Below are positions 1 to 64,000 of a stretch of 64,000 nucleotides of DNA, one piece after another. The stretch is from Candidatus Micrarchaeia archaeon. GTDB taxonomy: Archaea; Micrarchaeota; Micrarchaeia; Anstonellales; Anstonellaceae. The position numbers were made by a program, and so were the translations under genes. Where the stretch lies: contig JBAZLL010000002.1 of assembly GCA_041650255.1 (NCBI GenBank), positions 38,932 through 102,931 on the forward strand, given 5' to 3'. The first letter of the stretch is position 1; each line of letters begins with the position of its first letter. The notes below the pieces were generated by a model. That model was not told the DNA's origin and made no database searches. It was given only the letters and a program-made list of their open reading frames with translations.

Positions 1-1075
1 GCAAACTAATTTTTTCTTTTTTGCTTATTTTTTCACCTACTTTCTCCCCCAATCCCCGGCTGGTGCATCTCAGAATCGTCAATTCCAAACCCGCTTTGGA
101 AGTTATTTGCACCCTGTCCCCTTTTTGTTTCAAATAAGAATCGGCGTAATTTTCCCCGATTTTTATCCTGCCGCTTTTTTTGTCAAAAGTTGCCTCTCCC
201 CAGATGCGCGTCCCGTCCGCAAGGTTTGCCTCCACATTTTTTTTGTTTAATGCCTCAAGCCTTTCTTCAATATTTTTTGCTTTTCCCTGCTGGTTTTTTG
301 AAACAATTCTTACCTCTCTAATTCTGTCGCAGATTTTTGTGAAAAAAATAAGTTCGGAATGGTTTGGAAAAGACATCGGAATTTGTTGCATGTTTCGCAG
401 AGCGCCAAAAAGTTTGGAAAATGTTTTTGCCTTAAGCACCTGCTCAAATCCAAATTCGCCCGCATACTCGCTTGCAAGAAAATCCTCGTAAGTTCCGTCC
501 GATTTTTTGACTTTCGCATTTGCAAAAATAGCCTTTATCTGCTCTTCTTCCCCCGGAGCCATATATTCCGCAAGAATCTGGGGGGTTATCAATACTGTTT
601 TGGTGCTCACATCCACGCCCAAGAGTTTTTTCCCAAGCTGTTTGTTCATTTCTTTTTCAATTTCAATATTTAATTGGTATAATTCAATGTCCTCGCACGG
701 AACGCACGCGACAAGGCTTATGGCTTTCATCTCTTTTGCCTTTTTCGCTATTTTGTCTGTTTCAAAATTTAGATTCAAATCCGCAGGTCCGGACACTTTC
801 TTTCTTTTTTCACTGCCCGTTTTCATTGCTTCCTGAACCGCAATAGGACCAAACACAATGCACTGTATATCTTTGATGTCAAGCCAGGCAGACCCGTATT
901 TGCTTTTGTTTGATGCCAAAAACGAGATTAGCATTGATATGTCTGTATCCGCATATTTTTTCATGTCAAGTATTCCGGGATTCATATAATTTCCGGTCTG
1001 TGTTTCATTCGTAAAGTCTTGTTTTTGTATTGGCTGATGTCTATCTGCCATTACTAACTGAAACACGAATGTCAT
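1..1075 (-). CDS. Hypothetical protein, >350 aa, 3' end beyond window edge
   Basis: Hand translation: open frame from ATG 1075 (or 1051, MADRHQPIQK...) to position 2 with no stop; absent from the ORF track because it is incomplete; no family recognised. Confidence 0.75.
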   Translation of the reverse strand, partial: MTFVFQLVMADRHQPIQKQDFTNETQTGNYMNPGILDMKKYADTDISMLISFLASNKSKYGSAWLDIKDIQCIVFGPIAVQEAMKTGSEKRKKVSGPADLNLNFETDKIAKKAKEMKAISLVACVPCEDIELYQLNIEIEKEMNKQLGKKLLGVDVSTKTVLITPQILAEYMAPGEEEQIKAIFANAKVKKSDGTYEDFLASEYAGEFGFEQVLKAKTFSKLFGALRNMQQIPMSFPNHSELIFFTKICDRIREVRIVSKNQQGKAKNIEERLEALNKKNVEANLADGTRIWGEATFDKKSGRIKIGENYADSYLKQKGDRVQITSKAGLELTILRCTSRGLGEKVGEKISKKEKISL

Positions 1076-1183
1076 GCGCTGATTAATGCAATATCCTTAT
1101 TATTGGTTGCCCTCGGCCAAAAATCAAAAATAGATAAAAGAAGCCCGCGCAAATTGCGTCGGTCTATTGTCAAACAAACTATT

Positions 1184-1576
1184 CTAAATCAGAATGCCGT
1201 TCACTACGCCGTCTTGGCCAACTCGGTTTGTAACCTTTGCCGGACCTGCGTCTGTGTCAACAACTGCGCCTTTTGTAAGAATATTCTGTCTTGTAAAATG
1301 GCGGTTGTCAGGGTTGTCAGTCACTTTCTTTATTTTTACTTTTGAAATTTTTCCGTCTTTGCCCTTCACATTCATGTAAAGCGCGCCTTTCAATTTCACT
1401 TTTCTGATATTTCCCCTTGCGTTTTTCATGACGCGGGTATCCTTTGTCGCAACTTTTGCATTGGTGGGCGGACTACCAACATAACAGAGCTTTTTGCCCT
1501 CCATGCTTTTTCTCTTTCCACCTGTTCCACTTGATTTTGTCTTTACTGGTTTGTGATAATTACCCATAACATTCAC
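1184..1576 (-). CDS. rps8e: 30S ribosomal protein S8e
   Basis: KxSGGK-like N-terminus, RGNIRKVKL, NPDNRHFTRQNILTKGAVV, VTNRVGQDGVVNG are eS8 motifs. Confidence 0.96.
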   Translation of the reverse strand: MNVMGNYHKPVKTKSSGTGGKRKSMEGKKLCYVGSPPTNAKVATKDTRVMKNARGNIRKVKLKGALYMNVKGKDGKISKVKIKKVTDNPDNRHFTRQNILTKGAVVDTDAGPAKVTNRVGQDGVVNGILI

Positions 1577-1674
1577 CTAAAACATTTTTCAGCAATCAAA
1601 CTAAGTTTGTTCCTATCAACCATATGTATTTCGCATTTTTTAACCCTTTGGTTGCCCTGTTTGCAAGTATAAGG

Positions 1675-1733
1675 TTGCCTCAGATCTTAGTATAATCATC
1701 ACTTTTCAGGTTGTGTTTTCGTCATCGGCATGC
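1675..1733 (-). ncRNA. Box C/D methylation-guide sRNA (candidate A)
   Basis: Minus strand: C-like CCGATGA (1728-1722), 12-nt guide CGAAAACACAAC, D' CTGA, AAA, C' GTGATGA, 12-nt guide TTATACTAAGAT, D CTGA (1683-1680); GATATAAA TATA-like box about 25 nt upstream. Confidence 0.7.
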
Positions 1734-1820
1734 AATATTTGCAAATGAAGGTTTATATCCCAAAAGCATCAAATTCCCAGACCGTCCACATCAAATTCTG
1801 ACATTATTCATGTCTCAAAT

Positions 1821-2999
1821 TCATACCCCGAATGCATGCAAAATTGACGGGCCGATAAGGCTTCCCATAACATGGGTTCGCGACACTCTCCAAACAAGCG
1901 GTAAATATCCGATTGCAAACGCGGTTGCAAGCACCACCAACCCAAGAATTCCGTCCGAGAAAAACGTCATCACGATAAGATATGCCCCCAAAATTTTCGC
2001 AATAAGGTCCATGTCTATCTGTCCAATCTTTCTTCCCATCGGGCCGGCAAGCCTTGCCAAAAGAAACGCGCCCAACGCGGCGGAAAACAAAAATGCACCC
2101 GCAAACGAGGGCCAGCTTTGCACATTAATATCCGCCATTCCCTGTGCCATCGCAATCGTGCCAACCCGCGCAATTTTAATTGAGGCGGCGGATGCAATTG
2201 CAAAAACCGTATGGCTTGCCTCAATCGCCGCTACATGCGCAAGAAAGTTTCGCGCGGAATCCATCTTAAAAAACATCGAAGTGAACACGGCAATTTGTGC
2301 CGGAGTGGAAATTCCCGGAATCAAATCCGCAAGCGCTCCAAGCAAAACTCCTGCAAAAACATACGGCATATATGAAAGGGAATAATCCTGTTTTTCATTT
2401 TTGATAATTTTCGGCTTTGCCAAATTTCCGGACAAAAGCGCGGGCATTGTGAAAAAACCGACAAAGAGCGCAAAGAGCGGCTCATGCATTGGCATATCTA
2501 AAACCATTTTCCCAAGAATAGCGGCAAGCAAAAAAACCACTCCTGCTTTGAAAATTTTCTCCCTTCCAATCTCATGCGCAAGCAACGCGGCGGCCGCAAT
2601 GAGTAAAATATATCCGATATATGGCTCCACCACAGAAAAAATTGACGGCAAAATCGGAATAATAAACGGAATTGCCAAAATGCTTAGAATGCTTGCGACA
2701 ACTACCGAAACCGCAACAACCACTGCCGCTTCTTCGCCCCTCCCAAGTGAAAACATCCTCTGCCCCGGCAAAAGCGCAATTTGTGTCTGTCCTTCGGGCA
2801 CGCCCAAAAATATTGACGGCAAAAACGCAAGGGCGCAATGCACTCCTGCAATAATTATGAGCGCATACGCAATCTCAACATTTTGCCCGAATATTTGTAT
2901 AATCACCGCGCCGATGCTGTTTGGGTGCAATCCCGGCAAAAGCCCGGAAAGAACGCCGAGCACAATCGCCCCGATTAAAAGAAGAAAAGGCAACTGCAT
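1821..2999 (-). CDS. Tripartite tricarboxylate transporter TctA-family permease (DUF112)
   Basis: Polytopic; GLLPGLHPN, FLPSIFLGVPE, ALLPGQRM motifs of archaeal TctA-like proteins. Confidence 0.85.
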   Translation of the reverse strand: MQLPFLLLIGAIVLGVLSGLLPGLHPNSIGAVIIQIFGQNVEIAYALIIIAGVHCALAFLPSIFLGVPEGQTQIALLPGQRMFSLGRGEEAAVVVAVSVVVASILSILAIPFIIPILPSIFSVVEPYIGYILLIAAAALLAHEIGREKIFKAGVVFLLAAILGKMVLDMPMHEPLFALFVGFFTMPALLSGNLAKPKIIKNEKQDYSLSYMPYVFAGVLLGALADLIPGISTPAQIAVFTSMFFKMDSARNFLAHVAAIEASHTVFAIASAASIKIARVGTIAMAQGMADINVQSWPSFAGAFLFSAALGAFLLARLAGPMGRKIGQIDMDLIAKILGAYLIVMTFFSDGILGLVVLATAFAIGYLPLVWRVSRTHVMGSLIGPSILHAFGV

Positions 3000-3003
3000 T
3001 CGC

Positions 3004-3387
3004 TCATCTCATCACGAATATTTTTTGTGCCCTTACAAACCGATTTGAATACATCGCAGAAATTGTGCCGCTAATATTCACTTCGCCGCGGGAATAAATC
3101 GGGTCCTGCGCGCTCCAATCACCTACAATCTCATCCGGCGCATAAACGCTTATACACTCTTCATCAAGCGAGCAAACACTAAGCGTATTGCCTCCGCTTT
3201 TCGCGGTTATTTTTTGCACAGTTCCGACAAACTGCACTTTTTGCCCGTCGTCCATCACATTAATTCTTGCTATTTCAACGGTTGCAAAGCCCGATTGTGC
3301 CGGCCAGAAATAAAGTATCAATATTCCAAGAAGTGCGACCGCAAGCGCAATATATTGCAAGCGAGACGAATCGCATGCGATTTCCAT
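3004..3387 (-). CDS. Membrane-anchored OB-fold protein
   Basis: N-terminal TM helix then OB-like pattern (GQKVQFVGTV...GEVNISGTI); 4 bp from the tctA-like gene. Confidence 0.6.
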   Translation of the reverse strand: MEIACDSSRLQYIALAVALLGILILYFWPAQSGFATVEIARINVMDDGQKVQFVGTVQKITAKSGGNTLSVCSLDEECISVYAPDEIVGDWSAQDPIYSRGEVNISGTISAMYSNRFVRAQKIFVMR

Positions 3388-3501
3388 ACATTATAGTATG
3401 CCTAAAAAAAGTTATAATTCGACCTTTCTCAAACTGCATTCAAATCCGCATGCAAAACAATAGTTTGAGCCTCTCTCAAAATATTCAAATTCGCGTGAAA
3501 A

Positions 3502-4110
3502 TTACAGCTTGAGCCTTTTTTGAATCGTAATCAAATCGGCGTGCATCCCTTTTTCAATATCGTCCAATATTTCAAGCGCAACCTGTTTTACCATCTTATT
3601 CTCAATTTCCATTGCCTTTTTTCTCGCCTCTAAAATTGTTGCGACCGCACAATTTATTTTCCCGTCATAAATTTCTACTTCGGCCAATTCGCTTAAAATC
3701 GGGCATAAAATCGCCGCATCGTTTATTTTGCGCGAAGTTTTTTTCGCATCTGAATATTTTCCTTCGCGCGCCTGCTGGCTTGCCAATCTGTTCAGTGCCC
3801 AATTTTTATTTTCATCCCATTTAATGCATTCAATCGTTGAGTGGCTGTCATCAAACAATCCCGCTTCCGCTTCTCTGTACGCAATCTCGCGCAAAATCAG
3901 GTCCCGCTCAAGCGCATCCTTTTCATCAATGGCAAACGCTTTCGCTTCTCCAAATGTTTTTTTCGCAAGGGCGTGGTTTCCCCTCTTTGCCTGACTGCTT
4001 CCAATTTGAGCAAGCGATTCGCTCACAAGCCGATTATATTTTTTCCCTTTTGCAGGCCGCAGACTAAGCTTTTGCACAATCTTTTTTGCAGCTTTGGCTT
4101 TTTCCCCCAA
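3502..4110 (-). CDS. Helical-repeat (TPR-like) protein
   Basis: Repeating helical motifs (LAQIGSSQAKRG, LREIAYREAEAG, LNRLASQQAREG, LSELAEVEIYDG). Confidence 0.6.
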   Translation of the reverse strand: MGEKAKAAKKIVQKLSLRPAKGKKYNRLVSESLAQIGSSQAKRGNHALAKKTFGEAKAFAIDEKDALERDLILREIAYREAEAGLFDDSHSTIECIKWDENKNWALNRLASQQAREGKYSDAKKTSRKINDAAILCPILSELAEVEIYDGKINCAVATILEARKKAMEIENKMVKQVALEILDDIEKGMHADLITIQKRLKL

Positions 4111-4262
4111 TTTATCGCCTGTTTAACCCCCTCAATCACAGGTTTGAGCTTAATAAATGCAATGGAAAAAGCGGCACTCTCCTCAAGCAAAATATACACC
4201 AAAACTTTTTTTGCCAAGCCGAACAGGGCGTATTCAACCCCGCAAATTCTGATTTTTAACGC

Positions 4263-4883
4263 CTATTTCTCTTTAGAAATCCTTCTTGCCTCAAATTGCA
4301 AAAATATAAATGAGATTACAGATACTGCCGCAACCGCCCAAAGCAAATACCATGCATACATCACTTCTCCATAAAGAAAAAGCGCGAGCACAATCAATAT
4401 CGCAATAACCCTTTCCGCTCTGGGCATAATCGTTTTCATTTGCGCCGCTTCCTTATTGTCGGCAATTTCTCTGTGGCTTGCATAAGCCTTTGAAAAGCTT
4501 GTCATGCAGGTTCCAAAAAACAGTGTAATAAGCGCCGGAAAAACAAACTCGGCAAATAAAAATAGCGGCAAAAGCGCAAGAAACTCAACAAGTCGGTCGC
4601 AAATTCCATCCATATATGCGCCGAATTTTGATGTAAGCCCTTTTGCCCTGGCAATCGCGCCATCAATCGCATCAAGCGCAAACGAAATTGCAAACATGGG
4701 TATTGCAAGCAAATTTCCCCCGAATGCAAAATATGTCCCCGCCCCTGCGAATAAAACAGACAACGCGGTTATGTGATTCGGGTGCAGTGGAATCGGTTTT
4801 AGCATCTCCCCGAGCTTTTCCTGAAAATTTGAAAATGATTTTTTAAGCATGGTTTTCCCATTTTCAACAAATTTATTATTCAT
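4263..4883 (-). CDS. CDP-alcohol phosphatidyltransferase (archaetidyl-inositol/glycerol phosphate synthase type)
   Basis: HPNHIT and DAIDGAIAR...SKFGAYMDGICD signature. Confidence 0.93.
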   Translation of the reverse strand: MNNKFVENGKTMLKKSFSNFQEKLGEMLKPIPLHPNHITALSVLFAGAGTYFAFGGNLLAIPMFAISFALDAIDGAIARAKGLTSKFGAYMDGICDRLVEFLALLPLFLFAEFVFPALITLFFGTCMTSFSKAYASHREIADNKEAAQMKTIMPRAERVIAILIVLALFLYGEVMYAWYLLWAVAAVSVISFIFLQFEARRISKEK

Positions 4884-4923
4884 TGACAAAAATCTTGATC
4901 ATCGAACCCATCATCTGTCAATT

Positions 4924-6867
4924 CTACTCCACATTCCCTTTCTTCTCAACAATCTCCTTTAAGTGTGAAATAAATTCCTCTGCCTTCAAATTGTATTGCT
5001 TGCCGTTTCTCTCCCTTATCTGAAGCTCGCCGCCATCCTGCTCTTTCTTTCCAATCACGAGCATATATGGAATTTTCTGCAATTGCGCGTCCCTTATCTT
5101 CGCATTAATGGTTTCCGTCTTTTCATTGACAAAAACCCTCAATCCGTTCTCCTGTAATTTGTGTGCGAATATATTCGCAAAATCCAAATATTCGTCGGAC
5201 ACCGGAAGAAGCGCGACCTGCACCGGCGAAATCCAAATCGGGAATTTACCCGCATAATGCTCAATCAATATGCCCATGAATCTCTCCATTGAGCCGTAAA
5301 TCGCGCGATGAATCGCAACCGGAATATGGGATTGTCCGTCAGCCCCTTCATATTTTAGACCAAAGCGCATAGGCATCTGAAAGTCCAGCTGGCATGTGGA
5401 AAGCTGCCATATTCTTCCAATCGCATCCTTTACTTTAAAGTCAATTTTCGGACCATAAAATGCGCCATCTCCGGCGTTTATTTCATATTTCATGCCCACT
5501 TTGTCAAGTGCATTTCCAAGCGATTTTTCAGCCTTGTTCCAAGTGTCAATTTCGCCCATGAAACTTTGCGGGCGGGTTGAAAGCTCGGCAGTATATTCAA
5601 ATCCGAAAGTTTTGAGCACAACATCAATCAGCTCAAGCACGCCGATTACTTCCTGTTCAATTTGTTCCTGCGTGCAAAAGATGTGCGCATCATCCTGCGT
5701 AAATGCCCTTACTCTAAACATTCCGGAAAGAACGCCGGAAAGCTCGTGCCGATGCACAAGTCCGAACTCCGCCATTTTAATCGGCAGGTCCCGATAGCTT
5801 CGGGTGGAATTTGCAAATACGAGCATGTGCCCCGGGCAATTCATCGGCTTTACGCCGTAATCCTGCTCGTCAATTTTTGTGAAATACATATTGTCTTTGT
5901 AATGGTCCCAATGCCCCGATGTGTGCCAAATATTGCTGTTAACAATAATCGGGCTTTTTACCTCTACATATCCGCGCTTTTTGTGCTCCGCACGCAAAAA
6001 CGCCTCAAGCTCGTTTCTAATAATCGCCCCGTTTGGAAGCAGGAAAGGCATTCCGGGCGCAAGCTCACTAAACATTATGAGTCCGAGCTCCTTGCCGATT
6101 TTGCGATGGTCGCGTTTTTCGGACTCTTCAAGCCTTTTGAGATAATCGTCAAGTTCTTTTTTTGTGGCATAGGCAGTGCCATAGATTCTCTGCAACTGGT
6201 CGTTTTTGGCATCTCCTCTCCAATATGCACCAGCGACCTTCATCAGCTTGAACGCGCCTGCCTTTGCCGTAGATGGCAAATGCGGGCCGGAACACAAATC
6301 AAAAAATTCTTTTGCATCTTTCGGGCTTTTGGGAGTTTTTTCATTATAATAAATTGAAATTGCCTCTTCTTGTGGCAATGCGTTGATTACTTCTCTCTTG
6401 TACACATTGTCCGAATAAAGCTCAAGCGCTTTTTTCCTGTCAACCTCAACGCGCACAAATGGCTGGTCTTCTTCAACAATTTTCTGCATCTCATTTTCAA
6501 TCTTTATCATGTCGTCCGGAGTGAATGGCTGTTTTCTTGCAACGTCATAATAAAATCCTTCTTCAATAACCGGTCCGATAGTGAGTTTTGCATCCGAAAA
6601 AAGCCTTTGTATCGCCTGCGCCATAATGTGCGCGCTTGAATGTCTAACCACTTCAAGCCCTTCGGGAGTTTGCGGTTTTATCAAAATAAGTTTCGCGCCA
6701 TCGTGCAATTTTGCACTCAAATCAGCCATCTTGCCATCTATTTTCGCGGCAACAACTGCGCGTGCAAGTCCCGGACTTATTTTCATCGCCGCATCATGCG
6801 CGCTTGAGCCCGCACTCATCTCAAGCGGTTTGCCGTCCGGCAATATGATTTTGATACTCCCAGTCAT
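4924..6867 (-). CDS. thrS: Threonyl-tRNA synthetase, bacterial type (TGS + editing domain)
   Basis: TGS N-terminus, RHSSAH and DLCSGPH editing motifs, RDHRKIG, KPMNCPGH, FYGPKID, HRAIYGSMERF; likely start MTGSIK at 6867. Confidence 0.97.
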   Translation of the reverse strand: MTGSIKIILPDGKPLEMSAGSSAHDAAMKISPGLARAVVAAKIDGKMADLSAKLHDGAKLILIKPQTPEGLEVVRHSSAHIMAQAIQRLFSDAKLTIGPVIEEGFYYDVARKQPFTPDDMIKIENEMQKIVEEDQPFVRVEVDRKKALELYSDNVYKREVINALPQEEAISIYYNEKTPKSPKDAKEFFDLCSGPHLPSTAKAGAFKLMKVAGAYWRGDAKNDQLQRIYGTAYATKKELDDYLKRLEESEKRDHRKIGKELGLIMFSELAPGMPFLLPNGAIIRNELEAFLRAEHKKRGYVEVKSPIIVNSNIWHTSGHWDHYKDNMYFTKIDEQDYGVKPMNCPGHMLVFANSTRSYRDLPIKMAEFGLVHRHELSGVLSGMFRVRAFTQDDAHIFCTQEQIEQEVIGVLELIDVVLKTFGFEYTAELSTRPQSFMGEIDTWNKAEKSLGNALDKVGMKYEINAGDGAFYGPKIDFKVKDAIGRIWQLSTCQLDFQMPMRFGLKYEGADGQSHIPVAIHRAIYGSMERFMGILIEHYAGKFPIWISPVQVALLPVSDEYLDFANIFAHKLQENGLRVFVNEKTETINAKIRDAQLQKIPYMLVIGKKEQDGGELQIRERNGKQYNLKAEEFISHLKEIVEKKGNVE

Positions 6868-6899
6868 ACCTAACCTTTCTTCATAAAAATTTAAAACCA

Positions 6900-6938
6900 A
6901 GCCCTTTTCTTTCTTTTTGCGAAAAGAAAAAAAGGTCT
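6900..6938. repeat. Pyrimidine/purine palindrome (dispersed family copy)
   Basis: AGCCCTTTTCTTTCTTTTT-GCG-AAAAGAAAAAAAGGTCT; ends match the copy at 48277-48307 read on the minus strand. Confidence 0.65.
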
Positions 6939-7076
6939 GCTAGGCTCATTTTGTTTTGCAAAATAGGGTGCCAAAACCGATGCGTTGGTTCTGTGTCATC
7001 CCTCAAAAGGAAAAACAAGTTTTTTCCCAAAAATGCAAGAAATCGGAATTAGAAATTAATATATAAAAAATAGAAA

Positions 7077-7685
7077 TTACTTTTTCTTCTTCACTTTTGT
7101 TTTTGCCGCTTTTTGTGCAAGTTCCAAATTTTTGTCATATTGCGGCTCGTGCGGCCACACTCCCTTTGCCATCGCAAAATCTTTTTCCGCCAAGTCAAAT
7201 CGGGTTTGTGAATAATACATCACTCCGCGCCCGTTGTATGCGACCGCGAGCGCTTGGTTCAGCTCCTTATCATCCTGGTCCATCTTAAGCGCGGCAAGCA
7301 GGTTCTTTATTGACTCGCCGTATTTTTTGTTATTATAAAGTTCATACGCATTCTTGCAAAGTTTGTCAATGGCGCTTTTTTTAGCAGAATCCTGCGCAAG
7401 CTTGAGATTTTGCAAATACTGATTATTTGTAGGTTCAAAATCCTTTGCCATTCTAAAATCATTGACCGCCTGTTCATATTTTTTAGCATCATATTTTGCG
7501 ACGCCCCGGTTATTGTAGCAACTTGCAAGAGCCATTTTGTACTTGGGATTTTTCGAATCCCCGCTCAACGCAGCCCTGAATTCGGTTATGGCTTTGTCAT
7601 AATCTTTCTTATTGTAAAATACAACTCCTGCATTATATCTTTCGATGTGCCCTGTCTTGGATTTTTTGCTTGCCATGAACTTCAA
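7077..7685 (-). CDS. TPR-repeat protein
   Basis: Repeated YN/YNxRG..Y..K.YD.A...F..A...P.N..Y..NL..A units. Confidence 0.9.
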   Translation of the reverse strand: MKFMASKKSKTGHIERYNAGVVFYNKKDYDKAITEFRAALSGDSKNPKYKMALASCYNNRGVAKYDAKKYEQAVNDFRMAKDFEPTNNQYLQNLKLAQDSAKKSAIDKLCKNAYELYNNKKYGESIKNLLAALKMDQDDKELNQALAVAYNGRGVMYYSQTRFDLAEKDFAMAKGVWPHEPQYDKNLELAQKAAKTKVKKKK

Positions 7686-7747
7686 ATCAAGAAATACTTT
7701 ATAAACTTAACACAAGCGTTGCATTGCGCCCGCAAGATTTTGTTTAT

Positions 7748-9418
7748 TTAGCGAAATATCCATGGCAGTATATTTACTATAAACGCGCCACAAGCAATTA
7801 CTGCTATTGCCATCGCGATCTTTTTGTTTCCAACTCCGTTTTCCATAAGCTTGTTCCCATCAAAAAGTGGAATCGGCAAAAGATTCACAATTCCCACAAG
7901 CACGCTTGTTGCAAATATGAGCCCGAGCGTATTTAGCACAAATCCCATCCATTCAAAGCCCGGAATAAATTTGTATCTAAAGCCCAGTCCGCTTTTATCA
8001 TAATAACTCATACTTATCCCGATTTTTCCATTCGAATCCGTTACCCTGTCAAATGTTCCGGCGCTGGTTTGGATTTGCACATTAGTATTTGCAGAAAGGC
8101 TTACATTTTGTCCGTAATATTTTTCCCCGCCGATTGAATAAATCGCCGCACCTTGCGGAAGCGGGCCGGATTCAACAAAATATCCTTCAAGTCTAATATC
8201 CTGTGTCATGGCAATAACTCCGGTAAGAAGTGCAAACGTTATCATTGCCATTATCAGATTCGATGCGCTTCCTGCAACAAGTATGCGGTTTATCTCGTGC
8301 GTTTTTATATTGTTCATATCTTTTTCATCAGGCTCCACAAACGCGCCAAATGGTAATATGCCCCAGAAAACTATTCCGGCAGAATCCAGTCTTACATTGT
8401 ATATTCTTGCAAGTAATCCATGCGACATCTCATGCACTACAAGCAGGGACGCAAGCGCGATTATGCCCTCAACAAGAGGCAAATTTATTCCCGGAATTAT
8501 GGGTGCGCCCCCCGGTGGCGGAAGCCCGTCGGAGTTAAATTTTCCTCCGGTAATCAGTGCAATTATTCCCGCGCCGATTTTTCCAAGGAGCGCCGGCAAT
8601 ATGATAAGTGAATAATACACAAGTGAGAGTACTACCGATCCGGCAAGTCCGAAAATTATCAACACCAATGTTGCAAATATTCCAAAATAAGAAAAATTGT
8701 AATCTTTTCCGGCGACATTCGCCTTAAATCCGCCGATATCTGATACACTTTCGCGCAAATAATTTGATGCGCTGTGCACGTCTCCCCCGCTAATCATTCC
8801 CGCAACAACCGGAAACGCCATAGGTGCCACAACGCTTGAGAAAAGCAGAAGAAGCAAAATGCCAAAGATGTAAATCGGAATCAGGCTTGTGAGTTTTTTT
8901 CTCTCGGGTGCAAAAAGAAAATAGCTGAAAAGCCCATAACCAAGTACTAATCCGACGTCCGCAAGTGCAACCCATATTTTTTCATATCTTTTTGCCTGCC
9001 TGTCAATCCAGCTAAGTGTGCTTCTGTCTTTGAAGAGTATGAGCCCCCATGTTCCTTCCCAGCCCATCCACGCCCGCGCAATCTCACCGCTTAAAATAAA
9101 TAGCAATGCGGACGAAATTGCCTTTTGCATCGCCGAGAATTCGCCGTTAAGAATTTTTGTGAATGTAAATGCCACCAAGACGGCGAACAATATTATTCCA
9201 ATCCATCTTGTTGTTTTATTTTTCGGGCTGATTTTTTCAATCACGTTTCTCATCGGTGCAAACGGATCCGAAATATCTATTCCTACTTTTTTTTGGTCCG
9301 GTGCGAATTCCAAATTTTTTTTGTGTACTAAATGGGTTGCGGACTGTGTATTTGCATTAATATCCGTGTTTTCATTTCCTTTGTTTGGTTTGTTAGCTAA
9401 GAGTTCATCATTTGCCAT
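7748..9418 (-). CDS. Site-2 protease (M50) with extra N-terminal membrane region
   Basis: HEMSHG (HExxH), GAFVEPD, VAGSASN, NLLPIPLFDG. Confidence 0.92.
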   Translation of the reverse strand: MANDELLANKPNKGNENTDINANTQSATHLVHKKNLEFAPDQKKVGIDISDPFAPMRNVIEKISPKNKTTRWIGIILFAVLVAFTFTKILNGEFSAMQKAISSALLFILSGEIARAWMGWEGTWGLILFKDRSTLSWIDRQAKRYEKIWVALADVGLVLGYGLFSYFLFAPERKKLTSLIPIYIFGILLLLLFSSVVAPMAFPVVAGMISGGDVHSASNYLRESVSDIGGFKANVAGKDYNFSYFGIFATLVLIIFGLAGSVVLSLVYYSLIILPALLGKIGAGIIALITGGKFNSDGLPPPGGAPIIPGINLPLVEGIIALASLLVVHEMSHGLLARIYNVRLDSAGIVFWGILPFGAFVEPDEKDMNNIKTHEINRILVAGSASNLIMAMITFALLTGVIAMTQDIRLEGYFVESGPLPQGAAIYSIGGEKYYGQNVSLSANTNVQIQTSAGTFDRVTDSNGKIGISMSYYDKSGLGFRYKFIPGFEWMGFVLNTLGLIFATSVLVGIVNLLPIPLFDGNKLMENGVGNKKIAMAIAVIACGAFIVNILPWIFR

Positions 9419-9525
9419 AGCTTAGTTTGAATCATAACACATATAAGATTTGGTCGCCAACCAATTCTTGCATCTGCCTCTCACTTTTTAATTTGGGGCT
9501 AAAATTTTTCGTCGGAGTTGTTTTA

Positions 9526-10062
9526 ATGGAATGTGAAATCTGCGGCAAAGGCGAAGCTGTATACATAGTATTCATGGAAGGCGCAAGGCTTAACGCATGT
9601 CCTACCTGCGCGCGCGGCGCAAAAATAATCGGCGGTCCAGGTCAGCAGGGCTCGCGCGGCTCTCAAAAAGGCGGGGCATCTTTTGGCGGCTCGTCCGGCA
9701 GTGGCACGTTCTCTTCATCAATTGGCGGCGGTTCTTCTTCAAGAGGCGAGCCGGAATTTGAGCTGGTGGAAAATTTCGGCTCAAAGATGCGCGATGCAAG
9801 AAACAAGATGAAACTTCCGCTTTCCGTATTGGCTGAAAAATTGGCGGAAAAGGAATCTTTTCTTGACAGAATAGAAAATCAAAAGACTCATCCTTCGCAG
9901 GAGCTTGCAAGAAAAATTGAAAAAGAGCTTGGCATAATTATTCTTGAAGAAAGTTCTTCTGCTCCAATGCAGGATGACAAATTCAAGCCCTCAGGCTCAA
10001 AAAAAGGTCTCACGCTCGGAGACATTTTGGAAATAGAGCAAAAGAAGAAAAAAAATAAATAA
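9526..10062 (+). CDS. mbf1: Archaeal multiprotein bridging factor 1 (Zn ribbon + HTH)
   Basis: MECEICG...CPTC Zn ribbon, HTH with ARKIEKELGI, TLGD tail; start 9526. Confidence 0.92.
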   Translation: MECEICGKGEAVYIVFMEGARLNACPTCARGAKIIGGPGQQGSRGSQKGGASFGGSSGSGTFSSSIGGGSSSRGEPEFELVENFGSKMRDARNKMKLPLSVLAEKLAEKESFLDRIENQKTHPSQELARKIEKELGIIILEESSSAPMQDDKFKPSGSKKGLTLGDILEIEQKKKKNK

Positions 10063-10098
10063 AAAAATAAAAAAGAAATTAAAAGCAAGTGATTCAAA

Positions 10099-11157
10099 AT
10101 GGGTTGCAATTTGGCGGATTTGACAAATCCAAAACAGGTGTCATTTTCCGATTTATCTTCAAAGGTAATTGCCGTTGATGCCTACAATACATTATATCAA
10201 TTTCTTTCTTCAATTCGCCAGGCGGACGGAACCCCTTTAATGGATACAAAAGGGAGACCAACCGGACATCTCACCGGGCTTTTTTACCGCTCAATAAAAT
10301 GGCTGGAAGCCGGAATAAAACCCGTTTTTGTATTTGATGGAAAACCGCCCGAACTAAAGGCAAAAACTTTACAAGAGCGAAAAAAGCGAAAAGAGGAAGC
10401 GCAGGAAAAAATGCAGCAAGCCCTTGATGAGGGCGATATCGAGTCTGCAAAACGATACGCGCAAGCCACAAGCAAACTCACTCCGGAAATGGCGCAGAGC
10501 GCGAAAAATCTTCTTGACGCACTCGGAATCGCTCACATACAGGCTCCTTCCGAAGGAGAGGCGGAAGCATCCGATTTAGTGAAGCGGGGCGTTGCATGGG
10601 CTGTCGCATCTCAGGATTTCGATTCACTTTTATTTGGCACGCCCCAGCTTTTGAGAAATCTCTCAACAACCGGAAGAAGAAAAGTACCCCGAAAAAACGA
10701 ATATATGCAAATTGAGCCGGAGCTCATAACCTTGCAGGAAGTCTATTCTGCAAACAATGTAAACAATTTCCAGCTCATATGGCTTGCAATACTTTCAGGC
10801 ACCGATTTCAATTCGGGTGTTTTTGGCATCGGTCCGAAAAAAGCGCTCAAAATTGTGTCTGGTGCAAAATCATTTGATGATGTAATCGCCCGCCTTCCAG
10901 AATCCGCGCGGGCAAAAAAAGACGAGAACAACGAAATAATCGGGCTTGAGAGCTGGCAAAAAATAGAAGAATTTTTCCTAAAGCCCCCTGTTAGCGGCAC
11001 AACAAAAATCTCGCATTCCATCCCCGATGAGAAAAAAGTCGCGGCAATTTTGTGCGACGAATACGATTTTTCCCACGAGCGCGTGGAGCGCACACTTGGC
11101 GCGTATCTAAAGGCGCAAAAAGAGAATGGCGGGCAAACAAAGCTTGGCGACTGGTAA
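10099..11157 (+). CDS. fen: Flap endonuclease 1
   Basis: AVDAYNTLYQFLSSIRQADG, QAPSEGEAEA, SQDFDSLLFG, GTDFN, C-terminal PIP-like QTKLGDW. Confidence 0.97.
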   Translation: MGCNLADLTNPKQVSFSDLSSKVIAVDAYNTLYQFLSSIRQADGTPLMDTKGRPTGHLTGLFYRSIKWLEAGIKPVFVFDGKPPELKAKTLQERKKRKEEAQEKMQQALDEGDIESAKRYAQATSKLTPEMAQSAKNLLDALGIAHIQAPSEGEAEASDLVKRGVAWAVASQDFDSLLFGTPQLLRNLSTTGRRKVPRKNEYMQIEPELITLQEVYSANNVNNFQLIWLAILSGTDFNSGVFGIGPKKALKIVSGAKSFDDVIARLPESARAKKDENNEIIGLESWQKIEEFFLKPPVSGTTKISHSIPDEKKVAAILCDEYDFSHERVERTLGAYLKAQKENGGQTKLGDW

Positions 11158-11200
11158 GACAATAATAAAGAAAAACTTCAATATCCAAAAATTCGTTTTT

Positions 11201-11584
11201 CTAAATTTCAATTTCCACTTCGCTTCCTTCTTCCAATCCGTATTTTTTCTTCAAATAATCTGCGGAAATAATTTGCAAAATGTTTCTTGGATGCACATTG
11301 TTTTTTGGAAAAACAACTGCGCATTTGCTCTCTTTTATTTTTACTGGATATACATCAACATTCCAAAACCTGATTTGCTCGTCTTCAAACCCGTTTATTA
11401 TTATCGCCGGTCGTTTTTTCATCTTCTCAATTTTTTCAATATCTTTTTCAGCTATGTTGATATTTAGTGTTCCTTCAAAAGGAATATAACCCAGTTTTTT
11501 CTCAAACTGTTTTTTGTATTGTGAAATGGACATGAAATATCTTCCCGTACCCATTCCTTTCACAACTGTCCCGGAAATTTTCAT
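11201..11584 (-). CDS. ribK: CTP-dependent riboflavin kinase paralogue (divergent)
   Basis: GTVVKGMGTGRYF, PFEGTLN, HPRNILQII..LKKKYGL; conserved Glu appears as Gln. Confidence 0.8.
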   Translation of the reverse strand: MKISGTVVKGMGTGRYFMSISQYKKQFEKKLGYIPFEGTLNINIAEKDIEKIEKMKKRPAIIINGFEDEQIRFWNVDVYPVKIKESKCAVVFPKNNVHPRNILQIISADYLKKKYGLEEGSEVEIEI

Positions 11585-11674
11585 AAAAAAGATAATCATG
11601 TTTGCATTTTAACCTTTTGCAAACCGTGCATCCGATTACTTGCAACGCGCTTTTTGCCAAAAACTTTTTTAAAT

Positions 11675-12094
11675 TTATAATAATGGCAAAATTTCAACCT
11701 CAATTTGTGCCCCGTCTTTAAGCCCGAATTTCTTGCGCATATTCTCCGCGCACACAAACTCAAGCACTTCCGGCGGGTGATGGTTCAAAAACGGGAATAT
11801 AATCACTCCCTGCTCTCCCAATATTTTTGCCTTATGGCACTTAATCTGAAAATATTTTTTGTTCCCGACGTCAAATCCGTCTACAACAAGTCCGTCGCCC
11901 ATTCTCAATTCCAACGCCAGTTTTTCATATTCGGGTAAAACTCTCACATTCAGCGTTCCTGCAAAAGGTGCATGCCCAAGCAATTTTTCAAATTCCTGTG
12001 CATATTTCTCAAGCGATAAAAAGAACTGCCCCTCGCCCCTGCCTGATACCACTTTCCCTATTATTTTAGACATGAAATTCACTGCCATTTGCAA
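11675..12094 (-). CDS. ribK: CTP-dependent riboflavin kinase (archaeal)
   Basis: GKVVSGRGEGQFF, PFAGTLN, HPPEVLEFV..NMRKKFGLKDG; true start may be 12073. Confidence 0.9.
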   Translation of the reverse strand: MQMAVNFMSKIIGKVVSGRGEGQFFLSLEKYAQEFEKLLGHAPFAGTLNVRVLPEYEKLALELRMGDGLVVDGFDVGNKKYFQIKCHKAKILGEQGVIIFPFLNHHPPEVLEFVCAENMRKKFGLKDGAQIEVEILPLL

Positions 12095-12103
12095 TAAAAT
12101 AAA

Positions 12104-12166
12104 TGGTCTCAGACGCTGTTAGCCTCATCATATATCAGAGGTTGTTCAACAAATCATCAACGACCA
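12104..12166 (-). ncRNA. Box C/D methylation-guide sRNA (candidate B)
   Basis: Minus strand: stem TGGTC, G, C box TTGATGA, TTTGTTGAACAACCT, D' CTGA, TAT, C' ATGATGA, GGCTAACAGCGT, D CTGA, stem GACCA; TTATAAAT box at 12193-12186. Confidence 0.88.
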
Positions 12167-12243
12167 AACTTATCTGTGTTTGGATATTTATAACTCCTGC
12201 CCCGAAATTGTTCTTCTGTATTTGGCAGTATCCATATCAAAAT

Positions 12244-12687
12244 TTAGCAATTATCATTTATCGCAACATGTGCCGTGCCTGTTGCATTATACGCAACTTT
12301 TATCCTGTGTCTTCCCGGGGTTGAAGGCCATTTTCCGCAAATGGGTGCATGAGAGCCGGCAGACATGTCTCCTTCGCTAAGCACGTTAATGTTTGTGGTT
12401 TTTCTCTTGCTCCAATTCAGCTCATAAGAAGGCGCACCGATAAACGAGCCATTAAAATTAGTGCTTTCGGGCATATCCACCCAAACATATTGGGATGCAC
12501 CATCCCCTGCCAAATACACTTCATCCGCCGCATTTGCAACTATTGAGGCAGAGCTTTTGGCAATCTCCTTCTCTCTTATTGCCTGGCTTCCTATCGCTTC
12601 ACTAGGCAAAACCGCCACAACAACTGAGAGGGCAATTAATGCCCCCGCAAATAAAAGAAGAAGCTCAAGTGATCCTTGAGCCTTCAT
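12244..12687 (-). CDS. Class III signal peptide (type IV pilin-like) protein
   Basis: MKA|QGSLE followed by a hydrophobic helix (Q at +1, E at +5). Confidence 0.85.
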   Translation of the reverse strand: MKAQGSLELLLLFAGALIALSVVVAVLPSEAIGSQAIREKEIAKSSASIVANAADEVYLAGDGASQYVWVDMPESTNFNGSFIGAPSYELNWSKRKTTNINVLSEGDMSAGSHAPICGKWPSTPGRHRIKVAYNATGTAHVAINDNC

Positions 12688-13583
12688 TTTTTCTTTCCCC
12701 CCTTTCTCGCATGGGTCTTTTTGCGGGTTGCAGCCGCCGGAGCAACCGACGGTCTTGCATGTCCTTCATTAAAGAAGAACTTGAACATGTTCGCCATATA
12801 CGATGTTCCTATCGCAATCATTACTGCTTCCAGTGCAAACATCACTATATATTCAATAGTTGTTCCGACAACCGGAATCATTGATGTAAACACAGTTGCA
12901 AAAACAATCACCATCGCCACAACAAATGCGATTACTCCAAAAACAAATTGCGGTATGAACACCTCAACTGTCTGACCCTTTATTGTGTCAAACGATTTTC
13001 TTGGCATCTGTCCCTCGTGCCCATCGCCTCTAAGCAAAAGGTATTGCGAAAAGGTTGTTCTTATGCCGTGAATAATCATCGCGATAATCCATGCAAAAAT
13101 TGCAATCATGAAGAACAGGATTCCGACTTCTACAAATGTAAATGCCGCTACGATTCCAATTATGAGCAAAACAACTGTCGGAATAAGCAATTTCTTGTCA
13201 TACCAGCAGGTAATGTCAACCGCAAAGAGCCTTAGGTGCAGCATAAACCATTCGACCACACCCGGAACTTTTTGCGGTACACCCATTCCGTTTGCCTTAA
13301 TCGCCGTTCGCATAATTCGCGGCAATACATAAAAGAAATTGAAAAGCCCGAGCACAACTGCAACTAATCCTAACGCAAGAACTGCCATACTCGCGCCCGG
13401 AGAAATCGTTGTTGCCTGTGAATAGGGTGCATATCTTGATGAACCCGTAATCATCGCCATCCCATACGACGGAATAATCGCAAGGAACGCATAAAGCGCG
13501 CCAAGCTTAAGCATCTCCATATTGCCCACTTGTGAAATGGCAAACTTTATGCCACCTATAATATCAAAATATGTTTTCCCCAT
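12684..13583 (-). CDS. Hypothetical polytopic membrane protein
   Basis: About 6 hydrophobic segments, basic tail; 4-bp overlap with the pilin-like gene. Confidence 0.75.
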   Translation of the reverse strand: MGKTYFDIIGGIKFAISQVGNMEMLKLGALYAFLAIIPSYGMAMITGSSRYAPYSQATTISPGASMAVLALGLVAVVLGLFNFFYVLPRIMRTAIKANGMGVPQKVPGVVEWFMLHLRLFAVDITCWYDKKLLIPTVVLLIIGIVAAFTFVEVGILFFMIAIFAWIIAMIIHGIRTTFSQYLLLRGDGHEGQMPRKSFDTIKGQTVEVFIPQFVFGVIAFVVAMVIVFATVFTSMIPVVGTTIEYIVMFALEAVMIAIGTSYMANMFKFFFNEGHARPSVAPAAATRKKTHARKGGKKK

Positions 13584-13706
13584 TTACACACCTTCATGTT
13601 TGGTTAATTATCAGAAAAGCTATTATGATATCAATTAAAAACCTAACTCCGCCCGATTTTTCGCACAACCCTCAATTCTTCATAAAAATGCAAATAAAAA
13701 TTAGTG

Positions 13707-14792
13707 TTAATCCTGCCTTTCAATTATTTTTTGCGCAATGCTCATTTTTTTCTCGCGTTTTTGCCTATGCTTTGCAAACCATTCAAGTGCAATTTCAACC
13801 GCTTCTTTTTTGCATTCGCCGCAAAGCATCTTTCCGCCCGTGCATCTTGCATATCTGTTCTCAAGGCTCTTATCATCCAATTCAAAGTGGGTTTTGCACA
13901 AATCAAATATGACACATTTTGCAATATCCCCGCCAAGCCTTCTTTGCTCGTCGGCAGTATCCCGCCCGCCGGTGAGTGTGCGCATAAGCTTTCTCTTAAT
14001 GCTCTCCTCATCTTCAGAAAGCCAAATCATGGAATCGGGCTCGCGTTTTGACATTTTCGCCTCGCCCTTTAGATTTCTGATAAACTTATGATAAGTTGCA
14101 GACGGCAACACAATCTTTTCCTTAAATGCCAAATCGCGCGCAAGTCGAATATGCGGGTCCTGGTCAAGCCCGACAGGCACAAGCACATGCTTCGGACCGC
14201 CAAAATCCTCATGTTGTGGCAGGAAAATATCGCCTATCTGTGCAAGAACCGCCATGTAAAGGCCCATATCTTTCTCGCCGTAAATTGCCTCAAAGGTTGC
14301 GCGGGTTACTCTCCCAGAAAGAAGAAATGCCTTGTTCATCACTCTGCTTTCCTTTGATTGGCGGTAAATGTAAGCGTTCTTCTCATCAAGCCCAAGTGCA
14401 AGCAAATCGGCAACATTTGATATTGCATTTTGCCTGCACTGCTCAAGGCTAAGCCCGTTGTCCGCGTGCGCCTCCAAATCGGCAATGCCATAGAAAACTT
14501 TTGCGCCGAATTCCTTTTGGAAAAATATTATCTCCTCGGCAGTCTGCTTGCTTCCGAGATGAAAATCGCCGGACGGCTTTATTCCGCTCATCACCGCCGC
14601 TTTTTTTTCCTCTGCCGCTTTTATCCACTGAACCAAATCACGGTGGGCAATCACAATATCGCGCGAAAAAAGATGCGAATGCGCAAATCTTTTTTTAAGC
14701 GCGGGGCTTATGTGCTCAAGCCCGAATTCAGAATAAAGCTTTGAAACGTCCTCGCAAATATCCGAGCTCCACGGGTCTATTTTGTCTTTCAT
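13707..14792 (-). CDS. trpS: Tryptophanyl-tRNA synthetase (archaeal)
   Basis: SGIKPSGDFHLGS (HIGH), VPVGLDQDPHIRLARD, KMSKR (KMSKS). Confidence 0.96.
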   Translation of the reverse strand: MKDKIDPWSSDICEDVSKLYSEFGLEHISPALKKRFAHSHLFSRDIVIAHRDLVQWIKAAEEKKAAVMSGIKPSGDFHLGSKQTAEEIIFFQKEFGAKVFYGIADLEAHADNGLSLEQCRQNAISNVADLLALGLDEKNAYIYRQSKESRVMNKAFLLSGRVTRATFEAIYGEKDMGLYMAVLAQIGDIFLPQHEDFGGPKHVLVPVGLDQDPHIRLARDLAFKEKIVLPSATYHKFIRNLKGEAKMSKREPDSMIWLSEDEESIKRKLMRTLTGGRDTADEQRRLGGDIAKCVIFDLCKTHFELDDKSLENRYARCTGGKMLCGECKKEAVEIALEWFAKHRQKREKKMSIAQKIIERQD

Positions 14793-15517
14793 TATTTTCT
14801 CCCCAATTTTTTGCCAGATGGCTTTTGCGTGCTAATGCTAAATCCGTTTGAGTCAATGATGCAAGGGTGCATGTCGTGCATGTGTTGTGTTCCGCGAAGT
14901 TTTATCACTTCAAACGTGCGCGTTCTTTTCATACCCTCTCTTATCCATCCAAGATGGACATATCCATCAGTGAGCGCTTCTATTCCTACACTTGTGCGCG
15001 GAATATTCGGGTCCGGGGGCACCATATCATCCGCAGTTATTATCGTGGTTGCGCCCCATTTTCTCACGATATTCACAATCTTTTGCAAAAATTGCCTTCG
15101 CTCGTCTCCCATTGCGAGGCTGGCAAGCGGGGTAATTGAATCAAAAACAACTCGCTCCACTCCGAGCGTGTCAATCAATTCCAGAATGGAGCTTTCCTGC
15201 TCCACAAAGCTTGAAAGTTCGTTGTGCGGGTATTCAATAAATATTACCTGTTTTTCCCGCTCCATTTTCGGCAAGTCCCAACCAAAGCTTGTCATGTTTG
15301 AAAAAATCGAGAATTTCGGCTCGTCAAACGAGAGATAAAGTCCGACTTCCTTTTCCTCTTTGAATCCATTAATTAGAAATTGCGTTGCGAAAGTCGTTCT
15401 TCCCGAGCCCGTGCTTCCGGACAAAGCGATAAGATTATTTTTGGTGAATCCGCCGCCTATAATTTCATCCAGCCCCGGAATACCGCTTTTTACCCTGGGA
15501 AACAATATGCTGCTCAT
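14792..15517 (-). CDS. KaiC/RAD55-like ATPase, single domain
   Basis: RVKSGIPGLDEIIGGG, Walker A GSTGSGRTT, RVVFDSI, RTFEVIKLRG. Confidence 0.9.
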   Translation of the reverse strand: MSSILFPRVKSGIPGLDEIIGGGFTKNNLIALSGSTGSGRTTFATQFLINGFKEEKEVGLYLSFDEPKFSIFSNMTSFGWDLPKMEREKQVIFIEYPHNELSSFVEQESSILELIDTLGVERVVFDSITPLASLAMGDERRQFLQKIVNIVRKWGATTIITADDMVPPDPNIPRTSVGIEALTDGYVHLGWIREGMKRTRTFEVIKLRGTQHMHDMHPCIIDSNGFSISTQKPSGKKLGRK

Positions 15518-15523
15518 CGTAGT

Positions 15524-16036
15524 TCACTTCTTCTTGTCCTTTGAATCATCACTCATCTCTTTAATCCTTTTGCCAAGCTCCGCCTTGTTTGACATTTGTT
15601 TTACAAACTTTTTGCGCTCTTCCTCAGACATTGATTTTGAAAGAATGTGATGGGTAAGCTCCTGGCTTGTTGCCGAAATATTCATGAGCGCATTTTGCAT
15701 TTCGCCCGCATCTATTCTCGCGTCAAGCGGCTCTTCTATGTCAATTCCAATCGGAGTGTAACTCATTGTGAGCCTCAAAAGGGTTGAAAAATCCGAAATA
15801 AGCATGCTGACTTTTGCAGTAGTTGAGAAAGTTCCTTCGCGCTCAAGCGGCGCTTCAATTTCCGCGACCGCCATTTTTACTCCCGGTTCATTAGTAAGCT
15901 TGCTAGTAAAGCCCACCATCATCTCCTGCAAGTTGTCTATCTTGTCAGAGTGCATGTCAAAATAAAAATGCACAAAAAACCCGCCGTGCCTTAGCACATT
16001 TGACTTAAGCTCTTCAAATTTTCTCATGTCTGCCAT
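15524..16036 (-). CDS. Hypothetical protein, co-oriented with the KaiC-like gene
   Basis: 170 aa, globular pattern (HFYFDMH, NEPGV, YTPIGIDIEEP); 6 bp from the KaiC-like gene. Confidence 0.75.
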   Translation of the reverse strand: MADMRKFEELKSNVLRHGGFFVHFYFDMHSDKIDNLQEMMVGFTSKLTNEPGVKMAVAEIEAPLEREGTFSTTAKVSMLISDFSTLLRLTMSYTPIGIDIEEPLDARIDAGEMQNALMNISATSQELTHHILSKSMSEEERKKFVKQMSNKAELGKRIKEMSDDSKDKKK

Positions 16037-16106
16037 AGAAATTACCTTAGAAGCAAAATTTATGTAAAATTAACGAAGGCAGGATATAAAAAGTGAATGA
16101 ATGGCA

Positions 16107-16146
16107 AAAAAGCAACCAAACTGCAAAAAGCAACCAAACTGCAAAA
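16107..16146. repeat. 18-bp tandem repeat (2 copies plus partial)
   Basis: AAAAAGCAACCAAACTGC at 16107 and 16125. Confidence 0.85.
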
Positions 16147-16173
16147 TTTAGTACTATATCTATCAATTCATAT

Positions 16174-17376
16174 CTATTTGTGCGCAATTTTTGCCACAAC
16201 CATCAAATCCGTTCCAATGCTTGCAACATTCACTATCTCCGCATTGGTCGCATTCGCAATCTCAAGTGCCCCTTTTCCTTCAAAAAGAGATTTTCCATCT
16301 CCTCCAATAATCTTCGGAGCAACGAACAATATCATCACGTCAATTAGCCCTTCATCAAGCAATGCTTTTGCCAAGGTTGCTCCCCCTTCGCAAAGCACCT
16401 GATTAATTTCCCTTTTTTGCAATTGCATAAGCAAAAATTTCAAATCCACATGCCCGTTCTTATCCGCCGGACACATAAGCACGTCAATTCCTTTTTTTTG
16501 CAATTTATCAATCTTTTTTTTGTCCGCTTTCTGCGTGCATGCAACAAGAGCGTTTTTATCAAAAAACACTTTTTCATCGCCGGAAACAGACAAATTCGAA
16601 TCAACAATAACTCGTAGTGGACTCACAAACTCCATTTCATCAAAATCAGTTTGCACGGATTCGTTTGCCCGCGCATTTTTCGATTTCTTCGCATCCGTTT
16701 CCTTTTCCAATTTTCTTGCAGTCAGTTGCGGATTGTCTTTTAGCACCGTGCCGGCTCCGACAAGAACCGCACCTGCTTTATCGCGCATTTTCATCACAAT
16801 CATTCTGGACCTCTCGCACGAAATCCATTTTGAATCTCCGGAAGAAGTAGCGGTTTTTCCATCCAATGTAATCGCCATCTTCAAAGTCAGAAGCGGCATG
16901 CTTGTTTTGAGCGCTTTTATATATGCAGAATTCACGGCTTGTGCTGCCTCTTCCAAGATGCCAGATTCAACTTCAATCCCCGCCTCGCGCAATTTTTTCT
17001 CCCCGTCTCCCTTTACTTTTGCATTCAAGTCTTTCATTGCAAAAACAACCTTGCCAATGCCCGCATCAATTATCGCGTCCGTGCACGGCGGAGTCCGCCC
17101 CGTATGGTTGCAAGGCTCCAAATTTACATAAAGAGTAGAACCTTTCAAAAGAGATTTCCAATCTTTCGGATTTTTTTTCTTCACATCAAAAATGGCTTCA
17201 ACTTCCGCGTGTGCTTCCCCTGCCTTTTTGTGAAATCCCATTCCGATTATTTTTTCCTCTTTTACAATAACCGCGCCAACGTATGGATTCGGCGCAGGCC
17301 TGCCTCGCACCGCCAATTCAAGCGCCTGTTGCATAAAGAATAAGTCTTGCTCGTTATTTTCAGGCATCAATATCAC
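16174..17376 (-). CDS. ribD: Bifunctional riboflavin deaminase/reductase RibD (bacterial type)
   Basis: PNPYVGAV, HAEVEA, LEPCNHTGRTPPC deaminase; KMAITLDGK, GAGTVLKDNPQL, CEGGA reductase. Confidence 0.96.
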   Translation of the reverse strand: MILMPENNEQDLFFMQQALELAVRGRPAPNPYVGAVIVKEEKIIGMGFHKKAGEAHAEVEAIFDVKKKNPKDWKSLLKGSTLYVNLEPCNHTGRTPPCTDAIIDAGIGKVVFAMKDLNAKVKGDGEKKLREAGIEVESGILEEAAQAVNSAYIKALKTSMPLLTLKMAITLDGKTATSSGDSKWISCERSRMIVMKMRDKAGAVLVGAGTVLKDNPQLTARKLEKETDAKKSKNARANESVQTDFDEMEFVSPLRVIVDSNLSVSGDEKVFFDKNALVACTQKADKKKIDKLQKKGIDVLMCPADKNGHVDLKFLLMQLQKREINQVLCEGGATLAKALLDEGLIDVMILFVAPKIIGGDGKSLFEGKGALEIANATNAEIVNVASIGTDLMVVAKIAHK

Positions 17377-17411
17377 ACAAACTTTTGCAATCGGATAAAT
17401 CTAAATGCACA

Positions 17412-18035
17412 CTACAAATCTTCCTGCTCATCCATTATATGTCCCATCTTATCTTTTTTGGTTTTCAAATAAGCCGAATCATAACCCGTTTGTGCGACTT
17501 GCAAAGACATTCTCTCATCAACAACTATCCCCTCTTTCTCAAGCCCAATCACTTTTTTGGGATTATTGCTCATCAAAATAATTGATTTCACTCCGATATA
17601 TTTGAGCATGTCTGCCGCAGATTCATAGCCTCGCAAATCATCTGCAAATCCGAGCTGATGGTTTGCCTGTACAGTGTCCATTCCATCATCTTGCAAAGCA
17701 TAAGCCCTGATTTTATTTGCAAGCCCAATGCCCCGCCCTTCCTGATTCATATAAAGTAAAACTCCAATTTCCTGTTTTCCAAGATATGTCATTGCCTTCT
17801 CGTATTGTTGCCTGCAATCACAGCGCAGTGAACCGAGCGCATCTCCGGTCAAACAGCGAGAATGCACGCGAACAGGCACGCCCTGTTTGCCTTTTACTTC
17901 CCCTCTTACAAGCGCCAAATGGGTTTTCATTTTTTGGTCTTCAAAAGCATATACCTCAAACTCGCCAAACCCAGTCGGCAGTTTCGCCTTTGAGATAAAT
18001 TCAGTCCTTTCCCGCTCGCCTGTTTCTTCATTCAT
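17412..18035 (-). CDS. ribA: GTP cyclohydrolase II
   Basis: VRVHSRCLTGDALGSLRCDC, QEGRGIGL, DTVQAN, MSNNPKK, YLKTKKDKMGH. Confidence 0.97.
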   Translation of the reverse strand: MNEETGERERTEFISKAKLPTGFGEFEVYAFEDQKMKTHLALVRGEVKGKQGVPVRVHSRCLTGDALGSLRCDCRQQYEKAMTYLGKQEIGVLLYMNQEGRGIGLANKIRAYALQDDGMDTVQANHQLGFADDLRGYESAADMLKYIGVKSIILMSNNPKKVIGLEKEGIVVDERMSLQVAQTGYDSAYLKTKKDKMGHIMDEQEDL

Positions 18036-18455
18036 TTATTTCACCAAATCCTTCATGTTCCCAATCATCTTAAGCGCGCTTATGACACATCTTTCTCCAT
18101 ATTCCAAGGCTCTTTCATGTGCCTGCTCCTGAGTCGCCCCAGGTCCGATAATTCCAAACAAAACGGGCTTGCGGCTTTCAATAGAAATGCGAGAAAGCGA
18201 GTTTGCAAGCGCCCCCGCTATAATTTCGTCGTGTTTTGTCTCTCCCTTCACTATTGCGCCAAGGCAAACAACTGCCTGCACTTCTGTCTTTTTGGCAAGC
18301 TCGGAGGCGACAAGCGCCATGTCATATGCGCCGGGAACATGCACCAATTTTACTATTTCAACTTTTTTGCGCTCGCACGTTTCAAGCGCGCTTTTTTCCA
18401 TCTTCTGTGTAATCTCACTATTAAATTCCGATACAATAATCGCGATTTTTACCAT
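18036..18455 (-). CDS. ribH: 6,7-dimethyl-8-ribityllumazine synthase
   Basis: IIVSEFN, VPGAYDM, LGAIVKGETKHD, PVLFGI. Confidence 0.96.
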   Translation of the reverse strand: MVKIAIIVSEFNSEITQKMEKSALETCERKKVEIVKLVHVPGAYDMALVASELAKKTEVQAVVCLGAIVKGETKHDEIIAGALANSLSRISIESRKPVLFGIIGPGATQEQAHERALEYGERCVISALKMIGNMKDLVK

Positions 18456-18461
18456 AATATT

Positions 18462-18950
18462 TCAGCCCTTTATCTCTCCTTCATCCTCTCTTCCCTGCCG
18501 TTTTCCCGTTCCTGCTCTTTCCACAAGTTTAGCCGGATTCTCAACGAGCCAAATTGCATTATGCACATGTTTTCTAATTCTGTCTTGAGTGAGCAAATAC
18601 AAGTCCATTTCATCCAATACCGCATTTTTCATACTCTCTTTCATGTGCACAAAAACTTCAATTATGTGCTTTGAATGTTTGAGCATCACGGCCTGAATTG
18701 CAGAAGATGCCTCATGTGCGCAAACCGAGTCAATATCCGCCCCGCCAACCATTCCAAGCGCCATTACGATATCGCATTTTTCATTTTCAAAAAGAAGGGC
18801 GCATTCAACCGGCAAATCCTTGATTCCCGGAACGGTCTTTCTAACAACTTTAAGCGTGTCAAATTCGCCTTTATTCTTCGCAATTTCATCCAGCGCAATT
18901 TTTCCCATATTAACGCGCGAGAATGTCGTATCCACTATGCCAAGTTTCAT
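18462..18950 (-). CDS. ribC: Riboflavin synthase, archaeal type
   Basis: GIVDTTFSRVNMG, TVPGIKDLPV, IIEVFVH. Confidence 0.95.
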   Translation of the reverse strand: MKLGIVDTTFSRVNMGKIALDEIAKNKGEFDTLKVVRKTVPGIKDLPVECALLFENEKCDIVMALGMVGGADIDSVCAHEASSAIQAVMLKHSKHIIEVFVHMKESMKNAVLDEMDLYLLTQDRIRKHVHNAIWLVENPAKLVERAGTGKRQGREDEGEIKG

Positions 18951-19029
18951 GTAAATATATGCGGATGCGAAAAATTAAAGCCTATGCCTATGAGATAAAC
19001 AAAATTATACTCCTCTAAATCTATTTTTA

Positions 19030-19692
19030 TCAATCATTTAGCATCTTCGCAAGCTCCTTTCCCTCAATCATGTTAAACTTGTTTTTCTTGGCATATTTTT
19101 TTGCATCTTCAAAAGAGAGTGCCTTTCCATCATCAGAAAGCATTTCGCAAACCACCACTGCCGAGCTCATGCCGGCTTTTTGTGCCAATGTAGTGGAATA
19201 TTCCGTATGCCCCTTTCTCTTTTCAAGCCCCTGCGATATAAGAAGCGGAACATGCCCCGGCGAGCAAAAGGACAAAACAAATCCTTCCTGCATCTTCTCT
19301 TTTTTCAAAGAAAGGATTCCCTCAAATTCCATTATTGTCTTTGAGCGGTCATTGTCGGTAATTCCTGTGCGCACCTTGCGCGAATTGATATAAATTGAAA
19401 ATGAAGGCATATCTCCATAAGCCGTCTTTTTTATCGCAAGTTTTCTATAAGTCGGCAAGCCCGCATCCGCCATTCTTTTTGCCATTAATTCAATTCCGAG
19501 CACATTTGCAATTTCTTCATCCGTTGCAAGGCAAATAAGTCCGCCGGCATCCTTTCTCAAAAGCCGGATTTTATCCGGAGTGCAATATTTTGCATGAATT
19601 ACAATATCCGCTTCGCCCTCGCGTTTGGGGTCGTCAAAAATAATAATCGGAGTTCCGGCTCTAAAGTCGGATATAATTTTTTTTAAATTCAT
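19030..19692 (-). CDS. ribB: 3,4-dihydroxy-2-butanone-4-phosphate synthase (archaeal-like)
   Basis: IFDDPKREGEAD, RKDAGGLIC, YGDMPSFSI, GITDNDR, PGHVPLL, RKGHTE, VCEM. Confidence 0.96.
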   Translation of the reverse strand: MNLKKIISDFRAGTPIIIFDDPKREGEADIVIHAKYCTPDKIRLLRKDAGGLICLATDEEIANVLGIELMAKRMADAGLPTYRKLAIKKTAYGDMPSFSIYINSRKVRTGITDNDRSKTIMEFEGILSLKKEKMQEGFVLSFCSPGHVPLLISQGLEKRKGHTEYSTTLAQKAGMSSAVVVCEMLSDDGKALSFEDAKKYAKKNKFNMIEGKELAKMLND

Positions 19693-19731
19693 TATTTCAA
19701 CTCATAATAATTTTCAAAGCTCAAGCGCTCT

Positions 19732-20997
19732 TTATTTCATTTCTTTCTTCTCTAAAATATTCTCAATCGCCTGTTCCAAATTCAGCTCTTTTTGCTCGCC
19801 GCTATTGAGGTTCTTAAGAGTATAAAGCCCGCTTTCCACTTCTTTTTTGCCCATAATAATCGCAAACAAAATCTTGCAGGCATTCGCATATTCAAGCTGT
19901 CCGCGCATTTTTCTCTCGTTCAAATCGGTTTCTACGTTTATGCCCGCCTGTCTAAGCCTGTTTGCAAGCGTTACGCATTCCGCATAATATTTTTCCTCAA
20001 GGCAGACAATCATCACATCTGTCTGTGATGTTGGATCCGCACCCTGATTTCTTATTGCAAAAAGCCGCTCAATTCCAAGCGATATGCCGACTGCAAAATC
20101 GTTTTGCCCGTAAAGCCCAAGCAGATTATCATATCTTCCACCGCCGGCAACCGAGCCGATGTCATCCGATGCTTTTATCTCAAATATCGGTCCGGTATAA
20201 TAGCCGAGACCGCGCACAAGGCTTGGTTCAACATAAACATTCAAAATTCCATAATCATTTCTCAAAAGTTTAAGCAACGCTTCAAGTTCGTTCGCGCCTT
20301 CCTGTGAATATTTTTTGGCAATCTCAAGCGCAGTTTCATTTGTTTCCTGTCTCTCAAGAACGCTATTCATAAGTTCGTTTGCCATCTTTTTGGAAATTCC
20401 GCCCTTCTCAAGCTCGGATGCAACTGCTTCCTTTCCGATTTTGTCCAACTTGTCAAGAGCCCTAAGAACGACTCCCTCTTTCTTTTCAACGCCGAGGGTT
20501 TTTACAATTCCCGAAAGAATTTTTCGGTTATTCAAAAGCACCTTGAATCCACTAAATCCCAATTTTTCAAGAGATTGGCATGCAAGTGCAATCAGTTCCG
20601 CCTCGCATCTCATTGAAGGGGAGCCTACAATATCCGCATCCGCCTGCAAAAATTCCCTAAGCCTGCCCTTTTGCGGCTCCTCGCGCCTCCAAACAGGTGC
20701 GATGCAATATCTTTTGTAAGGCTTTGGCATACTGTTATTTGCCGCAAACCTTGCGGTGCCAACTGTCAAATCAAATCTAAGTGCATATTCGGACTCTTCA
20801 ATTTTGAAAAGCTGACCTGCAATTTCATCTCCCGCTTTTGCAGTTAGGGTTTTCTCCATTTCAATTGCAGGAGTTGAGAGTGGCTGATATCCCCAAGATT
20901 TGTATACTGATGCAATCGTGTCAATCATTTTCTGGCGCGCCATCATCTCTGTGCCGGACCAGTCTTTCATTCCTTTTGGAGTTTGGAATTCTGCCAT
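19732..20997 (-). CDS. hisS: Histidyl-tRNA synthetase
   Basis: QTPKGMKD, LRFDLT, WRREEPQKGRLREFLQ, LVRGLGYYTG, GGGRYD, GIERL. Confidence 0.97.
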   Translation of the reverse strand: MAEFQTPKGMKDWSGTEMMARQKMIDTIASVYKSWGYQPLSTPAIEMEKTLTAKAGDEIAGQLFKIEESEYALRFDLTVGTARFAANNSMPKPYKRYCIAPVWRREEPQKGRLREFLQADADIVGSPSMRCEAELIALACQSLEKLGFSGFKVLLNNRKILSGIVKTLGVEKKEGVVLRALDKLDKIGKEAVASELEKGGISKKMANELMNSVLERQETNETALEIAKKYSQEGANELEALLKLLRNDYGILNVYVEPSLVRGLGYYTGPIFEIKASDDIGSVAGGGRYDNLLGLYGQNDFAVGISLGIERLFAIRNQGADPTSQTDVMIVCLEEKYYAECVTLANRLRQAGINVETDLNERKMRGQLEYANACKILFAIIMGKKEVESGLYTLKNLNSGEQKELNLEQAIENILEKKEMK

Positions 20998-21140
20998 AGG
21001 GGTATAGCTCGCTCTCGCTTTATATGAATTTGTACTTGGAAAAATCGGAACAAATATACAAAAATTAAATTTTTAAAAAAATTAAAATAAAAAATTTAAA
21101 CTAAAAAATTCAAAATAAACATTTAAAATAAAAATTTAAT

Positions 21141-21449
21141 TTATTTTTTGTGGCTTTCAATCCAAGCTTTCAGCGCCGCCTTGGTGCCCGCCCCTCTTCT
21201 GTCAACTATTTTTCCCTTTGAAAAGAGAATAAGCGTAGGAATGCCCGACACCTGATATTTTGCCGCCAGCTCGTCATTCTCATCTACATTTACCTTGCCA
21301 ATTTTCACATCTTTCATTTCTTTTGAAAGCTCATCAATAACTGGTCCAATCATCTGGCACGGACCGCACCAAGGTGCCCAAAAGTCCACGAGCGCCAAAT
21401 TTGAATTTATATGCGCACTAAAATTTTCTTCAGTAAGTTCCACCGCCAT
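21141..21449 (-). CDS. trxA: Thioredoxin
   Basis: DFWAPWCGPC, GIPT. Confidence 0.97.
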   Translation of the reverse strand: MAVELTEENFSAHINSNLALVDFWAPWCGPCQMIGPVIDELSKEMKDVKIGKVNVDENDELAAKYQVSGIPTLILFSKGKIVDRRGAGTKAALKAWIESHKK

Positions 21450-21535
21450 AAAAACACCCCATCAGCATCTCTTACTCAAAAAGATGTTAAAAGCTTAGCC
21501 TAAAAGAGAATTTAAAACCAACCAAATATGCCTGA

Positions 21536-22555
21536 TTATACTCCGAAATACTGCTTGAATTTGGAAGTAACAATCACTTTATTCGTCCTGCCTAAAGGAA
21601 CAAGCTCCACGAATCCTTTTTCTTCAAGCTCTGCAACATCAACATAAATCGCGCTTCCAAGCTTTCTGAACAAATCCCTTTTTGTTATTCCGTTATTCTT
21701 GGAAATAAATGCAAGCGTCTTTAGAGAGTGCGTGGAAATTTCCGCTTCTCCCGCAAACTGCCGAACTGCTGGGGCATAATTTTGCCGCACACGCATCGCC
21801 CATTTTCCATTGTCCTGCACAATTTCTATCGCCGAGCCCTTCTCCTCATAATGTGTAGCAAGCGCCTGCATCATTTTTTGCACTTGCGAAACAGCCGCAA
21901 TTCCGACTAATCTTCCCAAAGAGCTATTGTCAACTCCCTGTCCCGCCATGAAAAGAGCCGCCTCCATTACTTTGGAAGGTTCGTTTTGTGAAATGTAAGG
22001 ATCAAGCTGTATTTGCAATTGCGGTTCTTCTTTTTTCTGCGTTGGCTCTGCCGCATAATTAATTTGAACCGGTTGCGCAAGCGAGCCCATCTGCTCCTGC
22101 ATTGCGCTAAGCTGTTGAGTTTGCACGATTCCGTCTATATGTTCTTGTTCATGCACCAACTGATGAATAGAGCTTGCATAATGCTCTTGGTTATTTTCTG
22201 CTAAATTCGGATTAACGCCCCCATCATCTTTCTGCTCAAGCGCACCGTCATCCAAACTTTTGGCAGATTGTTCCATCGGACCCTTTTCCAAAGAGTCAAC
22301 TGTTTGCTCATTTGCAAGTTTGCTTTTTCTTCCCCGTTTTTTCTTTTGTGCGCCGTTCTCGGGCGAAAAAGTTTTTTCAACAATTTCCTTTAGTTCCAGA
22401 TTGTCAATCTCCTTTTCCTCTTTTTTTGCCTTTGTCTTGTTGTCAAGGACTTCTCCCATTGCGCTTGTTTTTATTACTCCAATCGGTCCTGTCGCGACAT
22501 CTGTTTTCGGCTTTATATAAACATGAACTTTTCCGGTAGTCATACTCTCATCCAC
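21536..22555 (-). CDS. scpB: SMC-Scp complex subunit ScpB with long N-terminal extension
   Basis: C-terminal half MEAALF, LKTLAFI, VAELEEKGFV, TSKFKQYFG; follows scpA. Confidence 0.88.
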   Translation of the reverse strand: MDESMTTGKVHVYIKPKTDVATGPIGVIKTSAMGEVLDNKTKAKKEEKEIDNLELKEIVEKTFSPENGAQKKKRGRKSKLANEQTVDSLEKGPMEQSAKSLDDGALEQKDDGGVNPNLAENNQEHYASSIHQLVHEQEHIDGIVQTQQLSAMQEQMGSLAQPVQINYAAEPTQKKEEPQLQIQLDPYISQNEPSKVMEAALFMAGQGVDNSSLGRLVGIAAVSQVQKMMQALATHYEEKGSAIEIVQDNGKWAMRVRQNYAPAVRQFAGEAEISTHSLKTLAFISKNNGITKRDLFRKLGSAIYVDVAELEEKGFVELVPLGRTNKVIVTSKFKQYFGV

Positions 22556-23333
22556 TCTTTTTTTGTTCGTGCAATCTTATGAAAATTTCTCCAAAGAACG
22601 GGTCTTGGCGCATTGAAACCTTTCCTTCGTTTGCCAAGAATAAAAGCGGCAAAAATGTATATACGACATCCAGTCGGTCTTTTTTGTCCAAGAGATTTGA
22701 AAATGTCACAAGTCCTTCTGTATCCAGTCTGTTTTCTATTTTATCCCAAAGTATTTTCACTTGCTGGTCAATGTTAAACTCGCTCATTTTTATCTCAATC
22801 GGAGTTACGTCCATCGGGGGAATCTGTTTTTGCGCGGTTTTCTCCTCTCTCTCTTTTTGCTCCTCAAATACTTTTTCAACCGCTTTCACAAGCTCGTCAA
22901 GTGTTACCCTTCCTTTCGGTGCAATTCTGCCCTTTAATTCAATAGTTTGTATCTGATTGTAATGCATCGGCTCCACAAACTCATCAAGGCTTGCTTGCAC
23001 CGGCTCGTCAAGATTAATCATATCCGATTTGAATCTAAGTAAAATAGATGCGGCAAGAATAAGGTTTGCAGGAATGCGCAAATCGTCCATTTGCATTTCT
23101 CGAATTGTTTCAATATATTTGTTTGTCACCTGTGCAACATCAATATTCCACGGGTCAATATTGTTTAGCATTACCATCTCGTAAAGTAGCTCGCGCCAAG
23201 TGGGAATTTGCACCATGCGCTCAAGGTTTGTGTCCTGAAGCTGTTCTTTTGAAATCTGTTCAGTCAGCGTCTGCTCGCGCTGTACGCCTGTCATTTGCCC
23301 ATCCGACATGAAAGCATAATCTTCAATAACCAA
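22548..23333 (-). CDS. scpA: Segregation/condensation protein ScpA (kleisin)
   Basis: IDPWNIDV..VT.KY, ANLILAASILLRFKS, VTLDELV, FLPLLFL, QDPFFGEI. Confidence 0.93.
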   Translation of the reverse strand: MVIEDYAFMSDGQMTGVQREQTLTEQISKEQLQDTNLERMVQIPTWRELLYEMVMLNNIDPWNIDVAQVTNKYIETIREMQMDDLRIPANLILAASILLRFKSDMINLDEPVQASLDEFVEPMHYNQIQTIELKGRIAPKGRVTLDELVKAVEKVFEEQKEREEKTAQKQIPPMDVTPIEIKMSEFNIDQQVKILWDKIENRLDTEGLVTFSNLLDKKDRLDVVYTFLPLLFLANEGKVSMRQDPFFGEIFIRLHEQKKSG

Positions 23334-23513
23334 TATAAATACTGGGTAAAACGGTGGTTAAAGAAAAAATTATATGTGTCAAATTCGGCTCTCGTAAGTA
23401 CGGGATAACCCAATTATTTCACCATATATCACATATTCCCATATTTTTTTGGCAAAATTACTCAATTTGAATACTGTTTTTAATTTTGAGCCAAAAATCC
23501 AATTTGTGGAGTT

Positions 23514-24113
23514 TTGAATATGGATAAAATTTCAGAGCTTGAAAAAACAAAAGGAAAAATTTTGCAGGAGCTTGAATGCCCTCTCAAAGCCAGTGCAACC
23601 AATCTTGTTTTTGGCAAGGGAAATGTAAATGCAAAAGTGATGATTATCGGCGAAGCTCCCGGAAAGAACGAGGATTTACAGGGAATTCCTTTTGTGGGAA
23701 AGGCGGGAAAAAATTTGGACGAATATCTAAAGTTTGCAAATTTGAGCCTTGAAAAAGTGTATATTGCTAACATTCTCAAGTACCGCCCGCCACAAAATCG
23801 CAATCCCACCAACGACGAAATCGCAGGGCACACTCCATATCTTTTGGAGCAGATAAAAATTATTTCGCCCGATGTTTTGGTGCCTCTTGGAAATTTTGCG
23901 GCAAAATTTGTTTTGGGCGGTTTTTCTGCGGGTGGAATGAAAAATGTTGAGGGCATTTCAAAATTGCACGGACAAAAACTTGAAGTAAAATTTGAGAGCC
24001 GAAAAATTTTGGTCTATCCGATGTATCATCCGGCGGCGGCAATTTACAATAGAAAGTTGATTGAGGAATTAAAGTCTGATTTTGTACAACTGGGAAAAAT
24101 TCTCAAACAATAA
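23514..24113 (+). CDS. udg: Uracil-DNA glycosylase family 4
   Basis: IIGEAPGKNED.QG.PFVG, RPPQNRNP, YHPAA. Confidence 0.93.
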   Translation: MNMDKISELEKTKGKILQELECPLKASATNLVFGKGNVNAKVMIIGEAPGKNEDLQGIPFVGKAGKNLDEYLKFANLSLEKVYIANILKYRPPQNRNPTNDEIAGHTPYLLEQIKIISPDVLVPLGNFAAKFVLGGFSAGGMKNVEGISKLHGQKLEVKFESRKILVYPMYHPAAAIYNRKLIEELKSDFVQLGKILKQ

Positions 24114-24136
24114 ATCAAAAATACTAAAAATATTTT

Positions 24137-25732
24137 TCATCCCGTATATTTACAAAGCGCATCCGAAACCGGCTTCAAATAAGACACAACGATTCCAAGT
24201 TTGTTCTTTTCCAAAAATACATAAATCATGTGCCAGTCTTTTGCATTAATACCTTTCACGACAAGGAACGCAATGCCATAAATCACATAGCTTATGCAAA
24301 CCGCTATCACAAGCTGAATTATTCCCTGCATTGAAAAATCAAATATTGAGCCCATTCCCGGCAAAGCGATAAAGCTCAATCCGACCATAACCGCGCCTGC
24401 GGCAAACGCTTTAAGAATGTCTGGATGAAGTCTTGCTCCAACCATTTGCCTTGCCTTAATCACGGCGTAAGATTCTCCTATGACTGCGGCAATCGAGCTT
24501 GCAATCGCGGCACCCAAAACCCCAATTATGGGTATAAGCACAATATTAAGTACGACGTTCAGCCCTACTGCAATCGCACTCACCACAAGCAATATCTTTA
24601 CGTGTCCACGCGCGAGCAATGCGTTTCTGCTTGAAATGGATACAAGAGTCGAAATCACAAACGGCGCAAATGCCCATACAAGCCATGCGTTTTCCCAATA
24701 AGGCTTTGCCATTATCTGCAAAATCGGGGCGGAGAAAATTAGGAACATACAAAGGAACGGAATTCCAAGATACATCGTCCATCTCGTGGTTTCGCGAATT
24801 ATATTGCTTGTAAATTCATTTTTGGCTTCAAAATGTTCAACGAGCATTGGTTGTTGTACATCGCTAATTGGAGAAAATATCATCGGTCCGATATTTCTTA
24901 CAATCAGTACAACTGCTGAATATCCGGCGACCACTCCCGGGTTTTCCCCAAGGAAAATGCCAATCATGAGCACATCAATCTGTGTCACAAGCGTGTCCAG
25001 CATTCCGCTGATATAAACCGGCAAGCCGAACGCCGCGTCCCTTCTCAGAATTCCAAAATCAAATTTGGCGGCATTTTCATGCTCTTTGAATTTGCCGTAA
25101 ATATGCCACATCATATACATGGCAACTATTGCCTGTGATGCGGCAAACGCACCCATTATCGTATAAGCGGTTCCAATTCCCGCGGCAATAACTCCGCCGA
25201 TAAGAATTACTTTGAGTACTGCCATTGCCGCACTAGCCGCCGATGAAACTCCAAACTGCTTGAGTGCATTGAGTGTCGAGCCCAAATAAACCAAAAATAT
25301 CAAACCTGTCATTCCAATCATGCAAAGTGGTATCAACGGAATAATCCCCGCGCCATAATAATCTGCAAAAGTCTGCTCGAATATTACTGCAAAAATCGCG
25401 ACAATTATGCAAATACCCGCAAGCGCGGCAATGGACGTCCAAATCTGGGTTTTCACTTTGCCGAACTCTTTTTTCACCATATATGCAGGTATGTATCTTA
25501 TCGCCGCAACCGAAAGTCCGAGCCCACAAAACGAGCTTAGTGTAATTGCAATCGCGTTTGCCTCAAAAAACAAGTCTGCCTGCGCGGGCAATAAAAAATT
25601 GATTATAAGAAGGGTGGTGATGAAACTTATCGCCTTAATTATCCCCATAGAGCCGAATTTGTAAAGCGTGCCTTTTGCAAATGTGTCAACAAGCGCGTGT
25701 TTCTCCTTTTGCGGTGCAGTCATCTCTTCCAT
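24137..25732 (-). CDS. Oligosaccharide flippase (Wzx/MOP family)
   Basis: About 14 TM segments, GLGLSVAAIRYIP, TQIDVLMIG, LNIVLIPIIGVLGAAIAS. Confidence 0.9.
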   Translation of the reverse strand: MEEMTAPQKEKHALVDTFAKGTLYKFGSMGIIKAISFITTLLIINFLLPAQADLFFEANAIAITLSSFCGLGLSVAAIRYIPAYMVKKEFGKVKTQIWTSIAALAGICIIVAIFAVIFEQTFADYYGAGIIPLIPLCMIGMTGLIFLVYLGSTLNALKQFGVSSAASAAMAVLKVILIGGVIAAGIGTAYTIMGAFAASQAIVAMYMMWHIYGKFKEHENAAKFDFGILRRDAAFGLPVYISGMLDTLVTQIDVLMIGIFLGENPGVVAGYSAVVLIVRNIGPMIFSPISDVQQPMLVEHFEAKNEFTSNIIRETTRWTMYLGIPFLCMFLIFSAPILQIMAKPYWENAWLVWAFAPFVISTLVSISSRNALLARGHVKILLVVSAIAVGLNVVLNIVLIPIIGVLGAAIASSIAAVIGESYAVIKARQMVGARLHPDILKAFAAGAVMVGLSFIALPGMGSIFDFSMQGIIQLVIAVCISYVIYGIAFLVVKGINAKDWHMIYVFLEKNKLGIVVSYLKPVSDALCKYTG

Positions 25733-25799
25733 CAAAATCTTCCTACCAAAATCTTCCTACCAAAATCTTCCTACCAAAATCTTCCTACCAAAATCTTCC
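25733..25799. repeat. 14-bp perfect tandem repeat abutting the flippase start codon
   Basis: CAAAATCTTCCTAC x4 (25733-25788) plus an 11-nt partial copy. Confidence 0.95.
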
Positions 25800-25900
25800 A
25801 AATCCAAATCTTTCTATCAATTAACCTCTTATCTGGCATAAATCTGTAGAATATCAAATTGCCTGCTATGCTTTATAACGATTATCTGCCAAAACGCCTC

Positions 25901-27313
25901 ATGGTTCTCTCATTGGGCACGAACGGAGTGCGGGCAAAATTTGACGAACTAAATGCCGGTGCCGCATCTGATTTTGCATACGCATTTGCCAAATTTTGCA
26001 TAAAAGAGGCAAAAAAGAAAAATGTAAAATTGGGGCTCGGGCAAAAGAAAAATGTAAAAATAGGGCTTGCCCGCGACATGAGAAAAACTTCTCCCTGCCT
26101 TTTTGACGCGGTTGCATCCGCAATAATGGAAGCAGGATGCGATGTTTTGGATTTCGGGCTTATTCCCTCTCCGGTTGCGGAATGGGCGCTTGCGCACTAC
26201 AAAGCAGACGGGCTCATAATAGTCACCGCGTCCCATAATCCGCCGGAGTGGAATGCCCTAAAGTTCGTGGATAAAAACGGTGTCGCGGTTTCGCGCGAGC
26301 GCGGGGAAAATTTTGGAGAATATTTGGAAAAGCCGCACGCTCCGGCCCTTGACTGGAAAGAAATTGGAAAAATTCAGAAGATAAATACGGTTTTGGATGA
26401 TTATTCAAAAGACGTGCTTGCAAACATTGACAAGAAAAAAATAAAAAAACTCAAAATAGTTGCGGACCCCGGAAACGGCACATCAACCCTTATTGCACCC
26501 GCTCTTCTTCGCTCTCTTGGCGCGCAAGTGATTGTGATAAACGAACCTCTTGACGGCACATTTCCAAACCGGCTTTCCGAGCCGGCAGAGGCGAATTTGC
26601 AGCAACTCATAAAAAAAGTAAAGGAAACAAAATCCGATTTTGGAGTTGCATGGGATGGCGATGCCGACCGAACAACATTTGTAGATGAAAAGGGAAGATG
26701 GATTGTCGGGGACAAATGCGTTGCAATTTCGGCCAAATGGGCTTTAATGAACGAAAAAAATGCAAAAGAAAAAATGGTTGCGACCACTTCCGCCACTTCA
26801 AAAGTAGTGGAAGACATCGCATCCGCATTCGGGGCAAAAACATTATACACCGACGTTGGCGCCCCCTATCTGGCTGAGCAGATGTGCAAACTTATTTCAA
26901 AAATGGTATCCGGCGGGGAAGAAGTCGGCGGCATCGTTTATCCTAAATTCTCCCTTGCAAAAGACGGAATATTTGCATCCTGCAAATTAATGGAAATAGT
27001 TTCCCAAAAGCCGCTCTCGCAGTGGCTCGATGAGCTTCCCTCCTATTACAATTCAAAGACAAAAATAAGTGCAAACGCAAAGCAAAAGCAAACCGCGCTA
27101 AACTCTATTATTCAGAAAGCAAAATCAAATGCAAATGGTTCGCTCATCCCCCTCATCGGCGGTTTCCGCTTAAATTTCAAGGACTCATGGGTGCTTGTCC
27201 GTGCATCCGGCACAGAAGATTATATTCGCATATTCGCGGAAGGAAAAAGCGAGAAGCAAGCGCAAGAGCTTATGAATGAATATAAAAAGTTGGTTGAACA
27301 AAATCTAAATTAG
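25901..27313 (+). CDS. Phosphomannomutase/phosphoglucomutase
   Basis: LGTNGVR, VTASHNP, DGDADR, GGEE, VRASGTE; TTTATAA box about 25 nt before ATG 25901 suggests a leaderless start. Confidence 0.95.
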   Translation: MVLSLGTNGVRAKFDELNAGAASDFAYAFAKFCIKEAKKKNVKLGLGQKKNVKIGLARDMRKTSPCLFDAVASAIMEAGCDVLDFGLIPSPVAEWALAHYKADGLIIVTASHNPPEWNALKFVDKNGVAVSRERGENFGEYLEKPHAPALDWKEIGKIQKINTVLDDYSKDVLANIDKKKIKKLKIVADPGNGTSTLIAPALLRSLGAQVIVINEPLDGTFPNRLSEPAEANLQQLIKKVKETKSDFGVAWDGDADRTTFVDEKGRWIVGDKCVAISAKWALMNEKNAKEKMVATTSATSKVVEDIASAFGAKTLYTDVGAPYLAEQMCKLISKMVSGGEEVGGIVYPKFSLAKDGIFASCKLMEIVSQKPLSQWLDELPSYYNSKTKISANAKQKQTALNSIIQKAKSNANGSLIPLIGGFRLNFKDSWVLVRASGTEDYIRIFAEGKSEKQAQELMNEYKKLVEQNLN

Positions 27314-27333
27314 CAAATAACGGTGATTTATTC

Positions 27334-28035
27334 ATGAAAGCAATTCTGGTATGTGGAGGGCTCGGAACAAGGCTTCGGCCTCACACTCTTAGCACTCCAA
27401 AGCCCATGCTCAAATTAGGCTCGCGACCAATCGTTTATTATCTAATTGAGCTTCTCAAAAAGAACGGAGTATCTGATATTTATCTCACAATCGGCTATCT
27501 CAAAGAACAATTCAAAACCTATTTTGGCGACGGCTCAAAATTCGGCGTTCGCATACATTATGCGGAAGAGGAGGAAAATCTCAATACTGCAGGTTCCACT
27601 CTCTCAATCAAAAACGAATTCAAGGACACTTTCATCGTAATGATGGGCGACCATTTCACGGAAATTGATTTGAGAAAAATGATGAAATTTCATAAAGAAA
27701 AGGGCGGCATTGCCACGATGGGACTAAAATCAATCGAAACCCAGATAGAATATGGCGTTGTGGAAATAAATGAAAAATGCCACATAAAACAATTTATCGA
27801 AAAGCCGAAAATCCAAAATTACATAAACACCGGAATATACGTTTTTGAGCCGCAAATATTTGATTACATAAAAGAGAAAGAGGACTTTGCAAAAAACGTT
27901 TTTCCCCGCCTTCTAAAAGAGAAAAAACAAATCAACGGCTATTCATTTGAGGAAAGATGGCTGGACATCGGGCAAGCCGAAGACTACGAGAAGGCGCATA
28001 AACTTTTTACTGAAAAAGAGAAAGCGAAAAAATAA
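27334..28035 (+). CDS. Sugar-1-phosphate nucleotidyltransferase
   Basis: GGLGTRLRP.T...PKPM, FIEKP, INTGIY, WLDIG. Confidence 0.93.
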   Translation: MKAILVCGGLGTRLRPHTLSTPKPMLKLGSRPIVYYLIELLKKNGVSDIYLTIGYLKEQFKTYFGDGSKFGVRIHYAEEEENLNTAGSTLSIKNEFKDTFIVMMGDHFTEIDLRKMMKFHKEKGGIATMGLKSIETQIEYGVVEINEKCHIKQFIEKPKIQNYINTGIYVFEPQIFDYIKEKEDFAKNVFPRLLKEKKQINGYSFEERWLDIGQAEDYEKAHKLFTEKEKAKK

Positions 28036-28063
28036 AACTAAAAAAAATTTGAAAAAAATAGAC

Positions 28064-29044
28064 TCAATATTTCCCAAAGTATATTACGACAAAAATCGCA
28101 ATCACAGTTTCAATTCCAACGCAAACAAGCACCAAATTCTTTTCAGTCAGCCCGCCGAAAATGGTTAAAATCAAATCCGCAAAGCCGCGAATTTTTCCTT
28201 TTGGCGCGCGAAGCTTTCCATCCTTACCAAGCTCCGCAAAGCTTTTTGGGAATCCATTTAATGCTTTCAAAAACCAGTCAATAATGTAGGGCAGCATCAA
28301 AATAACTCCTGCCGATTTCAAGCTTGACAATATTACCGCCGCCCCAATCGCCGCTCCGATTGTAAGCGTGCCGACATCTCCCAAAAAGGCGCGTGCGGGA
28401 TACCAGCTAAATTTCAAAAATCCAATGAGTGCTCCAAGCATCGCAACGGACAAAACAGACATCTCAATCTGCCCATGCATAAACGACAAAATTGACAATG
28501 CCGCGAAAATAATAATTCCCATTGACACTTCAAGCCCGTTAAATCCGGCAAGCATATTCGTCAAATTTGAGCAAACGGCAATCGCCAGCGGGACAAGCAA
28601 AATCGCATAAAGAATGCCAAAATCAATTCCTCCAACAAATGGAATTGAAATAATGCTCTGCCCGCCTGCCATTTCTATCGCAACAAGAGGTACTGCCGCC
28701 GCCAGGGGAAGAAGCGCTTTTACAACTTGTCCGACATCCACAAGGTCGTCATAAATTCCAATAATAGCTACGATACAAACAGTAAGCAATGCCGCCATTA
28801 TACCCGCAAGCTCAAAATTGAATCCGAAAAACAAGTGCAAAATAATTCCAACCAAAGCGGAGCCGACAAATCCCGCAACGATTGCGATGCCTCCCATCTC
28901 AACCACTTCGGGCTTTTCTTCCTTGTGCATGTCTTTGCCGACAATTCCGGCAAGCTTAAGTTTTGCAATCACTTTGCCAGCCAAAAACATGGTTGAGATA
29001 ACCGCGCTAAAAAACACAATTGCAAGAAAAACAAGTTGTTCCAT
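28064..29044 (-). CDS. UDP-GlcNAc:polyprenol-phosphate GlcNAc-1-P transferase (GT4/AglH-like)
   Basis: EMGG, GIYDDL, NLTNMLAGFNGLE, FLGDVG. Confidence 0.9.
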   Translation of the reverse strand: MEQLVFLAIVFFSAVISTMFLAGKVIAKLKLAGIVGKDMHKEEKPEVVEMGGIAIVAGFVGSALVGIILHLFFGFNFELAGIMAALLTVCIVAIIGIYDDLVDVGQVVKALLPLAAAVPLVAIEMAGGQSIISIPFVGGIDFGILYAILLVPLAIAVCSNLTNMLAGFNGLEVSMGIIIFAALSILSFMHGQIEMSVLSVAMLGALIGFLKFSWYPARAFLGDVGTLTIGAAIGAAVILSSLKSAGVILMLPYIIDWFLKALNGFPKSFAELGKDGKLRAPKGKIRGFADLILTIFGGLTEKNLVLVCVGIETVIAIFVVIYFGKY

Positions 29045-29079
29045 TTGTATGCCTCATTTTAATTTTATTTTGCACTCCT

Positions 29080-30342
29080 CTACCGTTTCTTTCTTATTTG
29101 CGACAGCGCATTTTTCGCGCCTTCCGCATTCATCATTTTATTTTCCTGCATCCATTGTACAACCGCATCCATCTCGCCAGCTTTTGCTCCGGCGGCAGTT
29201 GCGATGTTTTTTGCATGAAGCTTCATGTGTCCTTTCTGTATTCCTTCAAGCGCCAATGCCCGCAAAGCCGCAAAATTTTGCGCAAGCCCGACAGATGCCA
29301 GCACTTGTGCAAACTCGCCGGAGTTTGTTACTCCGAGCATCTTTAGGCACATTTTGGCGGTCAAGTTCACTCCCAAGGAGCCGCCGATTGTTCCGACCGG
29401 CATCGGAATAAGTATTTTTCCCTCAATATCCCCGTCCGGGGTTTTTCTAAATGTTGTGAGCGCCCCATTCTTCAGAGCCGAATAGGAATGCGCGCCGGCT
29501 TCCACTGCTCTCCAGTCATTTCCGCAGGCAACAAGCACGGCGTCAATTCCATTCATTACTCCCTTGTTATGAGTTGCCCGCCGATACGGGTCTGCCATTG
29601 CCATGCTCCAGCAGTCAAGTATTGCCTCAACGCCTTCATCTCCGTCCACATCTTCTGCTTTCCAAACAGCAATAGCAGATGCCATTCTTCGCGTTGCAAG
29701 ATTTGACACAATTTTGAGCCTAACGTTTCCACCCGAAATTTCCGCCAAATCAGGCGCAATTTTTTCAAGCAGTGTGTTCACCGCGTTTGCGCCCATCGCG
29801 TCGGAAACATCAATCGCAAATTCAACAATAATCATTTTTCCCCTGTCGGTTGCAATGGTGCGCGTACTTACCTCTTTCACTCCGCCGCCGTATTTGTGCA
29901 AATGGGAGGCGTATTCGTCCGCCTTTTCAAATATTTTTTTATTCGCGGAATTTAATTTCTCAATAGACTTTTTCACATCCTTCATTCCCACAAGCTGAAC
30001 CTGTCCAATCATGACCGAGCCCGTATAAGAAGTGCGAAATCCGCCCGTGCCTCTTGCAAGTTTTGCCGCATTGGATGCGGCGGCAACCACGGATGCCTCT
30101 TCAATCGCCATCGGAACAACTGTTTCGCGTCCGTTAATGATAAAATTGGGTGCAATGGAGAGCGGCAAACCGATTGTGCCAATAACATTTTCGCTCATCT
30201 TGTCCGCAATTTCAATCGGCAAGGGTCCCTGTTTTTTTAGCAATGCCTGCTCGGAAGAATCAAGCTTGAATTCGGCAATAACTTTTTTCTGCCTCTCCTC
30301 AATGCTCAATTTATAAAAACCCGACCATTTTGAATCTGTCAC
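29080..30342 (-). CDS. mvaA: Hydroxymethylglutaryl-CoA reductase, class II
   Basis: ENVIG, PMAIEEASVVAA, DAMGAN, RATHNKGVMNG, GNDWRA, IQKGHMKLH; GTG start at 30342 follows AGGTGA. Confidence 0.95.
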   Translation of the reverse strand: MTDSKWSGFYKLSIEERQKKVIAEFKLDSSEQALLKKQGPLPIEIADKMSENVIGTIGLPLSIAPNFIINGRETVVPMAIEEASVVAAASNAAKLARGTGGFRTSYTGSVMIGQVQLVGMKDVKKSIEKLNSANKKIFEKADEYASHLHKYGGGVKEVSTRTIATDRGKMIIVEFAIDVSDAMGANAVNTLLEKIAPDLAEISGGNVRLKIVSNLATRRMASAIAVWKAEDVDGDEGVEAILDCWSMAMADPYRRATHNKGVMNGIDAVLVACGNDWRAVEAGAHSYSALKNGALTTFRKTPDGDIEGKILIPMPVGTIGGSLGVNLTAKMCLKMLGVTNSGEFAQVLASVGLAQNFAALRALALEGIQKGHMKLHAKNIATAAGAKAGEMDAVVQWMQENKMMNAEGAKNALSQIRKKR

Positions 30343-30440
30343 ATTTTCACCTGAAAAACTCACTTTCATCTGAAAAACTTACTCCTAAACAGGCTATTAA
30401 ACCTTCGTTAGTACCGCCCAAAATTTCGGCACCTGTCCAA

Positions 30441-31541
30441 TTATTCATTCATCTTCCTTACAATCTCTTCAATCGACGCATCCGTTCTTATCGCCGTGTC
30501 CTTAAAAGTAGTCCTGCACGCATAAAATCCGCTCTCTTTAAGCCGGGAAACAACATCGTCAATCTTTGCCGGCTTCACCTTATATTTTGAGCAAATCGTA
30601 TGCAGATTATAATAAAACGCCCCTGCCTGCGACTCCTCATATATTCTCTGCAAATATTTTGCCAGCACTTCTGAATCCATATACTTTCTTTGAGCCAGAT
30701 TTTTCATCATGCTCTCAACTGTTTGCGGCTCAAATAATTTTGAGCCCCACATCTGTCCCGCCCAAGTCATATTTTTGCCGCATTGAGGGCACAACTCATT
30801 GGGAAATTGTGCGCTTATCTCATGAAAAAGGCAACTCGGACAAAAAGAAGAATAGTGCATTGATTTTTTCGCGGACTCAACCGCTCCCTTTGCGCTCTTT
30901 TTCACTCTCGCCAATATTTTGAAATAGTGCCTGTGCGAAATGCAAAATTGCGGCTCAAATTCCCATTCATATTTGGATGCGGTTTTTGCAATGAACGCCA
31001 TCAATATCCTAAGCCCGTTCTCATGACAAAGCTCGTTATGCCCTGGTTTTGCCCCGTAATTTTTGTAGCATGCCTGTGCATGTGCGCCGCAAAGAACCGC
31101 CGTGTCCGTCGCGGTTATGGAAATAAATTTTTGCTTCTGTTTCCAATCCGCCCAAAAGAGCGAATCTATAAAATGCGCCGGGCTTCCGAACGGGTCAATT
31201 TCGCAAAAATCAAAATTTTGTTCCTGTGCAAAAAACTTGTGCGAATTTGTTTCATTCACTTCTCCTTTAATCTTATTCAGCTTCAAATTTTTCTCAGTCA
31301 TTTCACATGCAGTTTTGCTTCTGTCAAAAAACTTTAGCTCGCCGACATTTTCATTTTCAAGTTTGTAGCGGATACCTCTTACCCCGCTTGCGCAAAATCC
31401 GTCCACAAGAACCGGCAATTGAGGCAGTGTGCCAACCCAAAGCGAGCTTATGTCCCGGCAAAATTGCATTCTCGGATTATAGAACAGCCCGTCGCCTAGG
31501 GATATTTTTGCAAGCCCTTCATTAACGGTTTTAGAGTTCAT
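30441..31541 (-). CDS. trm1: tRNA (guanine26-N2) dimethyltransferase
   Basis: FYNPRMQFCRD, SGVRGIRY, IDPFGSP, ITATD, GLRIL, Zn finger CPSC...CPQC. Confidence 0.95.
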   Translation of the reverse strand: MNSKTVNEGLAKISLGDGLFYNPRMQFCRDISSLWVGTLPQLPVLVDGFCASGVRGIRYKLENENVGELKFFDRSKTACEMTEKNLKLNKIKGEVNETNSHKFFAQEQNFDFCEIDPFGSPAHFIDSLFWADWKQKQKFISITATDTAVLCGAHAQACYKNYGAKPGHNELCHENGLRILMAFIAKTASKYEWEFEPQFCISHRHYFKILARVKKSAKGAVESAKKSMHYSSFCPSCLFHEISAQFPNELCPQCGKNMTWAGQMWGSKLFEPQTVESMMKNLAQRKYMDSEVLAKYLQRIYEESQAGAFYYNLHTICSKYKVKPAKIDDVVSRLKESGFYACRTTFKDTAIRTDASIEEIVRKMNE

Positions 31542-31595
31542 GTAAATTTATGGCAAAAAATAGCTATTAAAACCTCCTATCCGTTTCTCATTGCA

Positions 31596-32855
31596 ATGTC
31601 AAATTGCACAATATCAAAAAGCACTGTTTCAGGCAATTTCACTCCGCCCGCGAGCATTCCACTTGCATGGAGGGCTCTTTGGTGCGCATCCATAGGTCAG
31701 GGCGGCGCATTCGGAAATTGCCCCACTCACTCGGACATAAAAGCGATATTGCGCCTGGGAGGTCAGCTCGGCGCGGACATCACTGTGGAAAGAAATACTG
31801 TCGACATTTTGGCGGAAGGTCTGCCTTTTCCAAGTGAATTGCTCACATGCTCTCTTTCTTCTCGTGCATCCAGAGTTGCATTTCCGCTCGCCGCGATTTT
31901 TGATTCTGGAGTAAAAATAAAAGAGTTCAAAATTGCCGGATCCGCGCTTTCTGGAATGGATTCAATCGCATTGGATATGGGTGTGCGAATTACAAAAACG
32001 CCCGATGAAATTTTCGTAAGCGGACCTCAAATAAAAACCCTCATTCCCCTTGACAATCGAGCCGGAGCATATTGGGCAAGCGGGCTCATGATGGCATTGC
32101 CACTTTCTCAACAGGCGTCCGTTCTTGCAATGGATGATTTCGTGCGCATTCATCCTAGCGTAATAAATACCTTTGAGATTCTCACGCTTTTTGGAATAGA
32201 TTATTCTTTCCAAACCGAGGAGGGCACGATGACAATTTCGCCGTATCAGGCATATCCCGCCCGTTATGTGGATATCCCTGCCTGCTGGAGGGAAGGCTCG
32301 TATTATCTTGGTGCATTCGTCCTTTGCGGCAAAGGCGAGGTAGCCCTTTCGTGGGGCTCAAACCAGCCCGAACGGGAATTTTGGAAAATTATTTTTGCAA
32401 ATAAGCAAATCGCATTTTCAAGCGACGGCCAAACAATTATTGCAAAATCCTCTTTGCCATTAAGCCTGCCGCCAATGATAGACCCCCGCCCGTTCCCGTC
32501 TCTTATTCCGCTGATGATGCTTTTTGCGACACAGTCTTCCAAGAGCACGAAAATCGGGCCTCTTGTGCCCATTTCCGCTCCCGCACTTGCAAGCGCCCGA
32601 ATAATGGCGGCTCAATTGAATCGACTGGGCGCGAAAATAACATTTGAAGGCTCGCACATAAACATCCCCTACTCGCCTCTAAGTGGCGGAATAGTGGATT
32701 CGCAAAAAAATGGCAGGGTTGCGATGGCTTTAGGTCTTGCAGGGCTTATTGCAAAATCTCCTGTAAAAATTGCAAACGCAGATGCGTCTGATAAGTATAA
32801 TAAGAATTTCTGGCAAGATTTGAAAACTCTTGGAGCGAATGTAAAAATAGGCTGA
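31596..32855 (+). CDS. Degenerate EPSP synthase (AroA)-fold protein
   Basis: Length and spacing follow AroA (WRAL, SDI..L..LGA, GRVAMALG, NFWQDLKTLG) but catalytic motifs are replaced. Confidence 0.7.
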   Translation: MSNCTISKSTVSGNFTPPASIPLAWRALWCASIGQGGAFGNCPTHSDIKAILRLGGQLGADITVERNTVDILAEGLPFPSELLTCSLSSRASRVAFPLAAIFDSGVKIKEFKIAGSALSGMDSIALDMGVRITKTPDEIFVSGPQIKTLIPLDNRAGAYWASGLMMALPLSQQASVLAMDDFVRIHPSVINTFEILTLFGIDYSFQTEEGTMTISPYQAYPARYVDIPACWREGSYYLGAFVLCGKGEVALSWGSNQPEREFWKIIFANKQIAFSSDGQTIIAKSSLPLSLPPMIDPRPFPSLIPLMMLFATQSSKSTKIGPLVPISAPALASARIMAAQLNRLGAKITFEGSHINIPYSPLSGGIVDSQKNGRVAMALGLAGLIAKSPVKIANADASDKYNKNFWQDLKTLGANVKIG

Positions 32856-32868
32856 TAACTGTTTTGTC

Positions 32869-33141
32869 TTATTCTTTTGCTTTCTTCCTAAATGCGTCAA
32901 TTAATCCATGGGCGTAGTTAATTGCGCCAAACGCCGTTACATAATCCTTCTTTTCTAAAAAGAATTTCGTATCCTCACAGTACTGGGATGCTAAATCAAG
33001 AACATAAGAATTCGAGGCAGTCCGCTTTACTTCCTTCACATTTTCATAAAATTGTTTAATATCCGAGAGACAGCGTTCCTGTTGCACCTTTTCCCAGCCC
33101 GCCTCTCTTTTCATTTTAGATTGTTTGCAACTTTCACTCAT
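32869..33141 (-). CDS. DUF357 family protein
   Basis: LASQYCEDTKFFLEKKDYVTAFGAINYAHGLIDA. Confidence 0.88.
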   Translation of the reverse strand: MSESCKQSKMKREAGWEKVQQERCLSDIKQFYENVKEVKRTASNSYVLDLASQYCEDTKFFLEKKDYVTAFGAINYAHGLIDAFRKKAKE

Positions 33142-33263
33142 TGTTTCAAATCCTTTTTGCTTAGTTTTCTTTACAACGACACTTATTTGTCTAATAACTA
33201 CGCTTATAAATATATATTGGCATTAACTAAACATTCTAAAATTACTTTACTTTAGGTGTTATA

Positions 33264-33377
33264 TTGGGTTCTAGACCAAGAAAATGGAAGAAAAAAGGAA
33301 GAATGCGCTGGAAGTGGCTCAAGAAACGCAGAAAGCGGCTTAAGCGCAGAATGAAACGAAGAGTAGGCGAGCTATAG
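33264..33377 (+). CDS. rpl41e: 50S ribosomal protein L41e (not in ORF track)
   Basis: TTG start after AGGTG; [37 protein letters not shown]. Confidence 0.92.
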
Positions 33378-33489
33378 GCTTGTTTATTCTTTTTATTTCA
33401 AGCTTTTTCTTTTCAAAATTTTTTCTCTTTCGAACACGTTTTTATCGTTTTTTTCTCTTTTCCCGTTCAAACTTTATCTCTAAGTCCAT

Positions 33490-34101
33490 TTATTCAACAA
33501 TAGTTTTTCTATCTTTATATCTTGCCCTTTTTCTCACCTTTTCCATCCTTACAATCGCTTCTTTCCTTCCGATTTTTTCATAGCCGGAAAGAAATTTTTT
33601 TGCATTTTCATCAGAAAGAGAATTTTCCATCGTAAGCAAATCAACCGCCATATCCTCAAAGTCATGGCTTGAAAAGCCAAGCCCGAAATCAATCACATAT
33701 AATTTTCCCTTTCCATCCAGCATCAAATTTGCAGGAGTATAATCTCCGTGCATTATGTTATGCGAATGCAGTTTTGCCAAATATTCCCCTGCAAGCCTAT
33801 ACACTTTCAAATCAATTTTCTTCTCAATTTTATTGAGAGTTTTTCCATCAATCTTCTCCATCAAAATAAAGTCCTCTCCAATTGCAAACACATATGGGCA
33901 TAAAACGCCCGCCTCTTTTGCCTTGTGCAAAAGGCGCGCTTCAACTTTGGTTCTTGAAAATCTTATCTTCTCATCAAGCTCGCTTGGTCTGTATTTTTTT
34001 TGCACTCTCACTTTCTTCAGGGCAGAAAACCCTGCAAATTTTGCAGGAATAAGTATTGCTTCCGCGCCTTCATCCATTTTTTTCATAAGAAATTTGCTCA
34101 T
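33490..34101 (-). CDS. bud32: KEOPS kinase Bud32 (standalone)
   Basis: GAEA, RTKVEARLL, HGDYTPAN, IDFGL. Confidence 0.93.
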   Translation of the reverse strand: MSKFLMKKMDEGAEAILIPAKFAGFSALKKVRVQKKYRPSELDEKIRFSRTKVEARLLHKAKEAGVLCPYVFAIGEDFILMEKIDGKTLNKIEKKIDLKVYRLAGEYLAKLHSHNIMHGDYTPANLMLDGKGKLYVIDFGLGFSSHDFEDMAVDLLTMENSLSDENAKKFLSGYEKIGRKEAIVRMEKVRKRARYKDRKTIVE

Positions 34102-34166
34102 GCCCGATTGAAAAACTTATGTTTTGCAGAAGGAAAAAGCCGGATGCAAAATCAGAAAAAACTTAA

Positions 34167-34829
34167 CTAAAATCCGAAAACTCCGCTTCCGATAAACGCA
34201 ATTGCAAAAAGAGCAAGCCAGATTTTCCAGCTCCATGCAAACACTTTTGAGCCGTCAAGAGGGAAAATCGGCAGTAAATTAAACAATGCCAAAAACATGT
34301 TTACCTGCGTTCCCATAAGCATTACATATGCCGCCGTTTCGCCATAAGGAATTACTGTTCCAAATGCCCCAATTCCGACGATTAAAACCGCAAGCGCGAA
34401 AAAGAGAAGCCCGAGCAAAATATTTGTAATCGGTCCGGCTGCGGAAATTATCCCGTTTTCCTTTTGGCTTATTTGCCGGTTGCCATAAATCATTACTGCG
34501 CCCGGTGCAAGAAATAGCGGGAACATTCCCCATCCCACAAGCTGTGGAATTATCGCAAGTCCAAGCATGAGCACAAGACCCCAAACCCATGCTTCAAAGC
34601 GGGCGCGCAATCCGAAGCGAATGGCGGTATATTTATGTGCAAGCTCATGGAGCAAAAACCCGCTTCCGACAGTAATGCCAAACGCAATCATCAAAAATAC
34701 AAATTCCGAAGGGCTGATTTGTATTCCCCCGCTTGCAAACGTAAGCGAGAGTGCGATTGCAACTATCGACGTAAGAATGTTTGACCATTCATCCAAATCA
34801 ATGCGAAAGCCGGGTGGAATAAGCGCCAT
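34167..34829 (-). CDS. Small site-2 protease (M50)
   Basis: LHELAH, APGAV, AAGPITN, NLLPIFPLDG. Confidence 0.92.
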   Translation of the reverse strand: MALIPPGFRIDLDEWSNILTSIVAIALSLTFASGGIQISPSEFVFLMIAFGITVGSGFLLHELAHKYTAIRFGLRARFEAWVWGLVLMLGLAIIPQLVGWGMFPLFLAPGAVMIYGNRQISQKENGIISAAGPITNILLGLLFFALAVLIVGIGAFGTVIPYGETAAYVMLMGTQVNMFLALFNLLPIFPLDGSKVFAWSWKIWLALFAIAFIGSGVFGF

Positions 34830-34836
34830 AAAACCA

Positions 34837-34906
34837 CTAACCAATTAACCTCTAACTAATTAACTGCTAACCAATTTACAACCAACTAATTAACCATTAA
34901 CCAATT
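34837..34906. repeat. Degenerate 15-bp tandem repeat x5
   Basis: CTAACCAATTAACC-like units at 34837, 34852, 34867, 34882, 34897. Confidence 0.75.
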
Positions 34907-34953
34907 TTTTTCACGCGCGGACGAAATATTTCATGCGCCCGCCAAATAAATTT

Positions 34954-35364
34954 TCATATCACTTTTATGTTTTGCTCTGCGCGTATTCCAACGCGCGCGG
35001 GAGTGATTATCCCCGCATAAGATTCAACTGTTGCGACTACTGCCTCAGCCTCACCCGTATTTATCCTAATTGTTTCACCAAGCTTTTTTCTCTCAAGTGC
35101 GGTTCCAAGTTTAATCATTGTCCCGCCGTTTATCGGGTCGCGCGAAATCACGAGTACGCCATCGCCTTTTAGCACTCCAAATGAGGATGGCACAACTGCC
35201 GTAGTAATGATTGAGAGCGCAAGTGCAAGCGCCTCAAACTCAACAAAGCGCAACAATATGCTCGTCATATCATATTCTTTGAGTATGACTGGCGCAATAA
35301 ATACTCCGAACATGGCAAGTACGGTAAATAGCGCAAATGCTTTTGCAAACAAAACTATTCTCAT
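34954..35364 (-). CDS. Hypothetical membrane protein
   Basis: Two TM helices then a small beta-rich domain. Confidence 0.65.
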   Translation of the reverse strand: MRIVLFAKAFALFTVLAMFGVFIAPVILKEYDMTSILLRFVEFEALALALSIITTAVVPSSFGVLKGDGVLVISRDPINGGTMIKLGTALERKKLGETIRINTGEAEAVVATVESYAGIITPARVGIRAEQNIKVI

Positions 35365-35400
35365 TTTTATTTCGCCTCATTTCCTGCAAGCAAATTAACG

Positions 35401-35436
35401 GATTTAAGCAGGCGCGGTTTTTGGCGCCTGCAAATC
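35401..35436 (-). terminator. Stem-loop downstream of cdc48
   Basis: GCAGGCGC (35408-15) pairs with GCGCCTGC (35424-31), flanked by GATTT/AAATC; function unproven. Confidence 0.4.
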
Positions 35437-35455
35437 CTTTTTTGGCATGCACGAT

Positions 35456-37678
<2,223 letters not shown>

Positions 37679-37745
37679 TCACCATACCATGAATAGCATC
37701 CTTCTCATATTTATAAATAAGTTTGATTAATTCGCTACGAATTTA

Positions 37746-37870
37746 TCGCCAAGTCGGCAAAAAAACCGCCCGCTTTAGCGGGCGGAATGAACGCCGACAG
37801 CCGACTTGGCGAGACTTCGCCGAATGAGCCGCAAACCCAGTCCCTTAGGGCTGGGTGCTCTTCGGCGAAG
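37746..37870. mobile_element. GC-rich double nested hairpin, IS200/IS605-end-like non-autonomous element or structured RNA
   Basis: 13-bp outer stem around CCGCCCGC-TTTA-GCGGGCGG; 10-bp outer stem around ACCCAGTCC-CTTA-GGGCTGGGT; no transposase nearby. Confidence 0.55.
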
Positions 37871-38010
37871 CTGATTAAAAATATAAATCCACAACTTCTG
37901 AAAAAAACAAACAAATATTTTGGGCAGCTCAAAGATCATCTCGGGCGGCATTTTGGTTTTCTTATTTGGGTTCGGTTTTAAAATATTCCCTCCTTTCTCT
38001 CTTTGGTTAT

Positions 38011-38262
38011 ATGGCAACTGATATGTCCGCATTTCACGAAAAGACAAAAACAATGGCTATTCTTATTCATGATTTGCAATATGTTTTGGATTCCAAAAAT
38101 ACTGCGGTAAAGGAAAAACCCTACATTCAGGAAGTCTTGACTTCGTTGAAAAAACAGTATTTAAACGAATATAATAATTTTGTGCAAAATCAGTCAAACT
38201 TATCTACTGTTTATAAGAAAACCCCATCAGAAGAAAAGAAGCGCACCATGGTTATGAGATAA
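38011..38262 (+). CDS. Hypothetical protein
   Basis: ORF fills the intergenic gap; amphipathic helical pattern; start 38011 preferred over 37966. Confidence 0.45.
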   Translation: MATDMSAFHEKTKTMAILIHDLQYVLDSKNTAVKEKPYIQEVLTSLKKQYLNEYNNFVQNQSNLSTVYKKTPSEEKKRTMVMR

Positions 38263-38385
38263 ACCAGCTGCGCGAGTTATACTAATCCAATTGCATCAGA
38301 CAAAGACGACTGGATTCTAAAATTTTAGTGCACTTCGATACAGTCATCTACAAAATTGCAAAAATAGAAAAAATGCAAAATCTCT

Positions 38386-39063
38386 TTACTGCCTGATTAT
38401 CTGCTCTGCCATCTGTTCCAAAAGCTTTGCTGGATTTGTTGCCTTCACATAAGCCGAGGCAATCAATACTCCTTCAACTCCAAGCTCAAACGCCCTTTTC
38501 ACATCTTCAGGAGTGCTTACACCTGCTCCGCAAACCAATTTAACATCGGGAGTAATTTCGCGAACGGCATGCACTGCACCAGTAACTATTTGTGGTTTTG
38601 CGCTTGAAACACTCACACCCGAACCAATAAGCTCCGGCGGCTCAATTGCAATATATGTCGGCTTGAATTGCGCCAATTGCGCGCATTCATGAACATCTTT
38701 TGCGCAAACCATTGATTCCAATCCAAATTTCTTGAGTGCTTCAACGGACACTTTCACGTTTTCGGGATTGATTCTTTTTTCAGAATGATTAATCAGGCTT
38801 CCGGATACGCCCGCCTCAAGAAGCATTTTTGCAGTAATTGAGCCCGTGTATGCACCGGACGCATTTCCATCGACATGTTGTGCAAACACTTCCGCACCCG
38901 TAACTGCGCATTCGCGCACAAGCGTCGCGTTCGGGCAAACAACAATTCTCACTCCTGTTTTTTGCGACACATCTCTTGCAATTTTTGCCAGTTCAATGCC
39001 GCGTTTGCCGCACGATTCTTCATACACTTTCAGGTTTAATGCGATAAATCCGTCTTCTGCCAT
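38386..39063 (-). CDS. tpiA: Triosephosphate isomerase, archaeal type
   Basis: LNLKVY, AQHVD, GAYTG, INHSEKR, AIEPPELIG, CGAGV, GVLIAS. Confidence 0.96.
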   Translation of the reverse strand: MAEDGFIALNLKVYEESCGKRGIELAKIARDVSQKTGVRIVVCPNATLVRECAVTGAEVFAQHVDGNASGAYTGSITAKMLLEAGVSGSLINHSEKRINPENVKVSVEALKKFGLESMVCAKDVHECAQLAQFKPTYIAIEPPELIGSGVSVSSAKPQIVTGAVHAVREITPDVKLVCGAGVSTPEDVKRAFELGVEGVLIASAYVKATNPAKLLEQMAEQIIRQ

Positions 39064-39151
39064 GAAAAATTTAACGAGTTTATATATTTTAAATCAACCC
39101 TTCATAAAGAAAGAAAGATAAAGCATGAAATCCTTAAGTTATACTATTCAT

Positions 39152-39314
39152 GCCAACGTCGCATAACCTGGTAGTGCGTCAGTCTCGAAAGGCTTTTCTT
39201 TTCTCTCGCCAGAGAAAAGAAAACCCTGGAAAAGAAAAGAGAGGGATGAGCCTTCCTTTTTTCCGAGATAACTGATCCCTTACGGGATTGTAGGTTCAAA
39301 TCCTGCCGTTGGCG
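39152..39314 (+). tRNA. tRNA-Ser(CGA) with 80-nt intron (39190-39269) at 37/38
   Basis: Acceptor GCCAACG/CGTTGGC, anticodon arm TCAGT-CT-CGA-A...A-ACTGA, long variable arm, GGTTCAAATCC, G73; BHB with CTCG/CGAG helix and AAA/ATA bulges. Confidence 0.93.
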
Positions 39315-39399
39315 TTATATTTTCGTCTTTTGCCGCATTTTGGTTCGCCTTCTACAAAATGTTTATATGTTTTATCTCTTGAAGTGTTTCGGTGGTAAT

Positions 39400-39603
39400 A
39401 TGAATATTGTAGTAAGTATCGCGCAGATTTTGTGTGCCATAGGTGCAATAAACTGGGGGCTGACAGTATTCAACTTCAACCTGGTTTCATGGATTGACAA
39501 GATGGCTGGAAACACCGGAATTCTTGCAATGGTAATCTATCTGTTAGTCGGATTGTCTGGCATTGTACTATTGCTCTCAATGCTCAAAGTGATAAAAGAT
39601 TAG
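39400..39603 (+). CDS. DUF378 small membrane protein
   Basis: IGAINWGL..FNFNLV, IYLLVGLSG. Confidence 0.88.
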   Translation: MNIVVSIAQILCAIGAINWGLTVFNFNLVSWIDKMAGNTGILAMVIYLLVGLSGIVLLLSMLKVIKD

Positions 39604-39701
39604 AAAATTATTCCGGGCAAAACCCGGAAAAACCTTTTTTTGCAAAGCCGATGCGATAGGTATAAAAGTTTTAAACATCTAACATTTGTCGGGTGATTTA
39701 A

Positions 39702-40286
39702 ATGAAAAAATACGAACTTCCAAAACTTGATTATGATTATGGTGCGCTTGAGCCGGTTATCTCTGCAAAAATAATGGAGCTTCATCATGCCAAGCACCAT
39801 GCGGGGTATGTAAAGGGGGCAAACGATGCGCTTGAAACATTGGAGAAACTGCGTTCCAATCAGACAAATGGCTCGGTCGGGGACGTATTAAGAAAACTTT
39901 CATTTAATCTCAACGGGCATTTAATGCATTCTCTTTTCTGGAAGAACATGCGCCCGCCAAAAGAAAACAATATGCCAAAAGGAAAAATTGCGGATGCATT
40001 AAAACGCGATTTCGGCTCATTTGAGGCATTTGCAAAACAGTTTTCCGAGACCGCAGTAAGCGTTGAGGGTTCCGGTTGGGCGGCGTTGGTAAAAGACGAG
40101 GAGAAAAACTTGTTTTTAGTGCAAATAGAAAAGCACAATTTGATGCATCTGTCCGGTTTTAAGCCGCTTTTGGTGCTTGATGTATGGGAGCACGCTTACT
40201 ATCTTGATTATCAGAATAAGCGCGCGGACTTCGTGCAAAACTGGTGGAAATTGGTGAATTGGGAATATGTGAACTCCCAATTTTAA
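39702..40286 (+). CDS. sod: Fe/Mn superoxide dismutase
   Basis: LELHHAKHH-like motif, NGHLMHSLFW, GSGWA, DVWEHAYY. Confidence 0.97.
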   Translation: MKKYELPKLDYDYGALEPVISAKIMELHHAKHHAGYVKGANDALETLEKLRSNQTNGSVGDVLRKLSFNLNGHLMHSLFWKNMRPPKENNMPKGKIADALKRDFGSFEAFAKQFSETAVSVEGSGWAALVKDEEKNLFLVQIEKHNLMHLSGFKPLLVLDVWEHAYYLDYQNKRADFVQNWWKLVNWEYVNSQF

Positions 40287-41037
40287 TTTCCATTTTTATT
40301 TCCTCTTTTTGAGGCATAATTTTGTTCATGTAATTATCTTCGTACAATGCTTTTGCAACCGGCATTTTGATTGCCGTGAATGAAACATCTGCTTTTTGTA
40401 ATGTTTTTGCTTTGGTTGCCCCATAATAATTTTCAATCGGCAATTTGTCAACTATTTTGGAAATGGCTTTTATGCCCGTTTTTATCCAAGCCGCTGTCTT
40501 CGCATATTTGGGCATACTAACCTGTGCTTTTTGAAAGTGCGAATATTCCTGCCCTATTATTTTTCCAACCGCTTTTTCCATTGGGGTAAAAGCGGTTTTT
40601 GCAACTTCTTGTTTTATTTTGTAGTCTGTTTGAATAACAGTTATTCCCAAGCCCTTTTCCCTGAACTGGCTCATGTTATATCTAGGTATTTCCCGTTGAA
40701 TAACATTTGCAATTGTATTCTTCGCATAATTATCCGATACTGCTCTTCGAATAAGCGACTCGATGTCGTTTGGCCAGTAATTTTGCTTTTGGAAGGCGTA
40801 TGAATAAACTCTTTCCTTTGCCTTTTGCTCAAAAAGAGGTGGGAATTTTGAAATCGCGCTAATGCCTACAAAGCTCGATGTGCTTCTGTGCCTTGAAACG
40901 CGGCGGGATTTTGAACTCCATAAGCTGGGCAAATATGCTGAGCGCATGCCTGCCTTATGATGCCCCTTCGCGCCAATCTTTCTGATATTTTGGCCAGAAA
41001 ACGAAGGATGTGATTCCAAACTATATTCTGATGCCAT
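40159..41037 (-). CDS. Hypothetical basic protein; 3' end overlaps sod
   Basis: 292-aa ORF, no family recognised; last 128 bp antisense to sod. Confidence 0.5.
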   Translation of the reverse strand: MASEYSLESHPSFSGQNIRKIGAKGHHKAGMRSAYLPSLWSSKSRRVSRHRSTSSFVGISAISKFPPLFEQKAKERVYSYAFQKQNYWPNDIESLIRRAVSDNYAKNTIANVIQREIPRYNMSQFREKGLGITVIQTDYKIKQEVAKTAFTPMEKAVGKIIGQEYSHFQKAQVSMPKYAKTAAWIKTGIKAISKIVDKLPIENYYGATKAKTLQKADVSFTAIKMPVAKALYEDNYMNKIMPQKEEIKMEIKIGSSHIPNSPISTSFARSPRAYSDNQDSKRAPIHQAPKAA

Positions 41038-41085
41038 TTTTGTAGTTCCACCTTTAGGCTTTGTTTACTATTTCAGACTAATCCG

Positions 41086-42345
41086 TCATCGTTTATAAAC
41101 ATCTCGATTTTGCCACGTCAAACAGCGAAGATTTTGTACACGCGCTTCAATCATATGCAAATTTTGTGCGGCGTAGGTTGCCGATTCGGCTTTTGCATAA
41201 GCAATCTGTACTCCGTTTTTCATAAGATTGGAGATAACATATTTCTCCGCCGCTATGCCTATATCCTCTGGTGGGAAAACTCCGAATTTCTTTATTTTTG
41301 TAAAAGTGGTCGCATAAACAGATGCCGCCAATCCGGTGGCATAAGAAATATGGTTTGCGCCGCAAAATGCTTTTGGAATTTTTGTCAAAGAAGGATAAAC
41401 AACGAGCGCCTCAAGCGAAGACTCGCGCTTGCCCCGCAAACCGTCAATTTTTATTGCAGAAATAAAATTTCCTTCCCTTACCTCTTTTTTCCCAATCATT
41501 TTTGCAAGCTCTTTTGGGGTCGGAATCTTGCCCGCGTTCTTAATCGCGTATTCGTATTTGTCCATTTTTGTTTTTTGAATTCCTTCATAAAGTTTCAGGG
41601 CAGATTCAATCTCCCGCCCGCCTGCTTTCACATCAATATTTTTTGCATGTACGAAATATGGCAAAGTGGCAACTTCATCCCCGTAAATTGAATACACTCT
41701 GGTTTTTCCAAAGGGCATGCCAAAATCATAAGTTTCCTCTTTCTCAAATGGCTCTCTGAATGCAAATTTATTCTGCTCAAAAACAAGCGGAGGGGAAGTT
41801 ATCTCATCCACAATTACTTTTGGAGACCATGTAAGCACCGGCTTTTTTGAGTCAATGTCTTCTATGTGCCTGATTTTGATGCTTTCAATCTTGTCATATT
41901 CGCGTGCCATCTTTCTTGCAATCGTATTTGTAATTCCCGGAGACACGCCCGTGTTGATTATCGCCTTTAATTTCGCCCTCTTAAATTCAGAATAAAATTC
42001 CAACTGTTCAACTGTTTTGAAATCCTTTAAGCGTGAGCACATGTCTTGGTAATTTGCGCCTATTTCAAGCGCGGCCTGCATTATATTTTTGTTGAAATCC
42101 GGCAATGAGGCATTGATTATCAAAGATGAGCCCTTTGCAAATTCTGCTATTTGCGAGACATTTTTTGCATCAACTTCCCTAAATGTGATTTTCGGGGCCT
42201 GCAAATCAACAAACTCTTTGGCAGTTTCAATGTTTCTCGCGCATATTCTTATTTGCTTGATATCTTTGTTTTTTGCCAAAAATCTTGATATTATTGATGC
42301 CGTTGCTCCGGCTCCAATTATCGTTATTATTTGCGCTTTGCGCAT
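41086..42345 (-). CDS. Saccharopine dehydrogenase / carboxy(nor)spermidine dehydrogenase-like oxidoreductase
   Basis: IIGAG Rossmann motif, INASLP, GANYQDM, GVSPGITN, WSPKVIVDE. Confidence 0.85.
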   Translation of the reverse strand: MRKAQIITIIGAGATASIISRFLAKNKDIKQIRICARNIETAKEFVDLQAPKITFREVDAKNVSQIAEFAKGSSLIINASLPDFNKNIMQAALEIGANYQDMCSRLKDFKTVEQLEFYSEFKRAKLKAIINTGVSPGITNTIARKMAREYDKIESIKIRHIEDIDSKKPVLTWSPKVIVDEITSPPLVFEQNKFAFREPFEKEETYDFGMPFGKTRVYSIYGDEVATLPYFVHAKNIDVKAGGREIESALKLYEGIQKTKMDKYEYAIKNAGKIPTPKELAKMIGKKEVREGNFISAIKIDGLRGKRESSLEALVVYPSLTKIPKAFCGANHISYATGLAASVYATTFTKIKKFGVFPPEDIGIAAEKYVISNLMKNGVQIAYAKAESATYAAQNLHMIEARVQNLRCLTWQNRDVYKR

Positions 42346-42610
42346 ACCTATACCGTCCGCTAAGGGTTTGTAAACTAAATATTGTATTTTTTTCAGGATT
42401 TCTGAGCCCGAGTCTTCTCGGGTTTATTCCCTTAGTATCTTCTCTCTTTGATGCAAACTGCTTATAAATCGTTGCAAGGCTATTTTCCATTATCCTCGTT
42501 TATAAATACCGTTCTTAGCGATTTTGTGTTATTAGCTAAAAGGTTGTTTAATAAATCAGAAATAATAAATTGTATTCCTATGCCCCCAATCAAGGGCATT
42601 AGCATTTTCT

Positions 42611-42716
42611 AACGCCCCTGTAGCTCCCCCTTTTTCTTTCTTAGAAAGAAAGAAAAAGGTAGGTTTCCAAAAAGAAAGAATACTAATGAAACTATATTCC
42701 AACGCCCCTGTAGCTC
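42611..42716 (+). repeat. 16-bp direct repeat of the tRNA-Thr 5' end flanking a 74-bp palindrome/mirror insert
   Basis: AACGCCCCTGTAGCTC at 42611 and 42701; 14-bp hairpin 42629-42659; purine mirror 42646-57 / 42669-80. Confidence 0.9.
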
Positions 42717-42775
42717 AGCGGTAGAGTGCTTGTTTCGTAAACAAGATGTCGCGGGTTCAAATCCCGTCGGGGGCT
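42704..42775 (+). tRNA. tRNA-Thr(CGT)
   Basis: GCCCCTG/CGGGGGC acceptor, CTTGT-TT-CGT-AA-ACAAG, GGTTCAAATCCC, U73. Confidence 0.95.
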
Positions 42776-42780
42776 TAAAC

Positions 42781-43344
42781 CTAAAGCACAAATTTGACCC
42801 ATTCGCAATTTCTAAGTCTGTATGCCCACAGCTTCGGCGGTTCTATTTTTGCAACCTCATTAATCATTGCAATTGCAAGTATGCCATGCGCAAACGCGGC
42901 AACTTTTTTTCCCGCATATTTTTTTCCAATCACCGCAAGGGCTTTTTTCGCCCTTTTTGTAATTTGCGCCCAGTTTTCCCCGCCCGGCACCTTTTTTAGA
43001 AAATGCGATTTTTGCCCGTTTTCATAATCAAAAAAATAAGATGGAAATTCACTTCTGAGCTTCAGGGCGCTATGCCCCGTCCAGTCTCCCAAATCGTGCT
43101 CTGCCAGCAAATCCAAATACTCAATTTTCATATTATACTTCTTGGCAAGATAATATGCAGTTCTGCGCGCCCGCTTCATGGGGGAAGATACAATTACGTC
43201 AGGTTTTTCATTCCAAGAAGCCGCAAGCGCTTTTGCATCCTTCACACCTTTGGAAGTAAGACCGACATCGCGCCGACGTCCATTAAGTATATGAGACCGG
43301 TTTCCGCCTGCGCGTGCATGACGAATTATGAAAACTTCAGCCAT
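42781..43344 (-). CDS. Histidine phosphatase (phosphoglycerate mutase family)
   Basis: FIIRHA, SSPMKRARRTA, EHDLGDW.G, PGGEN, FAHG. Confidence 0.92.
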   Translation of the reverse strand: MAEVFIIRHARAGGNRSHILNGRRRDVGLTSKGVKDAKALAASWNEKPDVIVSSPMKRARRTAYYLAKKYNMKIEYLDLLAEHDLGDWTGHSALKLRSEFPSYFFDYENGQKSHFLKKVPGGENWAQITKRAKKALAVIGKKYAGKKVAAFAHGILAIAMINEVAKIEPPKLWAYRLRNCEWVKFVL

Positions 43345-43477
43345 TGTTTTCTTTTGCATCATTCTGACTTGCCCCAATACCTATTTAAAGATAATTTGCC
43401 CAATCAAATTCAACAACCGCTTAGAATTCTTCAGATTTTTAAGAGGATTAAATTCATTATTTGAGAGGTTTTGCTTT

Positions 43478-45670
43478 ATGGTCAGAAAGGAATACGTTGT
43501 GGACGAAGTACAAAAAATGATGAGCAATCTAAAAAATGTGCGAAATGTCGCCATTTGCGCTCACGTTGACCACGGTAAAACCACACTAACCGATTCATTG
43601 GTCGCAAGAGCAGGTCTCATTTCAAAGGAAACTGCCGGCGAACAGCGAATGATGGACTTTGACGAGCAAGAACAGGCAAGAGGAATTACAATCAAATCCG
43701 CAAATATTTCATTGGCTTTCCATCTTAACGGCGATGATTATCTAATTAACCTCATTGACACTCCCGGGCACGTTGACTTCGGAGGCCATGTAACGAGGGC
43801 AATGCGAGCAGTTGACGGAGTCATTCTCGTGGTAGATTCGGTGGAGGGAGTAATGCCTCAGACCGAAACCGTTCTTAGGCAGGCTCTAAAGGAAAAGGCA
43901 AAGCCGTGTGTATTCATAAATAAAGTTGACCGCTTGATAAACGAGCTAAAACTTACCGACGTGCAAATGCAGGAACGCCTCGTAAAAATTATCACACATA
44001 TCAACAAGCTCATTTTACAATATGCGCCTTCAGAGCACCGTGAAGACTGGATTATAGATGTAAAGAAAGGAAATATCGCATTCGGCTCGGCATTTCAGAA
44101 ATGGGCAATGTCTATTTCCGCAATGAAGAGATTCAACATCAAATTCTCGGACATAATTTCAATGTGCCAAAATGGCCAAACAAAAGAGCTCGTGGAAAAG
44201 GCACCACTTGACGACGTGCTTTTGGACATGATGGTAACTCATCATCCATCTCCGGACTTCGCGCAAAAATATCGTATCCCGACCATTTGGAGAGGCGACT
44301 TGGAATCCGAAACAGGAAAATCGCTAATGACATGCGACCCGGAAGCAAAAACAGTCGGAGTTTGCATCGGCGTAGTAAACGACCCGCACGCAGGAGAGGT
44401 TGCAATTGTGCGTCTTTTCGCAGGCAGGGTAAGAAAAAGCGACATGCTTTATCTCGCATCAAAATTCAAAGAGGAAAAAGTCCAGCAAGTGGCAATTTAC
44501 ATGGGTCCGGATCGAGTAATGGTGGACAATGTTATTGCAGGAAATATCGTCGGCATAGTCGGTCTTCGTGATGTATATGTAGGAGAAACTATCTCAAACG
44601 GGCAGGTAGAGCCTTTTGAACAAATCAAGCATTACTCTGAGCCAGTCGTTACAAAATCAATTGAGGCAAAAGACTCAAAGGATTTGGCAAAACTGATTCT
44701 TGTATTGCGTTCGCTCACAAAAGAGGACCCAACACTTCGAGTTGAGCTCAATCAGGAAACTGGTGAGCATCTAATATCTGGTATGGGAGAGCTTCACTTG
44801 GAAATCATTGAGTATAAAATCACGAAGGAGAAAGGGGTTGCAATTACAACTTCCCCGCCTATCGTGGTTTACCATGAGATACTCACCGGAAAAGTGGACA
44901 GGCCTGTTGAAGGAAAATCTCCAAACAAGCATACCAAACTAAAATTCTTGGTCGAGCCGTTGGAAAAGGCAGTTTACGACGCAATTATTTCTGGAGATAT
45001 TCCGGATGGTAGGCCAAAAGGCAAAGCGGTGACTGAAAAACTCATTGAGCTTGGAATGCCGCGCGACCAGGCAAAAGCGTTAATTACAATCCACAACAAA
45101 AACATTCTAATTAACGACACACGAGGAATTCAGTATCTCAACGAAATTATGGAGCTTGTGGTACAAGGATTTGAAGAGGCAATGGACAAGGGTCCGTTGG
45201 CAAAAGAAAAGGTCGTTGGCACAAAAGTAAGCATAGTTGACGCCGTAATCCACGAAGACCCGGTACACAGAGGTCCTGCGCAGATTATTCCTGCGACAAA
45301 GAGACCAATATATGCCGCTCTTTTGATTGCCGGTTTGACTCTGCAAGAGCCAAAGCAGAAAGTGACAATTCTCGTGCCGCAGGAATTCATGAGCAACGTA
45401 ATCACACTTGTTCAGGGAAGAAGAGGGCAGGTGCTTGACATACAGCAGGAAGGCGAACAGGCAACCGTGATTGCAAAAATCGCAGTGTCCGAGCTTTTCG
45501 GCTTTGTGGATGCATTGCGCTCTGCGACACAGGGAAGGGCAATTCCATATCAGGAATACGAGGGATACGACAACCTTCCGCGCGAAATGCTGCTAAAAAC
45601 CGTACAGGCAATTCGCAAGCGAAAGGGAGACAAGCCCGAACCGCCGACTCCAAACGACTTTTTGGATTAA
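43478..45670 (+). CDS. fusA: Translation elongation factor aEF-2
   Basis: AHVDHGKTT, RGITIKS, DTPGHVDF, NKVD, GMGELHL, HEDPVHRGPAQ diphthamide site; start 43478 after GAGAGG. Confidence 0.98.
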   Translation: MVRKEYVVDEVQKMMSNLKNVRNVAICAHVDHGKTTLTDSLVARAGLISKETAGEQRMMDFDEQEQARGITIKSANISLAFHLNGDDYLINLIDTPGHVDFGGHVTRAMRAVDGVILVVDSVEGVMPQTETVLRQALKEKAKPCVFINKVDRLINELKLTDVQMQERLVKIITHINKLILQYAPSEHREDWIIDVKKGNIAFGSAFQKWAMSISAMKRFNIKFSDIISMCQNGQTKELVEKAPLDDVLLDMMVTHHPSPDFAQKYRIPTIWRGDLESETGKSLMTCDPEAKTVGVCIGVVNDPHAGEVAIVRLFAGRVRKSDMLYLASKFKEEKVQQVAIYMGPDRVMVDNVIAGNIVGIVGLRDVYVGETISNGQVEPFEQIKHYSEPVVTKSIEAKDSKDLAKLILVLRSLTKEDPTLRVELNQETGEHLISGMGELHLEIIEYKITKEKGVAITTSPPIVVYHEILTGKVDRPVEGKSPNKHTKLKFLVEPLEKAVYDAIISGDIPDGRPKGKAVTEKLIELGMPRDQAKALITIHNKNILINDTRGIQYLNEIMELVVQGFEEAMDKGPLAKEKVVGTKVSIVDAVIHEDPVHRGPAQIIPATKRPIYAALLIAGLTLQEPKQKVTILVPQEFMSNVITLVQGRRGQVLDIQQEGEQATVIAKIAVSELFGFVDALRSATQGRAIPYQEYEGYDNLPREMLLKTVQAIRKRKGDKPEPPTPNDFLD

Positions 45671-46030
45671 GCCAAAAGTTTTTTCTTTTTCTTTTTATTT
45701 TCTACTTTTTTATATTCGAAAAATCTTTGTACAGCGTTAACTATTTATAATTTGCCAGTCTGACTCCTGCGATGTTCTTTCTTTTATTCGTGCAAAAGTC
45801 GGAGTTTTTACGGGTTCGTACAAACAATTGCAATCCCAAATTCATAGTTTTTGGGCTGCCTTTCTCTAAAACAAACGTTCTCGTAAAATGTGGTTCGAGT
45901 AACAAATGCCCGTTCCAAGAGCAACATCCATTTAAGCCCAGCAAATTTACATGTTCAAAATCAAAAGATCTAATCGTGGACGATATTCGCAAACTCTGAT
46001 TTTATCATTTTGGCAACATTTTGGCAAATA

Positions 46031-46067
46031 TTTAAATAAAGTTAATCACATATAACTTTTGGAGGTG
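46031..46067 (+). promoter_or_regulatory. TATA box plus Shine-Dalgarno for the micro-ORF
   Basis: TTTAAATA 46031-38; GGAGGTG 46061-67, 5 nt before ATG. Confidence 0.65.
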
Positions 46068-46072
46068 CTTGA

Positions 46073-46114
46073 ATGGATAAGAAAGGAAAGAAAGGCGGCT
46101 GTGGATGTTGCTAA
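46073..46114 (+). CDS. 13-aa micro-protein MDKKGKKGGCGCC
   Basis: Strong SD and TATA directly upstream; below the ORF-track cutoff. Confidence 0.55.
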   Translation: MDKKGKKGGCGCC

Positions 46115-46234
46115 ATAACTCCATCGCTAAGCCAAAATATTCGGGCTTTTGGCGCTTTATTTTGACCCCACATACACCAAAATAAAGTTGCCAAAACCCA
46201 AAATTCTCACTCGCAACTGTTTTTATTCTTTCAA

Positions 46235-46534
46235 GTGCCATCTTCTGATATGGTTGATAAAAAAAAGCCCAGTTATACACTTGAGCCTTACAAGCATTAT
46301 GAAGACATGATGCTCCCAAAGTACAAAATAACCATGACTACTTCGGCTGAAAAAGTCATCAGCCAGGAAGAGGCAAAAATGCTTGTGAACATGCTTTCCC
46401 ACGAATTTAGCGAGCGACCTCATCTAAACTCATTTCATTTTGAAAAAGTGGGCTTGTGGGTGCTAAAAGACAAAAACCATCTTACAATTATTACTGAAGA
46501 AGATAAGAAATCATTTGAAGCAAAAAAGAATTAG
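46235..46534 (+). CDS. Hypothetical protein
   Basis: 99-aa ORF (possible start MVDKKK at 46250) ending 9 bp from a convergent gene. Confidence 0.6.
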   Translation: MPSSDMVDKKKPSYTLEPYKHYEDMMLPKYKITMTTSAEKVISQEEAKMLVNMLSHEFSERPHLNSFHFEKVGLWVLKDKNHLTIITEEDKKSFEAKKN

Positions 46535-46542
46535 GTCGTCTT

Positions 46543-47370
46543 TTATTCATATACAAACGGAGGTCGCGCATCCCAAATTTCAATCTCTTTTTTCTTTGCC
46601 ATCTCAAGAAATATTCTGTGTATATTGCTACCGTATTGCATTGCTTTTTTCTGTCGCTCAACCGCAATTTTTGGCACGCAAAGCAATTTTGCAATTTCGC
46701 GTAAAAGGGGTTTTTTCATCTCTATCTTTCCAATCCTTTTTTTTGCCGGAATCAAAAAAACGGCTTCAATGAGCTCCTTATCCATAAACGGAGTTTGCAC
46801 TTTTAATCCGACAAAATCCGCGACCGCGCCTGCCCGTTTTATATCCCTTTTTGGCAGGCTGGAAATTTCCTCACGCAAAAGTTTGTCCAAATCCACTCCA
46901 TTTGCAAATGCATCATAATATTTGTGATAGCCGACAAAAAGCTCTTCGGCGCCGGAGCCAAAAAGAACTTGTTTATCTCCAAGTGAATGTGCTTTTTTAC
47001 AAACCTCATAAATCGCGCACATAAGCTCAATGTCTGTCAAGGTTCCGGGCATCAGCTCCCACATTTTTTTATAATCCTTCAAAAGAGCCGCCTTATCCAC
47101 AAGTATGATATGCAACTTTATTTGTGTCTCTTTTGTTTCATTTTGTACTTGCAGTTCTTTTGCCGCCGCTTTGGCAGCCTCAACATCCGGGCTTCCTTCA
47201 AGTCCGACTGTAATCAAATCCACGTCGCATTTTTGCATCGCGATTTTTGCAATTGTGGTGGAATCCAACCCGCCTGAAAAAGCAATCGCGATTTTTTTCT
47301 CATTCTGCAAATTTTTCAAAACAGAATTTTGCAAAATCGGAGCAAGTTTTTTCGCATCGGAAATATTCAT
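46543..47370 (-). CDS. Asparagine synthase C-terminal-domain protein (no glutaminase domain)
   Basis: AFSGGLDS PP-loop, GSGAEELFVGY, TPFMD, KKAMQYGS. Confidence 0.87.
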   Translation of the reverse strand: MNISDAKKLAPILQNSVLKNLQNEKKIAIAFSGGLDSTTIAKIAMQKCDVDLITVGLEGSPDVEAAKAAAKELQVQNETKETQIKLHIILVDKAALLKDYKKMWELMPGTLTDIELMCAIYEVCKKAHSLGDKQVLFGSGAEELFVGYHKYYDAFANGVDLDKLLREEISSLPKRDIKRAGAVADFVGLKVQTPFMDKELIEAVFLIPAKKRIGKIEMKKPLLREIAKLLCVPKIAVERQKKAMQYGSNIHRIFLEMAKKKEIEIWDARPPFVYE

Positions 47371-48017
47371 TTTTTCATCCTGCCAAAAATGCTTTCAATT
47401 ACCGGATTAATCAGCTGGTTTAACATCGGAATAATGTAAAACGACATAACTATTCCAATAATCCCTCCGGTCAGCAGGCGCATGGTGTTCGTGCTTTCCC
47501 AAAAGCCCAAGAATTGCCCGCTCCCGTCAATCGCAATCGGTACCATCGCAAGCACAAGCCATATCGGGTGCGGCCAATTTTGTTCATTCGCTTTTTTTAC
47601 GAGCGGATAAATAATCCCGCCGATTAGCATTGACAAATATATTCCAAAGTCTCGGGCGCATACCGGAAATTTATATCCAATATCCGAAGCAGTGCATTTT
47701 GCAGAACCAGCCCCCACTCCGTCGTTCAGGCATGATTTTGAAAAAATAATCTCTGTTTTTTGCCCTGTGTTCGCTCCGTCGCAATCTCTAACCAAAAATC
47801 CTGCCTCATAATAGCACAATGACCTTGTATCAAGCTGGTGGCATGTAAAGCTCCATGCAAAATAAGCCGAAGAAGCAAGATTTTCCTGTTCATTTGCCAC
47901 AAGCAGTGGGGGCATGAAAATAAGTGCATTTATCGCAAGCATGCAAATTAGGTAAATAATCCAGCCATACGGAATTTTTGTTCCATATATTTTCCGTCCA
48001 GTTTCCATAAATCGCAC
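47367..48017 (-). CDS. DUF2085-like membrane protein
   Basis: FTCHQL..RS, PVCARDFGIY, PIAIDG, RLLTG. Confidence 0.85.
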   Translation of the reverse strand: MRFMETGRKIYGTKIPYGWIIYLICMLAINALIFMPPLLVANEQENLASSAYFAWSFTCHQLDTRSLCYYEAGFLVRDCDGANTGQKTEIIFSKSCLNDGVGAGSAKCTASDIGYKFPVCARDFGIYLSMLIGGIIYPLVKKANEQNWPHPIWLVLAMVPIAIDGSGQFLGFWESTNTMRLLTGGIIGIVMSFYIIPMLNQLINPVIESIFGRMKK

Positions 48018-48039
48018 TGTTATTTCTTTTTTTTTGGAA

Positions 48040-48165
48040 CGGACCCGGTGAGATTTGAACTCACGACCTTTGTCTTGCTCCGTTTTTAATTAACTTTTTT
48101 CTATTTTCTAAAAAGAAAAAAGTCATTAGGAGGACACTGCTCTATCCAAGCTGAGCTACGGGCCC
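48040..48165 (-). tRNA. tRNA-Arg(CCT) with 51-nt intron (48076-48126) at 37/38
   Basis: GGGCCCG/CGGGTCC acceptor, GTGTC-CT-CCT-A...A-GACAA, GAGTTCAAATCTC; BHB with CTCC/GGAG helix. Confidence 0.93.
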
Positions 48166-48386
48166 GTGATAATAATATTGCAAATAGGGTATTTATATTC
48201 AAAACGCTTTCTTTTTGGGGTTACCCATATCCTCAACCGCCGCGCGGTTGGGGAGCTTGAAGCCGAAGGCTTCATGAGACCTTTTTCTTTTGAAAAGAAA
48301 AAGGGCTGGGGAGCTGAGCTACGGGCCCGTGATAATAATATTGCAAATAGGGTATTTATATTCAAAACGCTTTCTTTTTGGGGTTA
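48149..48386 (-). repeat. 75-bp perfect direct repeat (promoter + first 17 nt of tRNA-Arg) flanking an 88-bp triple-hairpin insert
   Basis: 48149-48223 identical to 48312-48386. Confidence 0.95.
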
Positions 48387-48448
48387 AGCTAATTGCAATT
48401 TTTGGCAATCAGTTCGCCTTTAAATATTAAGCTTCCTTCTATTTTTTT

Positions 48449-49867
48449 ATGGGCAGGGTTATTCAGGTCAAGCCGGCATTATTCCTATTGTTTTTCCTCT
48501 GCACATTTACTCTCTCTTTTGCATTTACCGTCGAACCAGTGGATTTGCTGGTTAATGTGTATGATGCAAACGGGCATGTCGTTCCCGATGTTCACATAAT
48601 CGCCGAATACACCCAATTTGCAAATAACAGCATCTATGTCAACAATCTAAGCGGAACAACTGATATTGGCGGGCAATGGGAAACAACAATCAAATTCGCA
48701 GAAAATCTCACCCCGACCGAGTACATTTCCCTCGAAGCGTATGCGCCTTATTGGTCATCCGGCATAATACGCGCGAGAATACCCTCAAGCGGGCAAAGAA
48801 AAGTTTTTGCAAATTTTACAATTCCGTACGAATTTGAAACCTCCCGTGTGCAGGTTTTGGATTCGTCTTCAAAACCGCTAAAAGGGGCGAAAGTCCAGCT
48901 CATGAGCCCGATATTCATGGAGAAGGGAACCGGTTCAAACGGAATTGTTTTTCTAAGGTTTCCAAAAGGTCTTCCAATTAACGGATGGGTGGAATATTCC
49001 GGCTTAAAACAGGAGTTCAAATTTTCTTCTCAGGAAAATCAATCTTCTCTGCCTTTGGTGACTATTCGAGTTCCGTTCAAAAATCCAAAACCAACCGATA
49101 GTCAGGGTCGTTTTAATTGGACGGTGCAAATTTTTGATTCGAACATGAAGGCACTATCGTCGGTTCCATTCACTGTATCACAAAAAGATTATTCCTCAAA
49201 ATATATTTCCGACTCGTACGGTTTTATTTTTTTCAACGATATTCCATATGCCGAGTTAAACTTGTCTTGGTTGCTTTACGATTATCCATACACTAAATCA
49301 TTTGACGTATCCGCAAACCCGCCCGAGCGCATAGTCTCCGAACAATTACTGCAAATTCACCCGCCATCTGTAATCGGTTTGGGCGAATCTTGCTATCGCA
49401 TCGAAATAAATATCACCGACCCCCGTGTCGGGGTATTAAAACAGGTTATCGCCCGGGCTGAAGATAACAACGAAACGCTTGCTCTCTCGCTTGACCAAAA
49501 TCAGTCGTTCAACCAGACGCAAATTACATTTTATCGCATTTTCTGCGTGTCCGACGACACCAACTTTGACATCGTGGCTTCAAGTCCCTACGAAAACGCA
49601 TCTGTAAAAATCCGGCTTTTAAAAAGCAAATATGCCCCTCTTCCGCAAACAAGTGGTGTAGAAGAAGTGCCTGTTCCCCCCGAAGTTGTTGAAAGACTTG
49701 AAGAGGAGAAAAAGCTTGAGATGATAGTCATTCTCATCGAAATTCTTGTGCTTCTTGCAGTCGTATATCTTATACTGCGGTTTAACAAGTCCGCACTATA
49801 TTTCTTCCAGTCGATAATACGCTATCTTTATTCCAATCTTCAATCCGTATTTAAGAAAAAGCATTAA
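48449..49867 (+). CDS. Secreted, C-terminally anchored surface protein with repeated beta-sandwich units
   Basis: Signal peptide; three V.V.D.....P(L) units (VNVYDANG, VQVLDSSSKPL, VQIFDSNMKAL); C-terminal TM. Confidence 0.75.
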   Translation: MGRVIQVKPALFLLFFLCTFTLSFAFTVEPVDLLVNVYDANGHVVPDVHIIAEYTQFANNSIYVNNLSGTTDIGGQWETTIKFAENLTPTEYISLEAYAPYWSSGIIRARIPSSGQRKVFANFTIPYEFETSRVQVLDSSSKPLKGAKVQLMSPIFMEKGTGSNGIVFLRFPKGLPINGWVEYSGLKQEFKFSSQENQSSLPLVTIRVPFKNPKPTDSQGRFNWTVQIFDSNMKALSSVPFTVSQKDYSSKYISDSYGFIFFNDIPYAELNLSWLLYDYPYTKSFDVSANPPERIVSEQLLQIHPPSVIGLGESCYRIEINITDPRVGVLKQVIARAEDNNETLALSLDQNQSFNQTQITFYRIFCVSDDTNFDIVASSPYENASVKIRLLKSKYAPLPQTSGVEEVPVPPEVVERLEEEKKLEMIVILIEILVLLAVVYLILRFNKSALYFFQSIIRYLYSNLQSVFKKKH

Positions 49868-49933
49868 CTCGGCGTTCTCAAGCTGAAAAATCTGTAGAGA
49901 TGGTATATACATTTATATATTTTCACCTGCGTA

Positions 49934-49956
49934 AGTGTAGATATGATATTAACACT
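49934..49956. promoter_or_regulatory. Imperfect 23-bp inverted repeat, candidate operator of the chaperone operon
   Basis: AGTGTAGATAT-G-ATATTAACACT, 9 of 11 pairs Watson-Crick, about 15-35 nt downstream of ATTTATATAT (49911-20). Confidence 0.45.
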
Positions 49957-50455
49957 AGTGCGAGTACGGCGTATGCCTTCATTGGTGCTTGTTCCACAAG
50001 ATAGGCAGGACGAAGTAGGGCAACTCTGCCATTCTCTGCAAATAGTTTCGCGCAGGGATTTGGATGGCACAGTTACCACCGTTATACGTGCAATGCTGAC
50101 TTCTGCATGTGATGAACCGGTGGGAAGCAGTGAGCTTGCTTCAAAATTAAGAATCAACCGAGTCACAGTTATTCATCATTTGCAGCGGCTTGAACGCGCG
50201 GGAATAGTGCAAAAGCGCGAACGAAAATACATGCTTGCGCCTCAAGGTTTTGGCGAGTTTGTAAAAAAAATGCACGAAGAAACCGAGCAAATGTTTGAAC
50301 AGGCGCAAATGCTTGCCCAAAAGATTGACGAAGAATATTTTCCTGCGATTAGTTCCGGGGAAAAAAACGATACTTTTCAAAGATTAGATTCACAACCTCC
50401 AAATAAATCAAAAAAGAGGATTTCCAAAGTCGGCGAAAACAAGCGAAAAAGGTGA
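49943..50455 (+). CDS. Winged-HTH transcriptional regulator (ArsR-like)
   Basis: GSSELASKLRINRVTVIHHLQRLERAGIV; stop overlaps the grpE ribosome-binding site. Confidence 0.85.
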   Translation: MILTLVRVRRMPSLVLVPQDRQDEVGQLCHSLQIVSRRDLDGTVTTVIRAMLTSACDEPVGSSELASKLRINRVTVIHHLQRLERAGIVQKRERKYMLAPQGFGEFVKKMHEETEQMFEQAQMLAQKIDEEYFPAISSGEKNDTFQRLDSQPPNKSKKRISKVGENKRKR

Positions 50456-50460
50456 GGCAA

Positions 50461-51108
50461 ATGGGCGAAAACACAAACGACGATACCGGCAAAAACAAAT
50501 GCCGCGGGAATGAAAAATGCAAATGTAATTGTAATGAAAAAAACTGCAACTGTGAATGCACATGCAAAGACAGTCAAGACAAAAATTGTAATTGTGGGAA
50601 TGAAAAATGCGAAGAATACAAAAACGACCTCAAGCGATTGGCTGCGGAATTTGATAATTACAAAAAGAGGGTTGAAAAAGAAAAACAACAAACTCGCATG
50701 GATGCGCAGGCAAACGCACTCGCGCCATTTTTGGATATGAATGATGCATTTGAAACCGCTCTTTTGCACATAAACAAAAAAAATGCAACCGGCGCAGATG
50801 CAAACGGTGTAAAAGTTTATGAAGACGGAATAAAACTTTTGCACAAAAAACTGCATTCAACTTTGCAGTCTTTTGGGGTAAAAGAAATCGCCTGCAAAGG
50901 AATTGCAAATCATCTGTATCATGAGGTAATGCTTCAGGTTCCGGGGGAGCCTGCAGGTGAAATCGCGCAAATATTGCGCAAGGGATACACAATGGGAGAT
51001 TATGTTCTTCGTCCGGCGCAAGTGAGCGTGTTTGCGGGAATATCAAAAGAGGAAAAATCCGCAGAAAACAAAACAGAAAAGTCCGGCGGTCAAAATGAGG
51101 AAAAATAA
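50461..51108 (+). CDS. grpE: Nucleotide exchange factor GrpE with Cys-rich N-terminus
   Basis: LKRLAAEFDNYKKR, YHEV, LRKGY.MGDYVLRPAQV. Confidence 0.94.
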   Translation: MGENTNDDTGKNKCRGNEKCKCNCNEKNCNCECTCKDSQDKNCNCGNEKCEEYKNDLKRLAAEFDNYKKRVEKEKQQTRMDAQANALAPFLDMNDAFETALLHINKKNATGADANGVKVYEDGIKLLHKKLHSTLQSFGVKEIACKGIANHLYHEVMLQVPGEPAGEIAQILRKGYTMGDYVLRPAQVSVFAGISKEEKSAENKTEKSGGQNEEK

Positions 51109-51182
51109 AATAATAAAATGAAAAAATAAAATATTGAAAAGAAAAAATAAATCGAAAAGTTATGTTTCTAGAGGTGTTATAT

Positions 51183-53072
51183 ATGACAAATGAAAAAATA
51201 ATCGGAATAGATTTGGGCACAAGCAATTCGGCGGCAGCCGTATTGGAAGGTGGCAGACCTGTAATTATTCCTTCAGCTGAAGGCGCAAGCTTGTACGGAA
51301 AGGCATTTCCATCTTATGTTGCTTTTACAAAAGACGGGCAAAGGCTCGTCGGTGAGCCGGCAAGAAGGCAGGCAGTCTCAAATACGGATGGTACTGCTGC
51401 TGCATTCAAGCGCAAGATGGGTTCAAATTTCAAATTCAAATTGCAGGGCAAAGAATACAAGCCTCAGGAGCTTTCCGCAATGCTTTTGGCAAAAATAAAA
51501 TCAGACGCAGAAAGTTTTCTTGGCGTGCCGATAAAAAAAGCGGTAATTACTGTTCCCGCATATTTTGACGACAATCAGAGACAGGCAACAAAAGACGCCG
51601 GAGAAATCGCCGGTCTTGAAGTTGTAAGGCTTGTAAATGAGCCGACTGCCGCATCAATGGCATATGGGCTTGACAAAGCGAAAGAAGACCAGCGCATTTT
51701 GGTGTTTGATTTGGGCGGTGGCACACTTGACGTTACAATAATGGATTTCGGTGGCGGAGTGTTTGAGGTAAAATCAACTTCCGGAGACACCCAGCTTGGT
51801 GGCACGGATATGGACAACGCCATTGTTGATTATCTTGTAGGCGTGTTTCTTCACGAGAGCGGAATAAATATTCAAAGCGACAAGATGGCAATGCAGAGAG
51901 TGCGCGAGGCGGCCGAAAAAGCAAAAATTGAGCTGTCCACAACACTTGAGTCCGATATCAATTTGCCATTTTTGTCCGCGAACAAGGAAGGTCCGAGGCA
52001 TTTTACTCACAAATTAACGCGTGCAAAACTTGAGGAAATAATTGACCCGATTGTGCAACGCTGTTCACAGCCTGTGAAGAATGCGCTTGCGGATGCGAAA
52101 ATGACTGCAAGCAATATTCACAAGGTTATTCTCGTCGGCGGTCCTACACGAATGCCAATCGTGCAAAAATTTGTGGAAGGAATGCTCGGCAAAAAAGTTG
52201 AGCGCGGTGTGGACCCAATGGAGTGTGTTGCTCTTGGTGCAGCGGTACAGGCAGGAGTTCTTGCAGGCGAAGTAAAAGATGTTCTTTTGCTTGATGTAAC
52301 TCCGCTTTCTTTAGGAATTGAAACACTGGGCGGGCTTTTCACAAAGCTTATTGAGCGAAATACAACTATTCCGGTGAAAAAATCGCAAGTGTTCTCAACT
52401 GCGGCAGACAATCAATCTTCCGTAGAAATCCGTGTTCTTCAAGGCGAGCGGGCAATGGCTGGCGACAATGTTGAGCTTGGGCGCTTCCAGCTTATCGGAA
52501 TTCCGCCAGCATCGCGTGGAGTTCCTCAAATAGAAGTTGCATTTGACATAGATGCAAACGGAATTTTGCATGTATCCGCAACCGATAAGGGAACCGGAAA
52601 AGAGCAAAAAATGCGCATAACCGCTCCAAACAAAATGGATAAAACCGAAATTGAGAATAAAATGCGAGATGCCGAAAAGTATGCGGAAGAAGACAAAAAG
52701 AAGCGCGAGGAAGCAGAAACCCTAAACGAGGGAGAAATGACTCTTTACTCGACGGAGAAAACCCTTCAAGAGTTCGGCTCAAAAATTTCTTCGGAGCTAA
52801 AAGGTAAGATTGAGGAAAAACTCAAAGCGCTTAAAGATGCGTCTTCCAAAAAGGATGTATCAAAAGTAAAATCCGCACTTGATGAGCTCAAGCCTATTCT
52901 TTCTAAAATCGGGGAAGAAATATACAAGCAAGGCGGTGCATCGGGCGCTCAACCAAATTCCTCAACAGGCGGAGCCGATGGCTCCTCCTCTTCTGCAGGA
53001 AATGATTCCGGTGCGGGTGCAGGTTCGGGCTCAAACGATGAGCCGATAGATGCGAACTTCAAGAAAAAATAA
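51183..53072 (+). CDS. dnaK: Chaperone DnaK
   Basis: [38 protein letters not shown]; start 51183 after GAGGTG. Confidence 0.98.
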
Positions 53073-53129
53073 AACGAAAAGCCAAAAGCAAAAATAATTT
53101 GAAAAACTCAAGGAACCGAGGTTAATTAA

Positions 53130-54254
53130 GTGCCAACCAAACGTGACTATTACGAAATATTGGGCGTTGCGCGAACCGCTCCAGTGGATGAAATAAAAAA
53201 AGCCTATCGAAAGCTTGCGCTTCAATTCCATCCGGACAAAAACAAGGATAGTGGAGCGGAAGACAAATTCAAGGAAATATCCGAAGCGTATGCCGCCCTC
53301 TCCGACCCGCAGAAAAGGGAAATATACGACAAATACGGGCACGCAGGATTTGACCAGCGTTTCTCGGAAGAAGACATTTTCCGCGGGGCAAACTTTGAGG
53401 ATATTTTCCGCTCAATGGGAATGGAATATGGCGAGTCATCTTTTGGCGATTCAATCTTTGGGAATATATTTGGCTCAATGTTCGGTGCAGGTGCAAGAAG
53501 CGGGCGCGGCTCAAATTTGGCTGTGGAAATAGAAATATCACTGCATGACGCATACACCGGAACCGAGAAAACAATAAAACTTCAAAGAAATGCAGAATGC
53601 GAAAAGTGTTCCGGCACCGGACTTGCCCCCGGCTCAAGAATGCAAAGATGCAGAACTTGCGGCGGGCAAGGACAAGTACAGCACGTGCAATCATTGGGCG
53701 GCTTCGGAAGATTTGCAACCGTCACAACCTGTCCAAAATGCAAAGGTGCGGGCGAATCTCCCGAAAAAGAATGTCCTTCATGCAACGGCGCACGCGCGCA
53801 AAGGCGGGAAGAAAAAATTGATGTGCAGGTGCCCGCCGGAGTAAGCACCGGCTCAAGGCTTCGGCTTTCAGGGCTCGGTGAATGGGGCCCGCAGGGATAT
53901 GGCGATTTATTCGTTATTCTAAATGTTTCGCAAGACGAACGCTTTAAGCGCGAAGAAGATGATCTGTACACCGATGTAAAAATAAGTTTTGCAACTGCCG
54001 CTCTCGGCGGGAAAATTTCTGTTCAATCAATGTCTAATGTTAATGAAGTAGATGTTCCTGCGGGAACTCAATCACACACACTTTTGCGCCTTAAAGGAGA
54101 GGGTATGCCTCATGTGCACGGTTCGGGCAAAGGTGATTTATTTGTGCGCGTAATAATAGATGTACCAAAAAAACTCAGCGCCAAACAAAAAGAGCTTTTG
54201 CACGAGTTTGAGGGAAAGAGTGAAAAGACCGGCAAAGGATGGTTTGCACTCTAA
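53130..54254 (+). CDS. dnaJ: Chaperone DnaJ
   Basis: J domain HPD, G/F region, four CxxCxGxG-type motifs. Confidence 0.98.
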
Positions 54255-54260
54255 GTATAT

Positions 54261-55280
54261 TTGCAGGGTAATCAAATGAAATTAAAACCAATTGACGAAT
54301 GGATGGAAGAGAAAAATACTGCATATTACAAATCTCCCTCCACGAAAATATATGATGACTTTTCCACTTATGCGCAATCCGAAAAAGGAATGCTTGCGCG
54401 GGCAAATGCGCAAGCTTTTTGCAAATGGGCATCGGAAAATAAAAAAAACAAATACAATATATTGGAAACCGGTGTCGGAAACGGGGCATTTGCCTATGCT
54501 TTTTTAGACGAGATAAGAAAAATTGACGGCAAAAGCAAGGAAAAAATTCTCAACAAAATCAATTACACTTTGGCGGATTTTTCGGCCCCGATGCTTGAAA
54601 AAGCAAAACTTCAGAATGCGGCGTTTAAAAAATTCTGCAATATCAATGCAGTTTTATTTGATGCGTCTCTTTCAGACGCATTAAAATCCGGAGAGATTTC
54701 AGAGGATACAAAAAAGCTTGGCACTTATGATTATATTCGATGCAACGAACTTTTCTCGGATTTGCCGGCTAAACTGTATGCAAATATTGATGGTGAAATA
54801 TCACAAGTGCTTATGGATGACAAAATGCAGGCGGAGCTTGAGCCTCTTAGTTCCTCTTTGGATGATATTGAGGCAAAGATGATTCTCTCATTACCGGAAA
54901 ATTATTTTATACCGATAAATCGCATCGCCGTAAATTCGTGTGCATTTTTCTCAAGTTTGCTCAATGAAAATGCCTGTATGGATGTATTTGATTATGGATT
55001 TTATTTCAATTCGGATTTTGTCATCCCGCCAGATATGTGGAACATGTCAATCGTGCGCGAATACGGCGGGCAATGGACAATTGACTTGAATTTTATTTAT
55101 CTGTCCTTAACCCTTTCCTCGCTTGGAAAAAATATCAAAATAGAGCGCCAGAAAGATTATGTGCAAAATGTTATTGGCAAAAAACTTTCCATTAGTGACG
55201 ATTCGGGATTGGACTATGAAGAGACGGACGGGGAATTTGAGGAAGACGACTCATTCTATCATATGCAAATAAAAAATTAG
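54261..55280 (+). CDS. SAM-dependent methyltransferase, MidA/NDUFAF7-like
   Basis: ILETGVGNG, NELFSDLP, DYG. Confidence 0.75.
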   Translation: MQGNQMKLKPIDEWMEEKNTAYYKSPSTKIYDDFSTYAQSEKGMLARANAQAFCKWASENKKNKYNILETGVGNGAFAYAFLDEIRKIDGKSKEKILNKINYTLADFSAPMLEKAKLQNAAFKKFCNINAVLFDASLSDALKSGEISEDTKKLGTYDYIRCNELFSDLPAKLYANIDGEISQVLMDDKMQAELEPLSSSLDDIEAKMILSLPENYFIPINRIAVNSCAFFSSLLNENACMDVFDYGFYFNSDFVIPPDMWNMSIVREYGGQWTIDLNFIYLSLTLSSLGKNIKIERQKDYVQNVIGKKLSISDDSGLDYEETDGEFEEDDSFYHMQIKN

Positions 55281-55303
55281 GGCTGAGAAATAAAAAATCC
55301 GAA

Positions 55304-56356
55304 TTGGGAAATTCATACAATTTGGTTTATATTTCATCCCTTCATTCTCATTTTATGGATATTTTCAAAAAATGCAATTGTGCCCTTCTCTTCAGCGATG
55401 ATCCGTATAGTGGGGTGGATGCCAATTTTTACAAGCATTCAAATTGCGAAATTGATAATTCAATTCTTCTCTTATGCAATGGAAAAAAACTTCTTATTGC
55501 AAATAAAATGAATGAACGGGAGGCAAGGCAAAAATGCAAATTCGCGGTCAAATCCCTCTTTTCGCGCGATGTCCCCGCTTTTCTAAAAAAGAAAATATCA
55601 AAAACCGCGAAAATAGGACTGGATTTCGAGGCAATCTCATCTGCAAGATATTTCAGGCTAAAAAAAATATTCGGTCCCCGCCTTGTGGATATAAGTGAAG
55701 AGCTTGAGCAGATGCGACTGCAAAAAACGCAAGAAGAAATATCAAATTTAAAAACGGCGGTAAAAATTGCAAAAACAATTCTGAACGGGCTTAAGCTCTC
55801 GCCTTCAATGAGCGAGCTTGACGTGCAAAAATCACTTCACATCGCCTGCCTGCAAAAAGGCGTGGAGTTCTCTTTTCCTCCAATCATCGCATCCGGCAAA
55901 AACTCCGCAAATCCGCATCATAAGCCTTGTGCAAAAAAGCTCGGAAATGGTATCGTGCTAATTGATTTCGGGGTAAAATACAAAGGCTATTGCTCCGATT
56001 TGAGCCGGTGTTTCTTTTTGGGAGAATGCAAAAAAGAGAAAGAAAAATATGCACAGGCAAAGTTGATATTTTCAAAATTAGTAGATTCATTTTCGTCTGT
56101 TCGGACAATCGGGCAAGTTGCCCAAATCGGGGATATGGAATGCAAAAAACTTGGCTGGCCGCCGATGATTCATTCATTCGGGCACGGAATAGGGATCAAA
56201 GTGCACGATGCCCCCCCTTTATACTCAAAATCAAAGCAAATGATTTTGCCAAATATGGCTCTTGCAATAGAGCCTGGCTATTATTGCAATCAATTCGGGG
56301 TTCGTTTTGAAGACAATATCTTAATTGGAAAGAAAGGGGCAAAACTATTGCAGTAA
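55304..56356 (+). CDS. Xaa-Pro peptidase (M24)
   Basis: LIDFG....GYCSDLSR, HSFGHGIG..VHD, IEPG.Y, GVRFED. Confidence 0.93.
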   Translation: MGNSYNLVYISSLHSHFMDIFKKCNCALLFSDDPYSGVDANFYKHSNCEIDNSILLLCNGKKLLIANKMNEREARQKCKFAVKSLFSRDVPAFLKKKISKTAKIGLDFEAISSARYFRLKKIFGPRLVDISEELEQMRLQKTQEEISNLKTAVKIAKTILNGLKLSPSMSELDVQKSLHIACLQKGVEFSFPPIIASGKNSANPHHKPCAKKLGNGIVLIDFGVKYKGYCSDLSRCFFLGECKKEKEKYAQAKLIFSKLVDSFSSVRTIGQVAQIGDMECKKLGWPPMIHSFGHGIGIKVHDAPPLYSKSKQMILPNMALAIEPGYYCNQFGVRFEDNILIGKKGAKLLQ

Positions 56357-56528
56357 AATAGGCTAATCGCTCGTTTGTTTCTGATTTTTTCAAATTCAAG
56401 CCCTTTTTGCTTTTGTTTCTTCACATGGTAAAAATGCGCCCGCTCATCAGAATATATATAAATACCCCTGCACATATGTTATTCAAGTATTTCTCTCTTA
56501 GAGTAATATCTACAACGAGGTTGAATTT

Positions 56529-56939
56529 ATGAAATTGGTTATTGGCGACCCGGCATCCGGGAAGTCTTATACTGCCGAAGTTCCAAAGGGAAGCGAAGGG
56601 CTTCTAATCGGAAAAAAGGTGGGTGACTCATTCGAGGCAGGCGCGTTTGGTGCGGCAGGTTACACGCTTAAAATTACTGGCGGCTCCGACATGTCGGGCT
56701 TTCCCATGCGCCACGATATCGACGGTCCAAGAAGGGCAAAGGTTCTTTTGTCTCAAGGTCCGGGATTCAACTCAACGCAAAAAGGCGAGAGGCAAAGGCG
56801 CGTTGTAAGGGGAAAAATCATTTCAGATCAAATTGAACAGATTAATTGCAAAGTTGAAACAGCAGGCCCGAAACCTCTTAATGAACTTTTTGTGAAGAAA
56901 GAAGGAGAAGGAAAAAAGAAAGAGGAAGGCAAAAAGTAA
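56529..56939 (+). CDS. rps6e: 30S ribosomal protein S6e
   Basis: LIGKKVGD, KITGGSDMSGFPMR, GERQRRVVRG, QINCKV. Confidence 0.96.
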   Translation: MKLVIGDPASGKSYTAEVPKGSEGLLIGKKVGDSFEAGAFGAAGYTLKITGGSDMSGFPMRHDIDGPRRAKVLLSQGPGFNSTQKGERQRRVVRGKIISDQIEQINCKVETAGPKPLNELFVKKEGEGKKKEEGKK

Positions 56940-56954
56940 TGGGGTTTCATCACA

Positions 56955-58154
56955 ATGCAGTCTGAAATTAACATCGGTTTGGTAGGCCATGTGGACCATG
57001 GCAAGACTTCGCTCACACGGGCTCTAAGTGGAAAATGGACAGACACCCACTCCGAGGAACTCAAACGCGGCATCACGATTCACGTCGGGTACGCGGACAC
57101 TGCTTTTTACAAAAACAAAAAAACCGGAAAATATCTGCCGGAGCATAAAATTCCCGCCGAGGAAAAAGAGGATTACGTCCTTTCGCGCCGGGTTTCTTTT
57201 CTTGATGCACCGGGGCACGAAACGCTTATGGCGACAATGATTTCCGCCGCAAGCATAACCGATGCCGCCCTTCTTATAGTCGCGGCAAACGAGCCATGCC
57301 CGCAGGCGCAAACAATTGAGCACATGATGGTGCTTGATATTCTCGGAATAAAAAATGTCATAATCGTGCAAAATAAAATAGACCTTGTAACCGAGGAACA
57401 GGCGATAAAGCATTATGAGCAAATAAAAAAATTCCTCAAAGGCACCGTTGCAGAAAATGCGCCGGTAATTCCCGTTTCCGCAAATTACAATTCAAATATA
57501 GATTCGCTTATAGCGGCGATTGAAGAAGTATTCGTAACTCCCAAAAGGGATTTGGATTCGCCGCCAAAAATGTATGTTGCCCGCTCGTTTGACATAAATC
57601 GCCCTGGGCAGGCAATTGAGAAACTCAATGGCGGCGTGCTTGGCGGTTCGTTAATATGCGGGAGAATAAAAAAAGGCGACAAGCTTTCTTTGCGCCCCGG
57701 ACTTTTGAAAAAAGTAAAAGACAAAGACGTTTTCATTCCTGTTGATATTGAAGTGGTCAGCTTAAACAGCGAGCGCGGTCCGATTGAGGAAGCTATTCCC
57801 GGCGGATTAATCGGAGTCGGCACAAAACTCGATCCTGCAATTGTAAAAAGTGATTTGCTTGTCGGACAAATTCTTGGAAAGGATGGTCATTTGGGCGAGC
57901 TTTTGAGCGAGCCAAACATTGAATACATGCTCATTAAACGAGAAGGATTCGACAATTCGCCGCTTAAGATGGGCGAGCCGCTTGTGATATCTGTTGGAAC
58001 CGCAACTTCCATCGGCTCGGTCGTAAAACTCAAGGGCAAGAGCCTTTCCATAAGGCTTAAGCGCGCAATATATGCCGACAAGGGAACAAAGGTTGCCCTA
58101 TCGCGCAGAATCGGGCAGAGATGGCGCCTTTCTTGTTACGGAACAATACAATAA
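56955..58154 (+). CDS. eif2g: Translation initiation factor 2 gamma subunit
   Basis: NIGLVGHVDHGKT, EELKRGITI, DAPGHETLM, QNKID, RSFDINRPG. Confidence 0.97.
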   Translation: MQSEINIGLVGHVDHGKTSLTRALSGKWTDTHSEELKRGITIHVGYADTAFYKNKKTGKYLPEHKIPAEEKEDYVLSRRVSFLDAPGHETLMATMISAASITDAALLIVAANEPCPQAQTIEHMMVLDILGIKNVIIVQNKIDLVTEEQAIKHYEQIKKFLKGTVAENAPVIPVSANYNSNIDSLIAAIEEVFVTPKRDLDSPPKMYVARSFDINRPGQAIEKLNGGVLGGSLICGRIKKGDKLSLRPGLLKKVKDKDVFIPVDIEVVSLNSERGPIEEAIPGGLIGVGTKLDPAIVKSDLLVGQILGKDGHLGELLSEPNIEYMLIKREGFDNSPLKMGEPLVISVGTATSIGSVVKLKGKSLSIRLKRAIYADKGTKVALSRRIGQRWRLSCYGTIQ

Positions 58155-58242
58155 GCCTATTTTTTATCCATTATTATTTGGTTTTCTAATTTTGGCAGAT
58201 TTAGCAGAATGAAGTCAATCAAACAAGATTTTCAAAATAAAA

Positions 58243-58297
58243 GAGCCTGAAAAACAAAAAAAGCCTGAAAAAATAAAAAAGCCTGAAAAAAATAAAA
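58243..58297. repeat. 18-bp period tandem repeat x3
   Basis: GCCTGAAAAA at 58245, 58263, 58281. Confidence 0.85.
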
Positions 58298-58385
58298 GAA
58301 GTTTGGCAAAACAAAAAACACGGCTTAGGTTTCTTGCCGTATTTTTGCATTCATTTGTCTTGCCAACTTTGTTTTGTTGTGCACT

Positions 58386-59963
58386 CTATCGTTTTTTGAG
58401 AAACAACAAATATGCAACTATTCCTCCAAGCACTAAGCAAACCACGCCAAGCAAAACAATTGTTGAATTGCCGCCTGCATCTGCCGCCGCCTGTTCTTTT
58501 TTGCATACTGCATTTCCATCCGAAATCTGGCATTTTTCATTGGTGTTGCAATGATATCCAAAGCTCCATTGTCCCTGCGAACAAGTATATACGTTGTCCG
58601 CAACACACTGTGTTTGCCCATTTGAGCATGTGGGTGCGGCAACGCATTCTCCTTCTTCGCACGAATATCCGCTCGGGCAGGTGTTATCATCGCTCATCTG
58701 TCCATCTTCCGAGCATATTCTATAAGTTGTGGCTCCGGAGCAATATTTCTCGCCCGGTTTGCATTCAGTGCAAATTCCGCCGAAGCATCCAAGCGAGCAT
58801 GCAGACATGTCCTCATAAACATATTGCGCCGAGCATTGCTGTATCATGTTCGGGTTTTGCGAGGAACATCTTCTTTGCCCGGGTGTTTGGCATCTGGCGT
58901 CCGCGGGCGGCTGGCATGTTCCGTTTTGGCAATAATATCCTGCTTGGCATTGCATTTGCGCCCCCCACTGCCCCTGTGTGCATATCTGGTATCCGTTCGA
59001 GCCGGAGCATTGTTTATCGTTGTTGGTGCAAACATTGCACTGTCCATTCCCGCATCCAAGACTACAGGTTTTCCAATCAGTCCAAATTGAATTCGTGCCG
59101 CATTTTTGCACCATATTCAAATTATTCGGAGAGCATCTGGTGCTTGCGGTATTATAGCACTGCATATCCGGTGCGCTTACACATGTGGAGCCGCTGCACA
59201 TATATCCTGTTTGGCAATATGCCGGATAATCCCATTGCCCGCTTGGTAAACAAACTTTGTAACTGCTGCTTGATGCACAGGTTCTTTCTCCAGATACACA
59301 AACTGCGCACGTTCCACTTTTGCATCCATAATCACATCGTTTCCAATCCGTCCATTTGTAATTATTGTTGCATATTTGCATTTCGTAACTATCTGACGGA
59401 GAACATCTTGTGCTATCAACATTTGAACATTGTGGTGGCGATGGCGGATAAGCGCAAGATCCCGAACTGCATACTTGGTCTGTGGGGCAAGATAATGTGC
59501 CCCCCCACTGTCCACTGCTTGTGCATGTGCGATAATTGGCAGAATCAACGCACTCGGTTTTTCCCGGAGTGCAAACCGGCGCGGGTATTCCCTGGCACCA
59601 TCCGCTTGAGCATTCGGCGCCAATCCCGCAAGATTGGCTATCGCCCCATTGTCCATATTCATCGCATATTCTATATTCGGTTGTGCCCGTGCATTCTCTT
59701 TGCCCATAAGTGCATACTGGGGTTCCAAATCCAGTGCACGCTCCATTTTGGCATCTTGCTCCAAGCCCGCACATTATTGTGTCGTTCCATTGCCCGCTTT
59801 CATTGCAAATATGATATGAGTCAGTGTCAACACATTCCCTTTGTTCGGGAGTGCATACTGGGGGCAATACCCCTCCTCCGCCTATTAATTGTGCATTTGC
59901 AAACGCACAAAAAAATACCAGCGCAACAAACGTAATCCCCATTATTCCAAATATTTTTTTCAT
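58386..59963 (-). CDS. Cys-rich repeat surface protein (10 six-Cys modules)
   Basis: Signal peptide, ten C..C..C..W..C..C..C modules, C-terminal TM + KKR. Confidence 0.9.
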   Translation of the reverse strand: MKKIFGIMGITFVALVFFCAFANAQLIGGGGVLPPVCTPEQRECVDTDSYHICNESGQWNDTIMCGLGARCQNGACTGFGTPVCTYGQRECTGTTEYRICDEYGQWGDSQSCGIGAECSSGWCQGIPAPVCTPGKTECVDSANYRTCTSSGQWGGTLSCPTDQVCSSGSCAYPPSPPQCSNVDSTRCSPSDSYEMQICNNNYKWTDWKRCDYGCKSGTCAVCVSGERTCASSSSYKVCLPSGQWDYPAYCQTGYMCSGSTCVSAPDMQCYNTASTRCSPNNLNMVQKCGTNSIWTDWKTCSLGCGNGQCNVCTNNDKQCSGSNGYQICTQGQWGAQMQCQAGYYCQNGTCQPPADARCQTPGQRRCSSQNPNMIQQCSAQYVYEDMSACSLGCFGGICTECKPGEKYCSGATTYRICSEDGQMSDDNTCPSGYSCEEGECVAAPTCSNGQTQCVADNVYTCSQGQWSFGYHCNTNEKCQISDGNAVCKKEQAAADAGGNSTIVLLGVVCLVLGGIVAYLLFLKKR

Positions 59964-60105
59964 TGCAACACACCCTATTTTTTACAAACTAATTCAAGTG
60001 CCGAAGATAATCTATTTAAATGCGCATCATTACCATCATAATCGGATTTTATCCTTCTCGTATATCAAATATCAATAATATCAATTTCGTTAAATCGGTG
60101 TATTC

Positions 60106-61113
60106 ATGCGAAAAAATGCCAGAAAAAACATTGACTTATCAACTTTTGATGGTCGCATCACAAAACAGGGCTATCACAAAGTCGGCATGCACTCTGCCGC
60201 AAAAATGTGCAAATATGCAAAAGATTCTGTTTTGGGAAAAAACTGGTGCTACAAGAACAAATTCTACGGGATAAAATCAAACAGGTGTCTTCAATGTTCC
60301 CCCACTCTGCAATTTTGCAATTTGGCATGCAAATTTTGCTGGAGGTTAATTCCGGAAACAAAAACCGGCTGGGCGGATTTAGGCGCAGATTTTTCTTGGG
60401 ATACGCCGGAATTCATTGCCGACGGGCTCATAGTCGAGCAAAAACGGATAATGTCCGGCTTTTTGGGTAATGAAAAAGCGGACAAAAAACTGGCTCAAGA
60501 GGCAATGGCGCCAAAACATGTTGCTCTTTCCCTAATCGGCGAGCCGACAATGTATCCAAAGCTTTCAAAACTGCTCGAAATTTTTCATAAAAAAGGCATG
60601 ACTACATTTTTGGTCTCAAACGGAACTTATCCAAATGTGCTAAAAAATCTGAATCCACTTCCTACGCAATTGTATGTCTCGCTTGTTGCGCCGGATGAAG
60701 AAACTCACGCGCAAGTAACGCAGGCAAGCGGGCAAATCGCAAAACAAAATTGGAAAAATTATCTCAAATCCTTGGACGTTCTAAATTCGCTCTGCAAAAA
60801 AACCCGCACGGTTTTGAGAATGACAGTTGCGCACGGATTAAACGATGGAAATGTGCAGGGATTTGCGGATTTAATCGTCCGCTCACAAGCCCACTATGTT
60901 GAGGTAAAATCAATGACTTTTGTAGGTTGGGCAAGAAATAAAGAGCGCGGGCTTAGGTCACAAGATATGTATTCAATGGACGAAATTCGTGCGTATGCAA
61001 AAAAACTTGCAGAGTTAACCGGCTATATTTACACCGATGAACACGAACCTTCCCGTATTGTGTTGCTATGCCGCGATAAAACCGCAAAGGATAATAGACT
61101 TCTCAAACTTTGA
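60106..61113 (+). CDS. taw1: 4-demethylwyosine synthase Taw1/TYW1 (radical SAM)
   Basis: GYH.VGMHSAAKMC, YGIKSNRC, CNLACKFCWR, ALSLIGEPT, YVEVKS. Confidence 0.95.
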   Translation: MRKNARKNIDLSTFDGRITKQGYHKVGMHSAAKMCKYAKDSVLGKNWCYKNKFYGIKSNRCLQCSPTLQFCNLACKFCWRLIPETKTGWADLGADFSWDTPEFIADGLIVEQKRIMSGFLGNEKADKKLAQEAMAPKHVALSLIGEPTMYPKLSKLLEIFHKKGMTTFLVSNGTYPNVLKNLNPLPTQLYVSLVAPDEETHAQVTQASGQIAKQNWKNYLKSLDVLNSLCKKTRTVLRMTVAHGLNDGNVQGFADLIVRSQAHYVEVKSMTFVGWARNKERGLRSQDMYSMDEIRAYAKKLAELTGYIYTDEHEPSRIVLLCRDKTAKDNRLLKL

Positions 61114-61118
61114 TTTAT

Positions 61119-61856
61119 ATGGAAAATACTCACAGCAACCCCGAGCGATTAATCGCAATAATTTCCATTTTACTCTCATTCATATTCGTAGTTGCAATCC
61201 CCGCGTCCGTGATACTTGATTCGTCAGGCGGGTTTGATTTTGGTTTCGGGTTTGCGTTCGCTTCATTATTTCTATTAATTTTCTCAACAATCAGTGCCAT
61301 TATTTTCTGGATAAGAGCAAATGATCTGGATAATTTGTTCAATCAAAAAAATTTGCTGGCCCATTACATATATACTCCTCAAGAATGGAGCGAATACATC
61401 AAGTTTGATCACAAATACGATGCAGATGAAAAAAAGTTGATGCTCTTTCTTCTTGCAGGCTTTTCCATATTCTTCTCGGTAGTTTTTCTTCTAATAGACT
61501 TTGAACCCGGGCTTTTTGTTCTTGGCGTGCTTCTTGCAATCAATCTTCTAATATTTTTCTTAGTGCTTGTAGTCCAGCCAATGTTAAAGAAAAGAGAGAT
61601 AAACGTTGCAAATCCCCAGGCATTTATATCAAAAGATGCGGCGTATATCGGGAAATCTCTTCATACATGGAAACTTCCTCTAACTCGTTTTAATGGGGCA
61701 GAACTAATAAAAAACAAGCACGGAAATTTCATCAAACTCACTTACTCAACCTGCAATCCAAAATCAGGTCCTCAATATATGAGCTTTCATATTCTTGTGC
61801 CAAACGATAAATTATCTGGTGTAAATTCAGTTATAGATTCTCTTAATGCCAACTAA
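61119..61856 (+). CDS. Hypothetical membrane protein
   Basis: Four TM helices plus soluble C-terminal domain. Confidence 0.7.
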   Translation: MENTHSNPERLIAIISILLSFIFVVAIPASVILDSSGGFDFGFGFAFASLFLLIFSTISAIIFWIRANDLDNLFNQKNLLAHYIYTPQEWSEYIKFDHKYDADEKKLMLFLLAGFSIFFSVVFLLIDFEPGLFVLGVLLAINLLIFFLVLVVQPMLKKREINVANPQAFISKDAAYIGKSLHTWKLPLTRFNGAELIKNKHGNFIKLTYSTCNPKSGPQYMSFHILVPNDKLSGVNSVIDSLNAN

Positions 61857-61871
61857 TCACTCAAACAAAAT

Positions 61872-61961
61872 CAATTTCTTGGCACCAACCAATTTCTTGG
61901 CGTTAAACAACTTCTCGCAGTTAAACAATTTTCTAGCACTAAACAATTCCTTAACACTAAT
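61872..61961. repeat. Degenerate 18-bp tandem repeat x5
   Basis: CAATTTCTTGGC..TAAA-like units at 61872, 61890, 61908, 61926, 61944. Confidence 0.8.
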
Positions 61962-61970
61962 TAAGTTTTT

Positions 61971-62576
61971 TTATTTTTTCTTAGAAATTTTCTCTAAAAA
62001 GTACTGTGTTAATTTAGAACCCGTCATTTCGGGATGGCAAGTTGCCCCAAGCAAATACTGTTCTTTCTTTTCCTGTTCAATAATTGCAATATCGCCTGTT
62101 TCTTTTACTTTTGCCAAAACTTTTACTCCGGCTCCAACTTTCAAAATTTTCGGGGCGCGAATGAACAAAACATTTTCTTTATCCAATATTTTTCCTTCCA
62201 GCTCTCCCATAAATGAATTTAGTTGTGAGCCATAGGCATTTCGTGAAACAAAAACGTCCATCAATTCAAGGGTTTTCTGCCCTTTTTCCAGTCCTTTTAC
62301 TTCCTTCGCTATCAGAATAAGTCCCGCACAAGTTCCAAAAACGAACGGGATTTTTTTCATTTCTTCAAGTAATTCATATTTTTGCAAAAGAAGAGAATGC
62401 GCCGTGCTTTCGCCCCCAGGCAATATAATGCCAGAAAGCCCCGCAAGCTGTTCAGCCTTTCTCACTTCAACAATTTCAACTTTTAATTTCAATTTTGCGG
62501 CGGCGTCGGCTAATGAATTTTTATGTTCAATCACATTTCCCTGCAAAGCCAATACGCCAATTTTCATTCTAATCAA
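61971..62576 (-). CDS. pdxT: PLP synthase glutaminase subunit
   Basis: GVLALQG, LPGGEST, GTCAGLI, RNAYGSQ, FIRAP, CHPEM. Confidence 0.95.
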   Translation of the reverse strand: MIRMKIGVLALQGNVIEHKNSLADAAAKLKLKVEIVEVRKAEQLAGLSGIILPGGESTAHSLLLQKYELLEEMKKIPFVFGTCAGLILIAKEVKGLEKGQKTLELMDVFVSRNAYGSQLNSFMGELEGKILDKENVLFIRAPKILKVGAGVKVLAKVKETGDIAIIEQEKKEQYLLGATCHPEMTGSKLTQYFLEKISKKK

Positions 62577-62678
62577 CCAATAAATTCACTCGTCAATTCA
62601 AAAACAAACGTTTTCCGGGAAAATTCAAGCTAGTCATCTAAATTCATTTGCCAGTTGCTTTGTCTGTCATTTTTTTGC

Positions 62679-64000
62679 TTAGCCTTCCGAGTAAGCTTCC
62701 TCCACTTTCTTTTTCACTTTAATTTGGCAAACTTCATCGCACATGCAAGTTGATGAGTCCTGTCCGCAGTATTGTTTAAACAGTTTGCAAAAAAGCTGAG
62801 GTACAACTCTCATTTTTTCATTCTCAAGAACATAAGCAATTCTCATCTGTGTCTTTCCCGGATTTGTCGCATTATTCGCGCATTCGTAAAATCCTTCCAT
62901 CGGGGATACCAGCAAAGTCATGTCTTTTCCATCAATTTTGACCTTGCCTTTTTGTGCGCACCACATAACAAATTTTGTCGCGTCAAATCCCTTTTTTGCA
63001 ATATTTCGAACATCAATAACAGAATAGATTGACGCATCAGGTCTTGAAACAATTATCCCCGGAAGCAGATGCTTTAGTTCTTCGCTTATTTCTATAATCG
63101 TTTTTTTGTAGTGCGTTCTTTGCGCTCCATACCACTTTTTCAAATCTGCATGGCTTTCATGCGCCAATGCCCCGAATATATACTGTCCTATCGCATTTGC
63201 GCATAAGTTAGCGGTATATTCTGCGACTGATTTTTCATGAAATTCTTTATTGTCTGTTACAATCGCACCTATGCGAAGCCCGCACGCATTCCAAACTTTT
63301 GAAGTTGTTTCAATGGAAATTCTTCGCCCTTCAATTCCGGGCACTTGCTTGTTTGTCAATCCCCAAATGCTTAGTGTATCTTTACCCGCATAATTCAGCT
63401 CTCTGTATGCTTCATCGGATATAATCCACATATTGTGCTTTACGCATATTTTAGCAAGTGCAATCATCTGCTCCTGCGAAAATAATTGCCCAGTCGGATT
63501 GTCATAAGGTATTACTACAAGCGCCGCCGGTTTGTGTTTTTTAATCACTCTTTCCATTTCTTCGTTATTTGGTAAAGAAAAGCTTCCGTCTTCTTCAAGC
63601 TTTCTGCCGACAGAAACGGTTTTTCTTCCGACTCTTTTTGCAAATGCATTATAATTTGTGTATGCGGGGTCAATCAGCAAAAGCGGTTTTTCTTCACTTC
63701 CCGCCGGCCCGCAAGTTCCGACAATTACAAGCTCCATCGCTTGGCTTCCACCATCAAGTATTTGTGAATAAAGCCCGTCTGTTGAAAATCCTGACGATGC
63801 GATTATATTTAGTGCCGCATCGTTTGCCTCTTTTGTTCCAACTGTCGGCGTATATTTCACTATTCCCGCTTCAAAAGGCGAGTCTTTGCCTGCAAGTTTT
63901 TTCATCCTTTCAATCATTTTTGGATGCATCGGCAGTGAAACATTTCCTATTGCAACATTCAAATCCATGCATCCGTCTTCACGCTTTGCAAATTCAATTT
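62679..64000 (-). CDS. PLP-dependent aminotransferase class I/II, 5' end beyond window
   Basis: YDNPTG, ISDEAY, SKVWNACGLRIG; frame stays open from 63968 to the window edge. Confidence 0.93.
   Translation of the reverse strand, partial: IEFAKREDGCMDLNVAIGNVSLPMHPKMIERMKKLAGKDSPFEAGIVKYTPTVGTKEANDAALNIIASSGFSTDGLYSQILDGGSQAMELVIVGTCGPAGSEEKPLLLIDPAYTNYNAFAKRVGRKTVSVGRKLEEDGSFSLPNNEEMERVIKKHKPAALVVIPYDNPTGQLFSQEQMIALAKICVKHNMWIISDEAYRELNYAGKDTLSIWGLTNKQVPGIEGRRISIETTSKVWNACGLRIGAIVTDNKEFHEKSVAEYTANLCANAIGQYIFGALAHESHADLKKWYGAQRTHYKKTIIEISEELKHLLPGIIVSRPDASIYSVIDVRNIAKKGFDATKFVMWCAQKGKVKIDGKDMTLLVSPMEGFYECANNATNPGKTQMRIAYVLENEKMRVVPQLFCKLFKQYCGQDSSTCMCDEVCQIKVKKKVEEAYSEG

What the first reader, a model, noticed from the sequence alone, without database searches (positions are those of the whole stretch)
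6900..48386. Synthesis: candidate tRNA-homing palindromic/triplex mini-element family
Five related Y/R palindromes occur in 64 kb: 6900, 39194, 42629, 48093 and 48280. Four are in or beside the three tRNA genes. Two are in BHB introns, where splicing makes them harmless, and two lie between duplicated tRNA 5' ends that break at the D-stem AGCT(C). In all cases an intact tRNA is preserved. Hypothesis: a small non-autonomous element mobilised through structured ssDNA, perhaps by an HUH (TnpA/RAYT-like) enzyme encoded elsewhere, and a possible source of new tRNA introns. GTAG, the REP-type tetranucleotide, precedes both junctions, but it is also simply tRNA nt 7-10. I have not verified novelty against the literature.
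Basis: inference. Interest (0 to 1): 0.85.

Follow-up and report, generated by a model that had tools for sequence, protein, structure and literature searches.

The report
Triplex-type hairpin module in archaeal tRNA introns
A small pyrimidine/purine hairpin, often followed by a mirror-image purine tract, forms the core of the tRNA introns of this tiny DPANN archaeon and its relatives and also sits in short scars beside duplicated tRNA gene ends, which gives a sequence-level handle on how archaeal tRNA introns come and go, but there is no sign that a HUH transposase moves it.

Summary
The window is a Micrarchaeota (DPANN) contig. It carries five Y-to-R palindromes against about 0.3 expected. 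Four are in or just upstream of its three tRNA genes: two lie in canonical 37/38 BHB introns (Ser-CGA, Arg-CCT), and two lie between direct duplications of tRNA 5' ends (16 bp for Thr, 75 bp for Arg).

Relatives show what the palindromes are. The same module is a Y arm, a short loop, an R arm, and often a CCNGG-like linker plus a third purine tract that mirrors the R arm. It starts 1-5 nt after the 5' splice site in 13 of 19 tRNA introns seen, spread over Ser, Thr, Arg and a CCA/CCG tRNA. Orthologous genes differ in whether they have the intron. The module fits the 'class II intrastrand triplex' sequence pattern known from bacterial BoxC/TMECO repeats.

Partial copies of a tRNA's own ends flank 10 of 36 tRNA genes in this phylum, so the two upstream copies look like recombination or insertion scars. 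The fifth palindrome sits at a terminator-like position.

I found no HUH, integrase or transposase gene in the window, and the flanking duplications argue against IS200/REP-type mobility. Verdict: new variant of known kinds, moderately interesting.

The parts
6903..6935 (.). Imperfect Y/R palindrome (CCTTTTCTTTCTTTTT gcg AAAAGAAAAAAAGG) with no third tract. It is intergenic: about 140 nt after the stop of the TPR gene (7077-7685, - strand) and about 40 nt upstream of the ThrRS start (about 6866, - strand), next to an A/T-rich TATA-like box.
   Evidence: Sequence, scan, Pfam. It sits at a terminator/insulator position. T-rich tracts of the same kind follow many genes.
39152..39314 (+). tRNA-Ser(CGA) gene with an 80-nt canonical BHB intron.
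   Evidence: Rfam 38.6 bits; ARAGORN; fold.
39190..39269 (+). Ser intron. The Y:R1 hairpin is at 39192-39225, the linker CCCTGG follows, and the mirror tract R2 (AAAAGAAAAGAGAG) is at 39230-39243. A Y2 tract then pairs with R2 in the RNA fold. The 3' end CGAG pairs with nt 32-35 (CUCG).
   Evidence: (stem 15, third 13).
42611..42626 (+). Upstream copy of AAC plus tRNA-Thr nt 1-13 (a displaced 5' fragment).
   Evidence: identical to 42701-42716.
42627..42700 (+). 74-nt insert between the two copies. It holds the Y:R1 hairpin at 42629-42659, the linker TAGGTTTCC, the mirror tract R2 (AAAAAGAAAGAA) at 42669-42680, and an A/T-rich spacer. The module starts 2-3 nt after the break and has the same orientation as the tRNA.
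   Evidence: stem 11, third 11.
42704..42775 (+). Intact, intron-less tRNA-Thr(CGT).
   Evidence: 69.1 bits.
48040..48165 (-). tRNA-Arg(CCT) gene with a 51-nt canonical BHB intron at 48076-48126. The Y:R hairpin is at 48094-48122. Only a weak third tract (AAAAA) is present.
   Evidence: (45 bits).
48149..48223 (-). Gene-proximal copy of the 75-bp direct repeat (58 nt of promoter region plus tRNA-Arg nt 1-17).
   Evidence: 100% identity, 75/75.
48224..48311 (-). 88-nt insert between the 75-bp repeats. It holds the perfect Y/R palindrome at 48280-48304, which lies 6 nt after the fragment break when read in tRNA sense, and two small GC hairpins. AGCTCCCCA occurs twice within it. There is no third tract.
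   Evidence: no other copy in 1.4 Mb.
48312..48386 (-). Distal copy of the 75-bp repeat (promoter plus displaced tRNA-Arg 5' fragment nt 1-17).

Best explanation
The palindromes are copies of a lineage-specific polypyrimidine/polypurine hairpin module. In its full form the module reads 5'-Y arm, 0-6 nt loop, R arm, CCNGG-like linker, then a second purine tract that mirrors the R arm. That order is the 'class II intrastrand triplex' sequence pattern; its complementary strand is class IV.

In this Micrarchaeota clade the module is the standard core of canonical (37/38) bulge-helix-bulge tRNA introns. It begins 1-5 nt after the 5' splice site. Its base supplies the inner helix (h') next to the 5' bulge. 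The whole module is removed when the splicing endonuclease cuts the two 3-nt bulges. Two window copies (Ser-CGA, Arg-CCT) are such live introns.

Two further copies (upstream of Thr-CGT and Arg-CCT) lie in 74- and 88-nt inserts bounded by direct duplications of the tRNA 5' end. I read these as scars of DNA-level recombination or insertion at tRNA gene ends. That process is frequent in this phylum, and selection keeps one intact gene each time. Candidate routes are integration-type events, displaced exon-plus-intron pieces, or template switching at a structure-prone site.

The fifth copy (6903-6935) is a plain T-rich palindrome at a terminator position.

Shown: the anatomy, the tRNA association, the canonical BHB geometry, the mirror covariation, differences in intron presence among orthologues, and the frequency of tRNA-end duplications.

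Inferred: that the module, or the intron carrying it, spreads between tRNA genes by DNA recombination; that the upstream copies are scars; and that the triplex potential acts at the DNA level. The last point rests on Holder et al. 2015 (PMC4666352), who state that purine-motif triplexes do not form in RNA.
For: - Organism. The window is identical to an ENA metagenome contig. Its closest EF-2 relatives are all Micrarchaeota/Anstonellaceae MAGs, at 88% identity and below.
- Same module in introns of different tRNAs. It occurs in L004 Ser and Arg; L005 Thr and Arg; L027 Thr; L032 Ser, Thr and Arg; L175 Arg; and the L057/L072 CCA/CCG tRNA. That is 13 of 19 introns overall and 11 of 11 in the window's own clade.
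- Splice geometry. All 10 introns checked sit at 37/38 with a 4-bp H helix and 3-nt bulges, and the module starts 1-5 nt after the 5' splice site (plus hand reading; folds).
- Introns differ among orthologues. Thr(CGT) has the intron in L005, L032 and L027 but not in the window, L003, L004, L006 or L007. Arg(CCT) lacks it only in L003. L074 lacks what L057 and L072 carry (EF-2 tree).
- Mirror third tract. Mirror beats direct in 12 modules, direct beats mirror in 3, and one is a tie. The own-pair match exceeds 5000 of 5000 permutations. Strong triple modules number 3 in the window against 0.24 simulated, and 5 in the 11.9 kb of L032 against 0.04. In every tRNA-linked case the order on the tRNA sense strand is Y-R1-R2.
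- tRNA-end copies are common. Ten of 36 tRNA genes have exact copies of >=11 nt of their own ends within 400 nt. 5' fragments are always upstream and break in the D-loop. 3' fragments are always downstream, start in the T-loop and end at nt 72/73.
- Displaced intron-bearing piece. L008 has a displaced tRNA-Cys 3' part with a 45-nt insert at 59/60. That is the position of the ARMAN-2 tRNA-Cys intron (PMC3239211). The piece is absent from L009, which shares 97% EF-2 identity.
- Further flanked copies. L032 has its own Thr 5' fragment plus module, and the fragment differs from the gene at 2 nt. In L036 a module sits between 110-bp direct repeats.
- Precedents. Fujishima 2011 (PMC3239211), Sugahara 2012 (PMC3293823), Holder 2015 (PMC4666352).
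Against: - No splicing, expression or triplex formation was observed; everything is sequence inference.
- The sample is biased. All related loci were fetched around EF-2, so only three orthologous tRNA loci per genome were seen.
- The modules share low-complexity sequence, so 'homology' between introns of different tRNAs cannot be separated cleanly from convergence on one architecture.
- Orthologous introns are related, which inflates the permutation test.
- In the distant L057/L072 introns the third tract is a direct repeat, not a mirror.
- In the Ser pre-tRNA fold, R2 simply pairs with a downstream Y2 tract, so an RNA-level reason for R2 is possible there.
- No D-loop intron exists in any orthologue, so the upstream copies may never have been introns.
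- No recombinase or donor element was found.
- No exact empty site was found for either window insert.
Confidence: 0.5

Rival explanations
1. One reading: a non-autonomous element that moves as folded single-stranded DNA through a HUH (IS200/IS605 TnpA or RAYT-like) enzyme encoded elsewhere, homing to tRNA genes.
For: The module is a hairpin that could fold in ssDNA, and both strands have triplex potential (PMC4666352). The copies are tRNA-linked. Logan contigs from another sample break exactly at the palindromes or repeats, as expected for repeated or foldable sequence.
Against: No HUH, RAYT or transposase domain appears in about 50 window ORFs. The extra-intronic copies are flanked by direct duplications of 16, about 19, 75 and 110 bp; by my recollection of the family, Y1 HUH transposition does not create these. 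No conserved full-length element or end sequence exists beyond the low-complexity hairpin. GTAG is tRNA nt 7-10.
Confidence: 0.06
2. The palindromes are ordinary bidirectional archaeal terminators or insulators (back-to-back oligo-T tracts) that happen to lie near tRNA genes. There is no mobility and no special structure.
For: Gene ends in this genome are followed by the same CTTTTTCTTTT-type tracts. T5+ lies within 80 nt of 28 of 62 stops. The 6903-6935 copy lies between a gene end and the next promoter. The Thr-upstream module faces the convergent His_Phos gene with two T tracts, and no T5 run occurs in the 80 nt after that gene's stop. The L032 10188 copy lies between convergent genes.
Against: Two window copies, and 11 in relatives, lie inside tRNA genes, where a terminator would be harmful. 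The covarying mirror tract is not explained. The module sits at a fixed distance from the 5' splice site. Tandem duplications flank the copies outside introns.
Confidence: 0.12
3. Integrase scars only. The duplicated tRNA ends are attL/attR remnants of integrated plasmids or viruses that later decayed, or of small elements mobilised in trans. The module is simply part of the element arm next to the crossover site, for example a terminator behind the element-borne tRNA piece. Its presence in introns would come from attP sites that carried introns (the Sugahara model).
For: Fragments start or end at the mature tRNA ends and break in the D-loop or T-loop. L024 shows three successive, progressively diverged 3' fragments of tRNA-Cys, each behind a hairpin-rich 35-100-nt unit. 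The L032 fragment differs from its gene at 2 nt, as when attP mismatches are inherited (PMC3293823). In L005/L173 versus L174, a 117-nt insert at -3 of tRNA-Arg is present or absent.
Against: No integrase lies near any of these loci (ORF lists). All intervening pieces are only 30-170 nt. No donor was found in IMG/VR. The model does not explain the constant placement of the module at the 5' splice site of canonical introns.
Confidence: 0.17
4. The module is a functional RNA element of vertically inherited introns, for example an h' helix plus A-tract required by the epsilon2-type splicing endonuclease or by an intron-dependent modification of C34 tRNAs. Its triplex-like symmetry would be incidental, and the upstream copies would be unrelated accidents.
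For: The module has a conserved position relative to the splice site across the phylum. All module-bearing tRNAs seen have C34. Compensatory changes keep the hairpin. The Ser and Arg introns are present through most of the clade.
Against: The mirror symmetry of R2 has no known RNA pairing logic, and purine-motif triplexes are reported not to form in RNA (PMC4666352). Full modules also occur outside tRNAs (L032 10188, L036, L044) and beside tRNA fragments. Intron-less orthologues function without it.
Confidence: 0.15

Closest known systems
Archaeal bulge-helix-bulge tRNA introns of Micrarchaeota (ARMAN-2) and their epsilon2 endonuclease (Fujishima et al. 2011, PMC3239211)
   Same: Same phylum. 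tRNA genes are heavily interrupted. The BHB geometry is relaxed, with helices supplied by the intron. A T-loop 59/60 intron position reappears here in a displaced tRNA-Cys piece (L008).
   Different: No conserved Y/R hairpin or mirror tract appears in the sections of that paper I read (abstract, sections 13 and 17). The introns here are all canonical 37/38. I did not locate the endonuclease of this genome.
tRNA intron 'transposition' among tRNA genes in Thermoproteales (Fujishima et al. 2010; cited as ref. 29 in PMC3239211; content recalled from memory)
   Same: Similar introns occur in evolutionarily distinct tRNA genes, with late gain and loss, limited by the need for a BHB motif.
   Different: It concerns a different phylum. 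Those intron groups were defined by >70% sequence identity and mostly non-canonical positions. Here the shared part is a structured low-complexity module at the canonical position, and there are also extra-intronic copies with flanking duplications.
Intrastrand triplex motifs of prokaryotic genomes, e.g. E. coli BoxC/TMECO (Hoyne/Maher 2000; Holder et al. 2015, PMC4666352)
   Same: Identical architecture: 5' pyrimidine arm, loop, purine arm, loop, mirror purine arm (class II, with class IV on the complement). Both are repeated elements linked to local rearrangement.
   Different: TMECO is G/C-rich, bacterial and extragenic. This module is A/T-rich and archaeal, its second loop is longer (6-17 nt against 3), and it sits mostly inside tRNA introns. 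Triplex formation was not tested here.
tRNA gene fragments made by integrating elements, and the integration model of intron gain (Sugahara et al. 2012, PMC3293823; SSV/pNOB8-type integrases)
   Same: A 5' tRNA fragment lies upstream of an intact gene as a direct repeat, mismatches separate fragment and gene, and intron content changes at the same locus.
   Different: There, 1.8 kb with a recombinase gene lies between the repeats. Here only 74-90 nt lie between them, with no gene.
REP/RAYT and IS200/IS605 (HUH Y1 transposases)
   Same: Short palindromes that could fold in ssDNA.
   Different: No HUH gene was found. Direct duplications flank the copies. There are no conserved ends or guide tetranucleotide other than tRNA sequence, and no clustering as in BIMEs.

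Membership tests
Canonical archaeal BHB tRNA intron | Insert between tRNA nt 37 and 38, leaving a complete tRNA after removal | tested here: met
   Rfam full-length tRNA matches with 53- and 83-nt insertions in the anticodon loop; ARAGORN introns of 51 and 80 nt.
Canonical archaeal BHB tRNA intron | Two 3-nt bulges separated by a 4-bp helix (nt 32-35 against the intron 3' end) | tested here: met
   Ser: CUCG/CGAG, 3' bulge AUA. Arg: CUCC/GGAG, 3' bulge CAA. The same holds in 8 relatives (plus hand reading sequences).
Canonical archaeal BHB tRNA intron | Continuous inner helix h' opposite the 5' bulge (strict hBHBh') | tested here: inconclusive
   h' is formed by the base of the Y:R hairpin. 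In the Ser fold a second hairpin is inserted opposite the bulge, giving a three-way junction. This is compatible with a relaxed motif, as cleaved by the epsilon2 enzyme (PMC3239211).
Canonical archaeal BHB tRNA intron | Actually spliced in vivo | not testable with these tools
Class II intrastrand triplex motif (Hoyne/Maher; Holder 2015) | Order 5' pyrimidine arm, purine arm (Watson-Crick hairpin), then a third purine tract antiparallel to the purine arm, i.e. its mirror | tested here: met
   39194-39242 (stem 15, third 13) and 42631-42679 (11/11) in the window, and 8 more in relatives. Mirror beats direct 12:3. The motif is enriched over simulations.
Class II intrastrand triplex motif (Hoyne/Maher; Holder 2015) | Short loops (ITxF search used 1-6 nt) | tested here: inconclusive
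   The first loop is 0-6 nt. The second linker is 6-17 nt, often a self-complementary CCNGG/CCCTCGGG turn.
Class II intrastrand triplex motif (Hoyne/Maher; Holder 2015) | Forms a triplex as isolated single-stranded DNA | not testable with these tools
   Needs CD, UV melting or NMR.
Class II intrastrand triplex motif (Hoyne/Maher; Holder 2015) | All five window palindromes carry the third tract | tested here: not met
   6906 and 48280 have none, and 48094 has only AAAAA.
REP/RAYT or IS200/IS605-derived palindromic element | Cognate HUH (Y1) transposase gene | tested here: not met
   None in about 50 window ORFs at E<=1e-5. The rest of the genome was not searchable.
REP/RAYT or IS200/IS605-derived palindromic element | Insertion without target duplication next to a specific tetra- or pentanucleotide | tested here: not met
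   Direct duplications of 16 and 75 bp flank the window copies, and about 19 and 110 bp flank those in relatives.
MITE | Many near-identical copies with terminal inverted repeats and a fixed-length target-site duplication | tested here: not met
   Only the low-complexity hairpin is shared. The flanking parts of the inserts are unique in 1.4 Mb. Duplication length varies from 16 to 110 bp.
Integrase att scar at a tRNA gene | Direct repeat of a tRNA end bounding foreign DNA, with the intact gene kept | tested here: met
   the same is seen at 10 of 36 tRNA genes of the phylum.
Integrase att scar at a tRNA gene | Integrase gene or a recognisable element between or beside the repeats | tested here: not met
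   Only 74 and 88 nt lie between the repeats. No integrase domain is in the window. No donor was found in viral contigs.
Archaeal oligo-T terminator | T-rich tract directly after a gene end, not inside a gene | tested here: inconclusive
   This fits the 6903-6935 copy, and possibly the Thr-upstream copy for antisense read-through. It is violated by the two intronic copies.

The most novel reading that the evidence does not exclude
The Y-R-R module is a DNA-level, triplex-forming recombinogenic or mobile unit that seeds and erases BHB introns in Micrarchaeota. It would enter tRNA genes, with duplication of the target end or at the anticodon loop. It would survive wherever the broad-specificity endonuclease can splice it out. 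That would make it the first sequence-defined vehicle for archaeal tRNA intron gain. The A/T-rich hairpin-plus-mirror-tract motif that I saw in about 30 phage contigs could be a related, undescribed structural element.
Probability: 0.2. Interest if true: 0.85.

Novelty: new variant of a known kind. Interest (0 to 1): 0.58.

Why it matters
How archaeal tRNA introns are gained and lost is an open question. Proposals include intron transposition and integration of mobile elements, but no recognisable 'vehicle' sequence is known. Here a compact, searchable module marks the introns of several different tRNAs across a DPANN phylum. It also occurs outside introns between duplicated tRNA ends, and it differs in presence between close relatives. 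That makes gain and loss events traceable in genomes, and it gives concrete constructs for splicing and triplex assays. It also extends intrastrand-triplex repeats, so far a bacterial curiosity linked to genome instability, to archaea and to a defined genetic context.

Tried and rejected
- Metagenome scan with the tRNA-Arg 5' exon. It gave only three loci. None is a strain of the window organism, so no empty site was found for the window inserts. It did reveal a present/absent 117-nt insert in the L005 lineage.
- The look-up of encoding contigs. It returned only the window contig and identical Logan contigs from SRR8542065, which break at 39216, 48067 and about 48357, inside the palindromes or repeats. 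These give no polymorphism information.
- Rfam. Nothing but the three tRNAs in the window. Nothing at the module in 14 phage loci. Nothing for the L036 110-nt repeat.
- BLAST of the inserts and introns against 1.4 Mb of related DNA. Only the low-complexity hairpin matches, so I rejected 'conserved MITE'.
- Viral-contig scans. The Thr 5' end gives 40 hits that I did not inspect (the 18-mer is generic tRNA 5' sequence), the Arg 5' end gives none, and the GC-variant module gives only chance hits or an unrelated phage terminator. No donor element was found.
- Reading the upstream fragment plus insert as a live D-loop intron. I rejected this because an intact downstream copy exists, no BHB is evident, and no orthologue has a D-loop intron.
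- Strong avoidance of sense-strand T5 runs as an argument against intronic T tracts. I rejected this because the T5/A5 ratio in coding DNA matches base composition.
- The weaker palindromes at 40569 and 46735 lie inside ORFs and were excluded from the family.

Full report
**What the window is.** The 64-kb window has about 42% G+C. It is identical to part of a 337-kb ENA metagenome contig. Its EF-2 has best relatives, at 88% identity and below, that are all MAGs labelled Micrarchaeota/Anstonellaceae, a DPANN lineage. About 50 ORFs scanned against Pfam are housekeeping genes: aminoacyl-tRNA synthetases, riboflavin synthesis, DnaK/DnaJ/GrpE, EF-2, CDC48, ribosomal proteins. None hits a HUH/Y1 transposase, RAYT, integrase or other transposase family.

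**Checking the observation.**
- tRNA genes. Rfam and ARAGORN with intron search find three. Thr(CGT) is at 42704-42775 (+) with no intron. Ser(CGA) is at 39152-39314 (+) with an 80-nt intron at 39190-39269. Arg(CCT) is at 48040-48165 (-) with a 51-nt intron at 48076-48126.
- Palindromes. A scan for hairpins whose 5' arm is pyrimidine and whose 3' arm is purine recovers all five named sites: 6906-6933, 39192-39225, 42629-42659, 48094-48122 and 48280-48304. It also finds two weaker ones inside ORFs. That makes 7 with stem >=11 against about 0.27 in Markov simulations.
- Duplications. The 16-mer AAC plus tRNA-Thr nt 1-13 occurs at 42611-42626 and 42701-42716. A 75-mer (58 nt of upstream region plus tRNA-Arg nt 1-17) occurs twice without a mismatch, at 48149-48223 and 48312-48386.
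- Association. Four of five palindromes fall in the roughly 1 kb of tRNA gene plus 200 nt upstream. This is far more than chance even if only the 8.4 kb of non-coding DNA is counted (coding length; my arithmetic gives P of about 8e-4).

The caveat is that the five are 'related' mostly through composition.

**The introns are canonical BHB introns.** In both window introns, and in eight introns of relatives, nt 32-35 pair 4/4 with the four nucleotides that precede the last two intron nucleotides, and this leaves 3-nt bulges at both splice sites (plus hand reading of the sequences). The Y:R hairpin begins 1-5 nt after the 5' splice site, so its base forms the inner helix next to the 5' bulge. In the Ser fold a second hairpin (R2:Y2) is inserted opposite that bulge, giving a relaxed three-way arrangement. 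This is compatible with the broad-specificity epsilon2 splicing endonuclease described for Micrarchaeum, a lineage whose tRNAs are 'highly disrupted by introns' (PMC3239211).

**What relatives show.** I fetched 80 loci around EF-2 orthologues and scanned them with ARAGORN -i.
- The same architecture recurs in introns of different tRNAs: L004 Ser and Arg; L005 Thr and Arg; L027 Thr; L032 Ser, Thr and Arg (the last cut by the contig end); L175 Arg; and a CCA/CCG tRNA in L057 and L072. That is 13 of 19 introns overall and 11 of 11 in the window's own clade.
- Some variants have G+C-containing stems (GGGCTTTTTCGC...GCGAAAAACCCC-GG-AAAACTGCGC) but keep the plan.
- Orthologous genes differ. Thr(CGT) carries the intron in L005, L032 and L027 but not in the window, L003, L004, L006 or L007. 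Arg(CCT) lacks it only in L003. L074 lacks the intron that L057 and L072 carry.
- On an EF-2 NJ tree this needs at least two losses or several gains for Thr and one loss for Arg.

**The 'triplex' part is real at the sequence level.** In the full module the R arm is followed by a short, often self-complementary linker (CCCTGG, CCCTCGGG, CCCCCAGGGG) and a purine tract that is the mirror, not a direct copy, of the R arm.
- Across 16 modules, mirror beats direct in 12, direct beats mirror in 3, and one is a tie. The match of each R arm to its own third tract exceeds all 5000 permutations of partners. Relatedness of orthologous introns inflates this test.
- Strong triple modules number 3 in the window against 0.24 simulated, and 5 in the 11.9 kb of L032 against 0.04.
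- Polymerases cannot template mirror repeats, so the symmetry points to selection on a three-stranded arrangement or on a symmetric binding site.
- The order Y-R-R is the 'class II intrastrand triplex motif' of Hoyne/Maher and Holder et al.; the complementary strand is class IV. The best-known example is the E. coli BoxC/TMECO repeat, which is linked to local genome rearrangement (PMC4666352).
- That paper also states that purine-motif triplexes do not form in RNA. In every tRNA-linked case the tRNA sense strand carries Y-R1-R2. Any triplex would therefore be a property of the coding-strand DNA (or of the antisense strand or RNA), not of the pre-tRNA. In the pre-tRNA only the hairpin is expected to form.

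**The two upstream copies.** In tRNA sense both read: displaced 5' fragment (nt 1-13 or 1-17), 2-6 nt, the module, a spacer, then the intact gene.
- The arrangement recurs. L032 has a Thr 5' fragment (nt 1-19, differing from its gene at two positions) followed by a full module. L027 has Thr nt 1-16, GC hairpins and nt 22-34 upstream of the gene. In the distant L036 a module lies between 110-bp direct repeats, with a copy spacing of 163 bp, the same as the window Arg repeat.
- More generally, 10 of 36 tRNA genes in the Micrarchaeota loci have exact copies of >=11 nt of their own ends within 400 nt. 5' pieces are always upstream and break in the D-loop. 3' pieces are always downstream, start in the T-loop and end at nt 72/73.
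- L008 has, behind an intact tRNA-Cys, a partial copy (nt 45-73 plus trailer) with a 45-nt two-hairpin insert at 59/60. That is the position of the ARMAN-2 tRNA-Cys intron (PMC3239211). The piece is missing from L009, which shares 97% EF-2 identity.
- L024 shows three successive, progressively diverged tRNA-Cys 3' fragments.
- L005/L173 carry a 117-nt GC-rich insert at -3 of tRNA-Arg that L174 lacks.

These are the signatures expected from recombination at tRNA ends, as in the integration model of Sugahara et al. for a Caldiarchaeum tRNA-Thr fragment and intron gain (PMC3293823). Here, however, only 30-170 nt and no gene lie between the repeats. I therefore read the two window copies as scars of such DNA-level events in which an intact gene was kept by selection. 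I cannot decide between decayed or mini integrative elements, displaced exon-plus-intron pieces, and structure-provoked template switching.

**Against the HUH hypothesis.**
- No such gene is in the window.
- Duplications of variable length (16, about 19, 75 and 110 bp) flank the copies. From my knowledge of the family, Y1 HUH transposition makes no target duplication.
- Nothing beyond the low-complexity hairpin is shared between inserts.
- GTAG is tRNA nt 7-10.
- Scans of IMG/VR for the tRNA 5' ends or the GC-variant module found no plausible donor.

**The terminator rival.** Gene ends in this genome are followed by CTTTTTCTTTT-like tracts.
- The 6903-6935 copy has no third tract and lies between the TPR gene end and the ThrRS promoter. 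For that copy the terminator reading is the best one.
- The Thr-upstream module also faces the convergent His_Phos gene with two T tracts.
- Terminators do not explain copies inside tRNA genes, the mirror tract, or the fixed distance to the splice site.
- Sense-strand T5 runs are not avoided in coding DNA beyond what base composition predicts. A T5 tract in an intron is therefore not by itself a problem.

**Limits.**
- The single metagenome scan gave only three loci.
- Logan contigs of a second sample end inside the palindromes or repeats. That fits repeated or foldable sequence but tells nothing about alleles.
- All relatives were sampled around one gene, so genome-wide enrichment remains to be measured.

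**Verdict.** The finding is real and more coherent than a set of chance palindromes. It is a structured module that defines a family of canonical tRNA introns in a DPANN clade, has intrastrand-triplex symmetry, and occurs in extra copies in rearrangement scars at tRNA 5' ends. Each ingredient has a precedent: BHB intron families and intron transposition, BoxC-type triplex repeats, and tRNA fragment scars. I therefore rate it a new variant of known kinds, interest about 0.6. The proposed HUH mechanism is not supported.

Noticed in passing
Viral loci L084, L085, L093, L099, L105, L132, L134 (x2), L146, L172; opposite orientation in L094, L098, L100, L107, L108, L139, L143, L148, L154, L155, L158, L160, L162, L165, L169: In 33 of 91 IMG/VR matches to CTTTTTCTTT..AAAGAAAAAG, a third tract that mirrors the adjacent arm lies next to the hairpin (within 26 nt), i.e. 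the same class II/IV triple module. 28 of these 33 are intergenic, against 20 of 58 for hairpin-only hits. In the L155 type, a GACCC/GGGTC pairing would make an H-type pseudoknot with a U.A-U triplex on the class IV strand. There is no Rfam match.
   Followed up: partly
L005 about 14275-14391 and L173, versus L174: A 117-nt GC-rich insert with inverted-repeat ends lies between the promoter and nt -3 of tRNA-Arg(CCT). It is present in L005/L173 and absent from the otherwise collinear L174. This is a clean filled/empty pair for a different small structured insert at a tRNA 5' end.
   Followed up: partly
L008 7800-7915 (absent in L009); L024 2810-3040; L003, L004, L005 downstream of tRNA-Thr and tRNA-Ser: Displaced tRNA 3' pieces lie behind intact genes. 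L008 has tRNA-Cys nt 45-73 with a 45-nt insert at 59/60 plus a duplicated trailer. L024 has three serial, increasingly diverged Cys 3' fragments. The inserts in L004 (Ser and Thr) and L024 share motifs (CACTKCGTTCGCC; CTCYCCAACA..GTTGARG). The latter motif also resembles part of the window Arg insert (CTCCCCAAC..GGTTGAGG, 48231-48253).
   Followed up: partly
L036 20117-20389: A 110-nt structured unit of unknown nature (no Rfam hit at E<=1) is duplicated at 93% identity around a triple module. The copy spacing is 163 bp, identical to that of the window's 75-bp Arg repeat.
   Followed up: partly
window 46073-46114; L032 about 10134-10184: A conserved tiny ORF after EF-2 ends in a Cys-rich tail (MDKKGKKGGCGCC* in the window, MGGKKKKKKGGCGCCG* in L032). 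In L032 a full triple module follows it directly; in the window none does.
   Followed up: no
window about 33293-33367 (+): An unannotated small basic ORF ([24 protein letters not shown]) resembles ribosomal protein L41e. It is followed by T-rich terminator tracts.
   Followed up: no
window 39216, 48067, about 48357: Logan contigs from an independent sample (SRR8542065) are 100% identical to the window but end exactly inside the Ser-intron palindrome, next to the Arg-intron palindrome, and inside the 75-bp repeat. The modules therefore break short-read assemblies, which may hide them in MAGs. L032 and L003 also end at or next to tRNA-Arg.
   Followed up: partly
window 6936-7076: The 140 nt between the TPR gene and the 6903-6935 palindrome contain a further hairpin (AACCGAtgcgTTGGTT) inside a GGGTGCC...CATCCC pairing, just upstream of the ThrRS gene. 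Its function is unknown. I saw no resemblance to the tRNA-Thr anticodon arm.
   Followed up: no
window 11201-11599 and 11675-12094; 18036-18455 and 18462-18950: Tandem paralogue pairs of CTP-dependent riboflavin kinase and of lumazine synthase-like genes lie within a riboflavin gene cluster.
   Followed up: no
all module-bearing tRNAs: Every tRNA seen with a module intron has C at wobble position 34 (Ser-CGA, Thr-CGT, Arg-CCT, CCA/CCG). This may only reflect the three loci sampled, or it may hint at an intron-dependent step for C34 tRNAs.
   Followed up: no

Follow-up and report, generated by a model that had tools for sequence, protein, structure and literature searches.

A conserved archaeal box C/D sRNA with guides predicted to target U2552 and U2504 of its own 23S rRNA

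Does an archaeal box C/D sRNA spend both of its guides on one ribosomal nucleotide? The question is raised by a 63 nt element at positions 12104 to 12166 (minus strand) of the 64,000 nt stretch of Candidatus Micrarchaeia DNA analysed here (the window), for which the original prediction had both guides aiming at U2552 in the A-loop of 23S rRNA, one in a U2551 and one in a C2551 version. We arrive at a different target for one of them. The reading that we favour, with a probability of about 0.85, is a trans-acting guide RNA whose L7Ae/Nop5/fibrillarin sRNP would bind two domain V strands of the organism's own 23S rRNA and methylate U2552 and U2504. Two guides spent on one nucleotide would have been odd; that oddity dissolves once the D guide is assigned to U2504 instead of U2552, and what is left is a well-supported pair of targets for a DPANN guide found across the class, U2552 together with a second site, U2504, in the catalytic loop.

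Architecture, setting and distribution of the sRNA

Read 5′ to 3′, the element has the order UGGUC-GU-UGAUGA-UUUGUUGAACAACCU-CUGA-UAUA-UGAUGA-GGCUAACAGCGU-CUGA-GACCA, and covariance model R1, built from 17 homologues (alignment A1), matches it with 78.5 bits (E = 1.1e-17). In particular, the two halves of the terminal stem (UGGUC, 12162 to 12166, and GACCA, 12104 to 12108) form five base pairs, a GU linker joins the 5′ half to box C (UGAUGA, 12154 to 12159; columns T9 to A14, invariant in alignment A1), and boxes C and D (CUGA, 12109 to 12112, likewise invariant there) flanked by this stem make up a C/D K-turn. The D′ guide (UUUGUUGAACAACCU, 15 nt, 12139 to 12153) is followed by box D′ (CUGA, 12135 to 12138), which most homologues keep, and, after 4 nt (UAUA), by box C′ (UGAUGA, 12125 to 12130); the resulting CUGA-UAUA-UGAUGA is a K-loop that is kept in relatives, some of which have a hairpin in place of the short D′-C′ loop. 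The D guide (GGCUAACAGCGU, 12 nt, 12113 to 12124) completes the element. One deviation from the textbook form RUGAUGA is that the base 5′ of box C is a U and not a purine; another departure is the length of the D′ spacer, which is 15 nt here versus the canonical 12 nt, 14 to 17 nt in the organism's own genus, where a variable insertion of 2 to 5 nt adjoins box C, and 12 nt in most other relatives. The boxes and the 5 bp stem thus bear out the original prediction of a box C/D sRNA at this locus, and the guide complements that it gave are the ones read here: AGGU[U]GUUCAACAAA for D′ and ACGC[U]GUUAGCC for D, with the N+5 nucleotide in brackets.

The sRNA gene sits in a 150 bp gap between two minus-strand ORFs, one for a CTP-dependent riboflavin kinase and the other for a pilin-like protein that has a class III signal peptide. 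A TATA-like box (TTATAAATA, 12185 to 12193, minus strand), whose centre lies about 23 nt 5′ of the terminal stem, is a putative archaeal promoter, and a T-rich tract (TTTATTTTATT, 12093 to 12103, minus strand), directly 3′ of the sRNA and just before the ribK-like ORF, is a putative terminator. Directly downstream, on the same strand, two paralogues of CTP-dependent riboflavin kinase (PF01982) follow in tandem (11201 to 12094), the first of which begins about 10 nt beyond the 3′ end of the sRNA; the sRNA and this ORF may share one transcript. A search for RNA-seq runs that hold the sRNA sequence returned none, the matching runs being landfill and groundwater DNA metagenomes only; we infer transcription, RNP assembly and both methylations from the sequence.

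At Rfam's gathering thresholds, no sRNA family matches the locus. Relaxed thresholds give 29 weak matches, all to C/D-box families, on the minus strand and end to end, and the top one (snoPyro_CD) scores 24.7 bits against a cut-off of 45, so the sRNA belongs to the class and not to any curated family. By BLAST, 38 of 61 relatives have a homologue that shares these boxes, and the covariance model finds the sRNA in 207 of the 301 genomes of a phylum sample; 33 of the more distant copies were read together with the matching 23S segments. The position of the terminal stem is kept in most relatives with different letters, box D reads CCGA, CGGA or CAGA in more distant homologues, and the D′ core GAACAACC is kept in most homologues of alignment A1. 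Overall, the 63 nt element is a genuine, conserved and unannotated box C/D sRNA, an ordinary archaeal guide of a known class.

The genome is that of a small DPANN archaeon (1.05 Mb in 22 contigs, 89% complete) and encodes all three proteins of the sRNP: fibrillarin (291 bits), a Nop5 domain protein on contig C12 (192.9 bits) and an L7Ae homologue (43% identity, E = 6e-27 in a tblastn search with an M. jannaschii L7Ae sequence). The ORF upstream of fibrillarin, considered as a Nop5 candidate, has no Pfam match, and Nop5 lies elsewhere, on C12. The 23S gene (C10:2372-5501, minus strand) and the 16S gene (C10 9471-11000, plus strand) are each present once; they are divergently oriented, with about 4 kb between them, and therefore do not form one operon. 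About half of the 44 tRNA genes predicted in the whole genome have introns of 21 to 140 nt (in the window, those at 39152 to 39314 and 48040 to 48165), and ARAGORN's intron-containing tRNA-Stop(tta) and tRNA-Pyl(cta) calls are probably mis-set anticodons.

Targets of the D′ and D guides

The A-loop of this organism is GGGUUGUUCAUCC, with U2551 and A2557 where bacteria have C and G, and because of these letters the D′ guide fits it better than the original prediction could know. The ten 3′ nucleotides of the guide pair contiguously with 23S positions 2793 to 2802 (GGGUUGUUCA) through one G.U and nine Watson-Crick pairs, which places N+5, as an A-U pair, on LSU U2797, the first U of UGUUC and the equivalent of E. 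coli U2552; the duplex thus has the 10 bp and the Watson-Crick N+5 expected of a target with a complementarity of at least 9-10 bp. By our own arithmetic, 4.66 kb of rRNA should contain about 0.02 sites that offer nine Watson-Crick pairs in a row when the register is fixed. When 13 distinct D′ guides are averaged, the A-loop stands clearly ahead of all other sites in LSU and SSU rRNA, with a mean of 10.23 (z = 5.2) against 8.31 for the next site. Most relatives have a 12 nt D′ spacer, NAUGAACAACCU, that forms 11 to 12 bp with the A-loop, and variants with a G at position 8 or 11 still fit through G.U pairs. The A-loop itself is GGGUUGUUCAUCC in all 49 of the 49 relatives' 23S sequences read from lineages that carry the D′ guide to the A-loop. 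A second match of the D′ guide, at LSU 1804 (CGACUGUUUAACAAA, 11 pairs), uses extra 5′ spacer letters and was rejected because these are unconserved even within the genus. The assignment of the D′ guide to the U2552 equivalent is therefore supported by its own pairing and by that of its relatives, and this half of the original prediction holds. Methylation of U2552 guided by sRNAs has been predicted in five archaea (PMC4644070).

The D guide fits the organism's own A-loop poorly. Its proposed partner is the strand at 23S positions 2745 to 2756 (UCGCUGUCGGCU), which corresponds to E. coli 2500-2511 and lies 48 nt upstream of U2552. The duplex has six Watson-Crick pairs, is interrupted at position 8 by an A.C mismatch and continues with a G.U pair, two Watson-Crick pairs and another G.U pair; it places N+5 on LSU U2749 (E. 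coli U2504) as a Watson-Crick A-U pair. In the organism's own rRNAs this site ranks marginally first: its mean score is 8.72, and the LSU sites that come after it score 8.33, 8.33 and 8.28. Moreover, when G.U pairs were allowed, shuffled guides reached the observed run length in the rRNAs in 313 of 2000 trials for D′ and in 1122 of 2000 for D. Complementarity within a single genome is not decisive when G.U pairs are free, and the case is therefore carried by comparative evidence.

Across lineages, the D guide changes with its proposed partner. In the organism's own order and several others, the 23S strand is UCGCUGUCGGCU, the 3′ part of the D guide is (A/G)ACAGCG, and the pairing has the position 8 mismatch seen here. 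In lineages f16, f17, f20 and f22 the strand reads UCGCUAUCGGCU (G2505A), and the guide reads GAUAGCG, with a C-to-U change at its position 6. In f13 and f14 the strand reads (C/U)CGAUAUGGGCU, with A2503, A2505 and G2507, and the guide is, for example, AGUCCAUAUCGG; two genomes of these lineages (G196 and G265) pair at 12 of 12 positions. Counted over 27 distinct guide and target combinations, position 4 is C-G in 20, A-U in 6 and unpaired in 1; position 6 is paired in every case (G-C in 14, A-U in 13, unpaired in 0); and position 8 is C-G in 13, G-C in 4, G.U in 2 and unpaired, as A.C, in 8. Paired cells make up 86.7% of the total, versus 28 to 44% when the partner is slid by 1 to 3 columns, and none of 500 shuffles matched the observed covariation score. 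The rRNA changes C2503 to A, G2505 to A and C2507 to G in relatives are thus each matched by changes in the D guide, and this covariation argues that the D guide binds 23S 2500-2511. Binding of the sRNA to both 23S strands is well supported by these comparisons; for this genome, the predicted methylation of U2504 is less certain than that of U2552 because of the A.C mismatch at position 8.

This covariation also bears on the proposal that both guides aim at U2552, whether as redundancy, as coverage of divergent rRNA copies or as a match to a host's rRNA. The proposal has a visible origin: GCUGUU and GCC occur both in the D guide's complement ACGCUGUUAGCC and in the canonical A-loop GGCUGUUCGCC, to which the guide could form 9 of 12 Watson-Crick pairs, the two guides are identical at 7 of 12 positions, and a guide to CGCUGUCGGC resembles a faulty guide to GGCUGUUCGCC because both rRNA strands contain GCUGU. 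It would, however, need a second 23S gene with an A-loop like GCUGUUAGCC, and the genome has a single 23S gene, whose A-loop is GGGUUGUUCAUCC. The same A-loop is found in the 49 relatives that have the guide pair, all with U2551 and A2557 and none with a C2551 copy to be covered, and the canonical form is absent from the organism's genome and order. Variation at positions 8 to 12 of the D guide never improves the fit to the canonical A-loop and always fits 2507-2511, and the guide covaries with 2503, 2505 and 2507. Even in the eight f13 and f14 genomes whose A-loops do have C2551, the D guides match 2500-2511 and not the A-loop. Since the D guide covaries with 2500-2511 of its own lineage, a foreign or host rRNA is unnecessary to explain it, and we regard a shared U2552 target as highly improbable: a better target than the A-loop was found for the D guide, in the same 23S rRNA.

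Just as improbable is a D guide whose main target is another RNA (a tRNA, 16S rRNA, a pre-rRNA spacer or an mRNA), with the 23S match being incidental. Such a reading could draw on the marginal first rank of the 23S site in the organism's own genome and on the frequency with which shuffled guides equal it, but it cannot account for the covariation with 2503, 2505 and 2507. When both guides were compared with all predicted tRNAs, with and without their introns, and with 16S rRNA, nothing scored better than the 23S sites, and a whole-genome scan for guide complements returned only the antisense of the sRNA gene itself and matches at or below the number expected by chance in 2.1 Mb.

A more substantial alternative, unlikely in our judgement, is that the D guide is here an arm for binding only, which would anchor the sRNP or chaperone the 2500-2511 strand without methylating U2504. 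The broken duplex in this genome (six Watson-Crick pairs, a mismatch and four pairs, two of them G.U) may bind weakly, and conserved N+5 mismatches have been described in Pyrobaculum (PMC6009581). In four f13 genomes (G135, G136, G141 and G272; loci L097-L103, L141 and L142), the D guide forms 10 to 11 of 12 pairs and has a U.U exactly at N+5, which would imply binding without methylation in those genomes; that so many pairs are kept despite the U.U argues that binding itself is under selection. Against this alternative as an account of the present sRNA, N+5 is a Watson-Crick A-U pair here and in 25 of the 27 combinations, and in many lineages a G at position 8 makes the duplex a continuous 11 bp. 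Further, a published relaxed rule for dual guides allows one mismatch when a strong partner site is no more than 100 nt away and the combined score is at least 32 (PMC6009581); the D and D′ sites lie within that distance, have one mismatch and together score 35 by our own count.

Protein enzymes, assembly and the peptidyl-transferase letters

The original prediction called for a search of the genome for rlmE, and no FtsJ/RlmE-family match was found in it, whereas all 14 control genomes gave one; with the genome 89% complete, this absence is not proof. Weak FtsJ-like matches over the full length, at 24 to 36 bits, do occur in some relatives of the same order. In the phylum sample, strong FtsJ-domain matches (E < 1e-10; loci L151-L154) are almost confined to f13 and f14, plus f28, and most of the ORFs concerned are 350 to 430 aa long and match only the first 100 or so model positions. 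The f13 and f14 lineages also differ in their D′ guide. In eight of their genomes the A-loop was read as GGACUGCUCGUCC (seven genomes) or GGGCUGUACGCC (G166), and the D′ guide AAGAGUAACU misfits it in all eight; the guide, in the form (C/A)AAGAGUAACU(N), instead matches 23S AAGUUACUCU(G/A)G at E. coli ~2434-2445, with N+5 near U2438 (loci L120, L124, L125, L128, L130 and L133, some 45 nt to the 5′ side of the 23S query). Within the sRNA family, the D arm is the constant half and the older of the two. Overall, these distributions suggest that guide RNA and protein enzyme may be alternatives for making Um2552, with the f13 and f14 proteins as candidate RlmE enzymes; the weak FtsJ-like matches in the organism's own order keep the pattern from being a clean one. 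In lineages that have no clear RlmE, Um2552 is very probably made by the RNA-guided enzyme.

The predicted course of events begins with L7Ae, which would bind the sRNA at the C/D K-turn and the C′/D′ K-loop, followed by Nop5 and fibrillarin. The sRNP would then bind nascent 23S rRNA through both guides during ribosome assembly. By pairing with the A-loop (helix 92), the D′ guide would put one fibrillarin on the U2552 equivalent (LSU U2797) and yield Um2552, and pairing of the D guide with the 2500-2511 strand (central loop and helix 90) would put a second fibrillarin on U2504 (LSU U2749). While bound, the sRNA would clamp helix 92 and the 2500-2511 strand, which lie next to each other in the peptidyl-transferase centre. 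In Pyrobaculum, about 45% of the sRNAs have two guides to sites less than 100 nt apart, which has been read as an aid to rRNA folding (PMC6009581).

The strand bound by the D guide has unusual letters. In the organism's own order, the central loop of the peptidyl-transferase centre (LSU 2741-2756) reads ACAUCGCUGUCGGCU, with C2499A and A2503C; f16, f17, f20 and f22 add G2505A, and f13 and f14 keep A2503 and have G2505A and C2507G (loci L024-L053 and L104-L133). Since the D guide follows each 23S change, these variants are real and not assembly errors, and the guide serves as a second witness that odd letters at the normally invariant positions 2503, 2505 and 2507 are in use. Our literature search for natural A2503 or G2505 variation in DPANN archaea returned nothing relevant. 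These non-canonical letters make the archaea interesting to ribosome specialists and, together with the 23S-embedded sRNA copies described next, may be of greater interest than the sRNA itself.

In three genomes (G207, G170 and G318), the sRNA gene lies within the 23S gene on the same strand (L148 5533-5596, L149 5550-5613 and L150 5111-5173), in an insert of about 100 nt just 5′ of CGACUGUUUAACAAAAACAC (the H63/H64 junction) that is enclosed by a long helix. The embedded sRNA may be an intron-borne or expansion-borne guide that acts on its own host rRNA: the pre-rRNA would carry the guide within itself, and clamping or methylation would take place in cis. A precedent for action in cis is the tRNA-Trp intron guide, which acts on its own tRNA. 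A speculative extension, which we think doubtful, is that the sRNA of this class does more than guide modification: it would be indispensable as a clamp during the assembly of a peptidyl-transferase centre with drifted core letters (A2503C, G2505A, C2507G), acting in cis from within the 23S in these three genomes. Separately, in five contigs (G018:C7, G046:C80, G054:C11, G053:C36 and G041:C46), inserts of about 0.7 to 1 kb interrupt the match to 23S domain V after GGGUUCAGUACGUCG; they probably represent rRNA introns near E. coli ~2590-2600.

Comparison with known systems

The product predicted here, 2′-O-methyl-U2552 in the A-loop, is also that of RlmE/FtsJ in bacteria, Mrm2 in mitochondria and Spb1 in yeast, which are protein-only methyltransferases that need no guide, and of yeast snR52, a C/D guide for the same site. 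RlmE/FtsJ, Mrm2 and Spb1 thus differ from the present system in being stand-alone enzymes, and snR52 resembles it in being a guide RNA.

Among archaeal guides, the closest parallel in design is Sulfolobus acidocaldarius sR7, a dual guide likewise predicted to target A-loop U2552 (alignment U2826) and the 2500-2511 strand. Its upstream target is alignment G2783, or E. coli G2509, about 45 nt upstream (PMC4644070; Dennis et al. 2015, Additional file 1), versus U2504 here. The roles of its guides are swapped, with the D guide taking U2552 and the D′ guide the upstream strand, and the two sRNAs have no sequence homology beyond the boxes. The D′ half has its own counterparts in Nanoarchaeum equitans sR10 and Methanopyrus kandleri sR17, whose D′ guides (AGUGAACACCCU and AGCGAACAACCG, respectively, directly before CUGA) are complementary to the A-loop and closely resemble NAUGAACAACCU of the present family; the listed D′ target of N. 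equitans sR10 is U2826, that is, U2552 (PMC4644070). These two sRNAs differ in sending their second guide elsewhere, in the case of N. equitans sR10 to alignment U2880, near E. coli 2606. In turn, the D half is paralleled by Ignicoccus hospitalis sR204, whose D′ guide has the predicted target alignment U2778, or E. coli U2504 (PMC4644070), the same nucleotide as that of the present D guide; there, however, the partner guide is directed to G2744 and not to the A-loop, and the rRNA strand is the canonical CGAUGUCGGC.

Follow-up and report, generated by a model that had tools for sequence, protein, structure and literature searches.

Four classes of intrastrand triplex motif were described by Holder et al. 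2015 (PMC4666352), in which the order pyrimidine-purine-purine (Y-R-R) is class II and its complement is class IV. Under physiological conditions, isolated DNA strands adopt both motif types (PMC4666352). The pyrimidine type forms in RNA too (PMC4666352), and purine-motif triplexes are stated not to form with RNA strands (PMC4666352, citing Semerad & Maher 1994), while a review reports conflicting evidence on purine-motif triplexes involving RNA (PMC7583470). The G/C-rich motif of E. coli, known as BoxC, PIT or TMECO, marks rearrangement-prone loci, and A/T-rich matches to intrastrand triplex motifs were mostly ascribed to chance (PMC4666352). Among the Archaea, Candidatus Micrarchaeum (DPANN; ARMAN-2) has many tRNA genes that are disrupted and a splicing endonuclease of the broad-specificity epsilon2 type (PMC3239211).

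Here, we describe an intron of a tRNA-Ser gene that holds a pyrimidine tract (Y1), its complementary purine tract (R1) and an exact mirror image of the latter (R2). It lies in a stretch of 64,000 nucleotides from a Candidatus Micrarchaeia archaeon, called the window below, and all positions refer to that stretch. As a sequence code, the triplex signature of this intron is real but of a known kind, i.e., an intrastrand triplex motif. Natural triple helices are usually proposed on sequence alone. At this locus the third tract changes along with the hairpin in relatives and in separate copies, which is the type of comparative evidence by which RNA helices are established and is rare for triplexes.

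The Rfam tRNA family RF00005 matches the gene at 39152-39314 with a score of 38.6 bits and places an insertion of 83 nt in the anticodon loop. ARAGORN misses it at default settings but, when introns are allowed, detects tRNA-Ser(CGA) and an intron of 80 nt that follows position 37, at 39190-39269 (+) and thus in the canonical position 37/38. A metagenome contig from a relative (L026) has tRNA-Ser exons identical to those of the window and joined without an intron. The Rfam match, ARAGORN and L026 together bear out the initial annotation, which had placed an intron in a tRNA-Ser gene, and they agree that the exons rejoin to a normal tRNA, as those flanking archaeal bulge-helix-bulge (BHB) introns do. 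Because L026 carries the same exons without the intron, the boundaries are fixed to within one A, and for the same reason the intron has been recently gained or lost. The gene and its intron are made up as follows, where CG10 stands for Micrarchaeota CG10_big_fil_rev_8_21_14_0_10_45_29 and the other relatives are discussed below.

39152..39189, + strand: 5' exon of tRNA-Ser(CGA), with acceptor, D arm, anticodon stem, anticodon CGA and A37 (Rfam, ARAGORN, L026)
39190..39269, + strand: bulge-helix-bulge intron of 80 nt at position 37/38 (ARAGORN, constrained fold)
39190..39192, + strand: AGG, which pairs with CCT 39225-39227 and extends hairpin 1 past a C.C mismatch (39193/39224) (folds)
39194..39206, + strand: Y1, pyrimidine arm TTTTCTTTTCTCT (sequence)
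39207..39210, + strand: loop of hairpin 1, CGCC; CGCA in the CG10 ortholog (sequence)
39211..39223, + strand: R1, purine arm AGAGAAAAGAAAA, the perfect complement of Y1 (sequence)
39224..39229, + strand: spacer CCCTGG; the same in CG10, CCCCGG in L022 and L047, CCCTTCAGGG in L008
39230..39242, + strand: R2, AAAAGAAAAGAGA, exact mirror of R1, candidate third strand and 5' arm of the predicted hairpin 2
39251..39264, + strand: Y2, CCTTCCTTTTTTCC / CCUUCCUUUUUUCC, imperfect Watson-Crick partner of R2 in hairpin 2 (folds)
39270..39314, + strand: 3' exon, with anticodon stem, long variable arm, T arm and acceptor (Rfam, ARAGORN)

With the fold constrained to the cloverleaf, the splice site takes the 3-4-3 form of the BHB motif: a 4-bp central helix, CTCG 39184-39187 with CGAG 39264-39267, and the bulges AA/A and AU/A. 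In the CG10 ortholog this helix has 3 bp only, which is the relaxed form. Searching the intron against Rfam families besides tRNA gave only spurious miRNA-like matches with E ~0.7, far under the gathering scores. The gene next to the tRNA encodes triose-phosphate isomerase (TIM), whose nearest source-named relatives have 56-73% identity and are almost all Micrarchaeota.

The hairpin arms and the mirror are 13 nt each, both exact, and neither reaches beyond 13; the positions and strings given for them in the initial annotation all agree exactly with the sequence. The pattern is T4CT4CTCT / AGAGA4GA4 / A4GA4GAGA, i.e., three tracts of 13 nt each, loops of 4 and 6 nt and zero mismatches, which matches the intrastrand triplex code of stems of at least 8 nt with short loops. 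In base code the sense strand reads Y-R-R (class II, purine motif) and the opposite strand Y-Y-R (class IV, pyrimidine motif). The segment R1-CCCTGG-R2 (39211-39242), like a second one at 42646-42680, is also a homopurine mirror repeat with a short spacer, which is the sequence feature of H-DNA. To our knowledge, DNA copying processes never yield a reversed, non-complemented copy. We agree with the earlier proposal that such mirror symmetry does not originate in duplication or inversion, and since copying makes no mirror, it is probably kept by selection that acts on the copies themselves or on the agent of their spread.

Counting arms from 10 nt upwards and spacers up to 12 nt, the 64-kb window has only seven mirror repeats, and the longest two (13 and 12 nt) each adjoin one of the two longest perfect pyrimidine/purine hairpins. 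A triad finder (Y, loop, R, spacer, mirror R) run over the 64-kb window returns the tRNA-Ser intron and a copy upstream of tRNA-Thr and no other match. Against these two observed triads, 300 order-3 and 300 order-5 Markov simulations of the window gave no triad of at least 9 nt, the maximum being 8. In ~170 kb of related DPANN loci the finder returns the CG10 intron triad copies and nothing else. Chance or low complexity as the origin of the triad is ruled out by the Markov simulations together with the mirror census.

Orthologous introns were collected from scans for the conserved tRNA-Ser 5' exon and from the loci of isomerase homologs. CG10 has the same tRNA beside the same gene and a homologous intron of 72 nt, AGGC TTTTTCTTTCT CGCA AGAAAGAAAAA CCCTGG AAAAAGAAAGA GGCG..., with the tracts T5CT3CT / AGA3GA5 / A5GA3GA. 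Its run lengths are 5,3,1 compared with 4,4,1,1 in the window, Y1:R1 is again perfect and R2 is again the exact mirror. A third run-length pattern is seen in L008-L010 and L043, partial introns whose contigs end within the hairpin (...GAAAGAAAA CCCTTCAGGG AAAAGAAAGAAG...). The L008 intron (...GA3GA4 / A4GA3G) is mirrored across the 9 comparable nt, and Y1 is missing from its contig. That these four Logan contigs all break at one base inside the hairpin is probably an assembly effect of the palindrome. The L170 contig begins at the spacer, so that R1 lies outside it, and in its hairpin 2 R2 and Y2 pair perfectly over 9 bp. The R2 tract of the L008-type introns reads GGGAAAAGAAAGAAG and that of the L170 type GGGAAAGAAAGAG. 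The L035 contig begins in the tRNA-Ser 3' exon.

More distant homologs, L022, L047 and the tRNA-Thr(CGU) intron of CG10, have the same frame with a GC-rich hairpin top, GGG-C-U5...A5-C-CCC-GG-A4-5, in which the A-run part of the mirror alone is kept. The pair AGG:CCU of the window and CG10 has become GGG:CCC in L022 and L047 and is thus a covarying pair. Other DPANN tRNA-Ser(CGA) genes are intronless or have unrelated introns with two hairpins.

Over five copies, including the tRNA-Thr copy and the 9-nt tRNA-Arg copy described below, R2 mirrors R1 at 54/54 comparable positions in a hand tally, and in four of these columns A and G swap between copies. Y2, the tract that ordinary pairing would be expected to constrain, is imperfect, in contrast to the perfect mirror. 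Three-way covariation in orthologous introns had been named as a check in the initial annotation, and its outcome is positive, as CG10 and the partial L008 intron are mirrored despite changed run lengths. Three orthologous introns of this type (type A) were found, one of them without Y1 as its contig ends in the hairpin, and all are related, so the independent covariation events are few, about three to four.

Other pairings of these tracts were also considered. Y1 could pair with R2 as an alternative to R1, giving ~11 bp with GG+R2 in the window, but the CG10 sequence allows it only at the cost of a C.A mismatch or several G.U pairs. As it is strained there, whereas the mirror is perfect in every copy, Y1:R2 pairing fails as an explanation. 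With Y2 as the Hoogsteen strand and R2 as its antisense, the required sequence is matched at only ~7/13 positions in a hand comparison. For a pseudoknot of the hairpin 1 loop with downstream sequence, neither the window nor CG10 offers the complementarity.

The module is also found at other tRNA genes of the window.

42611..42626, + strand: 16-nt duplicate of the tRNA-Thr 5' end (AAC plus tRNA positions 1-13), directly before the second triad
42629..42680, + strand: second triad, CC-TTTTTCTTTCTT / AGA / AAGAAAGAAAAA-GG / TAGGTTT / CC-AAAAAGAAAGAA, outside introns
48280..48304, - strand: hairpin CCTTTTTCTTT / TCA / AAAGAAAAAGG of 11 bp, third and weaker copy, 5' of tRNA-Arg(CCT)
48207..48216, - strand: 10-nt tract AAAAAGAAAG containing the 9-nt mirror AAAAAGAAA of the tRNA-Arg copy, 63 nt downstream of its hairpin

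The second triad has a 14-bp perfect hairpin and a 12-nt exact mirror with loops of 3 and 11 nt. Its tracts, T5CT3CTT / AAGA3GA5 / A5GA3GAA, are near-identical to those of the CG10 intron. It is located between the 16-nt tRNA-Thr fragment and the intact tRNA-Thr(CGT) gene (42704-42775), at whose start lies the other copy of the 16-nt repeat (42701-42716). The tRNA-Arg copy is inside a 75-nt tandem duplication that takes in tRNA positions 1-17 as well as the promoter region. Directly 3' of tRNA-Thr, L047 has a module that is homologous to its own tRNA-Ser intron. Judged by sequence, one family is present as an intron, a 5' flank or a 3' flank of tRNA genes, always in sense orientation. The triad had initially been annotated as a feature of the intron, a view that is too narrow given the copies beside tRNA-Thr and tRNA-Arg and, in relatives, the related modules 3' of a tRNA gene and within a tRNA-Thr intron.

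Rearrangements are seen near the copies: the 16-nt and 75-nt duplications of tRNA 5' ends, and the intron that is missing in L026. The relative orientation of TIM and the tRNA varies among the relatives. Since tRNA genes are in any case hot spots of integration, a link between triad and rearrangement is confounded.

The same triad occurs in viral contigs. A scan for hairpins of the same sequence type gave 55 loci, equal to 112 strand tests, and in 8/112 of these tests the hairpin is followed, at a spacing of 5-14 nt, by a mirror tract 9-14 nt long. The background for A-rich purine tracts is 0.64%, a rate taken from ~1 Mb of unrelated viral DNA (loci that matched a less specific pattern), which gives a ~13-fold enrichment beside hairpins (binomial p ~7e-7). 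Examples are L219, L183 and L173, as well as L186 and L192, which are two copies on one contig. The phage-like contigs with the triad are unrelated and range in G+C from 32 to 57%, the triads occur in both orientations relative to genes, and the phage copies have no match in an Rfam search. Mirror repeats of this purine sequence without a hairpin number at least 118 in viral contigs, and 0/118 of those listed have the hairpin. Because hairpin-less mirrors are common separately, the enrichment is specific to the combination of hairpin and mirror.

What the intron RNA would do is a different question. In the constrained fold, a three-way junction of two hairpins is located behind the BHB. Hairpin 1 consists of AGG:CCU, the C.C mismatch and the 13-bp Y1:R1 stem, and in hairpin 2 R2 pairs imperfectly with Y2. 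In each of the orthologs R2 finds a Watson-Crick partner. Hairpin 2 is weak, and its stability does not exceed that of shuffled sequence (z -0.8 in the window, with z-scores from -0.1 to -1.3). Since R2 pairs with Y2 and the CCU of the spacer pairs with AGG, a triplex in mirror register clashes with these helices in the intron RNA. Hairpin 1 is all Watson-Crick, with no G.U pair, in every type-A copy (~49 bp in four copies), and because of this the DNA strands fold equally. The code of U.A-U RNA triplexes (ENE or MALAT1-like) is absent from the sense RNA, which has one code-matching U-rich tract (Y1) and two purine tracts. Of the triple helix first proposed for this intron, the triplex code in the sequence stands; its formation in RNA is opposed by the competing pairings R2:Y2 and AGG:CCU and by the purine motif, which reportedly does not form with RNA. 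As a separate candidate, a C/D box sRNA in the intron was rejected, as GAUGAG in the loop of window hairpin 2 corresponds to GUUUU in CG10 and the boxes are unconserved.

We tentatively suggest that the module is a DNA-level, triplex-coded repeat with a predicted structure, tied to tRNA loci and harmless in a spliced intron; we regard this as quite possible while stopping short of calling it probable. The three-strand code is probably under selection, so that some three-stranded pairing probably does form, and its likeliest carrier would be DNA, either single-stranded in replication or transcription or as a supercoiled duplex (H-DNA, or a cruciform with a third strand). Physically strongest would be the pyrimidine motif of the template strand, which is rich in T.A-T; A-rich purine-motif DNA triplexes are weak. 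The pyrimidine-motif form requires 2-3 protonated cytosines. The module would then behave like the bacterial intrastrand-triplex repeats (PIT / BoxC / TM elements), that is, form structure, be prone to rearrangement and spread among tRNA loci, and the pre-tRNA intron would most likely be a three-way junction of two hairpins and not a triplex. We propose that it could persist in tRNA-Ser because the splicing endonuclease removes the RNA copy. Points against a DNA-level repeat include the uniform sense orientation of the Micrarchaeota copies to the tRNA gene, which could mean a role in the transcript, and the distant introns (L022, L047, CG10 tRNA-Thr), which retain just the A run of the mirror. 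The latter would also fit a rival explanation, unlikely in our judgement but far from negligible, by which no triplex exists and the intron is a plain two-hairpin element made from recycled tRNA-flank sequence, with a T-rich/A-rich terminator-like hairpin and an A-rich promoter-like tract. The mirror would then have arisen incidentally, from low-complexity A/G tracts and from copies replacing one another as whole modules. The 232 homopurine tracts of at least 10 nt in the window and the many hairpin-less mirrors of the viral contigs agree with such an origin, as do the R2 of the tRNA-Thr copy, which overlaps the expected tRNA promoter region, and the L047 module, which is terminator-like in its place directly 3' of a tRNA. 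Copies may also be exchanged as units, because the CG10 intron resembles the tRNA-Thr copy of the window. Yet simulations that keep the tract content never reach a triad length of 9 nt, all copies in which both tracts are known have a perfect mirror, over at least three run-length patterns, while Y2 is imperfect, and the triad is enriched beside such hairpins in unrelated phage DNA. Furthermore, as mirror copies are not produced by DNA copying, selection must filter the variants somewhere even under this explanation.

The remaining explanations place the triplex in or next to the transcript. An RNA-level triplex, which we consider improbable, would be either a purine-motif helix of 11-13 triples in the excised, possibly circular intron or a MALAT1-like U.A-U helix in an antisense transcript. 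In the intron, R2 would fold back along the major groove of hairpin 1, antiparallel to R1, and form 13 purine-motif triples (A.A-U, G.G-C) after transcription, or after excision and circularisation, to give a compact, stable RNA. The mirror code is indeed conserved in three orthologous introns, all Micrarchaeota copies are Y-R-R in the tRNA sense direction, one phage copy has the same order within a 5' UTR, and hairpin 2 is weak enough that R2 could be freed. On the other hand, the covarying AGG:CCU and the R2:Y2 pairing are incompatible with the mirror register, the tRNA-Thr copy is upstream of the likely promoter and may be untranscribed, and the gene orientation at L186 would place the opposite strand in the RNA. 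To this is added the reported failure of the purine motif with RNA strands (PMC4666352), on which a review describes the evidence as mixed (PMC7583470). Taken together, the RNA version first proposed is the least likely carrier of the triplex. Similarly improbable is a transcription-coupled triplex, in which the displaced purine-rich non-template strand (Y1-R1-R2) folds on itself or a tract of the nascent RNA binds the duplex. An R-loop would thereby be stabilised and RNA polymerase paused or insulated, as has been proposed for GAA-type mirror repeats. It would account for the purine mirror repeat being on the non-template strand in all Micrarchaeota copies, insulation is plausible for copies that separate the real gene from a truncated 5' piece of the tRNA, and the T-rich arm resembles archaeal oligo-T termination signals. 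A pause or terminator within an essential tRNA gene would be costly, however, and the orientation is uniform in three independent contexts only, with a chance probability of ~0.25.

If the structure is confirmed, the module would be a natural, easily synthesised test case of ~50 nt for DNA versus RNA and for the strand involved. The bacterial intrastrand-triplex repeats would gain a counterpart in DPANN archaea, and triplex repeats would be tied to the way tRNA introns and tRNA gene fragments turn over, which is poorly understood. Should the DNA-level reading be true, a spliced-out intron can shelter a structure-forming DNA element in an essential gene. An RNA triplex of either kind would instead be without precedent in Archaea as a long natural RNA triplex, and one backed by three-way covariation.

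Compared with known systems, the host of the module is ordinary in several respects. Like the archaeal BHB introns described before, including those of Micrarchaeum (PMC3239211), the intron is in the canonical position 37/38, has a 3-4-3 BHB and has a known intronless allele. As in reported cases of archaeal intron transposition, the tRNA-Ser(CGA) and tRNA-Thr(CGU) introns share one sequence family. Unlike the usual BHB introns it is long (80 nt), a three-way junction replaces the outer helix and the core is triplex-coded. The arrangement at tRNA-Thr, with a tRNA 5' fragment, foreign sequence and the intact gene, resembles the disruption of tRNA-Thr by integrating elements in Caldiarchaeum (PMC3293823), and the gain or loss of the intron among close relatives also fits that model of mobile-element tRNA disruption. 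The inserts here differ from the Caldiarchaeum model in being just 74-88 nt, without a recombinase gene, and in having duplicated pieces of 16 and 75 nt.

With respect to structure, the closest relatives are the PIT / BoxC / TMECO elements (Hoyne et al. 2000; PMC4666352), which likewise have a Y tract, an R tract and a reverse-Hoogsteen purine tract on one strand with short loops, and occur as repeated copies in a genome at rearrangement-prone loci. The stems here, 11-14 nt, are at the top of the 8-15 nt range deemed meaningful for intrastrand triplexes (PMC4666352). While these bacterial elements are G/C-rich, the present module is A/T-rich, belongs to a DPANN archaeon, is tied to tRNA genes and has one copy in a spliced intron. 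It also differs from the bacterial motifs in that its third tract has covariation evidence and that it is known here from sequence.

The mirror repeat found here, a perfect 13+13 purine repeat with a 6-bp spacer, is of the kind that H-DNA requires (PMC11667243; PMC4666352). H-DNA needs no complementary tract on the same strand, while Y1 is present here; because Y1 accompanies the mirror repeat, a single-strand fold, or a cruciform also, is indicated. The antisense strand resembles the major-groove U.A-U helices of the MALAT1 and PAN ENE (PMC7583470) in its order of Hoogsteen pyrimidine tract, loop, Watson-Crick pyrimidine tract, loop and purine tract, and with 10 U.A-U and 3 C+.G-C triples it follows the MALAT1 / PAN base code. 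Unlike in MALAT1 and PAN, the matching strand is the one opposite to the tRNA, and the sense RNA instead has one U-rich and two purine strands.

Introns in the tRNA-Ser(CGA) genes of relatives differ in presence and sequence. In the ERZ27293414 contig of a CG10-like strain (L006, 57-211), both the tRNA-Ser body and the intron are the same as in CG10, the Micrarchaeota genome with the homologous 72-nt intron. However, this copy has a G at position 36, giving a CGG anticodon, and it is labelled tRNA-Pro by ARAGORN; if the G is not an error of the assembly, this serine tRNA would read a proline codon. In L026 (2090-2172) the tRNA-Ser(CGA) gene has no intron and its exons are identical to those of the window gene, i.e., the intron is polymorphic among very close relatives. 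A relative whose triose-phosphate isomerase is 66% identical (L045, 108-247, a gene mislabelled by ARAGORN) carries an unrelated 57-nt intron, with the C/D-box-like sequences CUGA and GAUGAUGU in the hairpin loop. In tRNA-Ser(CGA) genes labelled Woesearchaeota (L012, L021, L024 and L034), a second long insertion, GGTTCAAA...GTCCGGGC, is found in the T loop, in addition to the anticodon-loop intron.

The Logan contigs of one species with an orthologous intron (L008-L010, L043 and L044) all begin, at position 1, at one identical base inside the intron hairpin. It appears that the 30-nt perfect palindrome of this hairpin breaks k-mer assemblies, and such introns will therefore be under-represented in assemblies.

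Hairpins of a similar kind also occur in the window without a mirror tract. The tRNA-Arg(CCT) gene (48040-48165, minus strand) has a 51-nt intron at 37/38 with a pyrimidine/purine hairpin, CUUUUUUCUUUUU AGA AAAAUAGAAAAAAG (one mismatch), and no mirror tract is present in this intron. A T-rich/A-rich hairpin, CCCTTTTCTTTCTTTT TGCG AAAAGAAAAAAAAGG, likewise with one mismatch, lies in the intergenic region between two minus-strand ORFs (6903-6935); it also lacks the mirror tract and may be a bidirectional terminator-like element.

Two tRNA genes in the window have partial duplicates upstream. The real tRNA-Thr(CGT) is preceded, at a distance of 90 nt, by an exact 16-nt duplicate of its 5' end (AAC plus positions 1-13), with a triad (hairpin plus mirror tract) and the likely promoter region between the two (42611-42716); this arrangement resembles a small scar left by integration or duplication. 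At tRNA-Arg(CCT), positions 1-17 and the upstream region, including the TATA-like ATATAAATA, form a 75-nt tandem duplication (48149-48386, minus strand), its copies separated by an 88-nt insert with three hairpins, one T/A-rich and two GC-rich of the UUCG type.

Clean hairpin-plus-mirror triads are also found in phage-like contigs of varied G+C:

L186, 6514-6556, on IMG/VR contig 3300029620_000416
L192, 283-307, on the same IMG/VR contig
L219, 433-490
L183, 2110-2183
L173, about 6780-6849

The two copies that share a contig (L186, L192) have a common upstream motif, AACAGAGATTTT...ATCCG. One phage-like copy follows a sigma70-like promoter and is part of a 5' UTR, and none of the phage-like copies matched an Rfam family.

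Downstream of tRNA-Ser(CGA) in L003 (3400-3600, minus strand), and also in L022, L026, L015, L023, L033 and L035, the ~13-nt 3' end of the tRNA (CCTGCCGYYGGCG) is arrayed in 2-4 copies; the spacers between copies are 50-80 nt long and contain many small GC hairpins. L003 additionally has a 26-nt 5' tRNA fragment ~190 nt upstream, and together the arrays and this fragment look like serial att-like scars. In a close relative, a gene for an IS605-type TnpB (OrfB_IS605 / Cas12f-like; L038, 1487-2692; L039, 1493-2635) is located ~700 nt downstream of the isomerase gene, thus relatives of single-strand-DNA transposons are present in this neighbourhood.

What the first reader, a model, noticed from the sequence alone, without database searches (positions are those of the whole stretch)
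42611..42716. Duplicated tRNA-Thr 5' end encloses a second, sequence-divergent triplex-type element
Seen: a 16-bp repeat (AAC + tRNA nt 1-13) brackets 74 bp holding CCTTTTTCTTTCTT/AAGAAAGAAAAAGG (14-bp stem) and AAAAAGAAAGAA (42669-80), the exact 12-nt mirror of 42646-57, across a GG...CC spacer. The tract sequence differs from the Ser-intron copy yet both symmetries hold, and the spacer clamp swaps (CC..GG versus GG..CC). This looks like compensatory change across three strands.
Basis: seen in the sequence. Interest (0 to 1): 0.85.

Follow-up and report, generated by a model that had tools for sequence, protein, structure and literature searches.

The report
Mirror-tract hairpin element beside tRNA-Thr
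The 90-bp unit in front of tRNA-Thr is a repeat-flanked copy of a small element found across tiny DPANN archaea, mostly as tRNA introns, whose three tracts change together exactly as an intramolecular triple helix would require, although triplex formation itself is untested.

Summary

The window is a Micrarchaeota (DPANN archaeon) chromosome. All three of its tRNA genes carry such elements:
- tRNA-Ser has one as a canonical intron.
- tRNA-Thr has one as a repeat-flanked insert at its 5' end.
- tRNA-Arg has a degenerate intron copy, plus a 163-bp unit with a perfect 75-nt repeat at its 5' end.

Pattern scans recovered about 80 relatives in Micrarchaeota, Aenigmatarchaeota and Iainarchaeota. They occur as introns, as 3' trailers, and as repeat-flanked inserts upstream of genes, once in front of a protein gene.

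In 40 copies with perfect stems (22 distinct tracts), the three strands read T-A-A or C-G-G at 395 of 405 positions. The third tract usually ends where the stem ends. Swapping third tracts between copies never reached the observed fit (0 of 100,000). So three-strand covariation is real. It matches the triad code of an antiparallel purine-motif triplex, and Watson-Crick pairing cannot explain it.

Physical triplex formation is untested, as is the question of RNA versus DNA. The tRNA stub is best read as a duplicated target or recombination scar, not a working tRNA piece or an intron exon. I found no published description of this family.

The parts
42604..42626 (+). Distal direct repeat (DR1): 10 nt of 5' flank plus the tRNA-Thr stub (nt 1-13 at 42614-42626). 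The exact 16-bp core is 42611-42626.
   Evidence: (D9)
42627..42642 (+). C-clamp plus pyrimidine arm Y1. The arm CCTTTTTCTTTCTT is at 42629-42642.
42643..42645 (+). Hairpin loop AGA.
42646..42659 (+). Purine arm R1, AAGAAAGAAAAAGG. It pairs by Watson-Crick with Y1 over 14 bp.
42660..42668 (+). Spacer TAGGTTTCC. It looks like a degenerate form of the CCCC-N-GGGTTC spacer of the type-2 family.
42669..42680 (+). Third tract R2, AAAAAGAAAGAA, the exact mirror of 42646-42657.
42681..42693 (+). A+T-rich tail (TACTAATGAAACT) between R2 and the proximal repeat. It is the presumed source of the promoter for the intact gene. This is inferred; similar ATATTA-type tails occur in L030, L197, L201 and L178.
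   Evidence: by eye; not tested
42694..42716 (+). Proximal direct repeat (DR2): 5' flank plus the first 13 nt of the functional tRNA-Thr.
42704..42775 (+). Intact, intron-less tRNA-Thr(CGT).
   Evidence: 69.1 bits
39190..39269 (+). Sister copy: the 80-nt canonical (37/38) intron of tRNA-Ser(CGA). Y1 is at 39193-39206, R1 at 39211-39223, spacer CCCTGG, R2 at 39230-39242, and an imperfect Y2 at 39251-39264.
48149..48386 (-). Sister locus at tRNA-Arg(CCT). Perfect 75-nt direct repeats lie at 48149-48223 and 48312-48386; each holds TAACCCC, the R2 tract AAAAAGAAAG, the promoter region and tRNA nt 1-17. They enclose 88 nt: a pyrimidine/purine hairpin at 48280-48304 and a nested two-hairpin insert at about 48231-48273.
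   Evidence: (D1)
48039..48166 (-). tRNA-Arg(CCT) with a 51-nt canonical intron. The intron holds an imperfect pyrimidine/purine hairpin and only a degenerate third tract.

Best explanation
The 90-bp unit is an intergenic, repeat-flanked copy of a small structured element of about 60-90 nt that is widespread in DPANN archaea.

The conserved core of the element, on the tRNA-sense strand, has three parts:
- a pyrimidine arm (Y1);
- its Watson-Crick purine partner (R1);
- after a 6-15-nt linker, a second purine tract (R2) that is R1 read backwards.

[quoted passage not shown] Some follow the tRNA 3' end directly. Some, like this one, sit just upstream of a gene, between two copies of that gene's 5' end.

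Shown:
- The family exists and is multi-copy.
- It occupies different sites in orthologous tRNAs and carries nested inserts.
- Y1, R1 and R2 covary position by position (T-A-A, C-G-G).

Inferred:
- The covariation is maintained because the sense strand folds into an intramolecular purine-motif triple helix. Y1 and R1 form the duplex, and R2 lies antiparallel to R1 in the major groove. The strand would be RNA, or the non-template single-stranded DNA.
- The element spreads between sites.
- The 16-23-bp repeat (AAC plus tRNA nt 1-13, with flank) is a duplicated target or recombination scar made when the element arrived. The stub is non-functional, and the intact gene is now expressed from the A+T-rich tail of the insert.
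For: Anatomy at the stated coordinates.

Family:
- The same stub, hairpin, spacer, R2, tRNA-Thr architecture occurs in relative L030 (84% EF-2 identity), with different flanking genes and orientation.
- Homologous upstream modules occur at L112 Thr-TGT, L201 Thr-TGT, L087 Ser-TGA, L121 Ser-GGA and L094 Thr.
- The type-1 scan gave 71 hits, about 50 of them in DPANN archaea. The type-2 scan gave 31 hits, 30 of them DPANN.
- A pattern-free finder gave 53 distinct triples: 22 sense introns, 5 trailers, 3 upstream, 2 antisense, and 21 with no tRNA called.

Covariation:
- 20 curated copies: mirror run sum 224 of 243 nt against 172 in direct orientation. Re-pairing R2 among copies gave a mean of 178 and a maximum of 201, with 0 of 100,000 reaching the observed value.
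- 30 type-2 copies: 282 against a re-pairing mean of 242.5 and a maximum of 263, again 0 of 100,000.
- 40 perfect-stem copies with 22 distinct tracts: triads T-A-A 329, C-G-G 66, other 10. The mirror run equals the stem length in 35 of 40.
- A-run length matches in all three strands: 4/4/4, 5/5/5 or 6/6/6 in 41 of 51 copies.
- Orthologous Ser introns (window against L100) changed all three tracts together.
- Trailer copies without a fourth strand keep the mirror at 9 of 9 to 14 of 14 positions, with one 11 of 12.

Insertion-like behaviour:
- Orthologous tRNA-Thr(CGT) genes without the stub exist: L001, L002, L084, L086, L092 and L101.
- The L197 copy is flanked by a 17-nt repeat in front of a protein gene.
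- Nested inserts split R1, R2 or the spacer precisely.

Assembly agreement.
Against: - No physical evidence that a triplex forms. All-RNA purine-motif triplexes are experimentally disputed (review PMC7583470).
- In a large GC-rich subtype of the type-1 introns, the third tract keeps only the A-run. It then continues as the Watson-Crick complement of the inner stem (3/3, 4/4, 7/8), not its mirror. The mirror rule is therefore restricted to pyrimidine/purine stems.
- In the Ser intron the minimum-free-energy fold pairs part of R2 with a downstream pyrimidine tract.
- Many type-2 introns have CCCCGGG after R2, which could enclose R2 in a hairpin loop (by eye).
- The flanking repeats vary from 11 to 75 nt. 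There are no terminal inverted repeats and no enzyme candidate, so target-site duplication is not established.
- No hits in viral contigs.
- Copies are related by descent, so the permutation tests overstate independence.
Confidence: 0.55

Rival explanations
1. Scar of an integrative genetic element. A plasmid or virus with a pNOB8- or SSV-type integrase recombined with the 5' part of tRNA-Thr, duplicating the att core (the stub). Nearly all of the element was later deleted, leaving its end hairpin (a transcription stop) and its outward promoter.
For: Direct repeats of a tRNA 5' part flanking inserted DNA are the known signature of archaeal integration. A tRNA-Thr 5' fragment upstream of the intact gene was explained this way in Caldiarchaeum (PMC3293823). 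The region between SOD and the His-phosphatase gene around tRNA-Thr varies between relatives. The stub of L030 differs from its own gene at 2 positions and resembles the window's allele, as hybrid att sites do.
Against: The insert is only 67-74 nt, with no integrase or cargo. The same 60-90-nt module recurs with stubs of different tRNAs in different genomes, never with a larger element. The same module is a bona fide intron elsewhere. One copy is flanked by a repeat of a ribosome-binding region, not of a tRNA (L197). No copy was found in IMG/VR viral contigs. This reading does not explain the three-strand covariation.
Confidence: 0.15
2. Decayed partial duplicate of an intron-containing tRNA-Thr gene. 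The stub is what remains of a 5' exon and the module is that copy's intron. The intact intron-less gene downstream is a second copy or a replacing allele.
For: The tract of the window's upstream module is almost the same as the canonical intron of tRNA-Thr in L030, L096 and L167 (CTTTTTCTTTCT[T/C] / [A/G]AGAAAGAAAAA / AAAAAGAAAGA[A/G]). L121 shows partial upstream copies of exon 1 (28-31 nt) plus the intron module of tRNA-Ser(GGA). Stub ends (nt 11-26) fall in the D-arm, where introns of this family do occur (L108, L134, L146, L171, L177, L185).
Against: The repeat includes 10 nt (Thr) to 58 nt (Arg) of 5' flank, so it was copied as DNA together with upstream sequence. The clamps and spacer of the stub-associated modules (CCCC...GG...GGTTC) belong to a different subtype from the 37/38 Thr introns (AAGGC...CCCTGG). 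A precise loss of nt 14-37 would be needed repeatedly.
Confidence: 0.12
3. Functional insulator cassette with no triplex. The T-rich hairpin stops transcription coming from upstream in both directions. The purine tract plus the A+T-rich tail form the BRE/TATA promoter of tRNA-Thr. The mirror symmetry is incidental to low-complexity (AAAG)n-like sequence.
For: Oligo-T tracts are archaeal termination signals (general knowledge). Copies directly after tRNA 3' ends are positioned like terminators. ATATTA-like motifs follow R2 in the intergenic copies. A purine tract also precedes the tRNA-Ser and tRNA-Arg promoters in the window.
Against: The distance from R2 to the tRNA start varies from 19 to 47 nt, so R2 is not at a fixed promoter position. 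More than 20 copies sit inside tRNA introns, where a terminator plus promoter would be harmful. The member-specific mirror match cannot arise from low complexity (0 of 100,000 re-pairings and 0 of 2,000 letter shuffles). Direct-orientation similarity never exceeds mirror similarity.
Confidence: 0.08
4. The unit is a non-canonical BHB intron at position 13/14 of tRNA-Thr. Transcription starts upstream of the stub, and the 90 nt (module plus second copy of nt 1-13) are spliced out.
For: Micrarchaeota have a broad-specificity epsilon2 splicing endonuclease (PMC3239211, abstract). D-loop introns of this family exist. The minimum-free-energy fold of 42611-42775 pairs the stub, not the proximal copy, with the 3' acceptor strand.
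Against: No bulge-helix-bulge can be drawn. Only the self-complementary AGCU of the two copies can pair (4 bp), without 3-nt bulges or flanking helices (my inspection). The gene downstream is complete and needs no splicing. There is no TATA-like sequence about 26 nt upstream of the stub.
Confidence: 0.03
5. The constraint acts on double-stranded DNA. R1-spacer-R2 is an H-DNA-forming mirror repeat that extrudes under supercoiling. It affects transcription or replication at tRNA genes and provokes local duplications, including the stub. The Y1/R1 hairpin is a separate RNA-level requirement.
For: A homopurine mirror repeat is the classical H-DNA motif (general knowledge). DNA purine-motif triplexes are well established, unlike RNA ones (PMC7583470). 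No G.U pair occurs among about 395 stem pairs of pyrimidine/purine copies, whereas GC-type stems have many. Trailer copies may lie beyond the transcript end.
Against: Orientation is almost always sense relative to the tRNA (30 sense against 2 antisense among copies with a called tRNA). A duplex structure would not require this. All three tracts lie on one strand, with R2 ending where the stem ends, which fits a single-strand fold. Nested inserts that split R1 or R2 at the DNA level are tolerated.
Confidence: 0.07

Closest known systems
Archaeal bulge-helix-bulge tRNA introns that spread between tRNA genes and positions (Thermoproteales 'intron transposition', Fujishima and colleagues; recalled from memory; review PMC4090602 listed but not read)
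   Same: Families of sequence-related introns occupy canonical and non-canonical positions of many tRNA genes in one lineage. Presence and absence differ among orthologous tRNAs. A broad-specificity splicing endonuclease is known in the same phylum (epsilon2 EndA of Micrarchaeum, PMC3239211).
   Different: To my knowledge no three-strand (hairpin plus mirror tract) core has been described for those introns. The Thr copy is not an intron at all: it is an intergenic insert flanked by repeats. Copies also occur as 3' trailers and once before a protein gene.
tRNA 5'-fragment direct repeats left by integrative elements (Caldiarchaeum tRNA-Thr(GGU) fragment plus a 1.8-kb element, PMC3293823; SSV- and pNOB8-type att sites)
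   Same: A 5' fragment of the tRNA lies upstream of the intact gene as a direct repeat. The paper links the event to intron gain.
   Different: Here 67-74 nt lie between the repeats, against 1.8 kb with a recombinase gene. The insert is a recurrent structured module rather than element cargo.
H-DNA mirror repeats and synthetic intramolecular pyrimidine-loop-purine-loop-purine triplex oligonucleotides (general knowledge)
   Same: The order (Y, loop, R, loop, mirror R), the antiparallel register and the triad code (T-A*A, C-G*G) are the same.
   Different: Those are DNA constructs or genomic repeats with no conserved family. Here a natural, covarying family lies inside transcribed tRNA introns.
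ENE / MALAT1-type RNA triple helices (review PMC7583470)
   Same: A genomically encoded A-rich tract lies near a U-rich structured element. The possible role is protecting an RNA end.
   Different: ENEs clamp one A-rich strand between two U-rich strands (U.A-U, parallel). Here one U-rich strand faces two A-rich strands, which implies the opposite (purine, antiparallel) motif.
MITE-like non-autonomous insertion elements with target-site duplications
   Same: [quoted passage not shown] They nest within one another.
   Different: No terminal inverted repeats. Repeat length is not fixed (11-75 nt). No partner transposase is known. Most copies are spliceable introns without flanking repeats.

Membership tests
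Archaeal BHB tRNA intron | Interrupts the mature tRNA sequence, so that the exons must be joined. | tested here: not met
   The tRNA-Thr gene at 42704-42775 is contiguous and scores 69.1 bits. The element lies upstream of it.
Archaeal BHB tRNA intron | A bulge-helix-bulge motif (two 3-nt bulges around a 4-bp helix) at both boundaries. | tested here: not met
   For the Thr unit only an AGCU/AGCU 4-bp pairing is possible, without bulges or flanking helices (inspection). In the Ser copy the exon GUCUCG pairs with the intron 3' end CGAGAU as expected.
Archaeal BHB tRNA intron | Homology to elements that are introns elsewhere. | tested here: met
   Same core as the introns of the window's tRNA-Ser, L030/L167/L125 Thr, L100 Ser and more than 20 type-2 introns.
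Integrative-element att duplication at a tRNA gene | A direct repeat of part of the tRNA gene flanks the inserted DNA. | tested here: met
   16-bp exact and 23-nt 91% repeat.
Integrative-element att duplication at a tRNA gene | An integrase or recombinase gene, or element cargo, between the repeats. | tested here: not met
   Only 67-74 nt lie between the repeats, with no credible ORF. No viral-contig copies.
H-DNA / intramolecular purine-motif triplex | A homopurine tract with its mirror image, plus a complementary pyrimidine strand. | tested here: met
   42629-42642, 42646-42659 and 42669-42680.
H-DNA / intramolecular purine-motif triplex | The triad code is kept when the sequence changes (T-A*A, C-G*G). 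| tested here: met
   395 of 405 triads in 40 copies with 22 distinct tracts. Re-pairing tests gave 0 of 100,000.
H-DNA / intramolecular purine-motif triplex | Physical formation of the three-stranded structure. | not testable with these tools
   The folding tools model Watson-Crick and G.U pairs only. Needs melting experiments and chemical probing.
ENE-type U.A-U RNA triple helix | Two U-rich strands clamp one A-rich strand. | tested here: not met
   There is one U-rich and two A-rich strands. No second U-rich tract follows R2 in the Thr copy.
Transposon / MITE | A target-site duplication of characteristic length. | tested here: inconclusive
   Flanking repeats are present but range from 11 to 75 nt: 16-23 (Thr), 75 (Arg), 14 (L201), 17 (L197), 19 (L030), 54 (L094).
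Transposon / MITE | Terminal inverted repeats and a partner transposase. | tested here: not met
   The element ends (CCCC... and an A+T-rich tail) are not inverted repeats. No transposase is nearby.
Split or permuted tRNA gene | The fragment is needed to build the mature tRNA. | tested here: not met
   A complete gene is present next to the stub.
Any Rfam family | Match at the family's gathering score. | tested here: not met
   Only tRNA reaches its threshold in 42500-42800. All other matches are far below.

The most novel reading that the evidence does not exclude
DPANN archaea harbour a mobile family of tRNA introns and inserts whose conserved core is a natural intramolecular purine-motif (A*A-U, G*G-C) triple helix formed by RNA. 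This would be the first such structure in biology. The triplex would be required for the element's persistence or spread, for example by protecting the excised intron or trailer, or by guiding insertion. Insertion next to gene 5' ends would generate the duplicated stubs.
Probability: 0.3. Interest if true: 0.92.

Novelty: new variant of a known kind. Interest (0 to 1): 0.8.

Why it matters
If the three-strand covariation reflects a real fold, this family offers many natural sequence variants of a purine-motif triplex. The existence of that structure in RNA is still disputed. The family would therefore make the question directly testable, with built-in compensatory mutants.

The family also gives a concrete system for studying how archaeal tRNA introns move and how tRNA genes become fragmented. 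The same module is seen as an intron, as a trailer, as a nested insert and as a repeat-flanked intergenic insert.

For annotation, default tRNA finders miss two of the three tRNA genes in this window. Stubs like this one should not be annotated as pseudo-tRNAs of independent origin.

Tried and rejected
- BHB intron at position 13/14: no motif can be drawn.
- Simple tandem duplication of promoter, tRNA and trailer followed by internal deletion: the sequence after the stubs does not resemble the 3' flanks of the intact genes, and the Arg unit is A-B-A, not A-B-A-B.
- Alternative Watson-Crick pairing of R2 with Y1: it would select for direct, not mirror, similarity. Direct runs never exceed mirror runs.
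- R2 as a fixed promoter element: the distance to the gene varies from 19 to 47 nt.
- Low-complexity or chance origin: shuffles and re-pairing tests rule it out.
- Viral or mobile-element carrier: two scans of viral contigs gave 0 hits.
- Known RNA family: none in Rfam.
- Same-species empty site: not obtained. Exact-protein look-ups returned only contigs identical to the window. The first look-up failed because I used the wrong start codon.
- A uniform triad rule for the GC-rich intron subtype: it failed. There the third tract beyond the A-run is the Watson-Crick complement of the inner stem.
Full report
**1. What is at the coordinates**

- AACGCCCCTGTAGCTC occurs at 42611-42626 and at 42701-42716. 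It occurs nowhere else in the window, even allowing 2 mismatches, and 0 matches are expected in shuffles.
- The repeat extends to 23 nt at 91% identity, 42604-42626 and 42694-42716. It therefore includes 10 nt of 5' flank.
- The second copy is the start of an intact tRNA-Thr(CGT) at 42704-42775.
- Between the copies lie, in order: CCTTTTTCTTTCTT (42629-42642), AGA, AAGAAAGAAAAAGG (42646-42659), TAGGTTTCC, AAAAAGAAAGAA (42669-42680) and an A+T-rich tail.
- The first two tracts form a perfect 14-bp hairpin. The third is the exact reverse of 42646-42657.
- No such hairpin-plus-mirror triple appears in 100 dinucleotide shuffles of the window. Only 1 of 66 arrangements of the third tract's letters is the mirror.

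The locus is identical in an ENA MEGAHIT contig of 337 kb and in a Logan contig of run SRR8542065. Nothing points to misassembly.

**2. Organism and the other tRNA genes**

The window encodes CDC48, triose-phosphate isomerase, superoxide dismutase, EF-2 and similar proteins. Its EF-2 is up to 87% identical to Micrarchaeota MAGs. The window is therefore a chromosome of a DPANN archaeon.

With intron search switched on, ARAGORN finds two more tRNA genes, and Rfam confirms both.
- tRNA-Ser(CGA), 39151-39315, has an 80-nt canonical intron. It carries the same design with another tract: CTTTTCTTTTCTCT / AGAGAAAAGAAAA / CCCTGG / AAAAGAAAAGAGA.
- tRNA-Arg(CCT), 48039-48166 on the minus strand, has a degenerate intron copy.
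Perfect 75-nt repeats (48149-48223 and 48312-48386) contain tRNA nt 1-17, the promoter region and a third-tract-like AAAAAGAAAG. They enclose 88 nt with a pyrimidine/purine hairpin (48280-48304) and a nested two-hairpin insert.

All three tRNA genes of the window are thus associated with the element.

**3. Relatives**

L030 (84% EF-2 identity) has the same order upstream of tRNA-Thr: a 19-nt stub, the hairpin, CCCCAGGGTTC, the purine tract, an A+T-rich tail and then the gene. Its flanking genes and the orientation of the tRNA differ.

Its tRNA-Thr also has a canonical intron. The three tracts of that intron are almost those of the window's upstream element, and they differ together at one position (C/G/G against T/A/A).

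Other orthologous tRNA-Thr(CGT) genes have no stub: L001, L002, L084, L086, L092 and L101.

Further stub-plus-module copies precede tRNA-Thr(TGT) (L112, L201), tRNA-Ser(TGA) (L087), tRNA-Ser(GGA) (L121) and tRNA-Thr (L094).

**4. A large family**

- A scan of one genome per species with AAGGCTTTT..AAAACYCTGGAAA gave 71 hits. About 50 were in Micrarchaeota and other DPANN MAGs; the rest were scattered bacterial hits taken as chance.
- A scan with the spacer of the stub-type module (..AAAG.CCCC.GGGTTCAAA) gave 31 hits. Thirty were in Micrarchaeota, Aenigmatarchaeota, Iainarchaeota/Diapherotrites or unnamed archaea.
- Most copies are tRNA introns at position 37/38, in the D-loop or in the T-loop.
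- Five copies follow the discriminator base directly, as 3' trailers.
- Several MAGs hold 3-5 copies in different tRNAs.
- A pattern-free finder recovered 53 distinct triples: 30 in sense orientation relative to a called tRNA, 2 antisense (nested inside long introns) and 21 where ARAGORN called no tRNA.
- Nested about-52-nt two-hairpin inserts split R1, R2 or the spacer precisely. The L096 intron equals the L030 intron once its insert is removed.
- One copy (L197) lies between two copies of a 17-nt stretch that contains the ribosome-binding site of a protein gene.
- Neither pattern occurs in IMG/VR viral contigs, and no Rfam family matches.
- Literature searches found no description of such a family.

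**5. Three-strand covariation**

- In 20 curated pyrimidine/purine copies, the longest run shared by R2 and reversed R1 sums to 224 of 243 nt, against 172 in direct orientation. Re-assigning R2 among copies gives 178 +/- 5 (maximum 201; 0 of 100,000 reach 224). Shuffling letters within R2 gives 140 +/- 6.
- In 30 type-2 copies the sum is 282, against 242.5 +/- 4.3 on re-pairing (maximum 263; 0 of 100,000).
- In 40 copies with perfect stems of 7-15 bp and 22 distinct tracts, the position-by-position triads (Y1, R1, R2) are T-A-A 329, C-G-G 66 and other 10. Most of the 10 come from the copy with a nested insert.
- In those 40 copies the mirror run equals the stem length in 35. The purine run of R2 usually stops where the stem stops.
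- The lengths of the terminal T-run, A-run and A-run agree (4/4/4, 5/5/5 or 6/6/6) in 41 of 51 type-1 copies.
- Trailer copies that lack any fourth, pyrimidine strand keep the mirror (9 of 9 to 14 of 14, one 11 of 12). The relation is therefore with the hairpin, not with a second hairpin.

Copies are related by descent, so these tests are not true probabilities. Even so, the many different tracts, each matched in all three strands, require repeated concerted change.

Templated DNA synthesis yields direct or inverted copies, not a mirror copy. Watson-Crick pairing of R2 with Y1 would favour direct similarity, not mirror similarity. Selection on a three-stranded relation is the explanation left.

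T-A*A and C-G*G, with R2 antiparallel to R1, is the triad code of the purine-motif triplex. The order Y-loop-R-loop-R is the order used in synthetic intramolecular triplexes (general knowledge).

**6. Limits of the triplex reading**

- Nothing here shows that the structure forms.
- The almost constant sense orientation and the location in introns argue for a single-strand fold: RNA, or the non-template DNA strand.
- Evidence for RNA purine-motif triplexes is mixed (PMC7583470).
- Pyrimidine/purine stems contain no G.U pair among about 395 pairs, whereas the stems of the GC-rich subtype contain many. This fits either an extra constraint from the third strand or a DNA-level fold. The stems were selected for perfect Watson-Crick pairing, which biases the count.
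- In the GC-rich subtype only the A-run follows the mirror rule. The third tract then continues as the Watson-Crick complement of the inner stem and enters a second hairpin.
- In the Ser intron part of R2 can pair with a downstream pyrimidine tract.
- Other geometries allowed by the same symmetry cannot be excluded. One is Y1 RNA acting as a Hoogsteen strand on the R2 duplex. Another is a pyrimidine-motif triplex on the antisense strand. A third is H-DNA.

**7. The stub**

Partial copies of tRNA 5' or 3' ends next to the intact gene are common in these loci.
- 5' stubs of 9-31 nt are followed at once by a hairpin. This is either the pyrimidine/purine module or a second kind of small hairpin (TTGAACG..CGTTCAA).
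- The repeats often include upstream flank.
- No BHB can be drawn for the Thr unit, and the downstream gene is complete. It is therefore neither an intron nor a split gene.
- The known precedent is an att-type duplication by an integrating element (PMC3293823). Here, however, the insert is a recurrent 60-90-nt module with no cargo, and L197 shows the same flanked insertion at a non-tRNA site.

I therefore read the repeat as a duplicated target or recombination scar made when the module arrived, and the stub as non-functional. The mechanism, the variable repeat length (11-75 nt) and the source of the tRNA's present promoter remain open. The A+T-rich tail is the inferred promoter source.

**8. 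Verdict**

- The three-strand compensatory pattern is supported by a family of about 80 relatives.
- The triplex itself, its chemistry and the element's mobility are inferences.
- The family appears to be undescribed.
- It is best classed as a new variant of archaeal tRNA-intron-type elements, with an unprecedented three-strand core.

Noticed in passing
window 48149-48386 (minus-strand tRNA-Arg locus): Perfect 75-nt direct repeat, spaced 163 nt, holding the tRNA-Arg 5' 17 nt plus its promoter region. It encloses a pyrimidine/purine hairpin and a nested two-hairpin insert. The Logan k=31 contig of the same run ends inside the distal repeat, as expected for a true repeat.
   Followed up: partly
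window 48231-48273; L087 (Ser-TGA upstream region and intron), L096/L103 (Thr intron): A second small element family of about 52 nt. It has two hairpins: CATCGAC..GTCGATG-like, then CCCC(C)AACGC..GCGTTGAGGG. It is found nested precisely inside R1, R2, the hairpin loop or the spacer of the host modules. It could be an intron within an intron.
   Followed up: partly
L001, L002, L006, L086, L087, L100/L145, L104, L112, L120, L125, L141, L165, L173, L175 (downstream of tRNA genes): Partial copies of tRNA 3' ends lie downstream of intact genes, sometimes in tandem arrays (L112: 112-nt units; L100 Ser: three copies). Several look like a T-arm interrupted in the T-loop by an about-50-nt insert (GGTCAAAC..GTTTGAGCC plus a second hairpin), followed by the 3' acceptor strand.
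   Followed up: partly
L123 (Tyr), L161 (Phe), L165 (Asn), L149 and L174 (Ser): A second class of 5' stubs. Each has 9-16 nt of the tRNA 5' end, a small hairpin (TTGAACG..CGTTCAA type) and a repeat of the upstream flank. In L149 and L174 the insert carries an 8-nt perfect complement of the stub, giving a mini-helix.
   Followed up: no
L107-L175 (GC-rich type-1 introns): In the GC-rich subtype the tract after CCCTGG-A5 covaries by Watson-Crick rules with the inner 3' arm of the first hairpin (GCC with GGCC; GGC with GCCC). The 5' arm often has a mismatch or G.U at that position. This suggests an alternative helix or a switch.
   Followed up: partly
window 39151-39315 and 48039-48166: The default tRNA scan reports only tRNA-Thr. 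The two intron-containing genes appear only with intron search or Rfam. Low-stringency ARAGORN calls at 6272-6624, 34812-34885, 48986-49069 and 49123-49211 look spurious.
   Followed up: partly
window 6902-6935: An imperfect pyrimidine/purine hairpin, CCCTTTTCTTTCTTTTT GCG AAAAGAAAAAAAGG, lies between two minus-strand ORFs, with no mirror tract beside it. It is possibly an ordinary intergenic terminator-like hairpin.
   Followed up: no
window 42480-42605 (minus strand): A 41-codon ORF is called as a gene in the public assembly and ends up abutting the distal repeat. It has no family hit. It may be spurious, or it may mark the divergent promoter region of the saccharopine-dehydrogenase-like gene.
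   Followed up: no
L186 and L194 (Diapherotrites-type MAGs): Type-2 modules are inserted after GAAGAGTAGATTTCC(C/G)CTGAA, with a complementary TTTCAGGG further on. No tRNA is called there. This may be an intron in another structured RNA.
   Followed up: no
L180 (tRNA-His intron) and L176 (tRNA-Thr-GGT intron): Long introns (133-150 nt) contain two modules. One is antisense to the tRNA, which in the transcript gives the Y-Y-R (pyrimidine-motif) order.
   Followed up: no
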